A stretch of DNA of 32,000 nt from Candidatus Velamenicoccus archaeovorus (GTDB taxonomy: Bacteria; Omnitrophota; Gorgyraeia; Velamenicoccales; Velamenicoccaceae), in contig NZ_CP019384.1 of NCBI RefSeq assembly GCF_004102945.1, positions 900,001-932,000 of the forward strand, given 5' to 3'. The notes under the pieces were generated by a model. The model was not told the DNA's origin. It did not search any database and worked only from the letters and a program-made list of their open reading frames with translations. Both the position numbers and the translations under genes were made by a program. Below, piece by piece: positions 1 through 32,000 of this stretch; the stretch's first letter is position 1; each line of letters starts with the position of its first letter.

Positions 1-21
1 GGTGATGATGAGCGCGAACAT
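1..21 (-). CDS. Possible 5' end of a small hydrophobic protein gene (secG-like position downstream of tpiA); runs off the window
   Basis: The minus strand reads AAGGAG-N9-ATG TTC GCG CTC ATC ATC ACC (MFALIIT...) with the ATG at 21. A tpiA-secG neighbourhood is common in bacteria. Only 7 codons are visible. Confidence 0.25.
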
Positions 22-51
22 AAACTTGGACTCCTTGATTGGCCCTGCGGC

Positions 52-816
52 TTATTTGCTTACTTGTGCTCCTTTGACGATCTCGGCAAAGCTTTTGACG
101 TCGAGACTGGCCCCGCCGACGAGAGCGCCGTCGATATCTTTTTGGGAAATGAGCTCTTTGATGTTGCCTGGTTTGACGCTCCCGCCGTATTGGATGGTGA
201 TCTCATCGGCGATCTCGCGGGTATAGGCCTTTTCAAGGAGATCGCGGATGAAACGGTGGACTTCCTGGGCCTGGTCGGGCGTCGCCGTTTTTCCCGTGCC
301 GATCGCCCAGACAGGTTCATAGGCGATGATCACTTTTTTGATTTCTTCTTTGTCGAGCCCTTTGAGGCTGTTGGTGACATGGTCCCGGATGACATCGAAA
401 GTGCGGCCCGCCTCCCTCTCTTCCAGGCTTTCTCCGACGCAGACAATGGGCGTCAAGCCGTGTTTGAGCGCCGATTTAAGCTTTTTGTTGACGGTCTCAT
501 TGGTCTCATGGAAATATTGGCGTCTTTCGGAATGGCCGAGGATGACGTAACCGCATCCAAGCTCTTTGAGCATCGGGGCCGATACCTCTCCGGTGAAGGC
601 GCCGGCGTCTTCCCAGTGCATGTTTTGGGCGCCAAGGCCGATGTTCGTTTGATAAACGACCTCGGCGACTTCGTCGATCGCCGTGAAAGGCGGACAGACG
701 ATGATACCGATAGCGTCGATATCATACAGATCTCTTTTGAGACCGTTGGCCAGCTCGATGGCTTCGACCGTTGTCTTGTTCATTTTCCAGTTGCCGGCGA
801 TGATGATTTTCCTCAT
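52..816 (-). CDS. tpiA: Triosephosphate isomerase
   Basis: Translation from ATG 816 gives MRKIIIAGNWKMNKT, AYEPVWAIGTGKTATP and IQYGGSVKP, the hallmark TIM motifs. AAGGAG lies 8 nt upstream of ATG 816. The ORF-track start at 825 is a GTG inside that SD. Confidence 0.95.
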   Translation of the reverse strand: MRKIIIAGNWKMNKTTVEAIELANGLKRDLYDIDAIGIIVCPPFTAIDEVAEVVYQTNIGLGAQNMHWEDAGAFTGEVSAPMLKELGCGYVILGHSERRQYFHETNETVNKKLKSALKHGLTPIVCVGESLEEREAGRTFDVIRDHVTNSLKGLDKEEIKKVIIAYEPVWAIGTGKTATPDQAQEVHRFIRDLLEKAYTREIADEITIQYGGSVKPGNIKELISQKDIDGALVGGASLDVKSFAEIVKGAQVSK

Positions 817-828
817 TAAATGCACTCC

Positions 829-2019
829 TTACTGTTTATCCTTCAGTGCGGCGATACCCGGAAGGACTTTGCCTTCCATGAATTCCAGCGAGGCGCCGCC
901 GCCTGTCGAAATATGCGTCATCTTGCTCTCGAGGCCGAACTTGGCCACGGCGCTGGCTGTGTCGCCTCCGCCGATGATGGTCTTGGCTTTGAGCGTCGTG
1001 ATGAACGTCGCTACTTCTTTTGTTCCTTTGGCATACTTGTCGTTTTCAAAGATGCCCAGGGGGCCGTTCCAGCAGATGGTCTTGGCGCTTTTAAGGGTGT
1101 CGCAGAACAGGGCGATGCTCTTGGGGCCGATATCGACGGCAATCATGCCGTCGGGGATGGCCGCATCTTTTGTCGTTTCGATCTTCGTCGGCGTATCGAT
1201 ATTGTCGACAACGAGATGATCGACCGGCAATATCACCTTGACCCCAGCTTTTTTGGCCTTCTGGAGGGTTTCTTTGGCCAGGTCGATCTTGTCTTTCTCA
1301 AGTTTTGAATTTCCGATGGCAATCCCCTGGGCCTTGAGGAAGGTATATGCCATGCCGCCGCCGATCACCAGGACCTGCGCTTTTGTGAGGAGGTTCTCGA
1401 TGACACCGATCTTGTCCGAGACCTTGGCGCCGCCGAGGATCACGGCAAACGGCTTATCCGGCTGTTCAAGGGATTTGCCCAGGTATTCGATCTCTTTATC
1501 GAGCAGGAATCCTGCGACCGCCGGCAGGTCGTGGGCCACGCCCTCCGTAGAGGCGTGCGCCCTGTGGGCCGTGCCGAAGGCGTCGTTGACGTATGTGTCC
1601 GCAAGGCTTGCCAGCTGTTTAGCGAATGCAGGGTCGTTCTCTTCTTCTTCGGCATGGAATCTCAGGTTTTCCAGAAGGATGACTTTTTCAGGGGAGGCGT
1701 CGATGGCCTTGGCGATTTCAGGGCCTACGCAATCGTTGAGTTTTCTGACGGGCGTTTTGATCAGCTCCTGGAGCCTTTGGGCCACGGGATCGAGCCTGAG
1801 GGTTTCCTTGACCTGGCCGTCGGGTCGTCCCAGATGGGTCATCAAAATCAGCTTTTTGGGGTTGTTCTTGAGAATGTAATCGATCGTGGGGATGGCGGCC
1901 TTGATGCGCGTATCGTCTGTGATCGCCCCGGTTTTTTTATCCTGAGGCACGTTAAAATCCACGCGCATGATGATCTTTTTGCCTTTGAGATCGACGTCCT
2001 TGACGGTCATTTTATTCAT
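829..2019 (-). CDS. pgk: Phosphoglycerate kinase
   Basis: MRVDFNVPQD, THLGRPDGQ and IIGGGDTASAV are hallmark PGK motifs. A G-rich SD-like run lies upstream of ATG 2019. The stop is 12 nt before the tpiA start. Confidence 0.95.
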   Translation of the reverse strand: MNKMTVKDVDLKGKKIIMRVDFNVPQDKKTGAITDDTRIKAAIPTIDYILKNNPKKLILMTHLGRPDGQVKETLRLDPVAQRLQELIKTPVRKLNDCVGPEIAKAIDASPEKVILLENLRFHAEEEENDPAFAKQLASLADTYVNDAFGTAHRAHASTEGVAHDLPAVAGFLLDKEIEYLGKSLEQPDKPFAVILGGAKVSDKIGVIENLLTKAQVLVIGGGMAYTFLKAQGIAIGNSKLEKDKIDLAKETLQKAKKAGVKVILPVDHLVVDNIDTPTKIETTKDAAIPDGMIAVDIGPKSIALFCDTLKSAKTICWNGPLGIFENDKYAKGTKEVATFITTLKAKTIIGGGDTASAVAKFGLESKMTHISTGGGASLEFMEGKVLPGIAALKDKQ

Positions 2020-2095
2020 AGAAACCCCCGAAAAATTGTTTGATGGGTATTTGTTTCCGGTTTAGGTCCTGCGGTGTCCCGAGAACGATTGGCGT

Positions 2096-2123
2096 ATTAT
2101 AGCAGATTTTTTCTTCTTGTAAA
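2096..2123 (-). promoter_or_regulatory. Putative sigma70-type promoter of the pgk-tpiA operon
   Basis: The minus strand reads TTTACA-16 nt-TATAAT (plus-strand 2118-2123 and 2096-2101). It lies about 75 nt upstream of the pgk ATG, in the 121-bp gap after the TPR gene. Confidence 0.45.
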
Positions 2124-2140
2124 GGGCATCGTTGGAAAGG

Positions 2141-2623
2141 TCAGCGCAGGCAATAAGGAGGCTGGCGGTCCAGCCACCTGCGGATTTCACGCAGACAGAT
2201 ATTGCCTTCGGGAAAAGTTCCGGCCAGTTCTTTGTGCCTGAAAAGGATGTCGTGCGCCAGCTTCTGTTTTTTTTCGTCTTGGTGAAAGAGGCTGAAGGCC
2301 AGGTCCATCCAGAGGTCGATGTTCTTAGGGTTTTTTTGGATCGCCCTGAGAAAAAGTTTTTCGGCCTGCCCGTATTGTTCGCCGAGGTAGGCGATATAAC
2401 CGGCCAAGACGAGGGTAAATTCCGAGTCGTCGCATGCCAGCCAGTGCTTCGCTTTTTTCGAGAGGAGCCCCAGGAGGCGCGGATGGTCGAAGACCTTTTC
2501 GGCCAGCGCATCCAGCATATAGTTGCCTCTTGTCATGCCGCTGTCGGCCGTGTTCGTCTGGTATCCGGGGCTGACGCGCGCCGTCCTCAAGAAATCTTGT
2601 TTTATCCTGGCGAGTGTCTTCAT
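2141..2623 (-). CDS. Small TPR-repeat protein
   Basis: LAGYIAYLGEQYGQAEKLFLRAIQKNPKNIDLWMDLAFSLF fits the TPR consensus. ATG 2623 forms an ATGA overlap with the stop of the upstream gene. The ORF-track start at 2698 would overlap that gene by 79 nt. Confidence 0.45.
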   Translation of the reverse strand: MKTLARIKQDFLRTARVSPGYQTNTADSGMTRGNYMLDALAEKVFDHPRLLGLLSKKAKHWLACDDSEFTLVLAGYIAYLGEQYGQAEKLFLRAIQKNPKNIDLWMDLAFSLFHQDEKKQKLAHDILFRHKELAGTFPEGNICLREIRRWLDRQPPYCLR

Positions 2624-3642
2624 GGGGACGTTTTGGGTTTTATGGCCGCCTGTGCCACAGAGGCGCAGTAGCGGCAGCTCACACATCGTTGATTGCAATG
2701 CGTGGTGTGTTCGATAAAGTCTTTGGGAAAGGCCTTGTTATCGCAGATGAAAGGCAAGGGGCCCTTGTTGGACGGCGCCAGCGTGAAGAGGTCGCCCTTG
2801 AAAGACCGGGCAAGATACGCGGAGATCTTTGTTTTGAGGAGGCGGCTGTCGTCTTTGCGGTAGGCGATCTTGATGCCGTCCGCCCAGCCGTTTTCCTCGA
2901 AAAAGGCAAGGTCTTCCGGCCTCAGGTATGGCCGCCTGATCTCATCGGCCGGCTCCTGCGTTGCGAATTGGCATCCGTCTTTGAGCATGAAGCCGACGTA
3001 ACATCCCGCCCCTTCCTGCAGCATCGTCCTGGCCGCCTCCATGAGGACGGGCCATTCAGCATGCCTGCCGCCGTAGAAACAGTGAAGATAGCAACCGTGA
3101 TTCGCCAAAAGTTTAATGGTGACGGCAGGCAGATGTTTGCGGCCGGCGCGGATGGCATCCAGGGCGCGTGCGTCACGGTTGCAGGAGACATCCAGTGTGA
3201 ATTCCGTCATTCCCATCTTGACCGCCTCTTTGATTTTATGTTCACTGTCGATGTTCATGTAAACCGAACTCTGGAGGGCGATCTTCGGAAACATCTTGCG
3301 CAAGAACGGGACGATGCACGGATCGGCCAGGGTGATCGACGTGATCCCTCCGGAGTCTTCGAGGGCCTTGACGTAGCGGCCGATGCGTTTGAGGTCGTCA
3401 AAGAAATTGATCCGTTTGTTGAGGAGGAGGTTCCTTTTGATCTTGTGACGGTGGCAGAGGGCGATCAGTTGCCGGATCTCGCCGCTGGAGGCTTTGCGGG
3501 TGTTGAGGTATTGGTTGGAATGGTCGTCTCCCTCGGGTCCGGCAAAATAGATTTCGTAGATCCCCCCTGTCGCGATCGCCCATTTCATGAGCGCCAGGTC
3601 GTTGTTGTAAGGGATGGACAGTTTCAGCTTGGGGTTTTTCAT
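2620..3642 (-). CDS. U32-family (PrtC/UbiU/UbiV-like) TIM-barrel protein with C-terminal CX3CX2CX2C motif
   Basis: MKNPKLKLSIPYNNDLALMKW...IYEIYFAG, ITLADPCIVPF and KLLANHGCYLHCFYGGRH match the strand/helix pattern I associate with peptidase U32 proteins. The C-terminus HCNQRCVSCRYC is Cys-rich. It is a paralogue of 10779-11819. There is an ATGA overlap with the upstream gene. Confidence 0.55.
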   Translation of the reverse strand: MKNPKLKLSIPYNNDLALMKWAIATGGIYEIYFAGPEGDDHSNQYLNTRKASSGEIRQLIALCHRHKIKRNLLLNKRINFFDDLKRIGRYVKALEDSGGITSITLADPCIVPFLRKMFPKIALQSSVYMNIDSEHKIKEAVKMGMTEFTLDVSCNRDARALDAIRAGRKHLPAVTIKLLANHGCYLHCFYGGRHAEWPVLMEAARTMLQEGAGCYVGFMLKDGCQFATQEPADEIRRPYLRPEDLAFFEENGWADGIKIAYRKDDSRLLKTKISAYLARSFKGDLFTLAPSNKGPLPFICDNKAFPKDFIEHTTHCNQRCVSCRYCASVAQAAIKPKTSP

Positions 3643-5747
3643 CGGTCTTGTGTTTTCTTCGGATCATTTCCGATCGGTTTGAATTCCTCGAACCCGTGGT
3701 GCTGCGCATATGTCCGGTAGACGCCTTCGCATCTTTGGTGGTAAGCACAGCGTTGGCAGCGCGGGCCTTTGGTTTTGTCTTTCAGGCGTTCATGTGTCGG
3801 GCTGATCCTGAAGTCATGGCCTTTCTCGGCCGGATGCAGGCAGAGTTGTCTGTGTCCAGACAGGCGCGGGCCTTCCAGCAGGTTGTTGCGCCACGGCCGT
3901 GGCACATGACAATAAGGAAAGCCTTCGAGCACGACTTCCAGATTTTTTTCTTTTCGCGCCCATTGCAGCGCCCTCTTTAGATATGGCGAGACTTGCGTGT
4001 ATGTCGGCACGACCTTGTCGAAGTAGGTCCTGGCAAAGCCGTGGGGGGTCAGAAAGACGAACCAGATGCCTTTGACCCCCAGGCGCTTGAGGAATTTTGC
4101 CGTCTCTTGCAGGTGGCGGTAATTGGCCCTTGTGATCATGATCTTGACGTAAAGGCCGCGAGAGACGGCAAGCGCGTTGCGGATGCCGGCGACGGTTTCC
4201 CAGAAGCTGCCCGGGACATTCGTGGTGACATCGTGCGCCTTGGCTTTGTAATCCTGCAGATGAGTATAGATCACGGGGTGATAAGCGGCAAGCCGCTTGA
4301 CAAATTCTTTTTTAGCCATGAGGCGTCCGTTGGTCTGTATTTGGATCTTGTAGCCCAGCCGGAAGGCGGATTCCATAAGGGAAAAGAAGTCCTCCCTGGC
4401 CGTCGGTTCTCCTCCTGAAAGGACCAGTTGGTCGTAACTGCGGCGATAGGCGGCCAGCGCCTTTGTGAGGATCCCCAGGGATGTGAAGGTCCCGGGTTTG
4501 TTGTCGCCCGTGACACAGAAAATACAACGGTTATTGCAGCGGTAGCCGACCCTGAAGAACAGGGTCCGGGGTTCTTTGTCTAGAATATGGCGATAGATGG
4601 CTTCTACATCCGCGGCGTAAGAATGGATATCCTGGACATGGGCGTGAAAAGGAGGCTTTAAGCGCGCGCGGCCCCTCCGGATCTTCCCGATGATGCGGTT
4701 GAGTTGTGCCAAAGAACTATAGACGAAGGCGTTTCTGCCGGGGATGGTTTTTTCAAGGAGGCTCGGCTGCCTGGGAATAATGACGGGTATCTTTTGGTAG
4801 AGCGATTCCAAAAGCGACATGGGCCCTGTTTCGTCCCAAACCGACGGCACCAGGAGGTAGTCTATTTTTGAATAAAACTTTTCGGGGAGCTCGGCATAAG
4901 GAATATTCTCGATGATTTCGATGTCCGGCCGATTCCCGATATTCTCCAGCTGCCGCAGGTTTTTTTGTGGTGCGCCTTTTGTCCAGAGGCCGAGAAGCAT
5001 GCGGATACCGCCGTTTCGTTTTATCAAATATTCGATCGTGTCCGACCCTTTGAGGGGCGTCCATATCCCCAAAAAGCCGAAGACAGGCTCTTTGTCTTGG
5101 CGTCTTGCGCGCGGCCGCCGCCGCATGTGTACGCCATAAGGCAAGCAAACGATCTTGTCCGGGTCGGCGACGAGTGGGGCCAGTATTTCTTTTTGTGTTT
5201 GCGATGGGCATATGATCGCATCGCACATGTCTATGATTTGGCGGATGTGGCCGCGCCGCGCGGCGTTAAACTCGGAAAGGGGCATATGATTGTATGCCGC
5301 CAATCTTTGTGCATCAGGACATGAACAGGCCTCCGGGTTTGTCTTGCGGCATATCTTGCGGCCGTCATGGAACCTGCCGCCGGCGCAAAACAAAGAGTGG
5401 TCGTGGAGGGTCACGACGATGCGTGCGCCCAGGCTGGCCGCTGTAGTCAAGATGGGCCGCAATTTCGTTCCTGAAAAAAGATGAACATGGACGATGTCGG
5501 GCGGATCCGCCTTCAAGGCGTTGTCCAGGGCCAGGCGCAGGCGTTCGTCGTAGACGATATTGTTGTCCGGCGAACATCGGATATGGATATGCCTCAGGTC
5601 TGTGCGTGAATGCAGAGTCGTTTGGCCGTCGGAATCCACAGAGGTTTCCAGGGAGATATAGGTGATTTGGTGTCTGATTTTCTGGCGGCGGACGAGTTCC
5701 CAGAAACACGGGTGGTAGAGGCTTGAACTGATATGGGCGATGTGCAT
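3639..5747 (-). CDS. Fusion protein: N-terminal GT4-type glycosyltransferase and C-terminal radical SAM domain
   Basis: Residues 1-390 are GT-B/GT4-like, with an E-x7-E motif (WDETGPMSLLES). Residues about 395-702 are rSAM: FFRVGYRCNNRCIFC (CX3CX2C), LSGGEPT and IQTNG. The C-terminus carries FPYC...CQRCAYHQRCEG. The single 702-codon ORF has no internal stop. Confidence 0.8.
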   Translation of the reverse strand: MHIAHISSSLYHPCFWELVRRQKIRHQITYISLETSVDSDGQTTLHSRTDLRHIHIRCSPDNNIVYDERLRLALDNALKADPPDIVHVHLFSGTKLRPILTTAASLGARIVVTLHDHSLFCAGGRFHDGRKICRKTNPEACSCPDAQRLAAYNHMPLSEFNAARRGHIRQIIDMCDAIICPSQTQKEILAPLVADPDKIVCLPYGVHMRRRPRARRQDKEPVFGFLGIWTPLKGSDTIEYLIKRNGGIRMLLGLWTKGAPQKNLRQLENIGNRPDIEIIENIPYAELPEKFYSKIDYLLVPSVWDETGPMSLLESLYQKIPVIIPRQPSLLEKTIPGRNAFVYSSLAQLNRIIGKIRRGRARLKPPFHAHVQDIHSYAADVEAIYRHILDKEPRTLFFRVGYRCNNRCIFCVTGDNKPGTFTSLGILTKALAAYRRSYDQLVLSGGEPTAREDFFSLMESAFRLGYKIQIQTNGRLMAKKEFVKRLAAYHPVIYTHLQDYKAKAHDVTTNVPGSFWETVAGIRNALAVSRGLYVKIMITRANYRHLQETAKFLKRLGVKGIWFVFLTPHGFARTYFDKVVPTYTQVSPYLKRALQWARKEKNLEVVLEGFPYCHVPRPWRNNLLEGPRLSGHRQLCLHPAEKGHDFRISPTHERLKDKTKGPRCQRCAYHQRCEGVYRTYAQHHGFEEFKPIGNDPKKTQDR

Positions 5748-5749
5748 GG

Positions 5750-6721
5750 CTATTGGAATGTGACCAGGAACGGATGCTCCGGCGCGAAAACGTTGAGCGG
5801 GACCGAAATGTTTTTCAGGATTTTCCCCCGGCGCAGGAGCGTCAGCTGCCTGCCGTGGAGTTTGAGGGCGTCGGCCCGCTCCAAGTCCCGGCCGTATTCA
5901 TTGCGCGTCGCGTCATGAGAGACGAACGCCGCATGTTTATAAGACACGATATTGTCCTTCATGGCGGCCCCGGCGAGTGCGTAGAATTTCCGTTCATAGA
6001 ACACCAAAAACGTCTGTTTGAGGTAGGCGTCCATCTTGCGGACATATTCCGGCTCTTTTTTGAAAATTTCACGCCGCAGCCTTCCTGCCAGCTTGATGGT
6101 TGCCGGGCAATCGTAGCGGCATGGCATGTGATAGATGTAGGAAAAGATCGTGTCTTTGAGCAAAGGGTTGCAGAGAAAAGACGGCCGGGTCCTGGTGTGG
6201 CGCCAGGCTTCATAAAGATGGCTGTAACGGATCCAGTCGTTGTATTGCCTGAAAAATCTGATGCAACAATCGGGATATCCCAGGACGTAGCCGTATTTGA
6301 GATGGTCGGCGCGCGGGGCGAAGATGACGCGGTTGTTGATGATGACGGGATACCACATGGCCCGTTTCAGCGTCTTTTTGTCTTTTGCCAGAAAGACGTG
6401 GACCTCTTCGTCCGTATCTGTCTCCAGCGGCAGGCCGTAGGCCGATGTCGTCGTGAGCCGGTCTTTGCCGATCACGGAATCCGGGACGTCATTCTTGTGC
6501 ACATTGCGGAAGATGACGCTCTCCCGGACATGGATACCGTATCGGCGGCAGGCCTTTTTGAATGCCTCGATCCTGTTTTTTCTAATCCAGTCATCCAGGA
6601 GGGGTTTGAAGCCCAGGATCAAGGACATGTAAAGGCCTAACTGGAGGCCGTTGCCCTTGATCTCCATGAGGTCGGCGCAGAAAGATCTCGGCTTGTATTG
6701 TTCCAGAAGGGGATTATTCAT
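5750..6721 (-). CDS. Hypothetical protein with paired Cys motifs (GYPDCC ... HMPCRYDCP)
   Basis: A 323-codon ORF whose stop lies 2 nt before the next gene's ATG. The conserved-looking motifs are LGYPDCCIRFF and YHMPCRYDCPATI. I cannot place the family. Confidence 0.6.
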   Translation of the reverse strand: MNNPLLEQYKPRSFCADLMEIKGNGLQLGLYMSLILGFKPLLDDWIRKNRIEAFKKACRRYGIHVRESVIFRNVHKNDVPDSVIGKDRLTTTSAYGLPLETDTDEEVHVFLAKDKKTLKRAMWYPVIINNRVIFAPRADHLKYGYVLGYPDCCIRFFRQYNDWIRYSHLYEAWRHTRTRPSFLCNPLLKDTIFSYIYHMPCRYDCPATIKLAGRLRREIFKKEPEYVRKMDAYLKQTFLVFYERKFYALAGAAMKDNIVSYKHAAFVSHDATRNEYGRDLERADALKLHGRQLTLLRRGKILKNISVPLNVFAPEHPFLVTFQ

Positions 6722-6828
6722 GATAAGGTCTCTTCTATCTTATGGGAACGACGTCTCTTTTTCAAGCGCCGGCGCGTTTTTCGCCGCTTTCCATCTGTTT
6801 ATCGCATTCAAGCCGTCAGGATGATATA

Positions 6829-7572
6829 ATGATGCCTATGTCCAAGATCGATGCAGATCTTTATAGGGCCCGCTTGACGGGAATTTTTCGCAAGATCGCG
6901 GCGGACGCGCAGAGGCGCACGGCTTCGGGCGCCCGGCTTTGCGTCCTGGCGACAGGCGGGCTGGATTCATCTCTTTTGGCCAGCCTGTTGAAGCCTTTGC
7001 GTCCTCATCTCTATTTCGCTCTTGTTCGTGATAAGAGTCTCCGTTCTTACAATACGTGGTCTGTGCGCCGGTGCCGCGCGCTGGCCCGCCGTCTGGGCCT
7101 GCAGTTTTCCGCCATTACGGTCACGAAGCGCGATTACGCAAAGGCCTACGTTTCCCTCCGGCCGACACTTCCCTTTGTTGCTCGTGAGAGGGATATCGCG
7201 GCCGTGGCTGTCTTTTTCCGCCTGATCGCGCAGCGCCAGAAGCATCCCTGCCTTTTATTGAGCGGGATGGGCGTGAACGAACTCTGCAGCCTGTCCGCCA
7301 GGCGCGCGCGCGCCTATTATCGTAAGAAGGGCTTGGCCGAAATCAGGACTCATCAAAAACTTGCGCGGGCCTGCGGTTCGTCTTTCTGGGCCCCCTGGCT
7401 TTCGCATGGTTCGGTCCGTTTTTTCACGTTCCTCCCGGCCGGGCTAAAAACGGACAAGGCGTTTTTTAAAAAAGTCATTGCCGACGCATCTCTTTTGCCG
7501 CCGGATTTTATTCGCCAATCCTCCCGTCATTCGTCTGTCCCTTCTTCGTTTCTGAAGGGTCTTGACGGTTGA
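6829..7572 (+). CDS. Asparagine-synthetase-like PP-loop adenylating enzyme (no glutaminase domain)
   Basis: LCVLATGGLDSSLLASLL matches the SGGxDSS PP-loop. LLLSGMGVNELCS resembles the AsnB xLSGEGADElf motif. AGGA lies 7 nt upstream of ATG 6829; an alternative in-frame ATG is at 6742. The protein is only about 247 aa, so it has no Ntn glutaminase domain. Confidence 0.6.
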   Translation: MMPMSKIDADLYRARLTGIFRKIAADAQRRTASGARLCVLATGGLDSSLLASLLKPLRPHLYFALVRDKSLRSYNTWSVRRCRALARRLGLQFSAITVTKRDYAKAYVSLRPTLPFVARERDIAAVAVFFRLIAQRQKHPCLLLSGMGVNELCSLSARRARAYYRKKGLAEIRTHQKLARACGSSFWAPWLSHGSVRFFTFLPAGLKTDKAFFKKVIADASLLPPDFIRQSSRHSSVPSSFLKGLDG

Positions 7573-8542
7573 CCCTCGTCATAAAATCAAAAAGCTCTTC
7601 AAAAGTCTTCCAGTCGATGCCGGTCTTGCCGGTCAGGTCGTTGACGATCTTGAAGCTCGAGACGATATAGTCTCTGTAGGTCTGTTTTTTCTCTTTCCGG
7701 CCGAAGCGTTGGTAGAGTTGCTTCAGCATTGCCAGGGTTTTCGTATTGAGACGCGGCTGCGGCGAGAACTGGATGAGCGAAAATTCCTGTTTGAGTTTTT
7801 CCGGAAGACATAGGAATGCATCTCCCGGCAAGAGATATCCGTGCGGATGCAGGCTGAGGTCCCAGGCGCCTTGCGGAGAGAAACGCCTGGCATCGCCGGC
7901 ATAGATTTTGGCATGGTATTTTTTTGCGATCCAGGCATAATCCTGTTTGAATGTTCGGCGTCCGGCCTGGTCCCAGGCAGCAAAAGCCGCTGGAGTCACG
8001 TCGATCTTGCCGAACGGCAGTTGAGCCAGAAAGAGAAAATTATGGCGGAACCGCGGCATTTCTTGCGGATGGACCGTCATGTTGCAGTTGACCGCCAGGC
8101 CCGCCAGCCGGCACAGCAGGAGCATCTCGACCAGATGGGCGAAGGACGCGTTTGTGGTACCCCTTCTCCATGCCGACGTGGTTGCCGGAAGGCCGTCGAG
8201 TCCGATCTCCAGATTGACCTTATTTGTCTTGAGAAAGGCGATCTTGGGCGCGTCCAATAGCAGGCCGTTTGTCTGGAGGCCGATCTCGGCTTTGGGCACA
8301 GCCGTTTTCAGGAAGGAAATGACCTTTTTCGTTAACGGCCACACCAGGAGAGGTTCGCCTCCACTTAAGATGAAGCGCCGGGGTTTCATCCCTTCTTTTT
8401 CAAGGAAAAAGATAAACCCCCTGATCGTTTCCAGTGACAAAGACCTGTTTCTCTTGTCCCGGAAATAGCAATACCTGCATGCGAGATTGCACTTTTCAGT
8501 GACGTAGAGAAAGATATGGGAGGATTCAATGGCGGGTGGCAT
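7508..8542 (-). CDS. Radical SAM protein (paralogue of 20657-21676)
   Basis: FLYVTEKCNLACRYCYF (CX3CX2C), ILSGGEPLL and GLQTNG. It shares MTVHPQE...IDV.PA with the 20657 protein. There is no SPASM-type Cys pattern. The start was chosen at Met19 (MPPAIE) by analogy with the paralogue; an alternative ATG is at 8596. Confidence 0.8.
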   Translation of the reverse strand: MPPAIESSHIFLYVTEKCNLACRYCYFRDKRNRSLSLETIRGFIFFLEKEGMKPRRFILSGGEPLLVWPLTKKVISFLKTAVPKAEIGLQTNGLLLDAPKIAFLKTNKVNLEIGLDGLPATTSAWRRGTTNASFAHLVEMLLLCRLAGLAVNCNMTVHPQEMPRFRHNFLFLAQLPFGKIDVTPAAFAAWDQAGRRTFKQDYAWIAKKYHAKIYAGDARRFSPQGAWDLSLHPHGYLLPGDAFLCLPEKLKQEFSLIQFSPQPRLNTKTLAMLKQLYQRFGRKEKKQTYRDYIVSSFKIVNDLTGKTGIDWKTFEELFDFMTRVNRQDPSETKKGQTNDGRIGE

Positions 8543-9695
8543 GTCCTCGCAGGTCCATGATATGGCGGTATTTGCCGGTTGACGTTTTGGGAACATGGCC
8601 GGAATGGGGACGAATGGTGACCAGATGCGCTATGTGAAGGCGGACGCCGAGTTCTTTGATGAGCGTTGCGCTTGCAGAAAGGTTTTTCTCGGGGATGTGC
8701 AGGGTGATGTTGTCCCTGAAGTTCCGCTTGTTTTTATCGACGACGCAGAAAAAGCGTGGATGTCCCAGGAGCCGCAAGATCGTCTCGGCCACGAGCCGGC
8801 GCGAAACGATCTTGCCTTCGATCAAGAGTGAATCTGCGTCCCGGCCGAGGACGCGGATGTATTTGGCGTTCCCTTTCTTGGTGATGTGGACGCGGTCGCC
8901 CAGGACGTAGCGGATGAAAGGCATGCAGGTGTTTTCCAGGTCTGTGATCACGATGCGCCCTTCTCCCGTCTCCGCCGTCCTGCCGTCTTCGCCCAGGATC
9001 TCAATGTAAAGGCCGTCTTCAAAGAGCCTCATGAATGTATCTTTCGGATCCTCGGCGATCGCGAACCCCGAGAATTCCATGGCGCCATAATGGTCGAAGA
9101 TGCGCGTCCCCGATAACGCTCTCAGGCGGTCTTTGAACCATGGATACAGCGGTTCCCCGTTAAGAATGCAGGATTTCACCGGATGTTTTCGTTTCAAAAC
9201 GGAGAAGATGTCATAAAGCTGGTTGGTGTAGGAGTTGATGAACGCGGGTTTCAGCGATTTGATCAACGCGATCGCCTCTTTTGTTTTTTCCGGGCTCGTG
9301 AGGGATCCCAGGGGGATCACGCCGGCGCCCAGGGCCCTGAAGGCCTGTTCCATGATGCGGCCGCCGCTGTTGAGTTCATACGAACAGAGGTTCAGGCACA
9401 GGTCGCCCGGCTTCATCCCGCAGGATTTGTAAATTTTGACGAGACGGCGCAGGTGCGTCCGATAACAATCCTTTGGATGCAGGATGTACATTTGTTTTCC
9501 CGAAGAGCCGCTCGTCGCCGTTACGTTGAAGGCCTCTCCTTCAGGGGGAAATTGACGGATATCGTCGCGCATCATGAGCGGCAATTTCAGGAATTCACCG
9601 CATGACTTCAATGGGAGCCGCACCGCCCGGTATGGTTGGAGGTGCGCGAAGCATGCCAAGAGATGGTTGATTTTTTTCAGGGTGACAATGTCCAT
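8526..9695 (-). CDS. Adenylate-forming enzyme, phenylacetate-CoA ligase (PaaK/CapK/F390 synthetase)-like
   Basis: MMRDDIRQFPP...VTATSGSSGKQ matches the T-S-G-[ST]-[ST]-G-K AMP-binding loop in the PaaK-type N-terminal context. Length is about 390 aa. The start is uncertain: ATG 9695 or GTG 9725. Confidence 0.7.
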   Translation of the reverse strand: MDIVTLKKINHLLACFAHLQPYRAVRLPLKSCGEFLKLPLMMRDDIRQFPPEGEAFNVTATSGSSGKQMYILHPKDCYRTHLRRLVKIYKSCGMKPGDLCLNLCSYELNSGGRIMEQAFRALGAGVIPLGSLTSPEKTKEAIALIKSLKPAFINSYTNQLYDIFSVLKRKHPVKSCILNGEPLYPWFKDRLRALSGTRIFDHYGAMEFSGFAIAEDPKDTFMRLFEDGLYIEILGEDGRTAETGEGRIVITDLENTCMPFIRYVLGDRVHITKKGNAKYIRVLGRDADSLLIEGKIVSRRLVAETILRLLGHPRFFCVVDKNKRNFRDNITLHIPEKNLSASATLIKELGVRLHIAHLVTIRPHSGHVPKTSTGKYRHIMDLRGHATRH

Positions 9696-10798
9696 GCGTA
9701 TTGTTTTGAATAGTCTCGATGGCACCGGGAGGCGCCGCGTTTATAGAGAAGCCGGAGCGACTGCAGCGCGGCATTTTCCTGTAGAAGAAAACACCCCCGG
9801 CATAATGGGTCGTACATTTTTTTCTGGAAAAATCCGGATGCCGCTTTGAGCCGTACGCGGTGATAGCGTGTCGACATCCACAGCTCCGCCAGGCCCTTGT
9901 CGTGGACGTTGCCTATCTTGACGCTTTTCTGCGTTGAACAACAGGCGGTCACGTCGCCCCGCTCTGTCAGAAACGTCGCAAACCATCCCATGTGGCACGG
10001 TCCTGGACTTCGGCAATCCGCGCCGGCCGGCAGAAATTTTCCCGTTTCGGCATAATGGGCCGAAAGGTTGTTTTTGACGCGGCCCAGGGTTCCCTTCCGG
10101 TGGGCGGCTAAGAGTAATTTTTCCGCTTTTTTCATGAGGGGCGGCGTCAGGGCCAAAGGACTTGTCCTGTGTTCGACATGCTCGCATTTGATCCGGAGTT
10201 CGTCGATCTTGACGCGCCGGGCAAGATCGATGACGGCCGGCAGGTTGTGATAGTTCAAGGCGTGCAGGACGAAGTTGAGCGAAGTCCTGGCCGACCGTGA
10301 CCTGACGCGGCCCAGAAGCTTCATATTTTTTATCACCATATCAAAATCGCTCAGATTTTGCGGCCGGTGGATCCTGAAAAAATCTTTTGCGTTTGTTGCC
10401 GAGAGGCTGAATTTCACGGCGTGGATGCGATGGATGGTTTTCAACAGTTTGTGCGGAAACAATCCGTTCGTCACCAGCGTGACCGCCAGTCCTTTCCTGC
10501 CGGCATGGTGGACGATGCTTTCGAAATCGGGGTGCAGCGTTGGTTCGCCTTTGGCCGAAAAGCAGACATGGCTGACGTTGAGTTTTTGACAATCATCAAA
10601 GACCCGGCCCAGGGTTTCCGTCTCCAGCCGCGTTTCTTTCGCCGGAGCCCTGGCGGCCGTTCCGTGGTGCACGCAGAAGAGGCAGTTGAGGTTGCAGGTG
10701 TTGTTGAGGTGGCAAAACAGGATCTTGGGGCCGCTGAAGATCCTGTGCCTGAGGGCCCCCATCAATCTCAAGGCATCGTTATGCAAGGTGTCGGCCAT
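9677..10798 (-). CDS. Radical SAM enzyme with SPASM/twitch-type C-terminal motif (paralogue family member 1 of 4)
   Basis: FCHLNNTCNLNCLFC is the rSAM box. CHMGWFATFLTERGDVTACC is a CX12GX4C motif. IGNVHDKGLAELW and a terminal CRGC follow. Confidence 0.85.
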   Translation of the reverse strand: MADTLHNDALRLMGALRHRIFSGPKILFCHLNNTCNLNCLFCVHHGTAARAPAKETRLETETLGRVFDDCQKLNVSHVCFSAKGEPTLHPDFESIVHHAGRKGLAVTLVTNGLFPHKLLKTIHRIHAVKFSLSATNAKDFFRIHRPQNLSDFDMVIKNMKLLGRVRSRSARTSLNFVLHALNYHNLPAVIDLARRVKIDELRIKCEHVEHRTSPLALTPPLMKKAEKLLLAAHRKGTLGRVKNNLSAHYAETGKFLPAGADCRSPGPCHMGWFATFLTERGDVTACCSTQKSVKIGNVHDKGLAELWMSTRYHRVRLKAASGFFQKKMYDPLCRGCFLLQENAALQSLRLLYKRGASRCHRDYSKQYAWTLSP

Positions 10799-11819
10799 AG
10801 TTTTTCTTTTTGAGGGCTTTCACGGCGACAAGCCGGCAATAATCGCACCCTTCGCATCTCATGTCGCAACTCAGCAGTTTTTTCGCAAATGTGTCCGGGA
10901 TGCTCTTGTTGTCGCAGATGAAGGGGATGGCGCCTTTGTTGGGGGGCGTCAATTCAAAAAGGTCTCCGTCAAAAGAGCGCTCGAAATAAGCTTTCAACTT
11001 TTTGCGCAGGACAGGAGTACGATCCATGCGATAGGCAATTTTGATCACGTCGGCCAATCCCCTTTTTTCATAATAAGTCAGGTCTTCCGGCCGGATGAAC
11101 GGCCGTTTGATCTCGTCTGTGACATCTTCTTTTTTATAGACGCAGTTTTTGACATCGATGAGATCTCCCAGAATATACCTTTTTTGAGGCGGGCGTTGCG
11201 CCGCCGTCTGCTGTTCAAGCATCTCTTTCAGCAGCGGCCAGCTGGAATGACGCATGGAGTAGAAGCAATTCATATAGCAGCCGTGGTTGGCCAGAAGTTT
11301 TACGGAGAAATTTTTGAGTTTGTTTTTATAATCCCTGATCTTTTCCAGTTCTTCTCCTTTGCGGTTGGTGGAGACGTCCAGGCAGAAATCCGTCACTCCC
11401 ATTTTGAGGGCTTCTTTGATCTTCTGGAGGCTGTCGATGTTCATGAATACGGACGTCTGGAGACGGATCCGCGGGAAGGCCTTTTTGAGAAATGGGACAA
11501 TGGCGGGGTCCCCGACCGTGATGGACGTCAGCCCTTCTGTCTTGTCGAGGGATCCGATGTAATGAAAGACGCTTTTGAGGTTATCGGTGAACGCGATCCC
11601 CTTGTTCATCAAAAGATTGCTTTTGACGTTATGTTTGCGGCACAGCGCCATCAATTCAAGGATCTCCTCTTCCTGAAATTTGTTCTGGTTCTGGTAGGGG
11701 CTGGAGTGGTCATTGCGGCCGGCGCCGGCGAAATAGACTTCCGCCGCCTGGCCTGTTTTAAAGGCCCATGCCATGAGGGTCAGGTCTCCGTTGTATGGGA
11801 TGGAGAATTTAAGCTTCAT
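10779..11819 (-). CDS. U32-family (UbiU/UbiV-like) TIM-barrel protein, paralogue of 2620-3642
   Basis: MKLKFSIPYNGDLTLMAW...AEVYFAG, ITVGDPAIVPF and KLLANHGCYMNCFYS. The C-terminus SCDMRCEGCDYC is a CX3CX2CX2C motif. A strong AGGAGG lies 5 nt upstream of ATG 11819. Its 3' end overlaps the next rSAM gene by 20 nt. Confidence 0.55.
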   Translation of the reverse strand: MKLKFSIPYNGDLTLMAWAFKTGQAAEVYFAGAGRNDHSSPYQNQNKFQEEEILELMALCRKHNVKSNLLMNKGIAFTDNLKSVFHYIGSLDKTEGLTSITVGDPAIVPFLKKAFPRIRLQTSVFMNIDSLQKIKEALKMGVTDFCLDVSTNRKGEELEKIRDYKNKLKNFSVKLLANHGCYMNCFYSMRHSSWPLLKEMLEQQTAAQRPPQKRYILGDLIDVKNCVYKKEDVTDEIKRPFIRPEDLTYYEKRGLADVIKIAYRMDRTPVLRKKLKAYFERSFDGDLFELTPPNKGAIPFICDNKSIPDTFAKKLLSCDMRCEGCDYCRLVAVKALKKKNYGRHLA

Positions 11820-11828
11820 GAAGACCTC

Positions 11829-12683
11829 CTATAATACCTCAAAATAGAATTGGGTGCGTGGTCTTTTGTCCATGTCGATGCAGATATATGTGATGCGTAT
11901 GGCGTTGGCGACAGGAAGCAGGGCTTGATGTAACCTTTGGGCGGCCTGCGTTTTGTCGAAACGCCTTATCAGGGCCGTGACATCGCTGCTGTCGAATGGG
12001 AAATCCGTGCGTACGGACCGGCTTCCTTTCTGCTGATACCTGATGGCCAGCATGACTTTTTGCGGCAACCATCCTATTTTCCGCCACCGTTCATAGGTTT
12101 TCAAGGCCCCTTTCTTTAGAACAGAGGCGCAGGCCGTTGCCAGCGAATCCGTGGGGAAAGGCCCATAATAGATTTTCAGGCCCTTCCTCCCTGTTTCATA
12201 AAGGTCGACGGCCGACATCCTGATGTTTTGAAAACGCCTGATGTCCGATGCGATACAGGCCGTATCCAGGTGCAGGCGAGAGGCGATGGCCGTCGCGTGC
12301 TTGGCGGGATCGGATGGATCCTGTGCGCGGTGATAATAATTATAAAGCTTGTATCGCGTCTCCCGCAGGAGCGGGCGGTCTTTGTAGGATGCCACCCCGA
12401 TCCCGAAACAGTTGTCTCTGTTGTTGCGAAACATATAACGCCTGGCTTCGGTCTCAATCCCCAGCAGGCGAAAAATGCGGCAGGCGTCGGTTTTCTTCAT
12501 GCAGGTCAGGGCGATCCGTGAGACGCCTGCGGCGCAACGGGAGAGCGATTCACTGGAGACCTCAAAGCTCTTCTCGTCCCCGTGCCTTTGTTTGATGCTA
12601 AGATAGGCCTTCGTGGCGCGAAAGAGCAAAGGGTCCTCCCGCAGTAAGAACTCAAGCAGTTTTATGTCGTGGAGCGTCGTCAC
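11829..12683 (-). CDS. Hypothetical protein; possible ABBA-fold aromatic prenyltransferase-like protein
   Basis: The GTG at 12683 forms a GTGA overlap with the upstream stop. The ORF-track start at 12872 would overlap the upstream gene by 193 nt. Five beta-hairpin-like segments recur about every 55 aa. Motifs GLKIYYGPFPTD, RYKLYNYYH and TQFYFEV recall NphB/CloQ-type strands. Confidence 0.35.
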   Translation of the reverse strand: MTTLHDIKLLEFLLREDPLLFRATKAYLSIKQRHGDEKSFEVSSESLSRCAAGVSRIALTCMKKTDACRIFRLLGIETEARRYMFRNNRDNCFGIGVASYKDRPLLRETRYKLYNYYHRAQDPSDPAKHATAIASRLHLDTACIASDIRRFQNIRMSAVDLYETGRKGLKIYYGPFPTDSLATACASVLKKGALKTYERWRKIGWLPQKVMLAIRYQQKGSRSVRTDFPFDSSDVTALIRRFDKTQAAQRLHQALLPVANAIRITYICIDMDKRPRTQFYFEVL

Positions 12684-13777
12684 GGCTGTGTCCGTTTTTT
12701 TAGGCCGCAGATGACGCAGGCCTTCCAAAACCTGTTCGCGAAGTCCATGTCCATCGCGGGTTGCGGCGGCGTTTTCAATATCTGCGCGAGGCGGCCGTCT
12801 TTGACATTTCCGTAAAACGTGGGGTCGTCTGCCGCAGGCAGGCCGAAGAGGATCCGCGTGGGATTGAGGCATCCGAAAATGTCCCCGTTGCAGTCGATGA
12901 AGAGATTATTTTTCCATGCCTCGCACGTCATGAGGCCGTTGAGACGTTTGACGACTTTGGAATTCGTGTCGTTTGGCATGGTGTTGCGATGAAGCGGCCC
13001 CATCAGGGTGCGGGCATTAAGGATCTGTTGCGTTTTTTTCGTGAAATCCAGGACATTGGTGGTTCTGACAAAGAACGGGAGTCTTGCAGCGATGCGGAAT
13101 TCGTTGATAAGGCGCCGCAACTGCTCTTTGTCGGGCGCCAAAAAATGGTTGTGAGGGGTCAGGAGCATATGGTGGAAATGGATGGAAAGATCGGCGGGCC
13201 GGCCCATCCGTTCCAGCAGGATGCGGTGGAATTTCCTCACGAAGCTTATGGCTTTGGCGGCCGTGTTTTTGGTGATGACATAGTTGATTTTGAATCTAAC
13301 GGCGTATTTCTTTCTGTGGGCGAGATCAAGGATGTCCTTAAGGGAATCAAGGGCGTTTTTAAAGGCGTCCCTCCTTTTGATTCCATGAATATCCCGGAAT
13401 TCCCTGGCGTCCGTCGCATTCAGATTGATCGTCAGCAGATTTAGATACGGCAGGATTTTCTTGATGCGTTTGCCTTCCTGGAGGTTTGTTAATACCTCCA
13501 CGGCGTAACCCCATCGGTAAGCTGAAGCGATGATCTTTTCGAAGTCCGGATGCAGGGCCGGTTCTCCCTGCGAGCCGATTTCTAAAAACCCAAAGCCGTG
13601 TCTTTTGGCTTCTTTCAGGATATCGAGCCAGGCCTCGGCTGGCAGATCGGCCGGTTGCCGGTCGTGAAGATAAACGCAAAACACACAACGGTAGGGGCAC
13701 GCGTTTGTCAAGGAAATGAGCAGTCTTTTGTCTCTTCCGTTTATCCCGGGCGTCTTTGGATGTTTCATGGCATTCAT
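12680..13777 (-). CDS. Radical SAM enzyme with SPASM/twitch-type motif
   Basis: LLISLTNACPYRCVFC is the rSAM box. CEAWKNNLFIDCNGDIFGC is a CX12GX4C motif. A terminal CVIC follows. Confidence 0.85.
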   Translation of the reverse strand: MNAMKHPKTPGINGRDKRLLISLTNACPYRCVFCVYLHDRQPADLPAEAWLDILKEAKRHGFGFLEIGSQGEPALHPDFEKIIASAYRWGYAVEVLTNLQEGKRIKKILPYLNLLTINLNATDAREFRDIHGIKRRDAFKNALDSLKDILDLAHRKKYAVRFKINYVITKNTAAKAISFVRKFHRILLERMGRPADLSIHFHHMLLTPHNHFLAPDKEQLRRLINEFRIAARLPFFVRTTNVLDFTKKTQQILNARTLMGPLHRNTMPNDTNSKVVKRLNGLMTCEAWKNNLFIDCNGDIFGCLNPTRILFGLPAADDPTFYGNVKDGRLAQILKTPPQPAMDMDFANRFWKACVICGLKKRTQP

Positions 13778-13789
13778 GGCCGCCGTTGT

Positions 13790-14908
13790 TTATGCGGTAG
13801 CGGTATTCCCCGGCACAAATTTAAAATCAAGAATTTTCTTTGCGAGAACGGATGCGTTATCGCTGAGCGTTCCGGCAAACGATCTCAAAGGATCGTTTTC
13901 GGCATGCGAAGCGCAGTCCGAACATAGATAGCCGGCTTTCTTCTGGAGGATGCCGTGTGCAGCCATTTGGCGTATCTGTTGGTAGCGCTCCGACCGCCAC
14001 AGCGATAGCAGGTCCGTATGGTAAATGTTTCCAATCCGCACAACATTGTCCCGCGAACAGCAGGCCATCAGATCTCCCTGTTCCATAAGGAAAGTTTGGA
14101 ACCATCCCATAAAGCAGGGGGCCGGTTTTCCTTGCATGCCCGGCGGCGCAAAGAATTTCCCTGTTTTCAGATAATGATCCAGAAGGTTGTTTTTTATGCG
14201 GCGCAGACGGTTTTTCTTCAAAAGGGATGCCAGGATTTTTTCCGTTTTCGCCCTCATGGCAGGTGTCAGGGAGAGGCGGTGGAATGAGCTGCTCTGCACT
14301 TCTTTGATGTTAAGTTCGTCGATGCCGAGCTGTTGGGCAAGCTCGAAGATCGCCGGCAGGCTCTTGTAATTGAACCGGTGCATGACATAAGTAATGGAGA
14401 TTTTGGGCCGGCTGGTTTTCAGGCGGCTCAGGCGCGCGATATTTTTTGTTACCGTCTCGAAGTTCGGCAATGGCCCGGCATGATGATAAAGGCGGAATTC
14501 TTCGGCGCAAGCCGCCGACAGGTTGCATTTGACCAGATGTGTCTTGGCGAGAGTTTCGATCATTTTTTCCGGGAAGGTTGCGTTTGTCAACACGGAGACA
14601 AAAAAATTTCTTTGCGTAGCTTCATCGATGATGGCCTTGAAATCCGGATGTAAGGTTGGTTCCCCTTTGGCCGAGATGCAGACATGTTCCACATGCAGTC
14701 TCCGGCAGTCGTCGAACACCTTGATGAGCACCGGCAGCGGGAGCCGTGTCCGGCTTTTTATCTTCCAGTCTGCGGGAAAATAGCCGTGATAATGACAAAA
14801 GACGCAATGGAGATTGCAGGCCGTGTCGATCTGACAGTAGAGGCTCTTGGGCCCCGTCATGAGCTTGTTTTTGGCAATACCCAGCAATCGCAATGTGTCG
14901 TGATTCAT
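13790..14908 (-). CDS. Radical SAM enzyme with SPASM/twitch-type motif (paralogue family member 2 of 4)
   Basis: LYCQIDTACNLHCVFC, CFMGWFQTFLMEQGDLMACC, IGNIYHTDLLSLW and CSDC. There is an ATGA overlap with the upstream paralogue. Confidence 0.85.
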   Translation of the reverse strand: MNHDTLRLLGIAKNKLMTGPKSLYCQIDTACNLHCVFCHYHGYFPADWKIKSRTRLPLPVLIKVFDDCRRLHVEHVCISAKGEPTLHPDFKAIIDEATQRNFFVSVLTNATFPEKMIETLAKTHLVKCNLSAACAEEFRLYHHAGPLPNFETVTKNIARLSRLKTSRPKISITYVMHRFNYKSLPAIFELAQQLGIDELNIKEVQSSSFHRLSLTPAMRAKTEKILASLLKKNRLRRIKNNLLDHYLKTGKFFAPPGMQGKPAPCFMGWFQTFLMEQGDLMACCSRDNVVRIGNIYHTDLLSLWRSERYQQIRQMAAHGILQKKAGYLCSDCASHAENDPLRSFAGTLSDNASVLAKKILDFKFVPGNTATA

Positions 14909-15996
14909 GGCATTGTTTTCCCGGCGGCGTCGTTTCTGACGGACCTGAGCTGGCGTGCGATAGCGTCATTTTCGCGATAGTGACAGCAGCTGCGGCACTC
15001 GTGGATCGCATGGTCAAAAAGGGAACGGCTGCCCCGCAGGCGCAAGCGCTGGAATTTCTGGGAACGCCAGACGTCTTTCAGGGAGTCGCGGTAGATGTTG
15101 CCCATGATGCATGTGTGTTGCATCTGGCAGCACGGCGTGATATGGCCTAACGAGGTGATGAAGACATAATACCATGTCATGTAGCAGGCTGCCGGTTGCG
15201 TCGGTCTCATGAAGAGCTCGTCAAGGTAGATTCCGCGGGCCTTGAAATTATGCTTGAGATTGCTGTCGATCTTGAGGAATGCCTTTTTGCCCGATATCTT
15301 TTTGATGATGGATTCTGTTTTTGAGGCGATCTCCGGCGTCAGGCGCAAGGAGGTGTTGTAGCGCCTGGTGTCGATATTTTTGATGAACAGCTCCTCGATC
15401 ATCATCTTTCCGGCGATCTCGAAGATCCTTGGGACCTCCCGGTAGTTGAGCGCATTCAGGATATAGATGAGCTTGAGGCGGGGCATCTTTTTCTTTTGTT
15501 TTTTGAGATATGCCAAGAGGCGCAGATTCTTGCAGACGGTTTTGAAATGATCGCCGGGTCCCCTGGATTGCAAGGTCAGATATTGTTTTTCCGTTGCCGC
15601 GGAGAGATCGATGTTCAAGACTTCGAAATGCCTGATAAGCTTGATCCAGTCGGGCGGAAACGTGGCGTTGGTGAATAGATGCAGTTTGAATTTTTTTTGG
15701 GAGGCATAAGAAACGATTTCGGGAAACCGGCTGTGGAGGGTCGGTTCCCCTTTGCCGGAAAGACGGATCTCTTCGACACGCAATTCATGACAATCGTCAA
15801 GGGTCTTTCGAATCGCATCGAATCCCAGCTCTTTCGATGCCCTTGGCGCTTGCGTATCGAGAGAGGAATGATACCAGCAATGGAGACACCTGAGGTTGCA
15901 GGCGTCCGTGAGGTGCAGGAGGGCTGTGTGGGGGCCGGCCAATACCTTGCTCTTATTGATCGAGAATAGCCTGAGATGATCGTCACGCGTGGTCAT
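14905..15996 (-). CDS. Radical SAM enzyme with SPASM/twitch-type motif (paralogue family member 3 of 4)
   Basis: LLHLTDACNLRCLHC, CYMTWYYVFITSLGHITPCC, MGNIYRDSLKDVW and CRSCC. The start at Met42 (MTTRDDHLRLF) was chosen by N-terminal alignment with the paralogues. The ORF-track start at 16119 adds 41 residues with no counterpart in them. Confidence 0.8.
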   Translation of the reverse strand: MTTRDDHLRLFSINKSKVLAGPHTALLHLTDACNLRCLHCWYHSSLDTQAPRASKELGFDAIRKTLDDCHELRVEEIRLSGKGEPTLHSRFPEIVSYASQKKFKLHLFTNATFPPDWIKLIRHFEVLNIDLSAATEKQYLTLQSRGPGDHFKTVCKNLRLLAYLKKQKKKMPRLKLIYILNALNYREVPRIFEIAGKMMIEELFIKNIDTRRYNTSLRLTPEIASKTESIIKKISGKKAFLKIDSNLKHNFKARGIYLDELFMRPTQPAACYMTWYYVFITSLGHITPCCQMQHTCIMGNIYRDSLKDVWRSQKFQRLRLRGSRSLFDHAIHECRSCCHYRENDAIARQLRSVRNDAAGKTMP

Positions 15997-16222
15997 GACT
16001 ATCTTGATTTGGATTGCTTTGCCATTGTTCTGTGTCTGTCGTGGCTTGGTCGAGTTCGCGGCGCCGGCCGCGCGTACAACCATGATGAGACGGGGTTGCG
16101 GCAACTGCCTGTTCCGCAAGAGATCGTGCGAGCGATGCGGTGGCCTGCGCCGGTCGAAGGCCGAGGGGGACTCCAGTCATTATATGCAAACTTCAGGCGG
16201 CGGGCAACTGGTATTTGGTGTT

Positions 16223-16249
16223 TTGCACGCCTCCCGAAAATGATATAAT
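16223..16249 (+). promoter_or_regulatory. Putative promoter for the kinase gene
   Basis: TTGCAC (16223-16228), a 15-nt spacer, then TGaTATAAT (extended -10, TATAAT at 16244-16249). It lies about 30 nt upstream of the AGAGGG SD and ATG 16278. The spacer is shorter than optimal. Confidence 0.4.
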
Positions 16250-16277
16250 ACACGACAAAAGAAAGAGGGTATGGTAT

Positions 16278-17273
16278 ATGAAAAAAACGGCGATGCCGCT
16301 GAATGTGGATGCCAAGCGTTTTGATCTCAGGCGCCTTCATTGTTCGGAGTCCGGGATGAAGGGTATCTGCAAGGCTTTCGGGCTCGGGATGCTCTGTTCG
16401 TTCGAGCCGGAGAAGAACGTCAGGATCTCTCATTCCAATTTTCTGGTGTATGCGGAGACATCCAGGGGCCGCTATGCGTTAAAATTCCATCCTCATGGTT
16501 CAGCGAATCTTCATCGGCACGAACACCTTCTGCATCGTCTCTTGCGGCAAAAAGGCGTCTGCGTTCCGCGCATGTTTTCTCCTCCCTGCCTCCCTTTCAG
16601 GCATTATCTTGTCACCTGCCATGAATGGCTCGATGCGGCACCGCTTTACCGATTTCCTGTTTCCAGGATGCGTCATCTGGGGATAACCGAAGCCATCCAG
16701 TCATTCAATAAGACTTTAAGATCCTTGATACACGAGGGATTGGCTTTGCGCCGCCAATCTTTTATCGAAAAAGTCAGGCAGCTCAAAGATGCTTCGAAAG
16801 CCTGCAAAGGGAACGCGGGCGCCAGGGGGCTTCTGGATGATTGTCTCAAGGCTTTTCGAGACGCTCCTGCGGATTTTCCTCTCGTGCCATTGCATGCGGA
16901 TTTGTCGGTTTCCAATATATTATGCAGCGACCGGCAGGTGTTTTTCATCGACTTGACCCATGTGCGGCATGCGTGTCTTCAGACGGACATGGCCAGTCTG
17001 CTTGTTTCGTGCTTTGTGCAGGAGATGCCTTCGTCCGCCCTGGGAAAAATTCTGCTTTCTGGCGAAGAAAATGCATCTTTTCCCAGGGGGTGGAAAAAGG
17101 CCCTCGCCGTTCTTATCAGGCTGGAGGCTTTCGGAGAGTATCTGAAGGATGCGCATCGCCTTGGGAAGACTTATCGCGGCAAAGAAGTTGTTGCCTTCAG
17201 GCGCGAGTTGCTCCGGCACCAGAAAAAGATGGAATATCTGATGAAGGATCCTCTGGCTGTCCTGTCTTCTTGA
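16278..17273 (+). CDS. Phosphotransferase of the aminoglycoside/choline-kinase (APH) fold
   Basis: PLHADLSVSNILCSDRQVFFIDLTHV carries the HxDxxxxN catalytic loop plus the IDL metal-binding Asp. YALKF supplies the ATP-binding Lys. AGAGGG lies 8 nt upstream of ATG 16278. The ORF-track start at 16140 is an unsupported extension. Confidence 0.7.
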   Translation: MKKTAMPLNVDAKRFDLRRLHCSESGMKGICKAFGLGMLCSFEPEKNVRISHSNFLVYAETSRGRYALKFHPHGSANLHRHEHLLHRLLRQKGVCVPRMFSPPCLPFRHYLVTCHEWLDAAPLYRFPVSRMRHLGITEAIQSFNKTLRSLIHEGLALRRQSFIEKVRQLKDASKACKGNAGARGLLDDCLKAFRDAPADFPLVPLHADLSVSNILCSDRQVFFIDLTHVRHACLQTDMASLLVSCFVQEMPSSALGKILLSGEENASFPRGWKKALAVLIRLEAFGEYLKDAHRLGKTYRGKEVVAFRRELLRHQKKMEYLMKDPLAVLSS

Positions 17274-17279
17274 AGGGGA

Positions 17280-18407
17280 TCACATTTCTTTGAGGGTGCG
17301 GCAGACGCTTTTGTTGAAGGCTGCAAATCCGCAATACCTGCATTCCTGCCATAATTTTTTTTTCGGGTCCGTCCCCTGTCTTGCGGCTGCCCTGAGGCGT
17401 TCAAACCTTTTTGAGAACCAGATTTTTGAAAATGGCGTCTCGTGGATATTGCCCATGATAGCCACGCCGACATTGTCGCAGGGGGCGACCACGCGGCCGT
17501 CCAGGTCGATAAAACCGTAAAACCACCCCACATAACAAGGCATGCGTTTTTCATGGAACGCCTTAAAATAGAAAAGACGGTCATTGTGCCAGGCGCTTTT
17601 TCTCAATGATTTCCTGTTTTTCATGAAACCGGGATGCAGGACCGCGCGGCGGATCTCCTCTAAGTTTGTTTTGACGCCGTCCTTTGTCGGCCGAAAGTCT
17701 TTCAGGAAGGCCTTCAATTCTTGAAGGCCGTTGTCGGAGAGCAAGAGGGAACGTGTCTGGGCGGTGGCTTCGATAAGTTTAAATTTGACCTCGGAGGCGT
17801 GTGCATTTTTCGCCAATACGAGCGCCCGCGGGATGTCTTCGTAATTCATCTCGTTGATGATAAATATCATTTGCACGAGCGGGTGTCTTTTCTTGTTTTG
17901 CGTCAGGGCGCAGACGTTGTTCAATGTTTTTCGGAATGCGCCGGCGGCGCGAGGCCCGTGTATCCTGGAATAATTCCTGGGGTCAGCGGCTGAAAGATTG
18001 ACGTTTACTTTGTCGGCGAGCGCCAGGTAGCGCATGAGGGCGGTCTCAACGGCGCAATTGGAATAGACCTCGAGGCGCAAGCCCAGGTGTTTGATGAAAA
18101 GGATCAGCTCTTTGATGCGGGGGTAGAGCATCGTTTCTCCCCCCTCCAGGCATATGCCGGTCGTGCCGATCCTGGCGCAGTCCTGGATTGTTTTCTTGAG
18201 GAGCTGGAAGTCCATGTGCCGGATGCGGCGGTCTTTCGGGATGACCAGCGGTGATTTCTCCCAGCAGAAGATGCAGCGGAGATTGCAAAGGTTCGTCAGG
18301 TGGATATTGACGGAGCGCGGGCCGACAGCCGGACGTTTTCCCCTTGCGGCTTCGAGCCGGAACGGGTCGAGACGGTCATGAAAGACAAAGTCAGAGGATT
18401 CGTTCAT
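17280..18407 (-). CDS. Radical SAM enzyme with SPASM/twitch-type motif (paralogue family member 4 of 4)
   Basis: VNIHLTNLCNLRCIFC, CYVGWFYGFIDLDGRVVAPC, MGNIHETPFSKIW and CRYC. Confidence 0.85.
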   Translation of the reverse strand: MNESSDFVFHDRLDPFRLEAARGKRPAVGPRSVNIHLTNLCNLRCIFCWEKSPLVIPKDRRIRHMDFQLLKKTIQDCARIGTTGICLEGGETMLYPRIKELILFIKHLGLRLEVYSNCAVETALMRYLALADKVNVNLSAADPRNYSRIHGPRAAGAFRKTLNNVCALTQNKKRHPLVQMIFIINEMNYEDIPRALVLAKNAHASEVKFKLIEATAQTRSLLLSDNGLQELKAFLKDFRPTKDGVKTNLEEIRRAVLHPGFMKNRKSLRKSAWHNDRLFYFKAFHEKRMPCYVGWFYGFIDLDGRVVAPCDNVGVAIMGNIHETPFSKIWFSKRFERLRAAARQGTDPKKKLWQECRYCGFAAFNKSVCRTLKEM

Positions 18408-18451
18408 AGGTATTGACGGAAGACAAAGACGATGCTTAAATAAAGTTTCTC

Positions 18452-19447
18452 ATGGCAGAAATCCCGCAGTTGACAGACTTGACGCTGGAGATCACCAACG
18501 CGTGCAACCTGCGTTGCCGCTGTTGCGGCATCTGGAAAGAACGCAAGGCCAGGTCGTTGTCTCTTTCTGCAATCGAATATATTGTATCGGTTCTCCTTAA
18601 AAAAATCAAAATCAATTCCGTGGCCTTGACCGGCGGAGAACCTTTTCTTCATCCCCAGTTTGACGGTATTTTTAAATTTTTTCACATCCTGAAGCTTAAA
18701 AAGCTTGTCCGCGCGATCGGCATCTATTCCAACGGTTTCGGCCACTCCCGTATTGTTGGTTTTCTTGAAAAGCACGGCGATATGCTCAAGGGTGTCAGCC
18801 TGGGGATCAGCCTTGACGGCCTAAAGGCGCATCATGACGACCTGCGCGGCCGGGCGGGCGCTTTCGATGCGAGCATGAAGACGGTGGATTACGTGGCGTA
18901 TCGGTGCAGAGGGCTCGTCAAGCCCGCCATTAAGTTCACGATCAACAGGCGCAATTACGGGGATCTTTTTGCGTTGTATCGCCTTGCGGAATCCCGCGGT
19001 TTCCGTTTTATGCCGAAACTGGCCGAGTTCGGCACCGAGGCCTATTATCATCGGGTATCCGGACGCACGGCCGGGCTGGATTGGGACGATCCTCGCATCA
19101 AGACTGAGATCATCCGTCAGTTGCGCGCGATCGCTTCAGATGTCAAATCGTCCGGAACACAAACGGCAGACGGGAGGGTCCTTTCCTTCCTGGAGAGGAT
19201 TGTCAGGCGGGGGGTGTCGGCCATCACCGCCTGCCGGACTCCGGGGAACTTCTTGTTTATTACATGCGCCGGCGCTATTCATCCTTGTCTGTATATGCCC
19301 CCCGTCTCGTCCATCGGGAGCCACTTTTTAAAAGATATCTACGGCCCTGAGCACCAAGAAAGGATACGGATGGGGCTCCAGGGGCTTTGTCCCCGTTGTT
19401 ACGCCTACCACGGTTTCCTCAAGACGGTCAATCTGGAGAAGGTTTAG
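18452..19447 (+). CDS. Radical SAM enzyme with SPASM/twitch-type motif
   Basis: LTLEITNACNLRCRCC is the rSAM box, followed by LTGGEPFL. CRTPGNFLFITCAGAIHPC is a CX12GX4C motif. A terminal CPRC follows. Confidence 0.85.
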   Translation: MAEIPQLTDLTLEITNACNLRCRCCGIWKERKARSLSLSAIEYIVSVLLKKIKINSVALTGGEPFLHPQFDGIFKFFHILKLKKLVRAIGIYSNGFGHSRIVGFLEKHGDMLKGVSLGISLDGLKAHHDDLRGRAGAFDASMKTVDYVAYRCRGLVKPAIKFTINRRNYGDLFALYRLAESRGFRFMPKLAEFGTEAYYHRVSGRTAGLDWDDPRIKTEIIRQLRAIASDVKSSGTQTADGRVLSFLERIVRRGVSAITACRTPGNFLFITCAGAIHPCLYMPPVSSIGSHFLKDIYGPEHQERIRMGLQGLCPRCYAYHGFLKTVNLEKV

Positions 19448-20667
19448 AGGATTTTGAGAACGGTTTTGACGGTGGCGGCCGCCCCTTCGAAAAAGGCCGG
19501 GGGCAGCGGTTTTGGCGCCGGCGCCTGCAAGACATCTTTGATGGCCCCGGCAAGGGTTTCCGAACGCAATCCGTCATAGTCGAAGAGGCGCGCGTTGAGA
19601 TGTTTTTCAAGGAGGCGCGCGCGCGGCGTCTGGTCATTGATCCACCCGGACTTAGCGAGGACGGTATAGGGGGCGATGATGCATTTCTTGCCAAGGTGCA
19701 GCAGCTGGACGGATGTGTTGTAGCCGGCCAGGCTGACGGAGACATCGCAGGCGCCAAGACAGTCGGCGAAATGAGGCACGTACGGCACGACAGACGTGTG
19801 TTTGATGCCGTGTTTGCGGACGAGGGCTTCGAAAAATTCCATTTCTTTTCTACCCGACGCAGGACCCGCGGACAGCAGCATGGCGGCATCGTTTCCCAGA
19901 TATCGTTTGGCGAGGATTGCGCTCGCGATGATCTTGGGGCAGGTCGTCCCCCCTCCCCTGCTCACAAGGATTTTTTTGCGTTTGGATTTTTTCCATCGTT
20001 TCATCAGCCGTTCTGCCGCCGGATGGCCGGCGCCTTCGGTGCAGCGCGGCAGGATATAGCCCGTGTGGATGATTTTTTCCTTCAGCGATGCGAAGATCGA
20101 GGCATACAAGTCCCTGCGTTCTTTGTCCGGGACGAGCTCGAGGAAATACGGGTATTCGAAATTCTCCGGCGTATGGATGAAGATCTTGTCGTAGAAACGC
20201 ACTTCTTTGAAAAAACGCTGGACATTTTTGATGACATCGAGAGTGATGTAGGGATAGCCGATGGTTGCCAGGATCTTTTTGCGTTGTTTCTTCAAAAAAA
20301 GGAACGCCTCGGAAAGCTCCAGGAAGCATTCGCTCCTGCCGAAAGGAAAGTATTCCGTCATGAAGACGTCCGGCATGATGTCTTTGGTTTTATCGAGGAT
20401 GAAATCGGCGCGCAGGCCGATGTTCCGGATGTCTGCCGGAAGATTTTTGAACTGCGCTTTGCTGTAAAAAGGATAGGGAACGTCGATCTTTGTGACGCCG
20501 GGTTTCGGCCTGAATGTGTGCTGAGGGACGCCTGCCTGGAGGAGATAAACCTCGAACAGGCCCCGGCCGAAGGACGCGAAAGCATCCGCCAGGGTCGTGA
20601 TCCTCGATGTGTGGCCGAGGCTCTCCTTGTGGGTGTAATATAATAGAATTTTGATTTTATTTCGCAT
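19444..20667 (-). CDS. GT-B glycosyltransferase (MurG/GT28 C-terminal-like)
   Basis: The N-terminus KILLYYTHKESLGHTSR and the C-terminal half ILVSRGGGT...VSLAGYNTSVQLLHLGKKCIIAP follow the MurG-like nucleotide-sugar binding pattern. It is a paralogue of 21857-22945. Confidence 0.7.
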   Translation of the reverse strand: MRNKIKILLYYTHKESLGHTSRITTLADAFASFGRGLFEVYLLQAGVPQHTFRPKPGVTKIDVPYPFYSKAQFKNLPADIRNIGLRADFILDKTKDIMPDVFMTEYFPFGRSECFLELSEAFLFLKKQRKKILATIGYPYITLDVIKNVQRFFKEVRFYDKIFIHTPENFEYPYFLELVPDKERRDLYASIFASLKEKIIHTGYILPRCTEGAGHPAAERLMKRWKKSKRKKILVSRGGGTTCPKIIASAILAKRYLGNDAAMLLSAGPASGRKEMEFFEALVRKHGIKHTSVVPYVPHFADCLGACDVSVSLAGYNTSVQLLHLGKKCIIAPYTVLAKSGWINDQTPRARLLEKHLNARLFDYDGLRSETLAGAIKDVLQAPAPKPLPPAFFEGAAATVKTVLKIL

Positions 20668-21676
20668 GGCGCGGTGTCATGAGGAACGTCTGGTCTATAT
20701 TTTTAACGGCCCTGCAGATGTCCCGGTAGCGACGCAAGCCGGCCTTTGGCCGCGTCCTTTTCCAGAGGCGCATGGCCAGCGCAGCGCTGTAGTTGCTGAA
20801 TTCACGGTACGAGACCGTCCTGTTCTTGAAAAGCGCCCGGTAATGGGCCAGGAGCCCTTGATAGACGGCTTCGTTGTATGCGGTGCCGTCCGTTCCAAGC
20901 TTCAGGATAAAAAACCGGTCCCGGATCGCTTTGGGGAACGCCATGAAGGTCCAATTTGCAAGAACGTCTCCGTGGGGAAGAACGACGAGGTCGTGGCCGT
21001 AACTCATGGGGCGGCTGTAGCAGGGACAAAGGACGCGCTTGCGCGCGCATGACAATGCCGCCAGATGTCTGTAATTGTCGATGAAATCCTTTGCCGAGGC
21101 CGCGTCCCACGGGGCCAGGAATGCAGGATGGACATCGATGCGCGAGACCCCCAGAGACGACAAGAACCCAAAATTCTTCGCCATATAACGGGTTTCTTGC
21201 GGATGGACGGTCATGGTCGGGAATACCTCGATTCCCAGGCGCAGGGCCTTTTTTATGTTCGTGCATATGAGGCGGTAGTTTTGGGCGGAAGTCCCTTTCC
21301 TGTGGCGGGCGGTGCTTTCGGGATTCCCGTCAATGCCAGGCTCCAGGGATATGTTATGGCACCTGAGAAATCGCATCTTTTCTTCCGTCAAAAGAAGCAT
21401 ATTGCTTTGAAGCAAGATAGAGCTTTTCGGCCTAATTTTTTTGATGTCCCGGACAAGCGTTTTTACGAAATCCCATCGCAGGAGAGGTTCTCCTCCGGAG
21501 ATTACGAATTCAGTCTTTGGGTCCTTCGGCAGGATGTTTAACAGTTGTCTGGCCTGTGCCAGGGAAAGGTCCTGACGTCGTGTTTTCGAAGAGAAAAAGC
21601 AGTAGTCGCAGTCCAGCTGGCATCGGTCTGTAATGAATATCCAGCAGTATTTTATGGAAGGCATTGTGCGTCTCAT
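20657..21676 (-). CDS. Radical SAM protein (paralogue of 7508-8542)
   Basis: WIFITDRCQLDCDYCFF, ISGGEPLL and MTVHPQETRYM...IDVHPAF. The start is uncertain: in-frame ATGs lie at 21664, 21676, 21703 and 21787, and the ORF-track start at 21820 is a TTG. Confidence 0.75.
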   Translation of the reverse strand: MRRTMPSIKYCWIFITDRCQLDCDYCFFSSKTRRQDLSLAQARQLLNILPKDPKTEFVISGGEPLLRWDFVKTLVRDIKKIRPKSSILLQSNMLLLTEEKMRFLRCHNISLEPGIDGNPESTARHRKGTSAQNYRLICTNIKKALRLGIEVFPTMTVHPQETRYMAKNFGFLSSLGVSRIDVHPAFLAPWDAASAKDFIDNYRHLAALSCARKRVLCPCYSRPMSYGHDLVVLPHGDVLANWTFMAFPKAIRDRFFILKLGTDGTAYNEAVYQGLLAHYRALFKNRTVSYREFSNYSAALAMRLWKRTRPKAGLRRYRDICRAVKNIDQTFLMTPRHAK

Positions 21677-21856
21677 AATGTTTTTCTGGAGCCCCACGGG
21701 CATAACCCGTGAGGTCTTTTCTATCCGCCCAGGTGGGGCGACGTCCCGAACCGCCATGGTCATGTTAGCGGCCAAAACCGCAGGCATAACCCATCCACGG
21801 GTGTAGCCTCGCCCGCCCAAGCGGGCAGGGAATTCCGGCCAAGGGATTAAAGATAT

Positions 21857-22945
21857 TCAAAGGTGTTCCAGGATCAGTTCTGCCGAACGGGCCGCTCCCC
21901 GGAACCAGTTTTCAGGAACGGTCCTCGTTTTTGGGTGTCCGCGTCTGTCCGCGAGCCCTGCGATGGAGCGTTCCAGTTTTTCCGGCGAGATATCTTTTGC
22001 GGACAAGATTCTTGCCGTGGCGTATTGTGCCAGGAACCGGGCGTTCCAGCGTTGCTCGGCCGTTGCGGCGGGCAGGATAAGCGACGGTATGCGGTAGCGC
22101 AGGAGCCGGACCATGGTGTTATAACCGGCGAGGTTGACACTTACATCGGCACCCTTGAGGCATTGTTCGAATTCGGGATATTTCCAGGAAAAATATTCCA
22201 AGGCGGTCTGCCGGTCTCCTTTCCTTTTCAGGGCTTGCGGCGCCGCCGTCCCCGCCGATATCGCGAAATGCCAGTCGGGCCGTTTCAACGCCACGCGCAG
22301 ACAACTGCGGATGAGGCCCGGATGGTCCTGCAGTCCTCCCCGGCTCACGACAACACGTAGGCCCGGACCGGCGCCTTGGCGGCATTCCTTAAAGTCCGTA
22401 TCGTCATGCACGAAGCCCGTTGCGGCAAGCTTGTGCCGGCATTGCCGCAGGACGGCCTTCAGGAGTTTTCTTTCGTCAGCGGGCAGGTAAGATTCATACG
22501 AATTCATCTGCGCTTGCGGCCAGTGATAAAGAACAAGGTCGTAGTGATGAGGCAAAAACAGGTTCAGGGAGTTTGTCCAATCGAGATGGACGGTGCTGGA
22601 GATGATCGTTGTTTTTGAGGAACGCAGTTGTTTGAGGATGGGCAGGAGAACCTGGTGTTCCGGGTGGCGGAAAAAAGGATAATGTTCCGTCAAGAAGACA
22701 TCGGGGCGGATATGTTTGAGCGCCCTGAACAGGGCGCGGCTCCAATGGATGCCGCTTTTTTGTTGCGGCAGGAAAAGGTGGTCGGCGAAGCGCCTGATGG
22801 GAAAAAGATGCGTTTTTTTTGTTCCCGTCTCGATGGCGATGATATCGGTTTTCTTCAGGGATGCCACCGCTTTGGTCAGCGTGTAAACGATATGCGCATG
22901 TCCCAGAGAGTCCGTGTTATGGAAGAAGACGCAGAGCTTTTTCAT
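21857..22945 (-). CDS. GT-B glycosyltransferase (MurG/GT28 C-terminal-like), paralogue of 19444-20667
   Basis: KLCVFFHNTDSLGHAHI, VVVSRGG and VNLAGYNTMVRLLRYRIPSLILP. There is an ATGA overlap with the upstream aminotransferase gene. Confidence 0.7.
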   Translation of the reverse strand: MKKLCVFFHNTDSLGHAHIVYTLTKAVASLKKTDIIAIETGTKKTHLFPIRRFADHLFLPQQKSGIHWSRALFRALKHIRPDVFLTEHYPFFRHPEHQVLLPILKQLRSSKTTIISSTVHLDWTNSLNLFLPHHYDLVLYHWPQAQMNSYESYLPADERKLLKAVLRQCRHKLAATGFVHDDTDFKECRQGAGPGLRVVVSRGGLQDHPGLIRSCLRVALKRPDWHFAISAGTAAPQALKRKGDRQTALEYFSWKYPEFEQCLKGADVSVNLAGYNTMVRLLRYRIPSLILPAATAEQRWNARFLAQYATARILSAKDISPEKLERSIAGLADRRGHPKTRTVPENWFRGAARSAELILEHL

Positions 22946-24060
22946 GAAGGCCTGGTCTTTTGGACGTGGAAAAATTCACGGATGGCCTCGACGACGAACG
23001 CAGCCTCCTTTTCCTTCATGAAAGAGAATAGGGGCAGATGAAGCGCCTCCCCGCTGTAGGCATCGCTGTTCGGCATCTGCGTTCGGCAGAAGGACGAGAA
23101 TGTTTTCATGCGGTGCAGCGGCGTGTAGGGGTTTTGCCAGTCGATGCCTCGTTTTTTGAGATGTTGGCCGAGGGCATCGCGTTCGCGCGCGGCCATGACG
23201 AAAACCTGGGGGATGGTCAGGGTGCGCGCGTCGTCGCGCGGGAAAGAGATGTTTTTCATGCCGCCCAGCTCTTTTTCGTAAAATGCCTTGATCTTGAGCC
23301 GCGATTTGATGATTTCCTTGAGAAAGCGGAATTTTGTCCTGACGGCCATCAGGTCCCAGAGGTACATGCGGGAGTATCTCTGGCCGGCCTTCAGAAGCGA
23401 GGCGTCGTCTTTCCATATTTTTGTCATTTCTACGATTTTTTCGCAGGCCGGGTCGTTAAAACACAGCATGCCTCCTCCGCCTCCGCATGAGGACAGGGGT
23501 TTGTAGTACGAGAAAGAGAAGCATGAGATGTCGCCGAAAGAACCTAATTTTTTGTGTTTGTATTCGGAGCTTTCCGCCTGGCAGACGTCTTCGACGACAA
23601 ACAGCTTATGTTTTTTTGCGATGGCAAGGATGCTGTCTATGGGGGCGGGGCGGCCGAACATGTGCACGGCAATGATGCCTTTGGTGCGCTTGGTCACCAA
23701 GCCGCGGACCGCGTCCGCATCCATCTGGTAGTCTGCCGTGCGGCAATCCGCCGGGACGGGCAAGCCCCCTGCATAGATGACGGCCAGGGGAACGGCAGGA
23801 TACGTCACGTTCGGGACGATGACCTCGTCGCCTGTCTTGAGGCCATAGTGTTGGAGAGCCAGCTGGAGGGCGTCGGTTCCCGAATTCAGGGCGAGGGCAC
23901 GGCGTGTGCCGATATAGCGCGCAAATTCCTTTTCCCACTCTCCGAGGAGGCCTTCGATGTCGTTGAGGCCGTTGATCCTCTTGAGATCGGCCTCGATCCT
24001 CTCTTGATAAGATTTGATCAGCAGCCTGTCGATGCGCATGCTGTCATACCGGATGGGCAT
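22942..24060 (-). CDS. PLP-dependent sugar aminotransferase, DegT/DnrJ/EryC1/StrS family
   Basis: LNSGTDALQLAL, GDEVIVPNVTYPA, IIAVHMFGRP, VVEDVCQA and FSFSYYKPLSS (candidate PLP lysine) follow the DegT family pattern. Confidence 0.85.
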   Translation of the reverse strand: MPIRYDSMRIDRLLIKSYQERIEADLKRINGLNDIEGLLGEWEKEFARYIGTRRALALNSGTDALQLALQHYGLKTGDEVIVPNVTYPAVPLAVIYAGGLPVPADCRTADYQMDADAVRGLVTKRTKGIIAVHMFGRPAPIDSILAIAKKHKLFVVEDVCQAESSEYKHKKLGSFGDISCFSFSYYKPLSSCGGGGGMLCFNDPACEKIVEMTKIWKDDASLLKAGQRYSRMYLWDLMAVRTKFRFLKEIIKSRLKIKAFYEKELGGMKNISFPRDDARTLTIPQVFVMAARERDALGQHLKKRGIDWQNPYTPLHRMKTFSSFCRTQMPNSDAYSGEALHLPLFSFMKEKEAAFVVEAIREFFHVQKTRPS

Positions 24061-24158
24061 GGGAAAACGATAGACGTTGAGGTTCGATTCTTATAAAATA
24101 ATATGCGTTGGAGATTTGATTTCCTGGCACGCTTGTCTATCATATATAACAGAATTGA

Positions 24159-25058
24159 ATGGATATTGCAACCGTAACGCTTTCCTTTGTCCCGCTGCTT
24201 GTGATCCTGGGGGTCCGGACGAGTTATTCGGACCTCAGGAAAGGGATCGTCAAGAACTGGGATCTTGTTTTTACCTTGTTTGCCGCAACGGCCCTTTATG
24301 GGTATCTTATTGTATACCATGGGGTTCAGATAGATCCCGTTCTCTTTATCGGAAACTTCTGCATTGCGGCAAGCTTCGGGCTGATCCTCTATTTTACCGA
24401 TTGCTGGGGGGCCGGTGACGCAAAACTCTTCATTGTCTATTCATTGATGGTCCCCTTTCCCGCCGACAGGGCTGTCCTGCCGTTTTCTGCTTTTGTCATC
24501 TTTGCCAATACGATCATGATCGCCTGCGGTGCCGTTATCCTTTTGTCGCTGAAGGACGTGATCCGTTCTTTTCCCCAATGCCTCCAGCGGTTGTTTTCCC
24601 TGAAGACATTGAAGCGGCTGATGATTTCATTTTCGCTCCTTTTGAGCATCAGCTGGGTCGTCCCCTATCTCTTGGGTTTTTTTGGCGCCCATGCCTCGCC
24701 TCTCATTTTTATCCTGTTGACCTATCTGCTTTATTCCGGATTGCATTCCATTTTGCGTTTTTTCAAGTCTTACGCGTTATTTTCTGTGGTTGTATTATGC
24801 GGTATCGGGATCCGCTTTTGGCTGTTTCCTCATCCGCTGGAGGTCCTCTCGTCCCTTTTGCTCAGCTTCAGAAAGATCATCCTGGTGACTTTCTTTTTTG
24901 GCCTTCTGGACATTTTTTTCCAGGCAGATGAAGTTGAGAAGAAAAAGACGAATGATGATTCGATCATCCTGGCCCCCCACATGTTCCTCGGTGTCATGCT
25001 GACCCAGACACATTTCTTAAAGGGAGTCATGAAACTCATGAACTATATCTGGAGATGA
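24159..25058 (+). CDS. Polytopic membrane protein, prepilin peptidase (A24 aspartic protease)-like
   Basis: The two family signatures are present: SYSDLRKGIVKNW (first Asp) and CWGAGDAKLFIVYSL (GxGD-type second Asp). There are multiple hydrophobic segments. Its stop overlaps the next ATG (ATGA). Confidence 0.65.
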   Translation: MDIATVTLSFVPLLVILGVRTSYSDLRKGIVKNWDLVFTLFAATALYGYLIVYHGVQIDPVLFIGNFCIAASFGLILYFTDCWGAGDAKLFIVYSLMVPFPADRAVLPFSAFVIFANTIMIACGAVILLSLKDVIRSFPQCLQRLFSLKTLKRLMISFSLLLSISWVVPYLLGFFGAHASPLIFILLTYLLYSGLHSILRFFKSYALFSVVVLCGIGIRFWLFPHPLEVLSSLLLSFRKIILVTFFFGLLDIFFQADEVEKKKTNDDSIILAPHMFLGVMLTQTHFLKGVMKLMNYIWR

Positions 25059-26335
25059 CCATGCCGGTCCTGGCGGTTTTGCTGAAAAAAATGACGTTGA
25101 CCGGTGCACGGGTCCGCAAGGAGGGGCGCCTCATAGAGGTTTGCGTCGGTCGAGCCGATCCTTTCAGGGTGCGTTCCCTGGCTTATCTGCTGCTTAACGG
25201 CTTTGAGCGCAGGTATTTTATCGTGGTGCGGGAAATGCCCTATTGCCTGATGCCGGATGCCTGGGATCATATTCCGTCGTCTGCGGGCGATGCAGTCCGC
25301 GATCGCCGTTGCCGGAGCTGCCGTTTCCACCTGTCTTGCCTCGGACCTAAGCGCCGTGTCGTTCCTGCCGCACAAAAGGATGCGCCGCGGGAGGTGGCTT
25401 TTGAACTCACGGATCGTTGTAATCTGCGTTGCCGGACGTGTTTCCATGCTACGGGTTCAAGACGGCTTGCGCTTGAGCGGGTCATCGCCGTTATGAAGGC
25501 GATGAAGCGGGCAGGGGTCCCGCAGGTCCGCTTCACGGGCGGAGAACCGTTGTTGTATCCCGGCCTCCGGCCGGCTGTGCTGACGGCGAAAAAGATGGGA
25601 CTAGAGGTGCTTTTGAATACCAATGCAACATTGATCAACCAAGAGGATGCGGAGTTCCTGGCATGCCATCTCGACGATATCCTGGTGTCGTGTCAGGGGT
25701 GCGATGGGGCTACTGAGGAATATTTGACAGGCGGCGGAAGATTTTTTGCGGATAAATTGCGTCATATTCGCATGTTGACGCGCCGCAACCTTCCTCTGCG
25801 CGCAGGAACGATCGTGACGCAGACATTAATTGAACGTCTGCCGGATTACCTCAGTCTTTTGCAATCCTTGGGGGTCGGCCGGTGGGAGCTCTACAGGCCT
25901 CTGCCCACCTCCTTTTCTCAAAAGAGGGGCATGGTTTCGAGAGATGATTTCAGGAGGCTGCTGGCGCGTTTAAGTGTTTATAGGGGGGATATGTCGATCA
26001 AGTTCGCAAACCCCGTCCCCTTTTGCATGGCGGATGACCTTGCGGCGAGTTGTCACTTATTGACCGGAGGATTTTGGGACGACGGCCACAGCCGTCTTGT
26101 TATGGATGCCGGAGGGCATTTCAAGCCAAGTTATGCCCTCGATACGGATCTTGGCACCGATATGTTGAAAGCCTGGCGTCATTCCGCATTAACGCCCCTC
26201 CGCTCTCTTTCTTATCTGTCTCCGAGGTGCCGGGAATGCGCCTATGTTTATTGGTGCAGGGGCGGCAGCCGATTGTGGGCCCGGCACGGCAGAGGCAGTA
26301 TCTGGTCCGAAGATCCGTGGATGTCTCATGAATAA
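25055..26335 (+). CDS. Radical SAM enzyme with an N-terminal Cys-rich extension and a C-terminal SPASM-like CX2CX5C
   Basis: FELTDRCNLRCRTC is the rSAM box at residues 122-129, followed by FTGGEPLL. The N-terminal 110 aa contain MPYC...CRSCRFHLSC. The C-terminus carries CRECAYVYWCRGG. Confidence 0.85.
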   Translation: MTMPVLAVLLKKMTLTGARVRKEGRLIEVCVGRADPFRVRSLAYLLLNGFERRYFIVVREMPYCLMPDAWDHIPSSAGDAVRDRRCRSCRFHLSCLGPKRRVVPAAQKDAPREVAFELTDRCNLRCRTCFHATGSRRLALERVIAVMKAMKRAGVPQVRFTGGEPLLYPGLRPAVLTAKKMGLEVLLNTNATLINQEDAEFLACHLDDILVSCQGCDGATEEYLTGGGRFFADKLRHIRMLTRRNLPLRAGTIVTQTLIERLPDYLSLLQSLGVGRWELYRPLPTSFSQKRGMVSRDDFRRLLARLSVYRGDMSIKFANPVPFCMADDLAASCHLLTGGFWDDGHSRLVMDAGGHFKPSYALDTDLGTDMLKAWRHSALTPLRSLSYLSPRCRECAYVYWCRGGSRLWARHGRGSIWSEDPWMSHE

Positions 26336-27059
26336 ATTCATTTTTGTCCGCGATGACGATGTCTGGCGTCTCTCCCGCTCTTTCCGCGCTTTTTTTGATT
26401 ATTGCTTTGACCATGATATCCCGGTCGTGTATGCCGTCATCCCGGCAAAGATGCAGCCGGGCCTTGTGCGTTTTTTGAGGAAGAGGAAGAAAGAAAAACC
26501 GAAGATGCTCGATATCGTCCAGCATGGATGGCGTCATGCAGACCATCGCTTGAAAAATGAGACGGTCCTGGGGAGGGGGAAATATGAATTCGGCCCTTCC
26601 CGTTCTTATCTTGTTCAGAGACGCGATATTCTTGAGGGGCGGTCGAAAATGATAGAAGCTTTTAGGGACGACTTTGTGGACGCCTTCGTCCCTCCTTTTC
26701 ACGGATACGACAAGGCGACATTGCGGATAGTGGAAGAGTGCGACTTTGGGATGTTTTCCGCCCGCAAAAAAGAGATTTTTCCTCAAGGGCGCGTCCTGTC
26801 CCTTCCCGTAGATATTTCTATCCCCGCAGGGGATCAGGCATTTGACTTGCGCGGGTTCATGAATATCCTTTGGAAGCGCATGAAAGGCCCTGGTCGGGTG
26901 GTGGGCGTGTTGAGTCATCACGAAAAGCTGGGGAACGTACGCTTGCGCCAAGACACCTTCACTTTCTTGTCGGCGCTCAAGAAGCTCCAGAATGAAGGGG
27001 TTTGCCGCTTGACGACCTTTTCAAGGATGCGGCGGCAGGGCGACGCGAGGGGTTATTGA
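26328..27059 (+). CDS. NodB/CE4-like polysaccharide deacetylase-family protein
   Basis: FVRDDDV (metal-binding DD motif), QHGWRHADH (HxxxH-like) and FVPPFHGYD fit the order of the CE4 motifs. ATG 26328 overlaps the upstream stop by 8 nt. The ORF-track start at 26244 is unsupported. Confidence 0.5.
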   Translation: MNKFIFVRDDDVWRLSRSFRAFFDYCFDHDIPVVYAVIPAKMQPGLVRFLRKRKKEKPKMLDIVQHGWRHADHRLKNETVLGRGKYEFGPSRSYLVQRRDILEGRSKMIEAFRDDFVDAFVPPFHGYDKATLRIVEECDFGMFSARKKEIFPQGRVLSLPVDISIPAGDQAFDLRGFMNILWKRMKGPGRVVGVLSHHEKLGNVRLRQDTFTFLSALKKLQNEGVCRLTTFSRMRRQGDARGY

Positions 27060-27826
27060 TAGAGGGTCTTGACTTTTTTGTCCAGGCACTTTGTTTTGGT
27101 CTTTGGATCCTGGATGTATTCGCAGAGATCGGGAGAATTGTGGTTTTTGGCGGCATAGAAATAGGCGAAATCGTTTAGGTATTGTTCGGCGATCTCCGAT
27201 GGCCTGCGCGTATCAAAAAAGACATCGCACACCGTCTCGCCCTTGCCTTTGATCCCCTTGCTGAATTTCTCGCAGGCCAGTTTGCTGCGATAGTATTTAT
27301 AGCCGAAAAAGACGCCCATCTGCATGTAGTATTCGTTCCTGTCAAGGGGCCTGCCGGCAATGATATCAAGGGCTTGGCTGGCGAGGGGAAGGTTATCCGT
27401 TAAAAATGCCGTGCAGATGTCCCGATGGGCCGCTTCCTTCAGGGATTGGCAGGTGTTCGTCTTATAGGCATTGCAAATGTTCCTGGCGTATTCTTTTTTG
27501 ACATCGTTGCAATTTCCCTCGGCTTCATTTTTGATGACGATCAGGGCCTTTGCCAATTCTTCGCAGGTTTCGCCGCCCTCGTTTAATTCTTTGCACATGT
27601 CCGGATTGCCTTCGCGCGCCGCCGTGAATGTCACGATGTATTGAAAATCATAGCTCTTCCTGATGCCTTCCTTGATCGCTTCGATTTCTTTTTCTTGCTC
27701 GGGCGTGATAGGGACGGCCCTCTGGGAAAGATGCTCTTCTGGCGTGGTCGTTTCTCCCGTTCGTGCGAAACCGAAGACCAGTCCGGTCAGTGTCAGCGAC
27801 AAAAGGATAAGGGTAAATTTTTTCAT
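27053..27826 (-). CDS. Secreted Cys-rich protein of unknown function
   Basis: From ATG 27826 the sequence MKKFTLILLSLTLTGLVFGFA looks like a signal peptide. The mature part contains 10 Cys in spaced pairs (DMC..ETC, GNC..NIC..NTC..DIC, LAC..TVC, DLC..TKC). The start lies 4 nt after the stop of the HxS-repeat gene. Confidence 0.6.
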   Translation of the reverse strand: MKKFTLILLSLTLTGLVFGFARTGETTTPEEHLSQRAVPITPEQEKEIEAIKEGIRKSYDFQYIVTFTAAREGNPDMCKELNEGGETCEELAKALIVIKNEAEGNCNDVKKEYARNICNAYKTNTCQSLKEAAHRDICTAFLTDNLPLASQALDIIAGRPLDRNEYYMQMGVFFGYKYYRSKLACEKFSKGIKGKGETVCDVFFDTRRPSEIAEQYLNDFAYFYAAKNHNSPDLCEYIQDPKTKTKCLDKKVKTLYQ

Positions 27827-27830
27827 AGGC

Positions 27831-28103
27831 TTAATATGAACCATGGCTTGAATGTGAATAATGGCTGACGTGGTCGATCTTGACGCAACGCGTCGAGTAT
27901 GGCGTGATCCCGAGATTGTTGGCATGCGAGCTGTGGTTGGTGTGTCCGGCAATCAGGTTGGCGGAGAAAGCGCTCAGGATGCCGAGGGCAGAAATCGTCC
28001 CCAATCCGATCTTGAGGATTTTTTCCTTGGAAACAAAACCGGATTCATCTTTGATAAATTCATGCAGGGTTTTTTCGATTTTTCTCTTTTTTTTGGGCCC
28101 CAT
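27831..28103 (-). CDS. His-Xaa-Ser repeat protein (HxsA-like candidate precursor/substrate)
   Basis: A 90-codon ORF with a strong AAGGAG 5 nt upstream of ATG 28103. The C-terminus HVS-HYS-HSS-HGS-Y has four tandem H-x-S units (nt 27837-27872), and an upstream HSS unit is also present. The N-terminus is Lys-rich and is followed by a hydrophobic segment. The gene lies directly downstream of an rSAM/SPASM gene. Confidence 0.7.
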   Translation of the reverse strand: MGPKKKRKIEKTLHEFIKDESGFVSKEKILKIGLGTISALGILSAFSANLIAGHTNHSSHANNLGITPYSTRCVKIDHVSHYSHSSHGSY

Positions 28104-28157
28104 GCGCTCTCCTTAATTAATGCCGCCAAAAAGATGTTAAGCCTGTTTGCCGGGTAA

Positions 28158-28204
28158 CCTGTTGGCCGGTATGTCTGTATACGGGTTGCCCTGTGGGCCG
28201 GTAT
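28158..28204. repeat. Direct repeat CCTGTKGGCCGGTATG x2 (32-bp period) within a cluster of RRCCGGT motifs
   Basis: Positions 28158-28173 and 28190-28205 are identical at 15 of 16 positions. Further GGCCGGTT, AGCCGGTT and AACCGGTT copies lie at 28205-28245. All of this sits in the 154-bp gap between the rSAM/SPASM gene and the HxS-repeat gene. Confidence 0.6.
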
Positions 28205-28257
28205 GGCCGGTTAGCCGGTTTACTCGCTCACCCGCTAACCGGTTCACGAATCCTCCG

Positions 28258-29694
28258 CTATGCCAGCCAGGAAAGAAAGACTTCTTTGTTCCTGGCATCT
28301 TCCAGTATTCTATCAAAAATATATCTGATTTGGAAAGTAAAAATTTTATGAAGTCCCGATGCCTTGATCTTGGGCACGAGACTGTTGTTTTGCGCGTAAT
28401 TCAGGACTGGGCATGTTCCCAGCCACGGCAGGAAAGCCGTATTGTAGTCCCACAGATCCATCAGGGAAGCCTCGCAGAGGCAGAAGACATTGTTGCTCTT
28501 CATCACCGTCTGGTAATCGTCCTTGAGGATATTGCCGAGCCGGAACATGCTCTCGCCGACCATGCGCGCCTCGTCACAAGGATAGATGTCGCCGTTCGGC
28601 ATATACGCCAGGACGGCCCTGCCCGCCCCGCAGGGGCTCATCATGTCGACGTAGCCCGGATTTTCCTTTTTGAAGATCTTCGACAGGATGACGGCGCAGA
28701 GGCGTTCCTGGATCTTGAGGCCTTTCTTGTTTAATTCCAGGATATGATCCATCGCCTGCGTCCAGAAGGCGAGGAATTCTTCGGCCGTATATCCGATCGC
28801 GTCCCATTGATCTTTGGCAAGGCCGAGCCTTGACAAAGGGCGCAGCGCGATCCTTTCGCTCCCCAGCGAGATGTATTCGTCGATGATCTTTTCGGGTTCC
28901 TGCAGACTGCGGCGCGTGATCGTGCATAAAAGATTGACGCTGTGCGGCAGGCCGTGTTGTTTGTAGATCTTTTTCGTCCTTGCGACGGCGTCCTTGACGA
29001 TATCATAGGCGTCCTTGCCGGATCCGATGACCCGGTTATGGTTATGCACGGAGGCCGGACCGTCGAAAGAGAAACAGATGCCGACATTGTGTTTGGCGAG
29101 ATAGGAGATTTTTTTGTCGTCCAGGAGGGTGCCGTTGGTCACCAGGCTGATGGCGAGGTGCTTGTTGCCCGTATTGATGCGTTGGGCGTTCTCGGTGATG
29201 AATTTGATGATGTCCCAGTTGAGGAGCGGTTCGCCCCCCTGGAATTCGATATTGGCATAAGGATTCTGGGTGTCGAAAACATATTTCAGGACCCTTGAGG
29301 CGACTTCGATCGTCATATCCTGCGGCGCGTTGTTTTTTGTCTGACAATAGAGGCAATTCATGTTGCAGCGTGTCGTGACGACCGCGATGTGCAGGGATGT
29401 GTCATTGAAGAGATGGCTGTGGAGGCGTCTGTACGTTTCTATCAGGCTTTTTATGGAGTTTTCGTCTGCGATGATGCCTGCTTTGAGCAGCCGCTTGAAG
29501 AGGCCTGTTTGTTCCCCTAGGTCATTGCTTTCGAGCCGAACAAATTCCTTGCGATCCAGCATGTCCCAGGAACCGAAGAGATTGCTGACAAGATAATGGT
29601 TTTTGATGCGTTCGATGTTGTAAGGCAGGATAGCCCAGGTGTTTTTTTCCGTTTTTTTCATTTCACTCCTTGATGATTCCGCTTTGGGCGGCAT
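28258..29694 (-). CDS. Radical SAM/SPASM maturase, HxsB-like by context
   Basis: VVTTRCNMNCLYC is the rSAM box, followed by FQGGEPLL. CGAGRAVLAYMPNGDIYPC is a CX12GX4C motif, followed by further Cys (FCLCE, GTCP). There is a pre-rSAM N-terminal domain of about 100 aa. An alternative start at ATG 29661 has AAGGAG 4 nt upstream. Confidence 0.75.
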   Translation of the reverse strand: MPPKAESSRSEMKKTEKNTWAILPYNIERIKNHYLVSNLFGSWDMLDRKEFVRLESNDLGEQTGLFKRLLKAGIIADENSIKSLIETYRRLHSHLFNDTSLHIAVVTTRCNMNCLYCQTKNNAPQDMTIEVASRVLKYVFDTQNPYANIEFQGGEPLLNWDIIKFITENAQRINTGNKHLAISLVTNGTLLDDKKISYLAKHNVGICFSFDGPASVHNHNRVIGSGKDAYDIVKDAVARTKKIYKQHGLPHSVNLLCTITRRSLQEPEKIIDEYISLGSERIALRPLSRLGLAKDQWDAIGYTAEEFLAFWTQAMDHILELNKKGLKIQERLCAVILSKIFKKENPGYVDMMSPCGAGRAVLAYMPNGDIYPCDEARMVGESMFRLGNILKDDYQTVMKSNNVFCLCEASLMDLWDYNTAFLPWLGTCPVLNYAQNNSLVPKIKASGLHKIFTFQIRYIFDRILEDARNKEVFLSWLA

Positions 29695-29834
29695 GAGATC
29701 CTTTTTGTTTCTCTTTCTTGTTTCTAGTTTAGTGTCTCTAACGCTTCTTTATCCTGTATCAGCCCTGAACCAGACTGAGCGCTCCATGAAGAACATTTCG
29801 CAGTCGATTCAGGACGGTGCAGGATCTCGCTGTG

Positions 29835-29877
29835 CACAAAGAAAATAGAAGCCGCCGGATCCTGCCGGCGGAGCTTC
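29835..29877 (-). terminator. Rho-independent terminator
   Basis: The minus strand reads GAAG-ct-CCGCCGG caggat CCGGCGG-CTTC (11-bp GC-rich stem, 2-nt bulge, 6-nt loop) followed by TATTTTCTTTGTG. It lies about 50 nt after the stop at 29927. Confidence 0.7.
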
Positions 29878-29926
29878 ACATTTCGCAAGAACAATAGAAA
29901 ATCGAAAATAGACCGCAGACACCATA

Positions 29927-30259
29927 TTAGAGATGGCGCCGCGCGGCAAAGGTGAACGGAGAAAAATATCTTCTCCAGGCATTCTCTGTGGACCGGAATT
30001 GATTGGAACCGGCAAAGAAATCCACGATCGCCTCGCGCAAACGCGCCAGCTCTTTGAGGCGGGCCTTGCCGGAGACATTGTCCAGAGTCAAGTCGATCAG
30101 CTCAAGAGACCGTTCGAATGCCATTTGGCTGTAGGCCGGATTTTGTTTTTTTTTCCAGCTCAAGGCCCTCTCCACCTCGCTTCCGATATGGGCCATTTGT
30201 TCCAAAAACGGCAGGCGGCCCCATCGCCCCTGCGCAAGTTCTTTGTGATGCAGGTTCAT
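29927..30259 (-). CDS. Hypothetical helical protein (partner of the DUF5674-like gene)
   Basis: A 110-codon ORF with an ATGA overlap on the upstream gene. LPFLEQMAHIGSEVERALSW is vaguely MazG/all-alpha NTP-PPase-like. I cannot assign a family with confidence. Confidence 0.5.
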   Translation of the reverse strand: MNLHHKELAQGRWGRLPFLEQMAHIGSEVERALSWKKKQNPAYSQMAFERSLELIDLTLDNVSGKARLKELARLREAIVDFFAGSNQFRSTENAWRRYFSPFTFAARRHL

Positions 30260-30597
30260 TGTTGGACCCTTTTTCTGACGACGGCGATGATTTTTTTGCG
30301 CATGCCTTCATCCTCAACCCCGAGGCTTCTATTGTTTTGAGAAGGACGCATGTTGATCATGGAATCAAATTCTATATGGTCGTCTCCTGGAATGTCGGGA
30401 TAAAGATTGATTCCCCAGAGGCTATTCTGTTTTGACCCCGCATCCAAAAGCATCGCTTCCAGGTCGGAATGAAGCTCGGCATCGACGGCAAGAAGTTCCT
30501 TGTCGACATCGACGACGGCTTTGACGAGGTTTCCGAACCTGCGGACTGCCATGCCTTTCAATTCATCTAAGGTTAATTTTTCGGAGATGATTTTCAT
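30256..30597 (-). CDS. DUF5674-like protein
   Basis: From ATG 30597: MKIISEKLTLDELKGMAVRRFGNLVKAVVDVDKELLAVDAELHSDLEAMLLDAGSKQNSLWGINLYP...FDSMINMRPSQNNRS. This matches my recollection of the DUF5674 family consensus. The ORF-track start at 30672 would overlap the upstream rSAM gene. Confidence 0.55.
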   Translation of the reverse strand: MKIISEKLTLDELKGMAVRRFGNLVKAVVDVDKELLAVDAELHSDLEAMLLDAGSKQNSLWGINLYPDIPGDDHIEFDSMINMRPSQNNRSLGVEDEGMRKKIIAVVRKRVQQ

Positions 30598-30608
30598 TCG
30601 AGCTGTTC

Positions 30609-31550
30609 CTAAACGGGTCGAAATTCCCTGGATCCGAAGAGCCGGGGATATTCGATCCACGGGCCTTCGCATTGATTAAACCAGCGGCACGGCGCGCACG
30701 TCGGGAATTTCGTTTTGGCCTGGAATTTACGGACGATATCGAAATTGTCGACCGTTTGGTGGATTTCCTTGCATTGAGCCGGTGGAATAAAAAATTCGGA
30801 AGCGCAGCGTTCATAAGGCGCCAGGAGACAAAACGGCACGGCCTCCACCATGACGCGCCGTCCAGCCCGCAGGCCGATCTCAAGTCCCTTCTTGATGAAC
30901 GGCGCCGCCGCGCCGGCTTTCGGGACGATTTTTTTGTAGTAAATCATGGCGTTGCCTTGGATATGGACAAAAGCGAACTGGAACTGGATGACGCCTAGCT
31001 TGACCAGCAGTTCTGCCAGTTCGGGCAAAAAACGGTAATTCTGTTTTGTCACGACCGTGTTGGTGAGCGTTTTGATCCCCAGGCGGCACATGTTGTGGAT
31101 CCCCAGAACGGTCTGACGCCAGCTTCCCGGAGAACGCGTGAGGCCGTCGTGGATGGCCGCCGTCGGGCCGTGGAGCGCAGGCGCGAACGTCGTCATCCCC
31201 GCGCGTATCATCTGTTTGCAGAAATTCTCGTCCGCGAATTTCCGGCCGTTGGTCTGTATCTGGATTTCGGTGAAACCTGTCGCTTTGGCAAAGGCGACAA
31301 TTTCTTCGATGTCCGGCCTTATGCTGACTTCTCCTCCTGTCAGGACCACATCGGTTTTTCCTTCGCGGAAGGATTCGACGAGCTCGCGCTTGATCTGGCC
31401 GGTTGTCTTCTCGCCGAAAGGCCTCTTGTCCGCAACGACACAGAACAGGCAGTCGTTGGAACATTTGTACCCTACCTTGAGGTCGACCCGGCGGATCACA
31501 GGAACTTCATCTACGAAGTCTTGTTGAGGTAAAACAGGTAGTTTGCCCAT
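30609..31550 (-). CDS. Radical SAM protein (same subfamily as the rSAM domain of the GT fusion; HxsC-position candidate)
   Basis: DLKVGYKCSNDCLFC, LTGGEVS and IQIQTNG. The C-terminus carries VPFC...CAPCRWFNQCEG...EFRPV, which parallels FPYC...CQRCAYHQRCEG...EFKPI of 3639-5747. Confidence 0.8.
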   Translation of the reverse strand: MGKLPVLPQQDFVDEVPVIRRVDLKVGYKCSNDCLFCVVADKRPFGEKTTGQIKRELVESFREGKTDVVLTGGEVSIRPDIEEIVAFAKATGFTEIQIQTNGRKFADENFCKQMIRAGMTTFAPALHGPTAAIHDGLTRSPGSWRQTVLGIHNMCRLGIKTLTNTVVTKQNYRFLPELAELLVKLGVIQFQFAFVHIQGNAMIYYKKIVPKAGAAAPFIKKGLEIGLRAGRRVMVEAVPFCLLAPYERCASEFFIPPAQCKEIHQTVDNFDIVRKFQAKTKFPTCAPCRWFNQCEGPWIEYPRLFGSREFRPV

Positions 31551-31735
31551 TCAAGGACGTCTTTCAACTGAGCGTTTTTCAATTCGCAGTGACGATAGCT
31601 TTTATCTTTGGTTTTCAACTCTTTGACCCATCCCTTGTCCTCTTTGAGGAGGCGGTCAAGGGGTTCTTGTTTGTAAAGGTCTTTATGGAACTTGAGAACG
31701 AAACTATTTTTTCCCTTTTTTTGCAACGGAAACAT
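31511..31735 (-). CDS. Small hypothetical protein (74 aa), possible HxsD-like companion
   Basis: GAGGAGG lies about 9 nt upstream of ATG 31735. It overlaps both neighbours (32 nt and 40 nt). The sequence ends ...LKDVLEWANYLFYLNKTS. Confidence 0.45.
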   Translation of the reverse strand: MFPLQKKGKNSFVLKFHKDLYKQEPLDRLLKEDKGWVKELKTKDKSYRHCELKNAQLKDVLEWANYLFYLNKTS

Positions 31736-32000
31736 TCTTTTCTTCCTCCTCGAGCTCTTTGATCAGGTCTTCGATTTCTTTTTCCTCGGCCTCCTGGACG
31801 AGCGATGGGGCTGTTGAGAACAGGGCCCTCTGCATGAGCGATTTGATGGCATCGGCGTTGGCCTTGACGCGCGTGAAGTAATGCGCGTAATTCAACAGCT
31901 CATTATAAAATTCCATGGCCAGTTTTTTCAGATCGGCCGACTCATTCTGGGGGTACAGATAGACGAAGAATTTGTCCGCTGACTGGTCCAGCAGGATATA
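31704..32000 (-). CDS. Partial CDS (C-terminal about 98 codons; the frame is open to the window edge), small acidic-tailed protein
   Basis: The frame stays open from 32000 down to the stop at 31704: YILLDQSADKFFVYLYPQNESADLKKLAMEFYNELLNYAHYFTRV...EEEKEIEDLIKELEEEEK. The ORF-track start (ATG 31916) is probably internal. Confidence 0.5.
   Translation of the reverse strand, partial: YILLDQSADKFFVYLYPQNESADLKKLAMEFYNELLNYAHYFTRVKANADAIKSLMQRALFSTAPSLVQEAEEKEIEDLIKELEEEEKNVSVAKKGKK

Follow-up and report, generated by a model that had tools for sequence, protein, structure and literature searches.

A conserved, radical SAM-rich gene cluster of Candidatus Velamenicoccus archaeovorus that includes a variant HXS peptide system

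The 32,000-nucleotide stretch of DNA analyzed here (the window; approximately BU251_04070 to BU251_04215 of the closed genome) harbors a conserved cluster of about 30 to 31 genes, 12 of which encode radical SAM (rSAM) proteins, in Candidatus Velamenicoccus archaeovorus LiM, a predatory anaerobe of the Omnitrophota. A first-pass annotation had found neither a scaffold gene nor a known cluster class in this DNA. We find instead a variant HXS system, comprising an HxsB above its model cut-off, an HxsA3/4-like peptide, an HxsC4-like rSAM, and HxsD, and the missing scaffold is likely a small exported His-Xaa-Ser (HxS)-repeat peptide (Table 1). The chances are about even, in our estimation, that all of these genes form one super-cluster around the HXS system that hyper-modifies an exported HxS peptide. 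In E. coli, HxsB, HxsC, and HxsD mature and process an exported HxS-repeat protein (PMC13128918); the window cluster resembles a greatly enlarged version of this recently characterized peptide-maturation system.

Table 1. Features of the window, in window coordinates (GA, Pfam gathering cut-off)
Positions	Strand	Feature	Evidence
2141..2623	-	Small TPR protein	Weak TPR Pfam matches
2620..3642	-	U32-like Fe–S TIM-barrel protein copy a (LiM protein BU251_04075)	PF01136 19.6 bits, below GA 22.4
3639..5747	-	GT4/GT1 glycosyltransferase fused to HxsC-like rSAM domain	Pfam Glyco_transf_4, Glycos_transf_1, Radical_SAM
5750..6721	-	DUF483-like protein	PF04467 21 bits, below GA 25
6742..7572	+	AsnB-type PP-loop ATP-pyrophosphatase domain protein, antisense to main operon	PF00733 25.3 bits, above GA 21
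7508..8542	-	rSAM, PapB/CteB-like	PF04055 64 bits
8526..9725	-	PaaK-like adenylate-forming ligase	PDB 2y4o, E 1.4e-17
9677..10798	-	rSAM/SPASM paralogue A1	PF04055 and PF13186 above GA
10779..11819	-	U32-like Fe–S TIM-barrel protein copy b	PF01136 21.2 bits, below GA
11829..12683	-	ABBA (PT-barrel) prenyltransferase-fold protein, BU251_04115	AF2 and fold search
12680..13777	-	rSAM/SPASM	PF04055 49.8 bits, SPASM 22.5 bits
13790..14908	-	rSAM/SPASM paralogue A2	PF04055 and SPASM
14905..15996	-	rSAM/SPASM paralogue A3	PF04055 and SPASM
16140..17273	+	APH-family phosphotransferase (kinase), antisense to main operon	PF01636 46.8 bits, above GA 23.2
17280..18407	-	rSAM/SPASM paralogue A4	PF04055 and SPASM, paralogue identity
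18452..19447	+	rSAM, ScmF/NirJ-like, antisense to main operon	PF04055 61.9 bits
19444..20667	-	GT-B glycosyltransferase (Glyco_tran_28_C) copy a	PF04101 33.9 bits, above GA 22
20657..21676	-	rSAM, PapB/HxsB-like	PF04055 69.5 bits
21857..22945	-	GT-B glycosyltransferase (Glyco_tran_28_C) copy b	PF04101 29.8 bits
22942..24060	-	DegT/DnrJ/EryC1-family PLP aminotransferase	PF01041 243.6 bits
24159..25058	+	A24-like (prepilin-peptidase-type, GxGD) polytopic membrane protein	PF01478 25.5 bits, below GA 26.5
25055..26335	+	rSAM, NirJ-like core and Cys-rich N-terminal extension (rSAM_25055)	PF04055 57.9 bits
26328..27059	+	DUF2334 (polysaccharide-deacetylase-like)	PF10096 38.4 bits, above GA 26
27053..27826	-	Secreted Cys-rich protein, last gene of HxsB–HxsA operon	N-terminal signal-like segment
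27831..28103	-	HxsA-type precursor, 90 aa, BU251_04190 (annotated hypothetical)	HxsA3 match, family alignment
28258..29694	-	HxsB, His-Xaa-Ser system rSAM/SPASM maturase	NCBIfam TIGR03978
29927..30672	-	Two small genes (110 aa unknown and DUF5674), 4-nt overlap	PF18924 120.5 bits
30609..31550	-	HxsC4-like rSAM	PF04055 71.7 bits
31704..32000	-	HxsD-like protein, cut by window end	L001 homologue

HxsB aligns over its full length with the TIGR03978 equivalog model (386.2 bits; cut-off of 370). Directly downstream lies the HxS-repeat ORF, just outside the region (2141 to 27,059) for which no unambiguous precursor peptide had been reported. Its product opens with a conserved, K-rich leader (invariant F..E.G motif), followed by a hydrophobic segment, an AxA|H junction, and a His/Ser-rich core of ~37 residues that contains four tandem HxS repeats (HVSHYSHSSHGS) and ends in Tyr. 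The match to NCBIfam HxsA3 is full length (E = 4.7e-10; 39.1 bits, below the cut-off of 65), and 11 aligned HxsA family members share the invariant leader, the AxA|H junction, the HxS repeats, and a C-terminal Y/W. Of 59 metagenomic loci, 25 have an HxsA-type ORF no more than 500 nt downstream of HxsB. The HxsC4-like rSAM and HxsD lie upstream of HxsB, the HXS parts being contiguous in the window. The former best matches HxsC4 (151.7 bits; cut-off of 500) and HxsC (92.9 bits; cut-off of 267.9), and its homologues (44–49% identity) adjoin HxsB in many loci; the latter is 66% identical over 79 residues (E = 1e-35) to a protein of locus L001 (65–484) that matches Pfam HxsD (PF27806) and, at 28 bits and below the cut-off of 50, TIGR03976. 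All window matches to HxsA, HxsC, and HxsD, the last via the L001 homologue, are under NCBIfam cut-offs. The Cys-rich protein that completes the operon has about 12 Cys, with homologues that follow HxsA or sit within the island in L001, L084, L085, L080, and L004. A terminator-like hairpin is found at 29,871–29,852; the DUF5674 gene pair has no homologues among 80 HxsB loci and, because it is not conserved in other HXS loci, is possibly an unrelated insert.

The CX3CX2C box attributed to 12 ORFs is present in every one, and profile searches place all 12 above the Pfam gathering cut-off for PF04055 (49.8–71.7 bits; cut-off of 29.5); A1 to A4 and the rSAM at 12,680 also pass that for SPASM. The four-paralogue set proposed earlier is real, with A1 to A4 sharing 23–43% pairwise identity (A1 versus A2, 43%); the A3 ORF reaches 16,119, and the ATG at 15,996 is the start that matches its paralogues. 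The rSAMs at 7508 and 20,657 are likewise paralogues (32% identity), and the GT4 fusion is 30% identical to the HxsC4-like rSAM. Best NCBIfam matches, all below cut-off, are to HxsC4 and HxsC for the GT4 fusion (132.9 and 111.2 bits), to PapB for the rSAM at 7508 (94.5 bits), and to PapB and HxsB for that at 20,657 (72.4 and 65.5 bits); those of the antisense rSAM also fall under cut-off. The nearest solved structures are CteB (5wgg; E = 6.9e-9) for the rSAM at 7508 and PqqE (6c8v; E = 4.9e-7) for A2. The nearest characterized relatives of several cluster rSAMs are the peptide maturases PapB, CteB, ChlB, PqqE, HxsB, and HxsC.

By our own count, the region from 2141 to 27,059 contains 23 genes including 10 rSAMs, and that from 2141 to the window end about 31 genes including 12 rSAMs; the earlier figure of ~34 genes is revised accordingly, and that of 12 rSAMs holds for the larger region only. 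This gene model agrees with GenBank locus-tag spacing from BU251_04075 to BU251_04190. Since rSAMs usually make up a few percent of anaerobe gene sets, 12 of ~31 is far above chance. The ATGA/GTGA start-stop overlaps described at 2620/2623 (TPR start and U32a stop, ATGA), 3639/3642, 12,680/12,683 (ABBA gene and upstream rSAM, GTGA), 14,905/14,908, and 22,942/22,945 are present, as are the longer overlaps at 10,779–10,798 and 20,657–20,667, and the DegT gene heads a long minus-strand operon. The label of accessory island is unsupported: GC content is flat across the window (0.51–0.56), no mobility gene is found among window ORFs scanned against Pfam, and the block also adjoins pgk/tpiA in relatives of 95% and 64% identity.

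This organization bears on whether several independent small rSAM systems, a mix of peptide maturases, cofactor-type enzymes, and glycan modifiers, have simply piled up here without a single product, owing for example to common regulation or a common Fe–S/SAM supply. We consider this improbable, given that ~20 consecutive genes of different families are translationally coupled by ATGA overlaps with almost no intergenic gaps, that a core of ~10 genes is kept in L005 although its U32-like protein is only 50% identical, and that fusion proteins of relatives join U32 to three rSAM domains, to B12-binding plus rSAM domains, or to TPR, the last mirroring the separate U32a–TPR gene pair of the window. 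Such a hot spot would nonetheless accommodate the plastic content of related loci (L080 adds B12-rSAMs, L083 GT2/methyltransferases, and L001, L009, and L015 other rSAM types), the internal duplications, and the insertion of three antisense genes, and rSAM-rich neighborhoods are known from groundwater Elusimicrobia (10.1101/765248).

Homologues of the cluster genes co-localize in other genomes (L002, L003, L080, L005, L009, and L164), with the architecture kept at 65–95% identity in the first three. In an HxsB-anchored sample of 80 metagenomic loci (769 kb DNA), matches were found to rSAM_25055 in nine loci, A24 in eight, DUF483 in five, DegT and GT28 in three each, and U32 in two, versus two for rSAM_25055 and none for the others in an equal-sized control that was not taxon-matched. 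Among the closest relatives in this sample, HxsB, HxsA, rSAM_25055, A24, the Cys-rich protein, and DegT occur together in L084, and L085, L087, L091, and L093 add GT28, APH, DUF2334, and the rSAM at 12,680 beside HxsB–HxsA; in L018, L019, L001, and L130, HxsB–HxsA shares strand and cluster with U32. When U32 is the anchor, rSAM genes are found in 17 of 23 loci at ≥30% identity (non-zero counts of 1–10, mostly 3–10) and in only 4 of 56 around distant relatives. Counting against a single super-cluster, the modules are separable, since DUF483–TPR pairs (L082, L165, and L166) and some U32-like genes (L007 and L010) occur in rSAM-free neighborhoods.

The same data can be read, though we think this rather unlikely, as a compact HXS peptide system (27.0–32.0 kb) beside a functionally separate O2-independent pathway (2.1–27.0 kb) whose product is either a glycoconjugate of the cell envelope or a small molecule, aminoglycoside-like or prenylated. 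The substrates of its rSAMs would be sugars or lipids, dehydrogenated, for example, ahead of DegT transamination (cf. BtrN/BtrS), and the recurring proximity in Omnitrophota would be inherited synteny. DegT, GT-B, DUF2334, and APH proteins are classic sugar/aminoglycoside enzymes, and with three GT units and PaaK/AsnB-type adenylating enzymes they make up a set typical of pathways that tailor sugars or small molecules, which counts against a peptide substrate. The blocks also occupy distinct transcription units, the HxsB–HxsA operon being convergent with, and separate from, the neighboring A24 operon and ~4 kb away from where the DegT operon begins; most HxsB–HxsA loci lack U32, GT, DegT, or ABBA within 10 kb, sugar-type genes being missing from most HxsB loci; and the place beside pgk–tpiA is kept in relatives despite changed island content. 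On the other hand, island genes are mixed with HxsB–HxsA in L084, L085, L087, L091, L093, L001, and L019, and because their order differs among loci, frozen synteny alone is a hard explanation; the Cys-rich gene follows HxsA here and sits within the island in L080 and L004. The island rSAMs are nearest to peptide maturases, and Pfam/NCBIfam scans of the window detect no gene for nucleotide-sugar synthesis, 2-DOI/inositol-phosphate synthase, flippase/polymerase (Wzx/Wzy-type), or initiating transferase.

The interleaved enzymes named previously (GT4, two GT-B, DegT, DUF2334, APH, PaaK-like, AsnB-type, two U32-like, and ABBA-fold) are all recovered in Pfam, NCBIfam, and PDB searches; the U32, A24, and PaaK matches fall below Pfam gathering thresholds, and these proteins are named "-like" only. 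The AF2 model of the ABBA protein (pLDDT 82.6, pTM 0.85) has five alpha-alpha-beta-beta repeats, bearing out the earlier guess, and Foldseek PDB matches include CdpNPT, PagF, CymD, DciF, KgpF, and LimF (E-values shown, 1.5e-7 to 8.2e-5). It shares size and predicted fold with the cyanobactin peptide prenyltransferases PagF, KgpF, LimF, and DciF, and its gene adjoins the rSAM at 12,680 also in L002, L004, L005, and L080. The AsnB-type protein has an SGGxDS-type motif without a glutaminase domain, the PaaK-like ligase matches NCBIfam DVU_1553/PaaK under cut-off, DegT reaches no NCBIfam equivalog, the two GT28 copies are 27% identical, and the true start of the APH gene is probably internal. The A24-like protein has a GAGD motif, and its gene is paired with rSAM_25055 also in L001, L008, L084, L087, and L091.

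With 12 rSAMs, two Cys-rich U32-like proteins, and an anaerobic host, the earlier view of an operon-like, multi-step tailoring cluster of O2-independent chemistry stands. Of the products then suggested, a glycoconjugate, an aminocyclitol-like compound, or a prenylated aromatic glycoside, we retain prenylation by the ABBA-fold protein and glycosylation by the three GT units as plausible steps; a ribosomal peptide has more support as the scaffold than an aminocyclitol, free glycoconjugate, or aromatic small molecule, because of the HXS parts, the island genes beside HxsB–HxsA in independent contigs, the peptide-maturase-like rSAMs, and the cyanobactin prenyltransferase-like ABBA protein. Any of these other scaffolds might still apply to part of the island. 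In the super-cluster that we favor, the ribosomal 90-residue HxsA-type precursor would carry its hydrophobic segment for export, the AxA|H junction resembling a signal-peptidase site. The core radical chemistry would be cytoplasmic and fall to HxsB, the HxsC4-like rSAM together with HxsD, and the HxsC-like domain within the GT4 fusion; further decorations may come from the other rSAM/SPASM paralogues, the two U32-like Fe–S proteins, the ABBA prenyltransferase, GT4, the two GT28-type transferases, and the adenylating enzymes, with amino sugar tailoring by DegT and DUF2334 and perhaps action of the APH kinase. The product would then be exported, with leader removal by either signal peptidase or the A24-like GxGD membrane protease. 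What the analysis shows is which genes and families are present, that they are conserved, and that they lie together; action of every module on HxsA, the step order, each chemical conversion, and the biological role are our inference. By analogy to E. coli HXS, that role could be as a barrier or effector located in the envelope. The search detected no RRE/PqqD-type domain, which speaks against this reading. A literature search for a close match to the gene set found no such paper.

The two U32-like paralogues are, as noted before, both present (50% mutual identity), and their family profile matches PDB 5d88 (E = 0.0018). The copy a family has invariant C181, C185, H191, and a C-terminal CX3CX2CX2C; copy b has 42 homologues, with source names mostly Omnitrophica/Omnitrophota. 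U32-like genes occur within rSAM arrays in three phyla. The DUF483-like protein harbors an invariant GYPxCC...YHMPC...C motif, and its AF2 model (pLDDT 89) does not match any fold in the PDB (best E = 0.046). All source names of its 92 listed homologues are Omnitrophica/Omnitrophota except one from Vulcanimicrobiota. The DUF483–TPR gene pair is conserved, and the DUF483-like gene adjoins HxsC-like rSAMs in L083, L098, L137, and L148.

Strain LiM (Omnitrophota, taxid 1930593; closed genome) is an anaerobic ultramicrobacterium that preys on archaea and bacteria and is kept in a methanogenic enrichment (PMC12583861). ORFs in the window were listed, a non-overlapping set was translated, and the products were scanned against Pfam and NCBIfam, giving a gene model that agrees with the GenBank locus-tag spacing. 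All twelve ORFs called radical SAM (rSAM) in the first-pass annotation carry a CX3CX2C box and reach the PF04055 gathering score; five of them, the SPASM paralogues A1 to A4 and rSAM_12680, reach SPASM PF13186 (at least 21.5 bits), which is sub-threshold in rSAM 18452 and HxsB. The ATGA/GTGA gene overlaps and rSAM paralogue families of that annotation are real, as are the interleaved enzymes: a GT4/GT1 domain fused to rSAM, two Glyco_tran_28_C GT-B proteins (GT28a and GT28b), DegT, DUF2334, APH, an AsnB-type PP-loop domain and a PaaK-like ligase (match to PDB 2y4o). Its tally of about 34 genes with 12 rSAMs between 2141 and 27059 was too high; we count 23 genes with 10 rSAMs in that block, here called the island, and about 31 with 12 from 2141 to the window end. 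An Rfam scan of the window returned no riboswitch and no RNA family. The left flank of the cluster is tpiA-pgk, and transcription of the long minus-strand operon may continue into pgk, which is separated from it by only ~120 nt. Three plus-strand genes, AsnB-like, APH and rSAM 18452, lie antisense within this otherwise continuous operon, an orientation conserved in comparison loci L002, L003 and L080.

Features of the window, in window coordinates; identifiers are exact-sequence matches
Feature	Coordinates	Strand	Identifier
tpiA-pgk	52-2019	-	pgk, QAT16962
U32a	2620-3642		BU251_04075
GT4-rSAM fusion	3639-5747		BU251_04080
DUF483-like	5750-6721		
AsnB-like	6742-7572	+	
rSAM 7508	7508-8542		
A1	from 9677		
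U32b	10779-11819		
ABBA protein	11829-12683		BU251_04115
rSAM_12680	12680-13777		
A2	from 13790		
A3	from 14905		
APH	16140-17273	+	
A4	from 17280		
rSAM 18452	18452-19447	+	
GT28a	19444-20667		
rSAM 20657	from 20657		
GT28b	21857-22945		
A24-like	24159-25058		
rSAM_25055	from 25055		
DegT	22942-24060		BU251_04165
Cys-rich protein	27053-27826		
HxsA-type precursor, 90 aa	27831-28103	-	BU251_04190
HxsB	28258-29694		
Terminator-like hairpin	29871-29852		
Pair of small genes	29927-30672	-	
HxsC4-like rSAM	30609-31550		
74-aa ORF	31511-31735	-	
HxsD-like, truncated	31704-32000		

A variant His-Xaa-Ser (HXS) system occupies the right end of the window, since this region brings together HxsB at its cut-off, an HxS-repeat ORF, an HxsC-like rSAM and an HxsD-like ORF. 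HxsB scores 386.2 bits with TIGR03978 (cut-off 370), its residues 22-477 spanning model positions 1-466 of 466. The precursor ORF begins 155 nt past the HxsB stop and encodes a Lys-rich N-terminus, one hydrophobic segment and the C-terminus HVSHYSHSSHGSY; its tandem HxS repeats, HVSHYSHSSHGS plus HSS, lie in the core HTNHSSHANNLGITPYSTRCVKIDHVSHYSHSSHGSY and make it a repeat substrate encoded beside maturases. It aligns over its full length with NCBIfam HxsA3 (E 4.7e-10), at 39.1 bits against a cut-off of 65. The top NCBIfam matches of the rSAM upstream of HxsB are HxsC4 (151.7 bits, cut-off 500) and HxsC (92.9 bits, cut-off 267.9), both below threshold, and the rSAM domain of the GT4 fusion likewise matches HxsC4 and HxsC best, below cut-off. 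The truncated ORF at the window end has no NCBIfam HxsD match and is 66% identical to an L001 protein with Pfam HxsD PF27806. With HxsB at equivalog score and an HxS-repeat substrate beside it, the absence of an unambiguous precursor peptide claimed from sequence inspection is wrong for the window, and the lack of fit to any characterised class is not supported. The 74-aa ORF bridging the HxsD stop and the HxsC-like rSAM start has no family match, and was rejected as a second HxsD (E 60). PADLOC 2023, which contains no HXS model, returned only generic viperin-type rSAM matches on the window.

Haft and Basu (as cited in PMC9062424) defined HxsA to HxsD by bioinformatics. Not until 2026 was HXS demonstrated to be an antiphage effector system matured by rSAM enzymes; in E. 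coli, the exported effector with its HxS repeats is matured and processed by HxsB, HxsC and HxsD (PMC13128918). The +8 Da chemistry is unsolved, and the systems were thought to be nearly confined to Pseudomonadota. The locus studied here is best filed as a greatly expanded form of these maturation systems. It shares with them the HxsB equivalog and a tandem-HxS substrate with an N-terminal export/processing segment, and at least two rSAM enzymes would be expected to mature that substrate; the HxsC-like rSAM and the HxsD-like protein encoded next to it are candidate counterparts of HxsC and HxsD. It departs from them in gene order (D, C-like, two unrelated genes, B, A, in place of canonical D-B-C-A) and in HxsA architecture, the precursor being a 90-aa HxsA3/A4-type peptide without a peptidoglycan-binding or other extra domain. 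Pseudomonadota account for 99.7% of the HXS systems described, whereas the present host belongs to the Omnitrophota; the locus also carries ~23 extra co-located genes, including 10 more rSAMs, U32-like proteins, a predicted ABBA prenyltransferase, glycosyltransferases, DegT, APH and an A24-like protease.

An HxsB alignment used to scan metagenomes retrieved 80 loci, and 25 of the 59 having enough downstream sequence encode an ORF with at least three HxS motifs that starts within 500 nt of HxsB. Across 11 aligned HxsA members, F16, E20 and G22 are invariant in the leader ('...FLxSEEGKI.K...'), a hydrophobic segment is followed by an A-x-A/H junction at invariant His54, the number of HxS repeats varies (up to 52), and the C-terminal residue is Tyr or Trp; this pattern reads as a leader/export segment plus a modified core. 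The A24-like protease was considered for cleavage at K-x-G before the hydrophobic segment, and signal-peptidase-type cleavage appears at least as likely, given the invariant AxA/H junction. Very long arrays occur in some HxsA-type precursors (L112 7907-8683, L119 2737-3513 and L120 1613-2221), the longest having up to 52 repeats in 255 aa compared with 4-6 repeats in the Velamenicoccus peptide, and several of these end in Cys-containing tails rather than Y/W.

Three independent lines bear on the linkage between the island and HxsB: a sample of genome contigs anchored on the U32-like gene, a sample anchored on HxsB, and the domain fusions of U32-like proteins described below. In the first, synteny is complete, pgk included, in L002 (95% identity) and L003 (~85%); L005, in which the U32-like protein is 50% identical, retains ~10 island genes, and L009, L008 and L001 retain other subsets. 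In L018 and L019, HxsB and an HxS peptide share both strand and cluster with the U32-like gene; the same holds in L001 for HxsB and a peptide gene that has this family's conserved leader and a disrupted C-terminus. In the second sample, the nearest HxsB loci carry island genes beside HxsB-HxsA. L084 (55% identity) has HxsB, HxsA, rSAM_25055, A24, the Cys-rich protein and DegT; L085, L087, L091 and L093 add GT28, APH, DUF2334 and rSAM_12680; L130 has HxsB, HxsA, rSAMs, U32 and an rSAM_25055-like gene; and in L098, L137 and L148 an HxsC-like rSAM adjoins DUF483. Over 769 kb of HxsB-anchored DNA, matches were found to rSAM_25055 in nine loci, A24 in eight, DUF483 in five, DegT and GT28 in three each, and the Cys-rich protein, DUF2334 and U32 in two each, whereas an equal-sized control, which weakens the comparison by not being taxon-matched, gave zero for all of these families but rSAM_25055 (two).

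In L080, whose ABBA protein is 65% identical, the order is A24, divergent DegT, GT28, rSAM, GT28, rSAM, ABBA protein, rSAMs, U32, PaaK and then a Cys-rich homologue. The first-pass annotation had named dispersal of the homologues, or a close literature match for the gene set as a whole, as grounds for giving up its reading; the homologues are clustered in other genomes (e.g., L002, L003, L005 and L080), and no publication on the gene set was found. Its term "accessory island" does not hold, and a mobile or accessory island was rejected: GC content is flat over the window, no mobility gene was found among the ORFs scanned against Pfam, and the site beside pgk-tpiA is conserved. In L164 the block again abuts pgk-tpiA-secG, which favours an old syntenic block whose content is plastic over a mobile island. 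In that locus the region concerned is 11610-14142, and the DUF483-like protein is 64% identical.

That all of this forms one pathway, a super-cluster built on the exported HxsA-type peptide as scaffold with further tailoring contributed by the island, is the reading that fits the evidence best, though we are evenly divided on whether it is true. Island genes are conserved together and recur beside HxsB-HxsA; on the other side, the island's non-rSAM genes are missing from most HxsB loci, DUF483-TPR and some U32-like genes are also found by themselves, and it is this modularity that keeps our estimate from going higher. The sugar-type enzymes also have obvious non-peptide roles, which fits a separate glycoconjugate or small-molecule pathway kept nearby by synteny; set against the recurrent co-location with HxsB-HxsA, we consider this possible but rather doubtful, and if true the island would even then encode a glycoconjugate pathway of an unusual, O2-independent kind. 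A hot-spot of independent rSAM systems is a third explanation, which we hold to be improbable.

Under the single-pathway reading, the glycosyltransferases, DegT/DUF2334, APH, the ABBA and U32-like proteins and the A-family rSAMs would all act on HxsA. From the activities of related families, plausible steps are O-glycosylation or phosphorylation of Ser, prenylation of His or Tyr, O2-independent hydroxylation, and radical cross-links or methylations. A more specific version, which we put forward tentatively and do not expect to be the case, is a hyper-modified ribosomal peptide of a kind not seen before, in which an exported His/Ser-rich HxsA core of ~37 residues would be altered or cross-linked by up to 12 rSAMs, hydroxylated or otherwise processed by U32-like Fe-S proteins as a new family of rSAM partners, prenylated by the ABBA protein and O-glycosylated with an amino sugar. 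In a predatory ultramicrobacterium, such a product might act at the envelope as an effector directed at phages or prey. If so, U32-like and DUF483 proteins would be new RiPP tailoring or partner families, the ABBA protein would represent a new clade, and HXS biology would extend far beyond Pseudomonadota.

Both U32-like paralogues noted on first inspection are present; the two copies score 19.6 and 21.2 bits with PF01136, under the gathering score of 22.4, and are thus only "-like". The family profile matches the U32 structure 5d88 (E 0.0018), several relatives pass PF01136 (23.7-38.6 bits), and C181, C185 and H191 are invariant together with a C-terminal CX3CX2CX2C. The PF01136 and 5d88 similarities tie the family weakly to Peptidase U32, a superfamily that includes the O2-independent hydroxylases UbiU/UbiV, RlhA and TrhP. 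The likeness to 5d88 is a weak, reproducible one in the TIM-barrel core, and the Cys/His residues are consistent with Fe-S binding in an anaerobic host. The Cys pattern of the window copies (CX3C...H plus C-terminal CX3CX2CX2C) is distinct from that of Peptidase U32, and members of this subfamily lie within rSAM arrays and occur in fusion with rSAM or TPR domains, which is not described for UbiU/V-type enzymes. Among 1.84 billion representatives searched, 491 clusters (50% identity) matched at E <= 1e-30; fusions among the longer members include U32 joined to three rSAM domains, U32 joined to B12-binding and rSAM domains, and five proteins combining U32 with TPR, the last mirroring the U32a-TPR gene pair of the window. 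With an rSAM-core HMM, rSAM genes were found in 17 of 23 loci around U32-like genes at least 30% identical, most having 3-10, compared with only 4 of 56 loci around more distant relatives; motif counts give up to 13 rSAM-type ORFs (L015 and L017). The distant relatives (24-30% identity; L024-L079, e.g., L025 10001-10897 in Methanocaldococcus sp. 16A) come from Methanocaldococcus, Methanothermococcus, ANME-2/Methanoperedens, Desulfobacterota and Verrucomicrobiota, hardly ever have rSAM genes nearby, and form a broader uncharacterised family in a different context.

The ABBA protein (284 aa) has nine detectable homologues. Its AlphaFold2 model (pLDDT 82.6, pTM 0.85) contains five alpha-alpha-beta-beta repeats, and Foldseek against the PDB gave 67 matches at E <= 1e-3, those listed all being prenyltransferases, which bears out the initial ABBA-like call at the level of fold. 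Matches include the similarly sized cyanobactin enzymes PagF, KgpF, LimF, PirF and DciF, as well as indole prenyltransferases. The targets of LimF (His) and PagF (Tyr) are residue types that are abundant or terminal in HxsA. The protein resembles cyanobactin prenyltransferases in its predicted PT-barrel fold, length (~285-300 aa) and peptide-maturation setting, but identity is only 10-14%, TM-scores are 0.5-0.66, and indole prenyltransferases match equally well. PDB sequence searches with GT28a, DUF2334, the ABBA protein and DUF483 gave nothing significant.

The DUF483-like protein has 92 homologues among the matches listed, with nearly all source names Omnitrophota, and its confident model (pLDDT 89) found no PDB fold match; an invariant GYPxCC...YHMPC...C suggests a metal site. 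This protein and its small TPR-like partner are also found away from any rSAM. In L082, L165 and L166 (~6900-11450 in each), ORFs of ~304 aa and ~490-505 aa precede DUF483 and a 157-167-aa partner beside an esterase, without rSAM genes, and L165 and L166 have a 91-aa ORF upstream; this conserved rSAM-free context points to a role for the pair independent of rSAM arrays.

The best relatives of rSAM 7508, rSAM 20657 and the A-family belong to rSAM/SPASM RiPP systems (PapB ranthipeptides, CteB/SCIFF, PqqE and MftC), and the closest solved structures, CteB and ChlB for rSAM 7508 and PqqE for A2, are peptide-modifying enzymes of low similarity. The leader-plus-core precursor is common to these systems, and the C-terminal aromatic residue of HxsA is reminiscent of MftA and PqqA; mycofactocin, too, undergoes glycosylation following its peptide-derived assembly. 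NCBIfam scores are far under cut-off (e.g., PapB 94.5 versus 340 and PqqE 71.7 versus 381), no RRE/PqqD domain was found, and the core is His/Ser-rich, not Cys-rich. Membership of PQQ/mycofactocin was rejected (PqqE at most 71.7 bits versus 381; MftC at most 56.5 versus 265), as was that of aminoglycoside/aminocyclitol clusters (no match to 2-deoxy-scyllo-inosose or inositol-phosphate synthase in Pfam/NCBIfam scans of all window ORFs) and of hopanoid (hpn) clusters (no squalene-hopene cyclase; HpnH only 31-39 bits versus 225). Groundwater Elusimicrobia have up to 13 rSAM genes close together near group VI nitrogenase paralogues (Meheust et al., 10.1101/765248). These too are uncultivated anaerobes, and genomes of this kind (e.g., GWF2_62_30) are the source of some U32-anchored loci; a link to the nif-paralogue clusters is not supported, no nifH/D/K-like gene being found in the window or in the scanned unannotated flank ORFs of L017-L020.

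The locus sits in a closed genome from an enrichment culture with already published proteomes (the supplements of PMC12583861 contain no BU251_040x/041x entries), and its precursor is tiny and tractable. With a defined set of co-conserved partners, namely U32-like Fe-S proteins (also rSAM-fused), a predicted ABBA prenyltransferase, an A24-like protease and glycosyltransferases, it gives those who study rSAM and RiPP enzymes specific candidates for new peptide chemistry, a way to approach the function of the uncharacterised U32-like subfamily, and a testable hypothesis on the envelope biology of Omnitrophota predators.

Near-identical or syntenic copies in MAGs (L002, L004, L006, L007, L019 and protein record P0145) are labelled Planctomycetia, Planctomycetales or Margulisiibacteriota, probably through mis-binning or mis-classification of MAGs carrying an Omnitrophota locus. 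In the ENA contig L001 (503-1892, 3116-4259 and 20106-20952), HxsB, GT28-like and PaaK-like genes are each in two frames and the HxsA-like ORF lacks the HxS tail, owing to assembly frameshifts or pseudogenisation. Finally, two small genes with a 4-nt overlap, encoding a 110-aa protein of unknown family and a DUF5674 protein (120.5 bits), separate the HxsC-like rSAM from HxsB. No homologue of either was present in the 80 other HxsB loci; the pair, which is followed by a GC-rich terminator-like hairpin, may be an unrelated insert, possibly toxin-antitoxin-like.

Follow-up and report, generated by a model that had tools for sequence, protein, structure and literature searches.

The two paralogous genes studied here, A and B, encode real but divergent members of the U32 superfamily, and they belong to a large branch of it that has its own cysteine pattern, is uncharacterised so far and, in Omnitrophota and Elusimicrobia, is wired to radical SAM (rSAM) genes. 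Both are found in the window, by which we mean the whole 32-kb stretch of DNA that was analysed, and the host is an Omnitrophota bacterium. The literature that we searched on U32 proteins with radical SAM enzymes, on rSAM clusters in Omnitrophota and on recent U32 work did not describe this subfamily or gene cluster. The best explanation of our results, to which we give a probability of roughly 0.5 as a whole, is that A and B are lineage-specific paralogues within this TIM-barrel branch and that each would carry two clusters, act with an rSAM partner of its own and take part in an O2-independent oxidation.

Table 1. Positions, in nucleotides from the start of the window, of the two U32-like genes, their motifs and the neighbouring genes discussed in the text
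Feature	Position	Strand	Basis and remarks
U32-like paralogue A, seven-Cys subfamily	10779..11819	(-)	ORF and translation, 346 aa
U32-like paralogue B	2620..3642	(-)	ORF and translation, 340 aa; 50% identical to A
Core-site CX3C of A (C181, C185), after barrel strand 7	11265..11279	(-)	Conservation 96-99%, alignment
C226 of A	11142-11144	(-)	Column of UbiU C232 (low-confidence region); conservation 96-99%
IKIAYR of A, strand 8 (K260, R264), counterpart of U32 KIEGR	11028..11045	(-)	Aligned to KIEGR of TrhP, RlhA and UbiU
C-terminal CX3CX2CX2C of A (C318, C322, C325, C328; CDMRCEGCDYC, residues 318-328)	10836..10868	(-)	96-99% conserved
C-terminal CX3CX2CX2C of B (C316, C320, C323, C326; CNQRCVSCRYC, residues 316-326)	2665..2697	(-)	Translation
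rSAM/SPASM gene, downstream of A, translationally coupled	9677..10798	(-)	Pfam Radical_SAM and SPASM; CNLNCLFC motif
GT4 glycosyltransferase fused to HxsC-like rSAM, upstream of B, translationally coupled	3639..5747	(-)	Pfam
ABBA prenyltransferase-fold gene, directly upstream of A	11829..12683	(-)	AF2 and Foldseek; 284 aa, GTG start
Small TPR-like gene, downstream of B	2141..2536	(-)	Weak sub-threshold TPR Pfam matches

A preliminary description of this DNA had presented the two reading frames as paralogues, and both the frames and the paralogy hold. The proteins are 50% identical across 339 residues (BLASTP, E 2e-125), and the segments quoted as common to them (SIPYN, YFAG, IT.xDPxIVPFL, LLANHGCY.xCFY and PFICDNK) are all present. 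Of the 21 positions that are at least 90% conserved in the family, B shares the residue of A in 20 and has a Phe for Tyr250 in the remaining one, so from their sequences both proteins look active. The host genome is that of a bacterial predator.

The U32 relationship that had been proposed was borne out, albeit as a divergent one. Against the Pfam model Peptidase_U32 (PF01136), A (21.2 bits) and B (19.6 bits) themselves both stay just under the cut-off of 22.4, with a match that spans only about 60 residues, but relatives of the two exceed it (27.8-53.7 bits, with E. coli UbiV itself at only 38.3), and a precomputed PF01136 match exists for 37 of 42 homologues. Profile-profile comparison (hhalign) of the family with TrhP, RlhA and UbiU gave a probability of 99.3% and an E value of 1.2e-19 over 276 columns, a decisive result that came with the larger family alignment and the three canonical sequences; with 36 aligned sequences and UbiU as the only target, the match was weak (39.6%). 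The AF2 model of A is a (beta-alpha)8 barrel (pLDDT 91.7), and the best Foldseek match of the model was a U32 structure, MK0906 (PDB 5D88; E 4e-9, target TM 0.64, 12% identity), followed by generic TIM barrels with E values of at least 2e-5. 5D88 is the sole solved U32 structure found in this analysis and was also the sole significant match of the family profile among PDB sequences (E 2.2e-6), while a PDB search with A as a single sequence returned nothing relevant. In NCBIfam there was no model specific to A or B, and the sole match was a weak one to TrhP (E 0.0026).

The characteristic barrel residues are kept in the family and align to U32 positions: K260, R264 and N72 are 100% and S123 is 99% conserved, the last two being the Asn and Ser typical of U32 strands 3 and 5. 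These residues are shared with TrhP (YegQ) and RlhA (YdcP), which are the closest E. coli U32 relatives in sequence (29.4 and 28.3 bits with the family HMM). TrhP is responsible for ho5U in tRNA and RlhA for ho5C in 23S rRNA. Both proteins (453 and 653 aa) extend well past the U32 core, where A and B instead have a cysteine block, and this block is without a counterpart in the PDB chain of 5D88, which has 247-254 residues. No RNA-modification context was seen around A or B; one relative (L085) adjoins tsaE/tsaD.

Seven cysteines and one histidine (H191) are conserved at 96% or more in a set of 166 full-length sequences, each representing a 50%-identity cluster, and these eight are among the 21 positions at which conservation in the family reaches 90%. 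Three of the cysteines (C181, C185 and C226) are, together with H191, the presumed catalytic-cluster site. C181 aligns with UbiU C169 and TrhP C170, C185 aligns with UbiU C176 and TrhP C177, and the column of C226 holds UbiU C232, a ligand absent from TrhP and RlhA, although the alignment is of low confidence in that region. Compared with canonical U32 proteins, the first two cysteines are kept with a 3-residue deletion between them (a spacing of 3 against 6 in UbiU), and the segment with the third and fourth cysteines is gone. The PROSITE U32 signature, which we take to be E-x-F-x2-G-[SA]-[LIVM]-C-x4-G-x-C-x-[LIVM]-S, was matched by none of the 190 family members, while the controls TrhP, RlhA and UbiU all matched it. 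The same null result (0/190) was obtained for the canonical four-Cys motif CX6CX15CX3/4C (PMC6747719, PMC11574389), which TrhP and RlhA carry as CX6CX15CX3C, and the UbiV motif CXnCX12CX3C is absent as well. The experimentally shown Fe-S ligands of UbiU are C169, C176, C193 and C232 (PMC6747719); three of these four positions align in A, with the reservation given for C226, and the C193 segment is deleted.

The remaining four cysteines form the CX3CX2CX2C block in which both paralogues end, as first described. They are 96-99% conserved in the 166 representatives, so the motif is no chance feature, and the suspicion that it is foreign to UbiU and UbiV was correct, the block being absent from these two and from TrhP and RlhA. 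The spacing is 3-2-2 in 140 of 190 relatives and 4-2-2 in another 23, with the first spacing ranging from 3 to 5. About 10 full-length relatives lack the block as a unit and retain the core CX3C..H, which points to a separate module. The idea that a C-terminal cysteine completes the core cluster was weakened, as relatives without the block gain no compensating cysteine, with one exception (P0041). The block and the near-invariant His191 are gains relative to the canonical U32 proteins. Fe-S binding by A and B is predicted by analogy, and each protein would hold two [4Fe-4S] clusters: a site-differentiated, catalytic one at the barrel mouth bound by C181, C185, C226 and perhaps H191, and a four-Cys relay cluster within the C-terminal block.

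Each paralogue had been reported to be coupled to an rSAM gene, and the overlaps on which this was based were confirmed. The last 20 nt of A (10779-10798) overlap the rSAM/SPASM reading frame when that is read from its first ATG, and an alternative in-frame ATG at 10776 turns the overlap into a 2-nt gap; the two genes are tightly coupled whichever ATG is used. The start ATG of B overlaps the TGA of the GT4-rSAM gene as ATGA (3639-3642), and this fusion protein scores 133 and 111 bits with the NCBIfam HxsC4 and HxsC-like models, below threshold. The partner rSAM types of A and B differ. Among Omnitrophota and Elusimicrobia, 16 of 22 U32-like genes have an rSAM gene within 150 bp, and rSAM density in their loci is 2.84 per 10 kb versus 0.06 per 10 kb in the other clade, as counted with a detector derived from the window's own rSAMs, which distant rSAMs may escape. 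There are also natural fusions (P0043, P0161), of a U32-like domain with three rSAM domains and of a U32-like domain with a B12-rSAM, the domain order of one fusion being U32-like, HxsC-like, HxsB-like, HxsC-like, and one relative has its U32-like gene within a stretch of 13 rSAM genes. The partner types seen repeatedly are HxsC-like and rSAM7508/20657-like. In Omnitrophota and Elusimicrobia the U32-like protein is therefore genetically tied to rSAM enzymes, chiefly of the HxsC-like and HxsB/anSME-like types. An exception is a close relative (P0016, 46% identity) that lies in a housekeeping neighbourhood and has no rSAM closer than 10 kb. The clade of gut Clostridia, Lentisphaerae and Methanocaldococcus is without rSAM neighbours, and the link is thus clade-specific.

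According to the preferred explanation, A and B would not form an A/B heterodimer but would each team up with a separate rSAM enzyme to act on one common substrate, and the reaction would be an O2-independent two-electron oxidation, by analogy with UbiU/V, TrhP and RlhA. The U32 proteins characterised so far have their place in pathways of hydroxylation (PMC6747719, PMC10990095). The gene directly upstream of A had been called aromatic-prenyltransferase-like, and the ABBA fold was confirmed: the AF2 model (pLDDT 88.4) has five alpha-alpha-beta-beta repeats, and all of the top 50 Foldseek matches are ABBA prenyltransferases, for example KgpF, PagF and CymD. The length of the protein equals that of its homologues (284 aa), and its GTGA overlaps the stop of an rSAM gene at 12680-13777. 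With this gene next to A and a PaaK-like ligase in the same cluster, which extends over 2.0-24.1 kb of the window, O2-independent hydroxylation by A and B is plausible by analogy, and its most likely version would be hydroxylation of the aromatic or heteroaromatic ring of an intermediate handled by the ABBA prenyltransferase and the aryl-acid-ligase-like enzymes.

The close ties to rSAM enzymes could also be read to mean that the U32-like protein is a non-catalytic subunit that carries clusters and exchanges electrons with neighbouring rSAMs. In favour of a carrier are fusions to a B12-rSAM or to as many as three rSAM domains, association with several rSAM types rather than one, a single copy per array of up to 13 rSAM genes, other Fe-S (Fer4-like) proteins as neighbours in the gut clade and, at the end of the C-terminal block, CX2CX2C, the classic cubane-binding spacing of ferredoxins. 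However, a 340-aa TIM barrel with invariant N72, S123, K260, R264 and D246 at U32 active-site positions is enzyme-like, some relatives without the C-terminal block keep the barrel site, and some members have no rSAM nearby, and we find this explanation unlikely. Equally unlikely in our judgement is a reading in which HxsB/HxsC-type rSAM machines have the seven-Cys protein as an integral third subunit, which in some organisms is fused to them. The rSAM would then make a substrate radical, which the U32 clusters would oxidise, with prephenate or water as the source of the oxygen that they deliver. The rSAM types that most often adjoin or are fused to the U32-like gene, HxsC-like and HxsB/anSME-like, resemble those of the His-Xaa-Ser (HXS) antiphage system; the fusion gene coupled to B is GT4-HxsC-like, and the window also encodes a genuine HxsB together with an HxsA-like His-Xaa-Ser repeat peptide. 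The HXS system as described consists of HxsA-D and has no U32 component (PMC13128918), and the HxsC-like partners score far under the NCBIfam cut-offs. A general link to HxsA was rejected, as such repeat peptides occur near U32-like genes in only one locus (L021) other than the window.

The family as a whole is large (754 clusters at 50% identity, E≤1e-30; 3,741 profile matches) and is spread over Omnitrophota, Elusimicrobia, gut Clostridia, Lentisphaerae and Methanocaldococcus. Neighbours in the clade of gut Clostridia, Lentisphaerae and Methanocaldococcus are sugar-catabolic genes, ferredoxin-like proteins or glycosyltransferases; the gut operons include GH16, DUF5696, an enolase-superfamily enzyme and an SDR under AraC/LacI-type regulators, and in Methanocaldococcus glycosyltransferase genes lie upstream of the U32-like gene. 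Given these settings, the chemistry of the family need not involve aromatic rings. One alternative is an Fe-S-dependent enzyme, either a (de)hydratase or a reductive dehydroxylase, whose substrate would be a sugar or an intermediate derived from one. The open iron of its three-Cys cluster would serve as Lewis acid, like that of aconitase-type dehydratases or IspG/IspH, and electrons would come from the second cluster. This would account for a core site of three conserved cysteines and a histidine rather than four cysteines, and sugar genes are found near family members in three unrelated settings, namely the gut operons, Methanocaldococcus and the present cluster (GT4, two GT28 genes, a DegT aminotransferase and DUF2334). 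We nevertheless regard it as rather improbable, because this activity is not known from any characterised U32 member, the sugar context is circumstantial, and the immediate flanks of A are the prenyltransferase-fold gene and an rSAM gene, not sugar enzymes.

It had been suggested that A and B form a pair like UbiU and UbiV (YhbU and YhbV in E. coli), with one [4Fe-4S] cluster per subunit and joint O2-independent hydroxylation of the pathway intermediate. A UbiU-UbiV heterodimer is proven (PMC6747719), and the likeness extends to the U32 barrel, the first two cysteines, the KIEGR-type Lys and Arg and the presence of a prenyltransferase in the pathway context; both paralogues also lie in a single gene cluster and have their conserved residues intact. 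Most of the genetic evidence speaks against a pair, however, and we consider it improbable. The two genes are not neighbours but lie 7 kb from each other, and each is translationally coupled to a different rSAM. With 50% identity and a common position within one Omnitrophota subclade, they are the result of a recent duplication, in contrast to the deep split between UbiU and UbiV. Apart from the window, a locus holds two copies only in L004 and L005, which are the closest relatives, with an independent duplication in another lineage (P0009/P0024), and most relatives have a single copy, including most of the rSAM-rich loci. No SCP2/UbiT-like domain was matched in Pfam scans of the window proteins, the prenyltransferase beside A is of the soluble ABBA type as opposed to UbiA in the UbiU/UbiV pathway, and UbiT/U/V have been reported from alpha-, beta- and gamma-proteobacteria (PMC6747719), whereas the host here is from Omnitrophota.

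The historical family name invites the reading of A and B as true peptidases that remove the leader from an rSAM-modified peptide or protein of the cluster, and the surroundings are not without peptide-related features. Similarity to peptide maturases is seen in many of the neighbouring rSAMs (PapB, PqqE and MftC-like matches), two of the best structural matches of the ABBA gene, KgpF and PagF, are peptide prenyltransferases, and N-terminal processing is part of the maturation of HxsA (PMC13128918), a His-Xaa-Ser precursor of which type lies in the window together with HxsB. Against this, U32 proteins are not known to have catalytic protease residues, the characterised members function in hydroxylation (PMC6747719, PMC10990095), seven invariant cysteines and a histidine indicate metal clusters, and a search for a precursor-peptide gene beside A or B found none, which makes this reading very improbable. 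Finally, C318, C322 and C325 have the CX3CX2C spacing of an rSAM motif and both folds are TIM barrels (PMC11574389), but a SAM-cleaving cluster on a U32 barrel is hardly credible, given that A and B have no PF04055 match, that the motif is C-terminal and not after strand 1, that its first spacing varies and the block is dispensable in some relatives, and that the conserved aromatic residue precedes the fourth cysteine and not the third, so that the invariant unit is CX2CX2C with an extra cysteine.

What this branch offers is a different ligand set, probably a second cluster, and clear genetic partners, and these rSAM enzymes and fusions are concrete handles for finding substrates and dissecting the roles of the clusters. 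To our knowledge, U32 proteins are the sole known enzymes tied to hydroxylation with an organic oxygen donor (prephenate), and we know of no established catalytic mechanism, cluster role or in vitro assay for them. If the third-subunit explanation were true, U32 oxidases and radical SAM chemistry would for the first time be linked mechanistically, and O2-independent hydroxylation would reach peptide, protein or prenylated-aromatic substrates. If the proteins were instead ordinary electron carriers or a dehydratase, the result would still be a useful re-annotation of many entries now called U32 peptidase or hypothetical. The family also flags rSAM-dense loci in ultra-small uncultured bacteria, with 12 rSAM genes in the 32 kb studied here and 13 consecutive ones in a relative.

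A 149-aa reading frame at 2062-2511 lies in the wrong frame and is an artefact; the true gene of this region is the small TPR-like one downstream of B. By BLAST this neighbour is conserved only in the close relatives L004 and L005, and a fusion of a U32-like protein with a TPR is present in P0123.

The two U32-like paralogues studied here, A and B, form part of a distinct branch inside the U32 superfamily, a membership to which we give a probability of about 90%. By their own scores both stay under the Pfam Peptidase_U32 cut-off of 22.4 bits (21.2 bits for A and 19.6 for B, matched over some 60 residues), and the best NCBIfam match, TrhP, has an E value of 0.0026. Against these borderline scores, membership is secured by the relatives and by profile and structure comparisons. 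A precomputed PF01136 match exists for 37 of 42 close homologues, and the Pfam cut-off is passed by farther relatives such as a homologue from Methanocaldococcus (27.8 bits) and the homologue P0041 (53.7 bits); E. coli UbiV itself reaches only 38.3 bits. The U32 structure 5D88 was the sole significant PDB sequence found with the family profile (E = 2.2e-6) and also the top Foldseek match (E = 4e-9, target TM 0.64) of the predicted structure of A, a (beta-alpha)8 barrel with a pLDDT of 91.7, the remaining matches being generic TIM barrels at E≥2e-5. Finally, when a 173-sequence alignment of the family was compared by hhalign with E. coli TrhP, RlhA and UbiU, the probability was 99.3% (E = 1.2e-19, 276 columns). 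The U32 assignment of the preliminary description thus stands.

Both genes are present as described there and are clear paralogues (50% identity over 339 aligned residues, E = 2e-125) with the sequence C-x3-C-x2-C-x2-C close to the C-terminus. The reported overlaps with radical-SAM (rSAM) genes were also confirmed: the ATG of B lies in an ATGA that also contains the stop codon of the GT4-rSAM fusion upstream, and the 3' end of A shares 20 nt with the downstream rSAM/SPASM ORF, counted from the first ATG of that ORF. A second possible ATG lies 2 bases past the stop of A, and aligning this rSAM with its paralogue favours neither start.

Coordinates of features in the window and in homologue loci
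Feature	Sequence	Position (strand)	Remarks
Gene A	window	10779-11819 (-)	U32-like, 346 aa
Gene B	window	2620-3642 (-)	U32-like, 340 aa
Starts of rSAM downstream of A	window	10774-10798	ATG 10798 (overlap) or ATG 10776 (2-nt gap)
Gene upstream of A	window	11829-12683 (-)	284 aa, GTG start; homologues 284 aa
Rejected ORF	window	11829-12872 (-)	347 aa
TPR-like protein	window	2141-2536 (-)	131 aa
Rejected ORF	window	2062-2511 (-)	149 aa
His-Xaa-Ser module	window	27831-31550 (-)
HxsA3-like ORF	window	27831-28103 (-)	90 aa
HxsB rSAM	window	28258-29694 (-)
DUF5674 protein and 110-aa protein	window	29927-30672 (-)
HxsC-like rSAM	window	30609-31550 (-)
rSAM run	L086	1-17807	Omnitrophota metagenome contig
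P0016 neighbourhood	L085	9422-13310	Omnitrophota
Gut-clade operon	L070	8715-15984	example
Gut-clade operon	L045	8973-14278	example
Methanocaldococcus locus	L059	4872-13378	complete genome

The branch is large. A profile search covering 1.84 billion representatives matched 754 proteins at E≤1e-30; relaxing the limit to E≤1e-10 raised the number to 1,679, and E≤1e-3 gave 3,741. Relatives are encoded at 372 loci of GTDB species genomes, and among the hosts are Omnitrophota and Elusimicrobia, numerous Clostridia from gut and rumen, Lentisphaerae/Victivallales, and Methanocaldococcus. Database names are either "hypothetical" or "U32 family peptidase", and our literature search found no paper on the subfamily, its cysteine pattern or its rSAM fusions. 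The branch has testable partners, while its function is still inferred.

The cysteines set the family apart. In canonical U32 proteins the Fe-S motif reads CX6CX15CX3/4C, and the ligands are C169, C176, C193 and C232 in UbiU and C39, C180, C193 and C197 in UbiV (PMC6747719; PMC11574389). Neither this motif nor the PROSITE signature occurs in any of 190 family members, whereas TrhP and RlhA have both. Among 166 full-length representatives, 21 positions are at least 90% conserved, eight of which could act as metal ligands (C181, C185, H191, C226, C318, C322, C325 and C328 of A, each at 96 to 99%). C181 aligns with UbiU C169 and TrhP C170, and C185, past a 3-residue deletion, with UbiU C176 and TrhP C177; C226 falls in the column of UbiU C232 in a stretch of low alignment confidence, and the segment with the third and fourth canonical cysteines is missing. 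K260 and R264 of A align to the KIEGR motif, and N72 and S123 to the Asn and Ser that U32 proteins conserve. The C-terminal block, which sits past the aligned U32 core, is conserved in relatives as well: of 190 sequences, 140 have 3-2-2 spacing and 23 have 4-2-2. An aromatic residue stands just before the last cysteine in 137 of 148 strict 3-2-2 sequences. About 10 full-length relatives lack the whole block and keep the core CX3C..H; none of them gained a compensating cysteine except P0041. It is probable that A and B are Fe-S proteins, and the pattern would fit two separate clusters, one in the core on three cysteines together with either His191 or an open iron, the other on the four cysteines of the C-terminal block.

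Coupling to rSAM genes, already proposed from the overlaps, proved to be specific to one clade. With an HMM made from the 12 rSAMs of the window and run on the fetched loci, the Omnitrophota/Elusimicrobia-type clade (family-HMM score ≥300 bits) had an rSAM within 150 bp for 16 of 22 genes and 2.84 rSAM ORFs per 10 kb, compared to 1 of 60 genes and 0.06 per 10 kb in the other clade (<300 bits). At L086 a single U32-like gene lies within 13 consecutive co-directional rSAM genes. The same adjacent types recur (HxsC-like; rSAM7508/20657/28258-like, resembling HxsB, anSME and PapB; and, for A, SPASM 9677-like), and natural fusions join U32-like to HxsC-like, HxsB-like and HxsC-like domains (P0043, 1,333 aa) or to B12-binding and rSAM domains (P0161, 826 aa). 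These counts, types and fusions make a functional rSAM partnership likely in this clade. However, P0016, an Omnitrophota protein 46% identical to A, has tRNA synthetase, tsaE/tsaD and AIRS-domain neighbours with no rSAM within 10 kb, a housekeeping context that does not fit a strict partnership. In that locus P0016 has a TPR protein upstream and shares 4 nt at its stop with the AIRS-domain gene, after which come tsaE and tsaD. One rSAM of the L086 run carries a B12-binding domain and another has two rSAM domains.

Outside this clade, the family member is first in a conserved operon at 41 loci of gut and rumen Clostridia and Lentisphaerae (L027-L083), followed by 2 to 4 paralogous Fer4-like proteins of ~300-360 aa that carry a CX2CX2CX3CP motif of the ferredoxin type; a small cupin frequently follows too. 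In 31 loci an AraC-type regulator is encoded divergently upstream. GH16, DUF5696, enolase-superfamily and SDR genes occur nearby, and the operon appears to be uncharacterised so far. In the archaeon Methanocaldococcus (L059 and L061), the 332-aa member has the C-terminal sequence CNKLCSKCNFC, no rSAM is nearby, glycosyltransferase and large membrane-protein genes lie upstream, and DUF5402 and a 539-aa gene, presumably SepRS (O-phosphoseryl-tRNA synthetase) judging by eye from its sequence, lie downstream.

Alongside the demonstrated barrel homology, conserved ligand set, and genetic coupling and fusion to rSAMs stands a proposed chemistry: A and B would each bind two [4Fe-4S] clusters and associate physically with their rSAM partners, and, judging from the pathways of UbiU/V, TrhP and RlhA, their reaction would be a two-electron oxidation or hydroxylation that does not need O2. 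Hydroxylation, the role suggested in the preliminary description, is a tentative assignment, and direct hydroxylase activity has never been demonstrated in vitro for those proteins either (PMC10990095). A and B could instead be electron-relay subunits, which we consider unlikely, and an Fe-S dehydratase or dehydroxylase acting on sugars is slightly less likely still. A heterodimer of the UbiU/UbiV type, proposed from the paired paralogues, is improbable: A and B lie 7 kb apart, each coupled to a different rSAM type, and in a neighbour-joining tree without support values they fall into different small groups within one Omnitrophota subclade. Only the closest relatives, L004 and L005, have a second copy in the same locus, and P0009 and P0024, which share a contig, represent a separate duplication. 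No SCP2/UbiT-like protein was found among the window products scanned, and the whole arrangement is unlike that of UbiU/UbiV. True peptidase activity is very unlikely, and cryptic SAM cleavage even more so.

A is 100% identical to a protein of Candidatus Velamenicoccus archaeovorus (Omnitrophota), an organism described as an ultramicrobial predator. The genes of the window are almost all on the minus strand. From 24060 down to 52 they include a DegT aminotransferase, two GT28 glycosyltransferases, many rSAM genes, a PaaK-like ligase, an Asn-synthase-like gene, the GT4-rSAM fusion, the two U32-like genes, PGK and TIM. PF04055 and CX3CX2C occur together in 12 ORFs of the 32 kb, with paralogue groups 9677/13790/14905/17280 (SPASM), 7508/20657, and the GT4-rSAM fusion with 30609 (HxsC-like). 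The gene upstream of A ends 9 nt from it and shares GTGA, likely with its start at 12683, with the stop of the preceding rSAM; the longer ORF was rejected for its over-extended, Arg/Pro-rich false N-terminus. Its product has no Pfam match and named relatives only in Omnitrophota. The earlier remark that it resembles an aromatic prenyltransferase holds at the fold level, since the predicted structure (pLDDT 88.4) has five alpha-alpha-beta-beta repeats and all top 50 Foldseek matches, with KgpF, CdpNPT, CymD and PagF in the lead, belong to the ABBA prenyltransferases. This fold and the PaaK-like ligase give some support for an aromatic substrate, either a small molecule or the side chain of a peptide, but glycosyltransferases, DegT and a kinase are also present and we therefore leave the cluster product undefined.

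Near B, the basic, low-complexity 149-aa ORF is probably a wrong-frame artefact; the TPR-like protein in another frame is kept in L004 and L005, and a U32-like and TPR fusion is known elsewhere (P0123). The window also holds a His-Xaa-Ser module. Its HxsB rSAM is above the NCBIfam cut-off (386 versus 370), the HxsC4/HxsC-like rSAM is below threshold, and the 90-aa ORF, with the C-terminal end HVSHYSHSSHGSY, matches HxsA3 over its full length at 39 bits, also below threshold. Between the two rSAMs lie genes for a DUF5674 protein (138 aa, 120 bits) and for a second small protein, of 110 aa, that matched no family; no HxsD was identified in the module. His-Xaa-Ser systems were recently reported to act against phages by blocking phage DNA entry (PMC13128918).

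What the first reader, a model, noticed from the sequence alone, without database searches (positions are those of the whole stretch)
27831..29694. Variant His-Xaa-Ser (Hxs) system: a 90-aa HxS-repeat protein immediately downstream of an rSAM/SPASM maturase
Seen:
- ORF 27831-28103 has one of the best SDs in the window (AAGGAG-5 nt-ATG).
- It ends in four perfect tandem H-x-S units (HVSHYSHSSHGSY). A further HSS unit lies in GHTNHSSHANN.
- 154 bp upstream on the same strand is a 478-aa rSAM. It has a pre-rSAM domain of about 100 aa and a SPASM-type CX12GX4C plus extra Cys.

Established: TIGRFAMs/NCBIfam define a His-Xaa-Ser system (models TIGR03976-TIGR03979). It comprises the repeat protein HxsA, the rSAM maturases HxsB (SPASM) and HxsC, and the small protein HxsD. 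To my knowledge, neither the modification nor the biological role has been determined experimentally.

Inference: this is a divergent member of that orphan RiPP-like system, with a short repeat tract, a membrane-anchoring or secretory N-terminus, and a co-transcribed secreted Cys-rich protein. It is embedded in a much larger rSAM island, which may make it a useful entry point for working out the chemistry.
Basis: partly seen in the sequence, partly recalled or inferred. Interest (0 to 1): 0.75.

Follow-up and report, generated by a model that had tools for sequence, protein, structure and literature searches.

The report
Omnitrophota variant His-Xaa-Ser maturation system
A 90-residue exported peptide ending in histidine-x-serine repeats sits next to the radical-SAM enzymes that probably modify it, forming a trimmed-down, undescribed Omnitrophota version of the HXS system, which in E. 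coli was shown in 2026 to block phage DNA entry.

Summary
The 478-aa radical-SAM (rSAM) enzyme passes NCBI's curated HxsB model (386 bits, cutoff 370). The 90-aa protein is a real, conserved gene. It has more than 100 Omnitrophota homologues and matches only the HxsA3 model, below cutoff (39 bits, cutoff 65).

- HxsD, cut by the window end.
- A 74-aa HxsD-like protein.
- An HxsC-like rSAM enzyme.
- A two-gene insertion peculiar to this genome.
- HxsB, the HxsA-like precursor and a secreted Cys-rich helical protein.
- A convergent A24-type membrane aspartyl peptidase, present in 20 of 28 related loci.

It differs from the canonical system in several ways:
- No peptidoglycan-binding domain.
- A core of about 38 aa that is uncharged, has one conserved Cys and ends in Ser-Tyr.
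- HxsC is often absent.
- HxsB has lost the CxxCx5C part of its SPASM domain.

I read this as a new variant of a known kind. A cytoplasmic rSAM modification is guided by a near-invariant leader, and the peptide is then exported to the envelope. An antiphage role is inferred only by homology.

The parts
31704..32000 (-). HxsD, C-terminal 98 codons; the gene runs off the right end of the window
   Evidence: An open frame reaches the window end. It is 83% identical to the L001 protein that carries PF27806 HxsD and hits TIGR03976 at 35.3 bits against a cutoff of 50. It is 100% identical to the full-length L009 copy. It contains LYP and ELLNYAHYFTR, which correspond to the LYW and LLNDYxLRE motifs of HxsD.
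31511..31735 (-). 74-aa HxsD-like small protein
   Evidence: It is conserved between HxsD and the next rSAM gene in relatives, with 64% identity to L001. Its N-terminus aligns with the HxsD N-terminus (hhalign probability 82%, E 1e-5). It has no Pfam or NCBIfam hit.
30609..31550 (-). HxsC-like radical SAM protein (313 aa)
   Evidence: Best NCBIfam hits are HxsC4 at 151.7 bits (cutoff 500) and HxsC at 92.9 bits (cutoff 267.9); the next family scores 73. It has a C-terminal CAPCRWFNQC motif. An orthologue is present in only 9 of 28 related loci.
30256..30597 (-). DUF5674 protein, first gene of a two-gene insertion between HxsC and HxsB
   Evidence: PF18924 scores 120.5 bits. In relatives HxsC abuts HxsB with no intervening gene.
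29927..30259 (-). 110-aa protein of unknown family, second gene of the insertion
   Evidence: No family hit. It shows a 4-nt overlap with the DUF5674 stop codon.
29852..29871 (-). Terminator-like GC hairpin followed by a T-run, closing the inserted cassette
   Evidence: Consensus scan found 7 GC pairs. This is a pattern match only.
28258..29694 (-). HxsB radical SAM maturase (478 aa) with an N-terminal domain of about 100 aa and a degenerate SPASM domain
   Evidence: TIGR03978 scores 386.2 bits against a cutoff of 370, covering residues 22-477. The closest solved structure is CteB, 5WGG, at E 1e-25. Only C355, C373 and C428 remain of the SPASM cysteines.
28104..28257 (-). 154-nt HxsB-HxsA spacer with three degenerate 32-nt repeats, a 13-nt inverted repeat and the AAGGAG Shine-Dalgarno site
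   Evidence: The spacer is not conserved even in the closest relative. Its fold is not better than shuffles, z = -0.9.
27831..28103 (-). HxsA-like precursor (90 aa): basic N-terminus, near-invariant leader FIKDExGF-SKEKILKIGLGT, hydrophobic stretch, ANLIA|GH site, 38-aa core with C73 and HVSHYSHSSHGSY-COOH
   Evidence: NF038309 HxsA3 scores 39.1 bits against a cutoff of 65.
27053..27826 (-). Secreted Cys-rich all-helical protein (257 aa, 12 Cys) starting 4 nt after the HxsA stop codon
   Evidence: It is conserved downstream of HxsA in 16 of 28 loci. The AF2 model has pLDDT 74.7 and is all helices, with no PDB match at E<1.
24159..25058 (+). A24-type (prepilin-peptidase-like) polytopic membrane aspartyl peptidase, convergent with the Hxs operon
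   Evidence: PF01478 scores 25.5 bits against a cutoff of 26.5 here, and 15 of 19 family members hit it, best E 4e-11. D25, N33 and G86-D87-x-K89 are invariant. It lies within 10 kb of HxsB in 20 of 28 loci.
25055..26335 (+). 426-aa radical SAM protein, translationally coupled to the A24-like gene
   Evidence: Pfam Radical_SAM hit. It shows a 4-nt overlap with the A24-like gene. It is present in 15 of 28 loci.
26244..27059 (+). DUF2334 / polysaccharide-deacetylase-like protein (likely start near 26328)
   Evidence: PF10096 hit at E 1.3e-9. It also neighbours the system in L002 and L003. Whether it belongs to the system is uncertain.

Best explanation
This is a lineage-specific (Omnitrophota) variant of the His-Xaa-Ser (HXS) peptide/protein maturation system. 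It comes from Candidatus Velamenicoccus archaeovorus or a near-identical genome.

The 90-aa HxsA-like protein is a precursor with two parts:
- About 52 N-terminal residues form a near-invariant leader (F-I-K-D-E-x-G-F-x-S-K-E-K-I-L-K-I-G-L-G-T), followed by a hydrophobic stretch of about 15 residues and an Ala-x-Ala-type site.
- About 38 C-terminal residues form a variable core with one conserved Cys, about six His, a tandem HxS tract and a C-terminal Ser-Tyr.

Inferred mechanism:
1. In the cytoplasm the leader docks the precursor onto HxsB, an rSAM enzyme built like CteB with an N-terminal recognition domain. HxsD and a 74-aa HxsD-like protein assist, and in this genome an HxsC-like second rSAM enzyme does too.
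2. These enzymes install a radical-mediated covalent modification in the Cys/HxS core.
3. The hydrophobic stretch then takes the modified peptide across the inner membrane.
4. The leader is cut off by signal peptidase at ...ANLIA|GH, or by the linked A24-type aspartyl peptidase.
5. The His-rich peptide of about 38 aa acts in the periplasm or envelope, probably together with the co-translated secreted Cys-rich helical protein.

What is shown and what is inferred:
- Shown: family assignments, gene content, conservation and linkage.
- Inferred: the order of events, the cleavage site and the chemistry.
- By homology with the E. coli HXS system, the end function may be an envelope barrier to phage DNA entry. 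I put that at about 0.35-0.4. The core here is uncharged and lacks a peptidoglycan-binding domain, so the effector mechanism is likely to differ.
For: - HxsB passes the curated equivalog cutoff at full length, and so does its L001 orthologue.
- The 90-aa protein hits only HxsA3, at E 4.7e-10 over residues 8-88.
- The HxsC-like protein's top two hits are HxsC4 and HxsC.
- HxsD is present.
- Census of 28 related loci with adequate flanks: HxsD in 26, HxsA-like in 26, small protein in 18, A24-like in 20, Cys-rich in 16, rSAM426 in 15, HxsC-like in 9.
- The leader is far more conserved than the core, which is the RiPP-precursor pattern. Across 104 proteins, D is in 104, G in 104, F in 101 and K at +9 in 102. 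Cores vary from HxS-SY to GGK-ended to long Cys-rich types.
- The same F-x-x-[DE]-E-x-G leader occurs in true HxsA3 and HxsA4 proteins next to HxsB in other phyla.
- Ala is at -1 in 64 of 104 proteins, and the hydrophobic run of about 15 residues fits a Sec signal.
- The canonical HXS system needs HxsB, HxsC and HxsD for N-terminal processing, export and a modification inside an HxS repeat (PMC13128918).
- The closest solved structure to HxsB is the peptide-crosslinking rSAM enzyme CteB.
Against: - Only HxsB reaches a curated cutoff. The HxsA, HxsC and HxsD relatives here are all sub-threshold.
- Gene order differs from the canonical D-B-C-A order.
- There is no peptidoglycan-binding domain, and the core has median net charge 0. 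The electrostatic DNA-binding model proposed for E. coli HxsA therefore does not transfer.
- HxsB here has lost the CxxCx5C cysteines that other HxsB clades keep. Its chemistry may differ or be reduced.
- The neighbours are envelope-glycan and rSAM genes rather than defence genes. PADLOC gave only generic rSAM similarity.
- No experiment exists for any Omnitrophota member.
Confidence: 0.8

Rival explanations
1. This is a secreted RiPP natural product or metal-binding peptide rather than a defence effector. The modified 38-aa His-rich peptide would bind Ni, Zn or Cu, or act on prey or host cells of this epibiotic predator. It would use the Hxs enzymes only as its biosynthetic machinery.
For: - The core is short, His-rich, uncharged and hypervariable, with one Cys and a free C-terminal Tyr.
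- After the predicted cleavage the N-terminus would be Gly-His. By general knowledge, not tested here, that is a copper-binding arrangement as in GHK.
- True HxsA3 relatives (not the window protein) give weak NCBIfam hits to the metal proteins ZnuA and CzcI.
- The system is widespread and syntenic in Omnitrophota, beside envelope genes rather than in defence islands.
- V. archaeovorus is a predator or epibiont.
Against: - The only experimentally studied homologous system is antiphage.
- No transporter or metallophore-uptake genes are linked in any locus.
- There are no metal-related domain hits in the window proteins.
Confidence: 0.3
2. The HxsA-like protein is a prepilin-type (class III signal, Flp-like) substrate. 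The linked A24 peptidase cleaves after invariant G22 (FIKDESG|FVSKE, acidic residue at +5) or after G35 (KIGLG|T). This would leave a membrane-anchored or fibre-forming His-rich protein.
For: - The A24-like gene is linked in 20 of 28 loci despite rearrangements and changing neighbours.
- Both catalytic Asp motifs are invariant, and 15 of 19 members hit Peptidase_A24.
- The leader motif F-I-K-D-E-S-G resembles the Flp leader F-L-K-D-E-S-G of Caulobacter PilA (from memory).
- G is present in 104 of 104 proteins and D/E at +5 in 90 of 104.
- N-terminal processing in the E. coli HXS system is non-canonical and depends on the Hxs proteins.
Against: - No family member hits Pfam Flp_Fap even at E<=10.
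- tblastn of the leader against plasmids and a profile search of the PDB found no pilin.
- The same FxxEEG leader occurs in HxsA3/HxsA4 systems of other phyla that have no A24 gene within 10 kb.
- Nine charged or amphipathic residues separate G22 from the hydrophobic stretch, unlike pilins.
- An AxA site follows the hydrophobic stretch.
Confidence: 0.2
3. The HxS tract is coincidental. The rSAM enzyme would be an ordinary SPASM maturase (SCIFF, ranthipeptide or sulfatase type) acting on another substrate, and the 90-aa ORF would be spurious or unrelated.
For: - Secondary hits of the rSAM enzyme are PapB (138 bits), SCIFF maturase (122 bits) and anSME (107 bits).
- A published case exists where an HxS motif sits next to rSAM enzymes unrelated to HxsB and HxsC (PMC9062424).
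Against: - The HxsB score (386 bits) is nearly three times the next family and above the cutoff.
- The 90-aa gene immediately follows HxsB in 26 of 28 loci.
- Its profile finds true HxsA3 and HxsA4 proteins.
- H84 and H87 are invariant.
Confidence: 0.03

Closest known systems
Canonical HXS antiphage system of E. coli/Klebsiella (HxsD-HxsB-HxsC-HxsA; TIGR03976-03979; Li et al., Nat Commun 2026, PMC13128918)
   Same: - An HxsB orthologue above the curated cutoff.
- A second HxsC-like rSAM enzyme and an HxsD-type small protein.
- A substrate with tandem HxS repeats and an N-terminal export signal.
- Maturation that must precede export.
   Different: - The substrate is 90 aa rather than 214 aa and has no peptidoglycan-binding domain.
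- The core is uncharged, has one conserved Cys and ends in Ser-Tyr-COOH.
- Gene order is D-small-C-(insert)-B-A.
- HxsC is absent from about two thirds of related loci.
- HxsB lacks the CxxCx5C SPASM cysteines.
- Extra linked genes are present: a Cys-rich secreted protein, an A24-type peptidase and a third rSAM protein.
- The phylum is Omnitrophota, whereas 99.7% of known systems are in Pseudomonadota.
NCBIfam variant precursors HxsA3 (NF038309) and HxsA4 (NF038313), with the rare HxsC4 (NF038332)
   Same: - Same precursor plan: basic N-terminus, F-x-x-[DE]-E-x-G-x-[IV]-x-[KR] leader, hydrophobic stretch, AxA site, HxS repeats and an aromatic C-terminus.
- HxsA3 is the only model the window protein hits.
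- HxsC4 is the best model for the 313-aa rSAM protein.
   Different: - Scores are well below cutoffs: 39 against 65, and 152 against 500.
- HxsA3 and HxsA4 carry long SHGSHG/SHSSHS tracts ending in Trp, or long C-terminal extensions.
- Here the tract is short, and leader-linked cores are sometimes almost HxS-free.
- The A24, Cys-rich and 74-aa genes are absent from the HxsA4-type loci examined.
CteB/SCIFF and PapB thioether-forming rSAM-SPASM peptide maturases
   Same: - CteB is the closest solved structure (5WGG, E 1e-25, residues 69-408).
- An N-terminal leader-recognition domain is followed by the rSAM core.
- A conserved Cys in the substrate could be a thioether donor.
   Different: - Scores are far below those families' cutoffs: 122 against 425, and 138 against 340.
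- Two auxiliary clusters are unlikely here because the CxxCx5C block is lost.
- The substrate has one Cys, not several.
His-containing triceptide (three-residue cyclophane) rSAM systems, e.g. HaaB/HtkB (PMC11499958)
   Same: - A three-residue motif beginning with an aromatic or His residue is repeated in a ribosomal peptide next to an rSAM-SPASM enzyme.
- A His-x-Ser ring-to-C-beta crosslink is chemically conceivable.
   Different: - The cyclophane maturase models score only 66-77 bits (YhhB 77.3, GrrM 66.0, AmcB 65.7) against cutoffs of 310-445. The L001 orthologue scores 68.2 on FxsB against a cutoff of 370.
- The only mass datum for an HXS system is +8 Da, not -2 Da per motif.
Type IV prepilin / Flp peptidases (Pfam Peptidase_A24: PilD, TadV, FlaK)
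   Same: The linked 299-aa membrane protein keeps both catalytic Asp motifs and the family fold signature.
   Different: - It is about twice the size of TadV and has extra C-terminal helices.
- It has no pilus-assembly genes beside it. The Tad locus of this organism is elsewhere.
- Its putative substrate is not a recognisable pilin.

Membership tests
His-Xaa-Ser (HXS) system | HxsB: rSAM maturase scoring above the TIGR03978 curated cutoff | tested here: met
   386.2 bits against a cutoff of 370, residues 22-477 on profile positions 1-466 of 466.
His-Xaa-Ser (HXS) system | HxsA: substrate with tandem His-Xaa-Ser repeats encoded in the cluster | tested here: met
   Four tandem HxS units plus one further unit. 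The gene starts 154 nt after HxsB. The repeats are conserved in homologues.
His-Xaa-Ser (HXS) system | HxsA matches the curated TIGR03979 model | tested here: not met
   No TIGR03979 hit at E<=1.
His-Xaa-Ser (HXS) system | HxsC: second rSAM enzyme above the TIGR03977 cutoff and adjacent to HxsB | tested here: not met
   92.9 bits against a cutoff of 267.9. HxsC4 scores 151.7 against 500. The gene is separated from HxsB by a 915-nt two-gene insertion here and is adjacent in relatives. These are nevertheless its best two families.
His-Xaa-Ser (HXS) system | HxsD small protein (TIGR03976 / PF27806; LYW and LLNDYxLRE motifs) | tested here: inconclusive
   The window copy is truncated. Its 83%-identical orthologue scores 35.3 bits against a cutoff of 50 on TIGR03976 and carries a precomputed PF27806 hit. 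The motifs are degenerate here (LYP, LLNYAHYFTR). PF27806 is not in the local Pfam copy.
His-Xaa-Ser (HXS) system | Gene order HxsD-HxsB-HxsC-HxsA (99.6% of described systems) | tested here: not met
   The order here is HxsD-small-HxsC-[DUF5674, 110 aa]-HxsB-HxsA.
His-Xaa-Ser (HXS) system | HxsA carries an export signal and a peptidoglycan-binding domain | tested here: not met
   A hydrophobic stretch plus an AxA site is present. There is no PG-binding or any other Pfam domain in the 90 aa.
His-Xaa-Ser (HXS) system | rSAM-dependent modification within an HxS repeat, and antiphage activity | not testable with these tools
   This needs co-expression with MS and phage challenge. It is known only for the E. 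coli system.
HxsA3 (NF038309) | Score at or above the curated cutoff of 65 bits | tested here: not met
   39.1 bits. The L001 orthologue scores 42.3. True members score 94-116.
rSAM-SPASM maturases | CX3CX2C motif plus the seven-Cys SPASM motif (CX9-15GX4C ... CX2CX5CX3C ... C) | tested here: not met
   CX3CX2C and CX12GX4C are present. The CX2CX5C part is replaced by non-Cys residues throughout the Omnitrophota clade and retained in other HxsB clades. Pfam SPASM scores 18.7 against 21.5.
Peptidase A24 (prepilin peptidase) for ORF 24159-25058 | Two catalytic Asp motifs and a Pfam PF01478 match | tested here: met
   D25 and G86-D87-x-K89 are invariant in 19 sequences. 15 of 19 members hit PF01478, best E 4e-11. 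The window copy scores 25.5 against 26.5.
Flp/Tad-type pilin for the 90-aa protein | Match to Pfam Flp_Fap, with G|xxxxEY followed at once by the hydrophobic helix | tested here: not met
   None of 31 members hit Flp_Fap at E<=10. There is no PDB or plasmid pilin match. The only resemblance is the FIKDExG motif with an acidic residue at +5.

The most novel reading that the evidence does not exclude
The Omnitrophota block (HxsD, HxsD-like, HxsB with a reduced SPASM domain, precursor, Cys-rich periplasmic protein, A24-type peptidase) would be a distinct, largely HxsC-independent pathway. In it, a single leader serves three roles: rSAM docking site, export signal and substrate for a dedicated intramembrane aspartyl protease. 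The product would be a Cys-crosslinked, His-rich, Tyr-terminated peptide of about 38 aa. It would work with the Cys-rich helical protein as a new kind of envelope effector, acting against phage, in prey contact or in metal handling, in ultra-small predatory bacteria. The varied cores under the same leader (HxS-SY, GGK-ended, long Cys-rich) would make it a diversifying RiPP platform rather than a single-product system.
Probability: 0.2. Interest if true: 0.75.

Novelty: new variant of a known kind. Interest (0 to 1): 0.55.

Why it matters
- The HXS system received a function only in 2026, and its chemistry (+8 Da in an HxS repeat) is still unsolved. One reason is that E. coli HxsA is a 214-aa, inclusion-body-prone protein that needs HxsB, HxsC and HxsD together.
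- The Omnitrophota variant offers a natural minimal substrate, with a core of about 38 aa.
- In most relatives the system has a single rSAM enzyme with a simplified cluster complement. That could allow the HxsB reaction to be assigned alone by MS/MS or NMR.
- It extends HXS-type systems from Pseudomonadota to an uncultivated phylum of nanobacterial predators.
- It shows that the effector module (PG-binding domain, basic repeats) is not conserved. This tests how general the DNA-entry-barrier model is.
- The conserved link to an A24-type peptidase suggests an explanation for the non-canonical N-terminal processing seen in E. coli, and that explanation can be tested directly.

Tried and rejected
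- **Flp/prepilin reading of the leader.** A Pfam scan of 31 members at E<=10 found no Flp_Fap hit. A profile search of the PDB gave no hit. tblastn of the leader against 72,556 plasmids gave only three chance hits. I downgraded this to a minor rival, also because HxsA3/HxsA4 leaders share the motif without any A24 neighbour.
- **Fold of the Cys-rich protein.** The AF2 model (pLDDT 74.7) has no PDB match, best E 1.6. No function could be inferred.
- **A24-like protein against PDB sequences.** No hit.
- **HxsB-HxsA spacer.** The RNA fold is no better than shuffles, z = -0.9. There is no Rfam family in the whole window. The repeats are not conserved in relatives.
- **PADLOC.** Only generic viperin/rSAM similarity, so no defence-system call.
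- **Context of distant HxsA3/HxsA4-type proteins (P0169, P0209).** Their contigs are about 1 kb and uninformative.
- **Local Pfam copy.** It lacks PF27806, so HxsD could not be re-scored directly.
- **Word-limited homologue search for the Cys-rich protein.** It gave only 4 sequences, so the structure alignment was shallow.


Full report
**Observation**

Both genes are on the minus strand. ORF 28103..27831 encodes 90 aa ending DHVSHYSHSSHGSY, with a further HSS unit in GHTNHSSHANN. On the coding strand it is preceded by AAGGAG, five bases, then ATG. The 478-aa rSAM ORF 29694..28258 ends 154 nt upstream. Its CX3CX2C motif is at residues 110-117 and a C355-x12-G-x4-C373 element follows.

The small ORF is a real gene. 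An identical protein is annotated as hypothetical (BU251_04190) in Candidatus Velamenicoccus archaeovorus, an Omnitrophota predator or epibiont. A single-sequence search found 52 homologues and a profile search found 109. An exhaustive profile search found 327 cluster representatives at E<=0.001.

**Family assignment**

- The rSAM enzyme scores 386.2 bits on TIGR03978 (HxsB), cutoff 370, end to end. The next family, PapB, scores 138.
- The 90-aa protein matches only NF038309 (HxsA3), at 39.1 bits against a cutoff of 65.
- The 313-aa rSAM protein at 31550..30609 has HxsC4 (151.7 against 500) and HxsC (92.9 against 267.9) as its two best hits.
- PADLOC-DB (2023) gave only generic viperin-type rSAM similarity.

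The partners are relatives of the curated models, not members.

**The full system**

Neighbourhoods of six homologues show a recurrent block:
- HxsD (PF27806).
- A protein of about 73 aa.
- Sometimes an rSAM protein of about 310 aa.
- HxsB.
- The HxsA-like precursor.
- A protein of about 266 aa.
- On the opposite strand, a membrane protein of about 290 aa, often with an rSAM protein of about 435 aa.

In the window, HxsD runs off the right end. The open frame 32000..31704 is 83% identical to the L001 HxsD and 100% identical to the L009 copy. The L001 orthologue scores 35.3 bits against a cutoff of 50 on TIGR03976.

The 74-aa protein (31735..31511) is conserved. Its N-terminus aligns with the HxsD N-terminus at hhalign probability 82%.

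DUF5674 (120 bits) and a 110-aa protein lie between HxsC and HxsB only in this genome and its closest relative (L009). They are followed by a terminator-like hairpin.

The Cys-rich protein starts 4 nt after the HxsA stop codon and is 26% identical (E 3e-22) to its L002 counterpart. An AF2 model (pLDDT 74.7) is all-helical and has no PDB match.

**Census**

A scan of one genome per GTDB species with an HxsB alignment returned 76 loci. I scored every six-frame ORF with HMMs built from the first loci. Counts among the 28 Omnitrophota-clade loci with enough flank are below.

| Component | Loci with it (of 28) |
|---|---|
| HxsD | 26 |
| HxsA-like | 26 |
| A24-like | 20 |
| 74-aa protein | 18 |
| Cys-rich protein | 16 |
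| 435-aa rSAM protein | 15 |
| HxsC-like | 9 |

HxsB loci from other phyla (Myxococcota, delta-proteobacterial and other bins) keep HxsB and HxsC. They encode precursors that score on HxsA4, or sub-threshold on HxsA/HxsA2. They have no A24, Cys-rich or 74-aa gene.

**The precursor**

Across 104 family members the leader is almost invariant: F-I-K-D-E-x-G-[FNY]-[IV]-S-K-[DE]-K-I-L-K-I-G-L-G-T. The core varies. It has a median length of 40 aa, six His and four HxS units. It has exactly one Cys in 81 members, a C-terminal Tyr in 80 and a median net charge of 0. Ala sits just before the first X-His in 64 members.

Some members keep the leader but carry GGK-ended cores or long Cys-rich cores with few HxS units. 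A conserved leader with a variable core is the RiPP-precursor pattern.

The leader motif F-x-x-[DE]-E-x-G also occurs in true HxsA3 and HxsA4 proteins. It is therefore best read as the docking element for the Hxs enzymes. The hydrophobic run of about 15 residues plus an AxA-type site reads as a Sec signal.

**HxsB peculiarity**

The closest solved structure is CteB, the SCIFF thioether synthase (5WGG, E 1e-25). Other HxsB clades keep C-x2-C-x5-C-x2-C. The Omnitrophota clade has replaced the first three of these cysteines and keeps only C355, C373 and C428. One relative (L006) has lost even these three. Another (L079) lacks the CX3CX2C motif itself.

**The A24-type peptidase**

ORF 24159-25058 scores 25.5 bits against a cutoff of 26.5 on Peptidase_A24. 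Of 19 orthologues, 15 hit that family and nothing else. D25, N33 and G86-D87-x-K89 are invariant.

Its linkage to the Hxs block survives changes of neighbours and rearrangements. I considered that it cleaves a Flp-like site (FIKDESG|F, with an acidic residue at +5 in 90 of 104 members). Several results speak against this:
- No Flp_Fap, PDB or plasmid pilin similarity was found.
- The motif also occurs in systems without an A24 gene.

The peptidase may still process the leader, for example at the Omnitrophota-specific invariant K-I-G-L-G-T. This remains a hypothesis.

**Literature**

Li et al. (Nat Commun 2026, PMC13128918) showed the following for the canonical HxsD-B-C-A system:
- It blocks phage DNA entry.
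- HxsB, HxsC and HxsD are needed for N-terminal processing and export.
- A +8 Da change maps to SHRSS.
- 99.7% of systems are in Pseudomonadota.

The Omnitrophota papers held in the library do not mention Hxs. HxsB is otherwise cited only as an annotated cluster.

**Verdict**

The finding is real and correctly interpreted as a divergent HXS system. It is not an orphan any more, and it is not a member of any curated HxsA, HxsC or HxsD family. I class it as a new variant of a known kind. Its value lies in a minimal core peptide, optional HxsC, a reduced SPASM domain and Omnitrophota-specific partners. An antiphage function is inferred from homology only. The uncharged core and the missing PG-binding domain argue that the effector step differs.

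Noticed in passing
window 3639-31550: There are twelve radical-SAM genes in 32 kb. They sit among GT4/GT28 glycosyltransferases, a DegT-type aminotransferase (22942-24060), an APH-type kinase (16140-17273), U32-like proteins, an AMP-binding enzyme and an Asn-synthase-like protein. This looks like an unusually rSAM-rich sugar or envelope-glycan modification island.
   Followed up: partly
window 3639-5747 (-); L002 15613-16285: A 702-aa fusion joins a GT4 glycosyltransferase to a radical-SAM domain. A relative carries a 1540-aa GT4-GT1-rSAM-SPASM fusion.
   Followed up: no
window 29852-30597 (-): A two-gene cassette (DUF5674 plus a 110-aa protein of unknown family), with its own terminator-like hairpin, is inserted between HxsC and HxsB. 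It splits the operon. It is absent from relatives such as L010, L001 and L002.
   Followed up: partly
window 28138-28242: The HxsB-HxsA spacer holds three degenerate 32-nt tandem repeats, a GGCCGGTAT direct repeat and a 13-nt inverted repeat. The spacer is not conserved even in L009, whose HxsB is 95% identical. L010 and L046 instead carry two GC hairpins at this position.
   Followed up: partly
L003 6201-6529 (also held as L018); L079 7196-8617; L006 7585-8991: There are signs of decay in relatives. L003 has HxsC reduced to two short fragments. The L079 HxsB lacks the CX3CX2C motif. The L006 HxsB lacks all three remaining auxiliary cysteines.
   Followed up: partly
L011 1622-2963; L012 1142-2500; L035 284-5037; L038 11343-12234: Precursor copy number varies. 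In L011 and L012 two HxsA-like genes flank the Cys-rich gene. L038 has tandem HxsA-like genes. L035 has a tandem duplication of the whole HxsD-small-HxsB-HxsA unit.
   Followed up: no
proteins P0089, P0091, P0093, P0101, P0102, P0105, P0106: These proteins keep the same near-invariant leader but have cores of 120-146 aa with 4-6 Cys and few or no HxS units. Shared motifs include HANF, NGxxC and GKG. The leader appears to be reused for a different core class.
   Followed up: no
L009, L011, L016, L050-L060 record titles: Several MAGs carrying near-identical Omnitrophota sequence are titled 'uncultured Planctomycetia/Planctomycetales'. HxsA4-type loci are titled 'uncultured Rickettsiales', and one locus is titled 'Methanosarcinales archaeon'. 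These are probably taxonomic mislabels or mis-binning.
   Followed up: no
window 829-2019 (-): A phosphoglycerate kinase gene (PGK, 520 bits) lies at the left edge. The island therefore sits beside core housekeeping genes.
   Followed up: no
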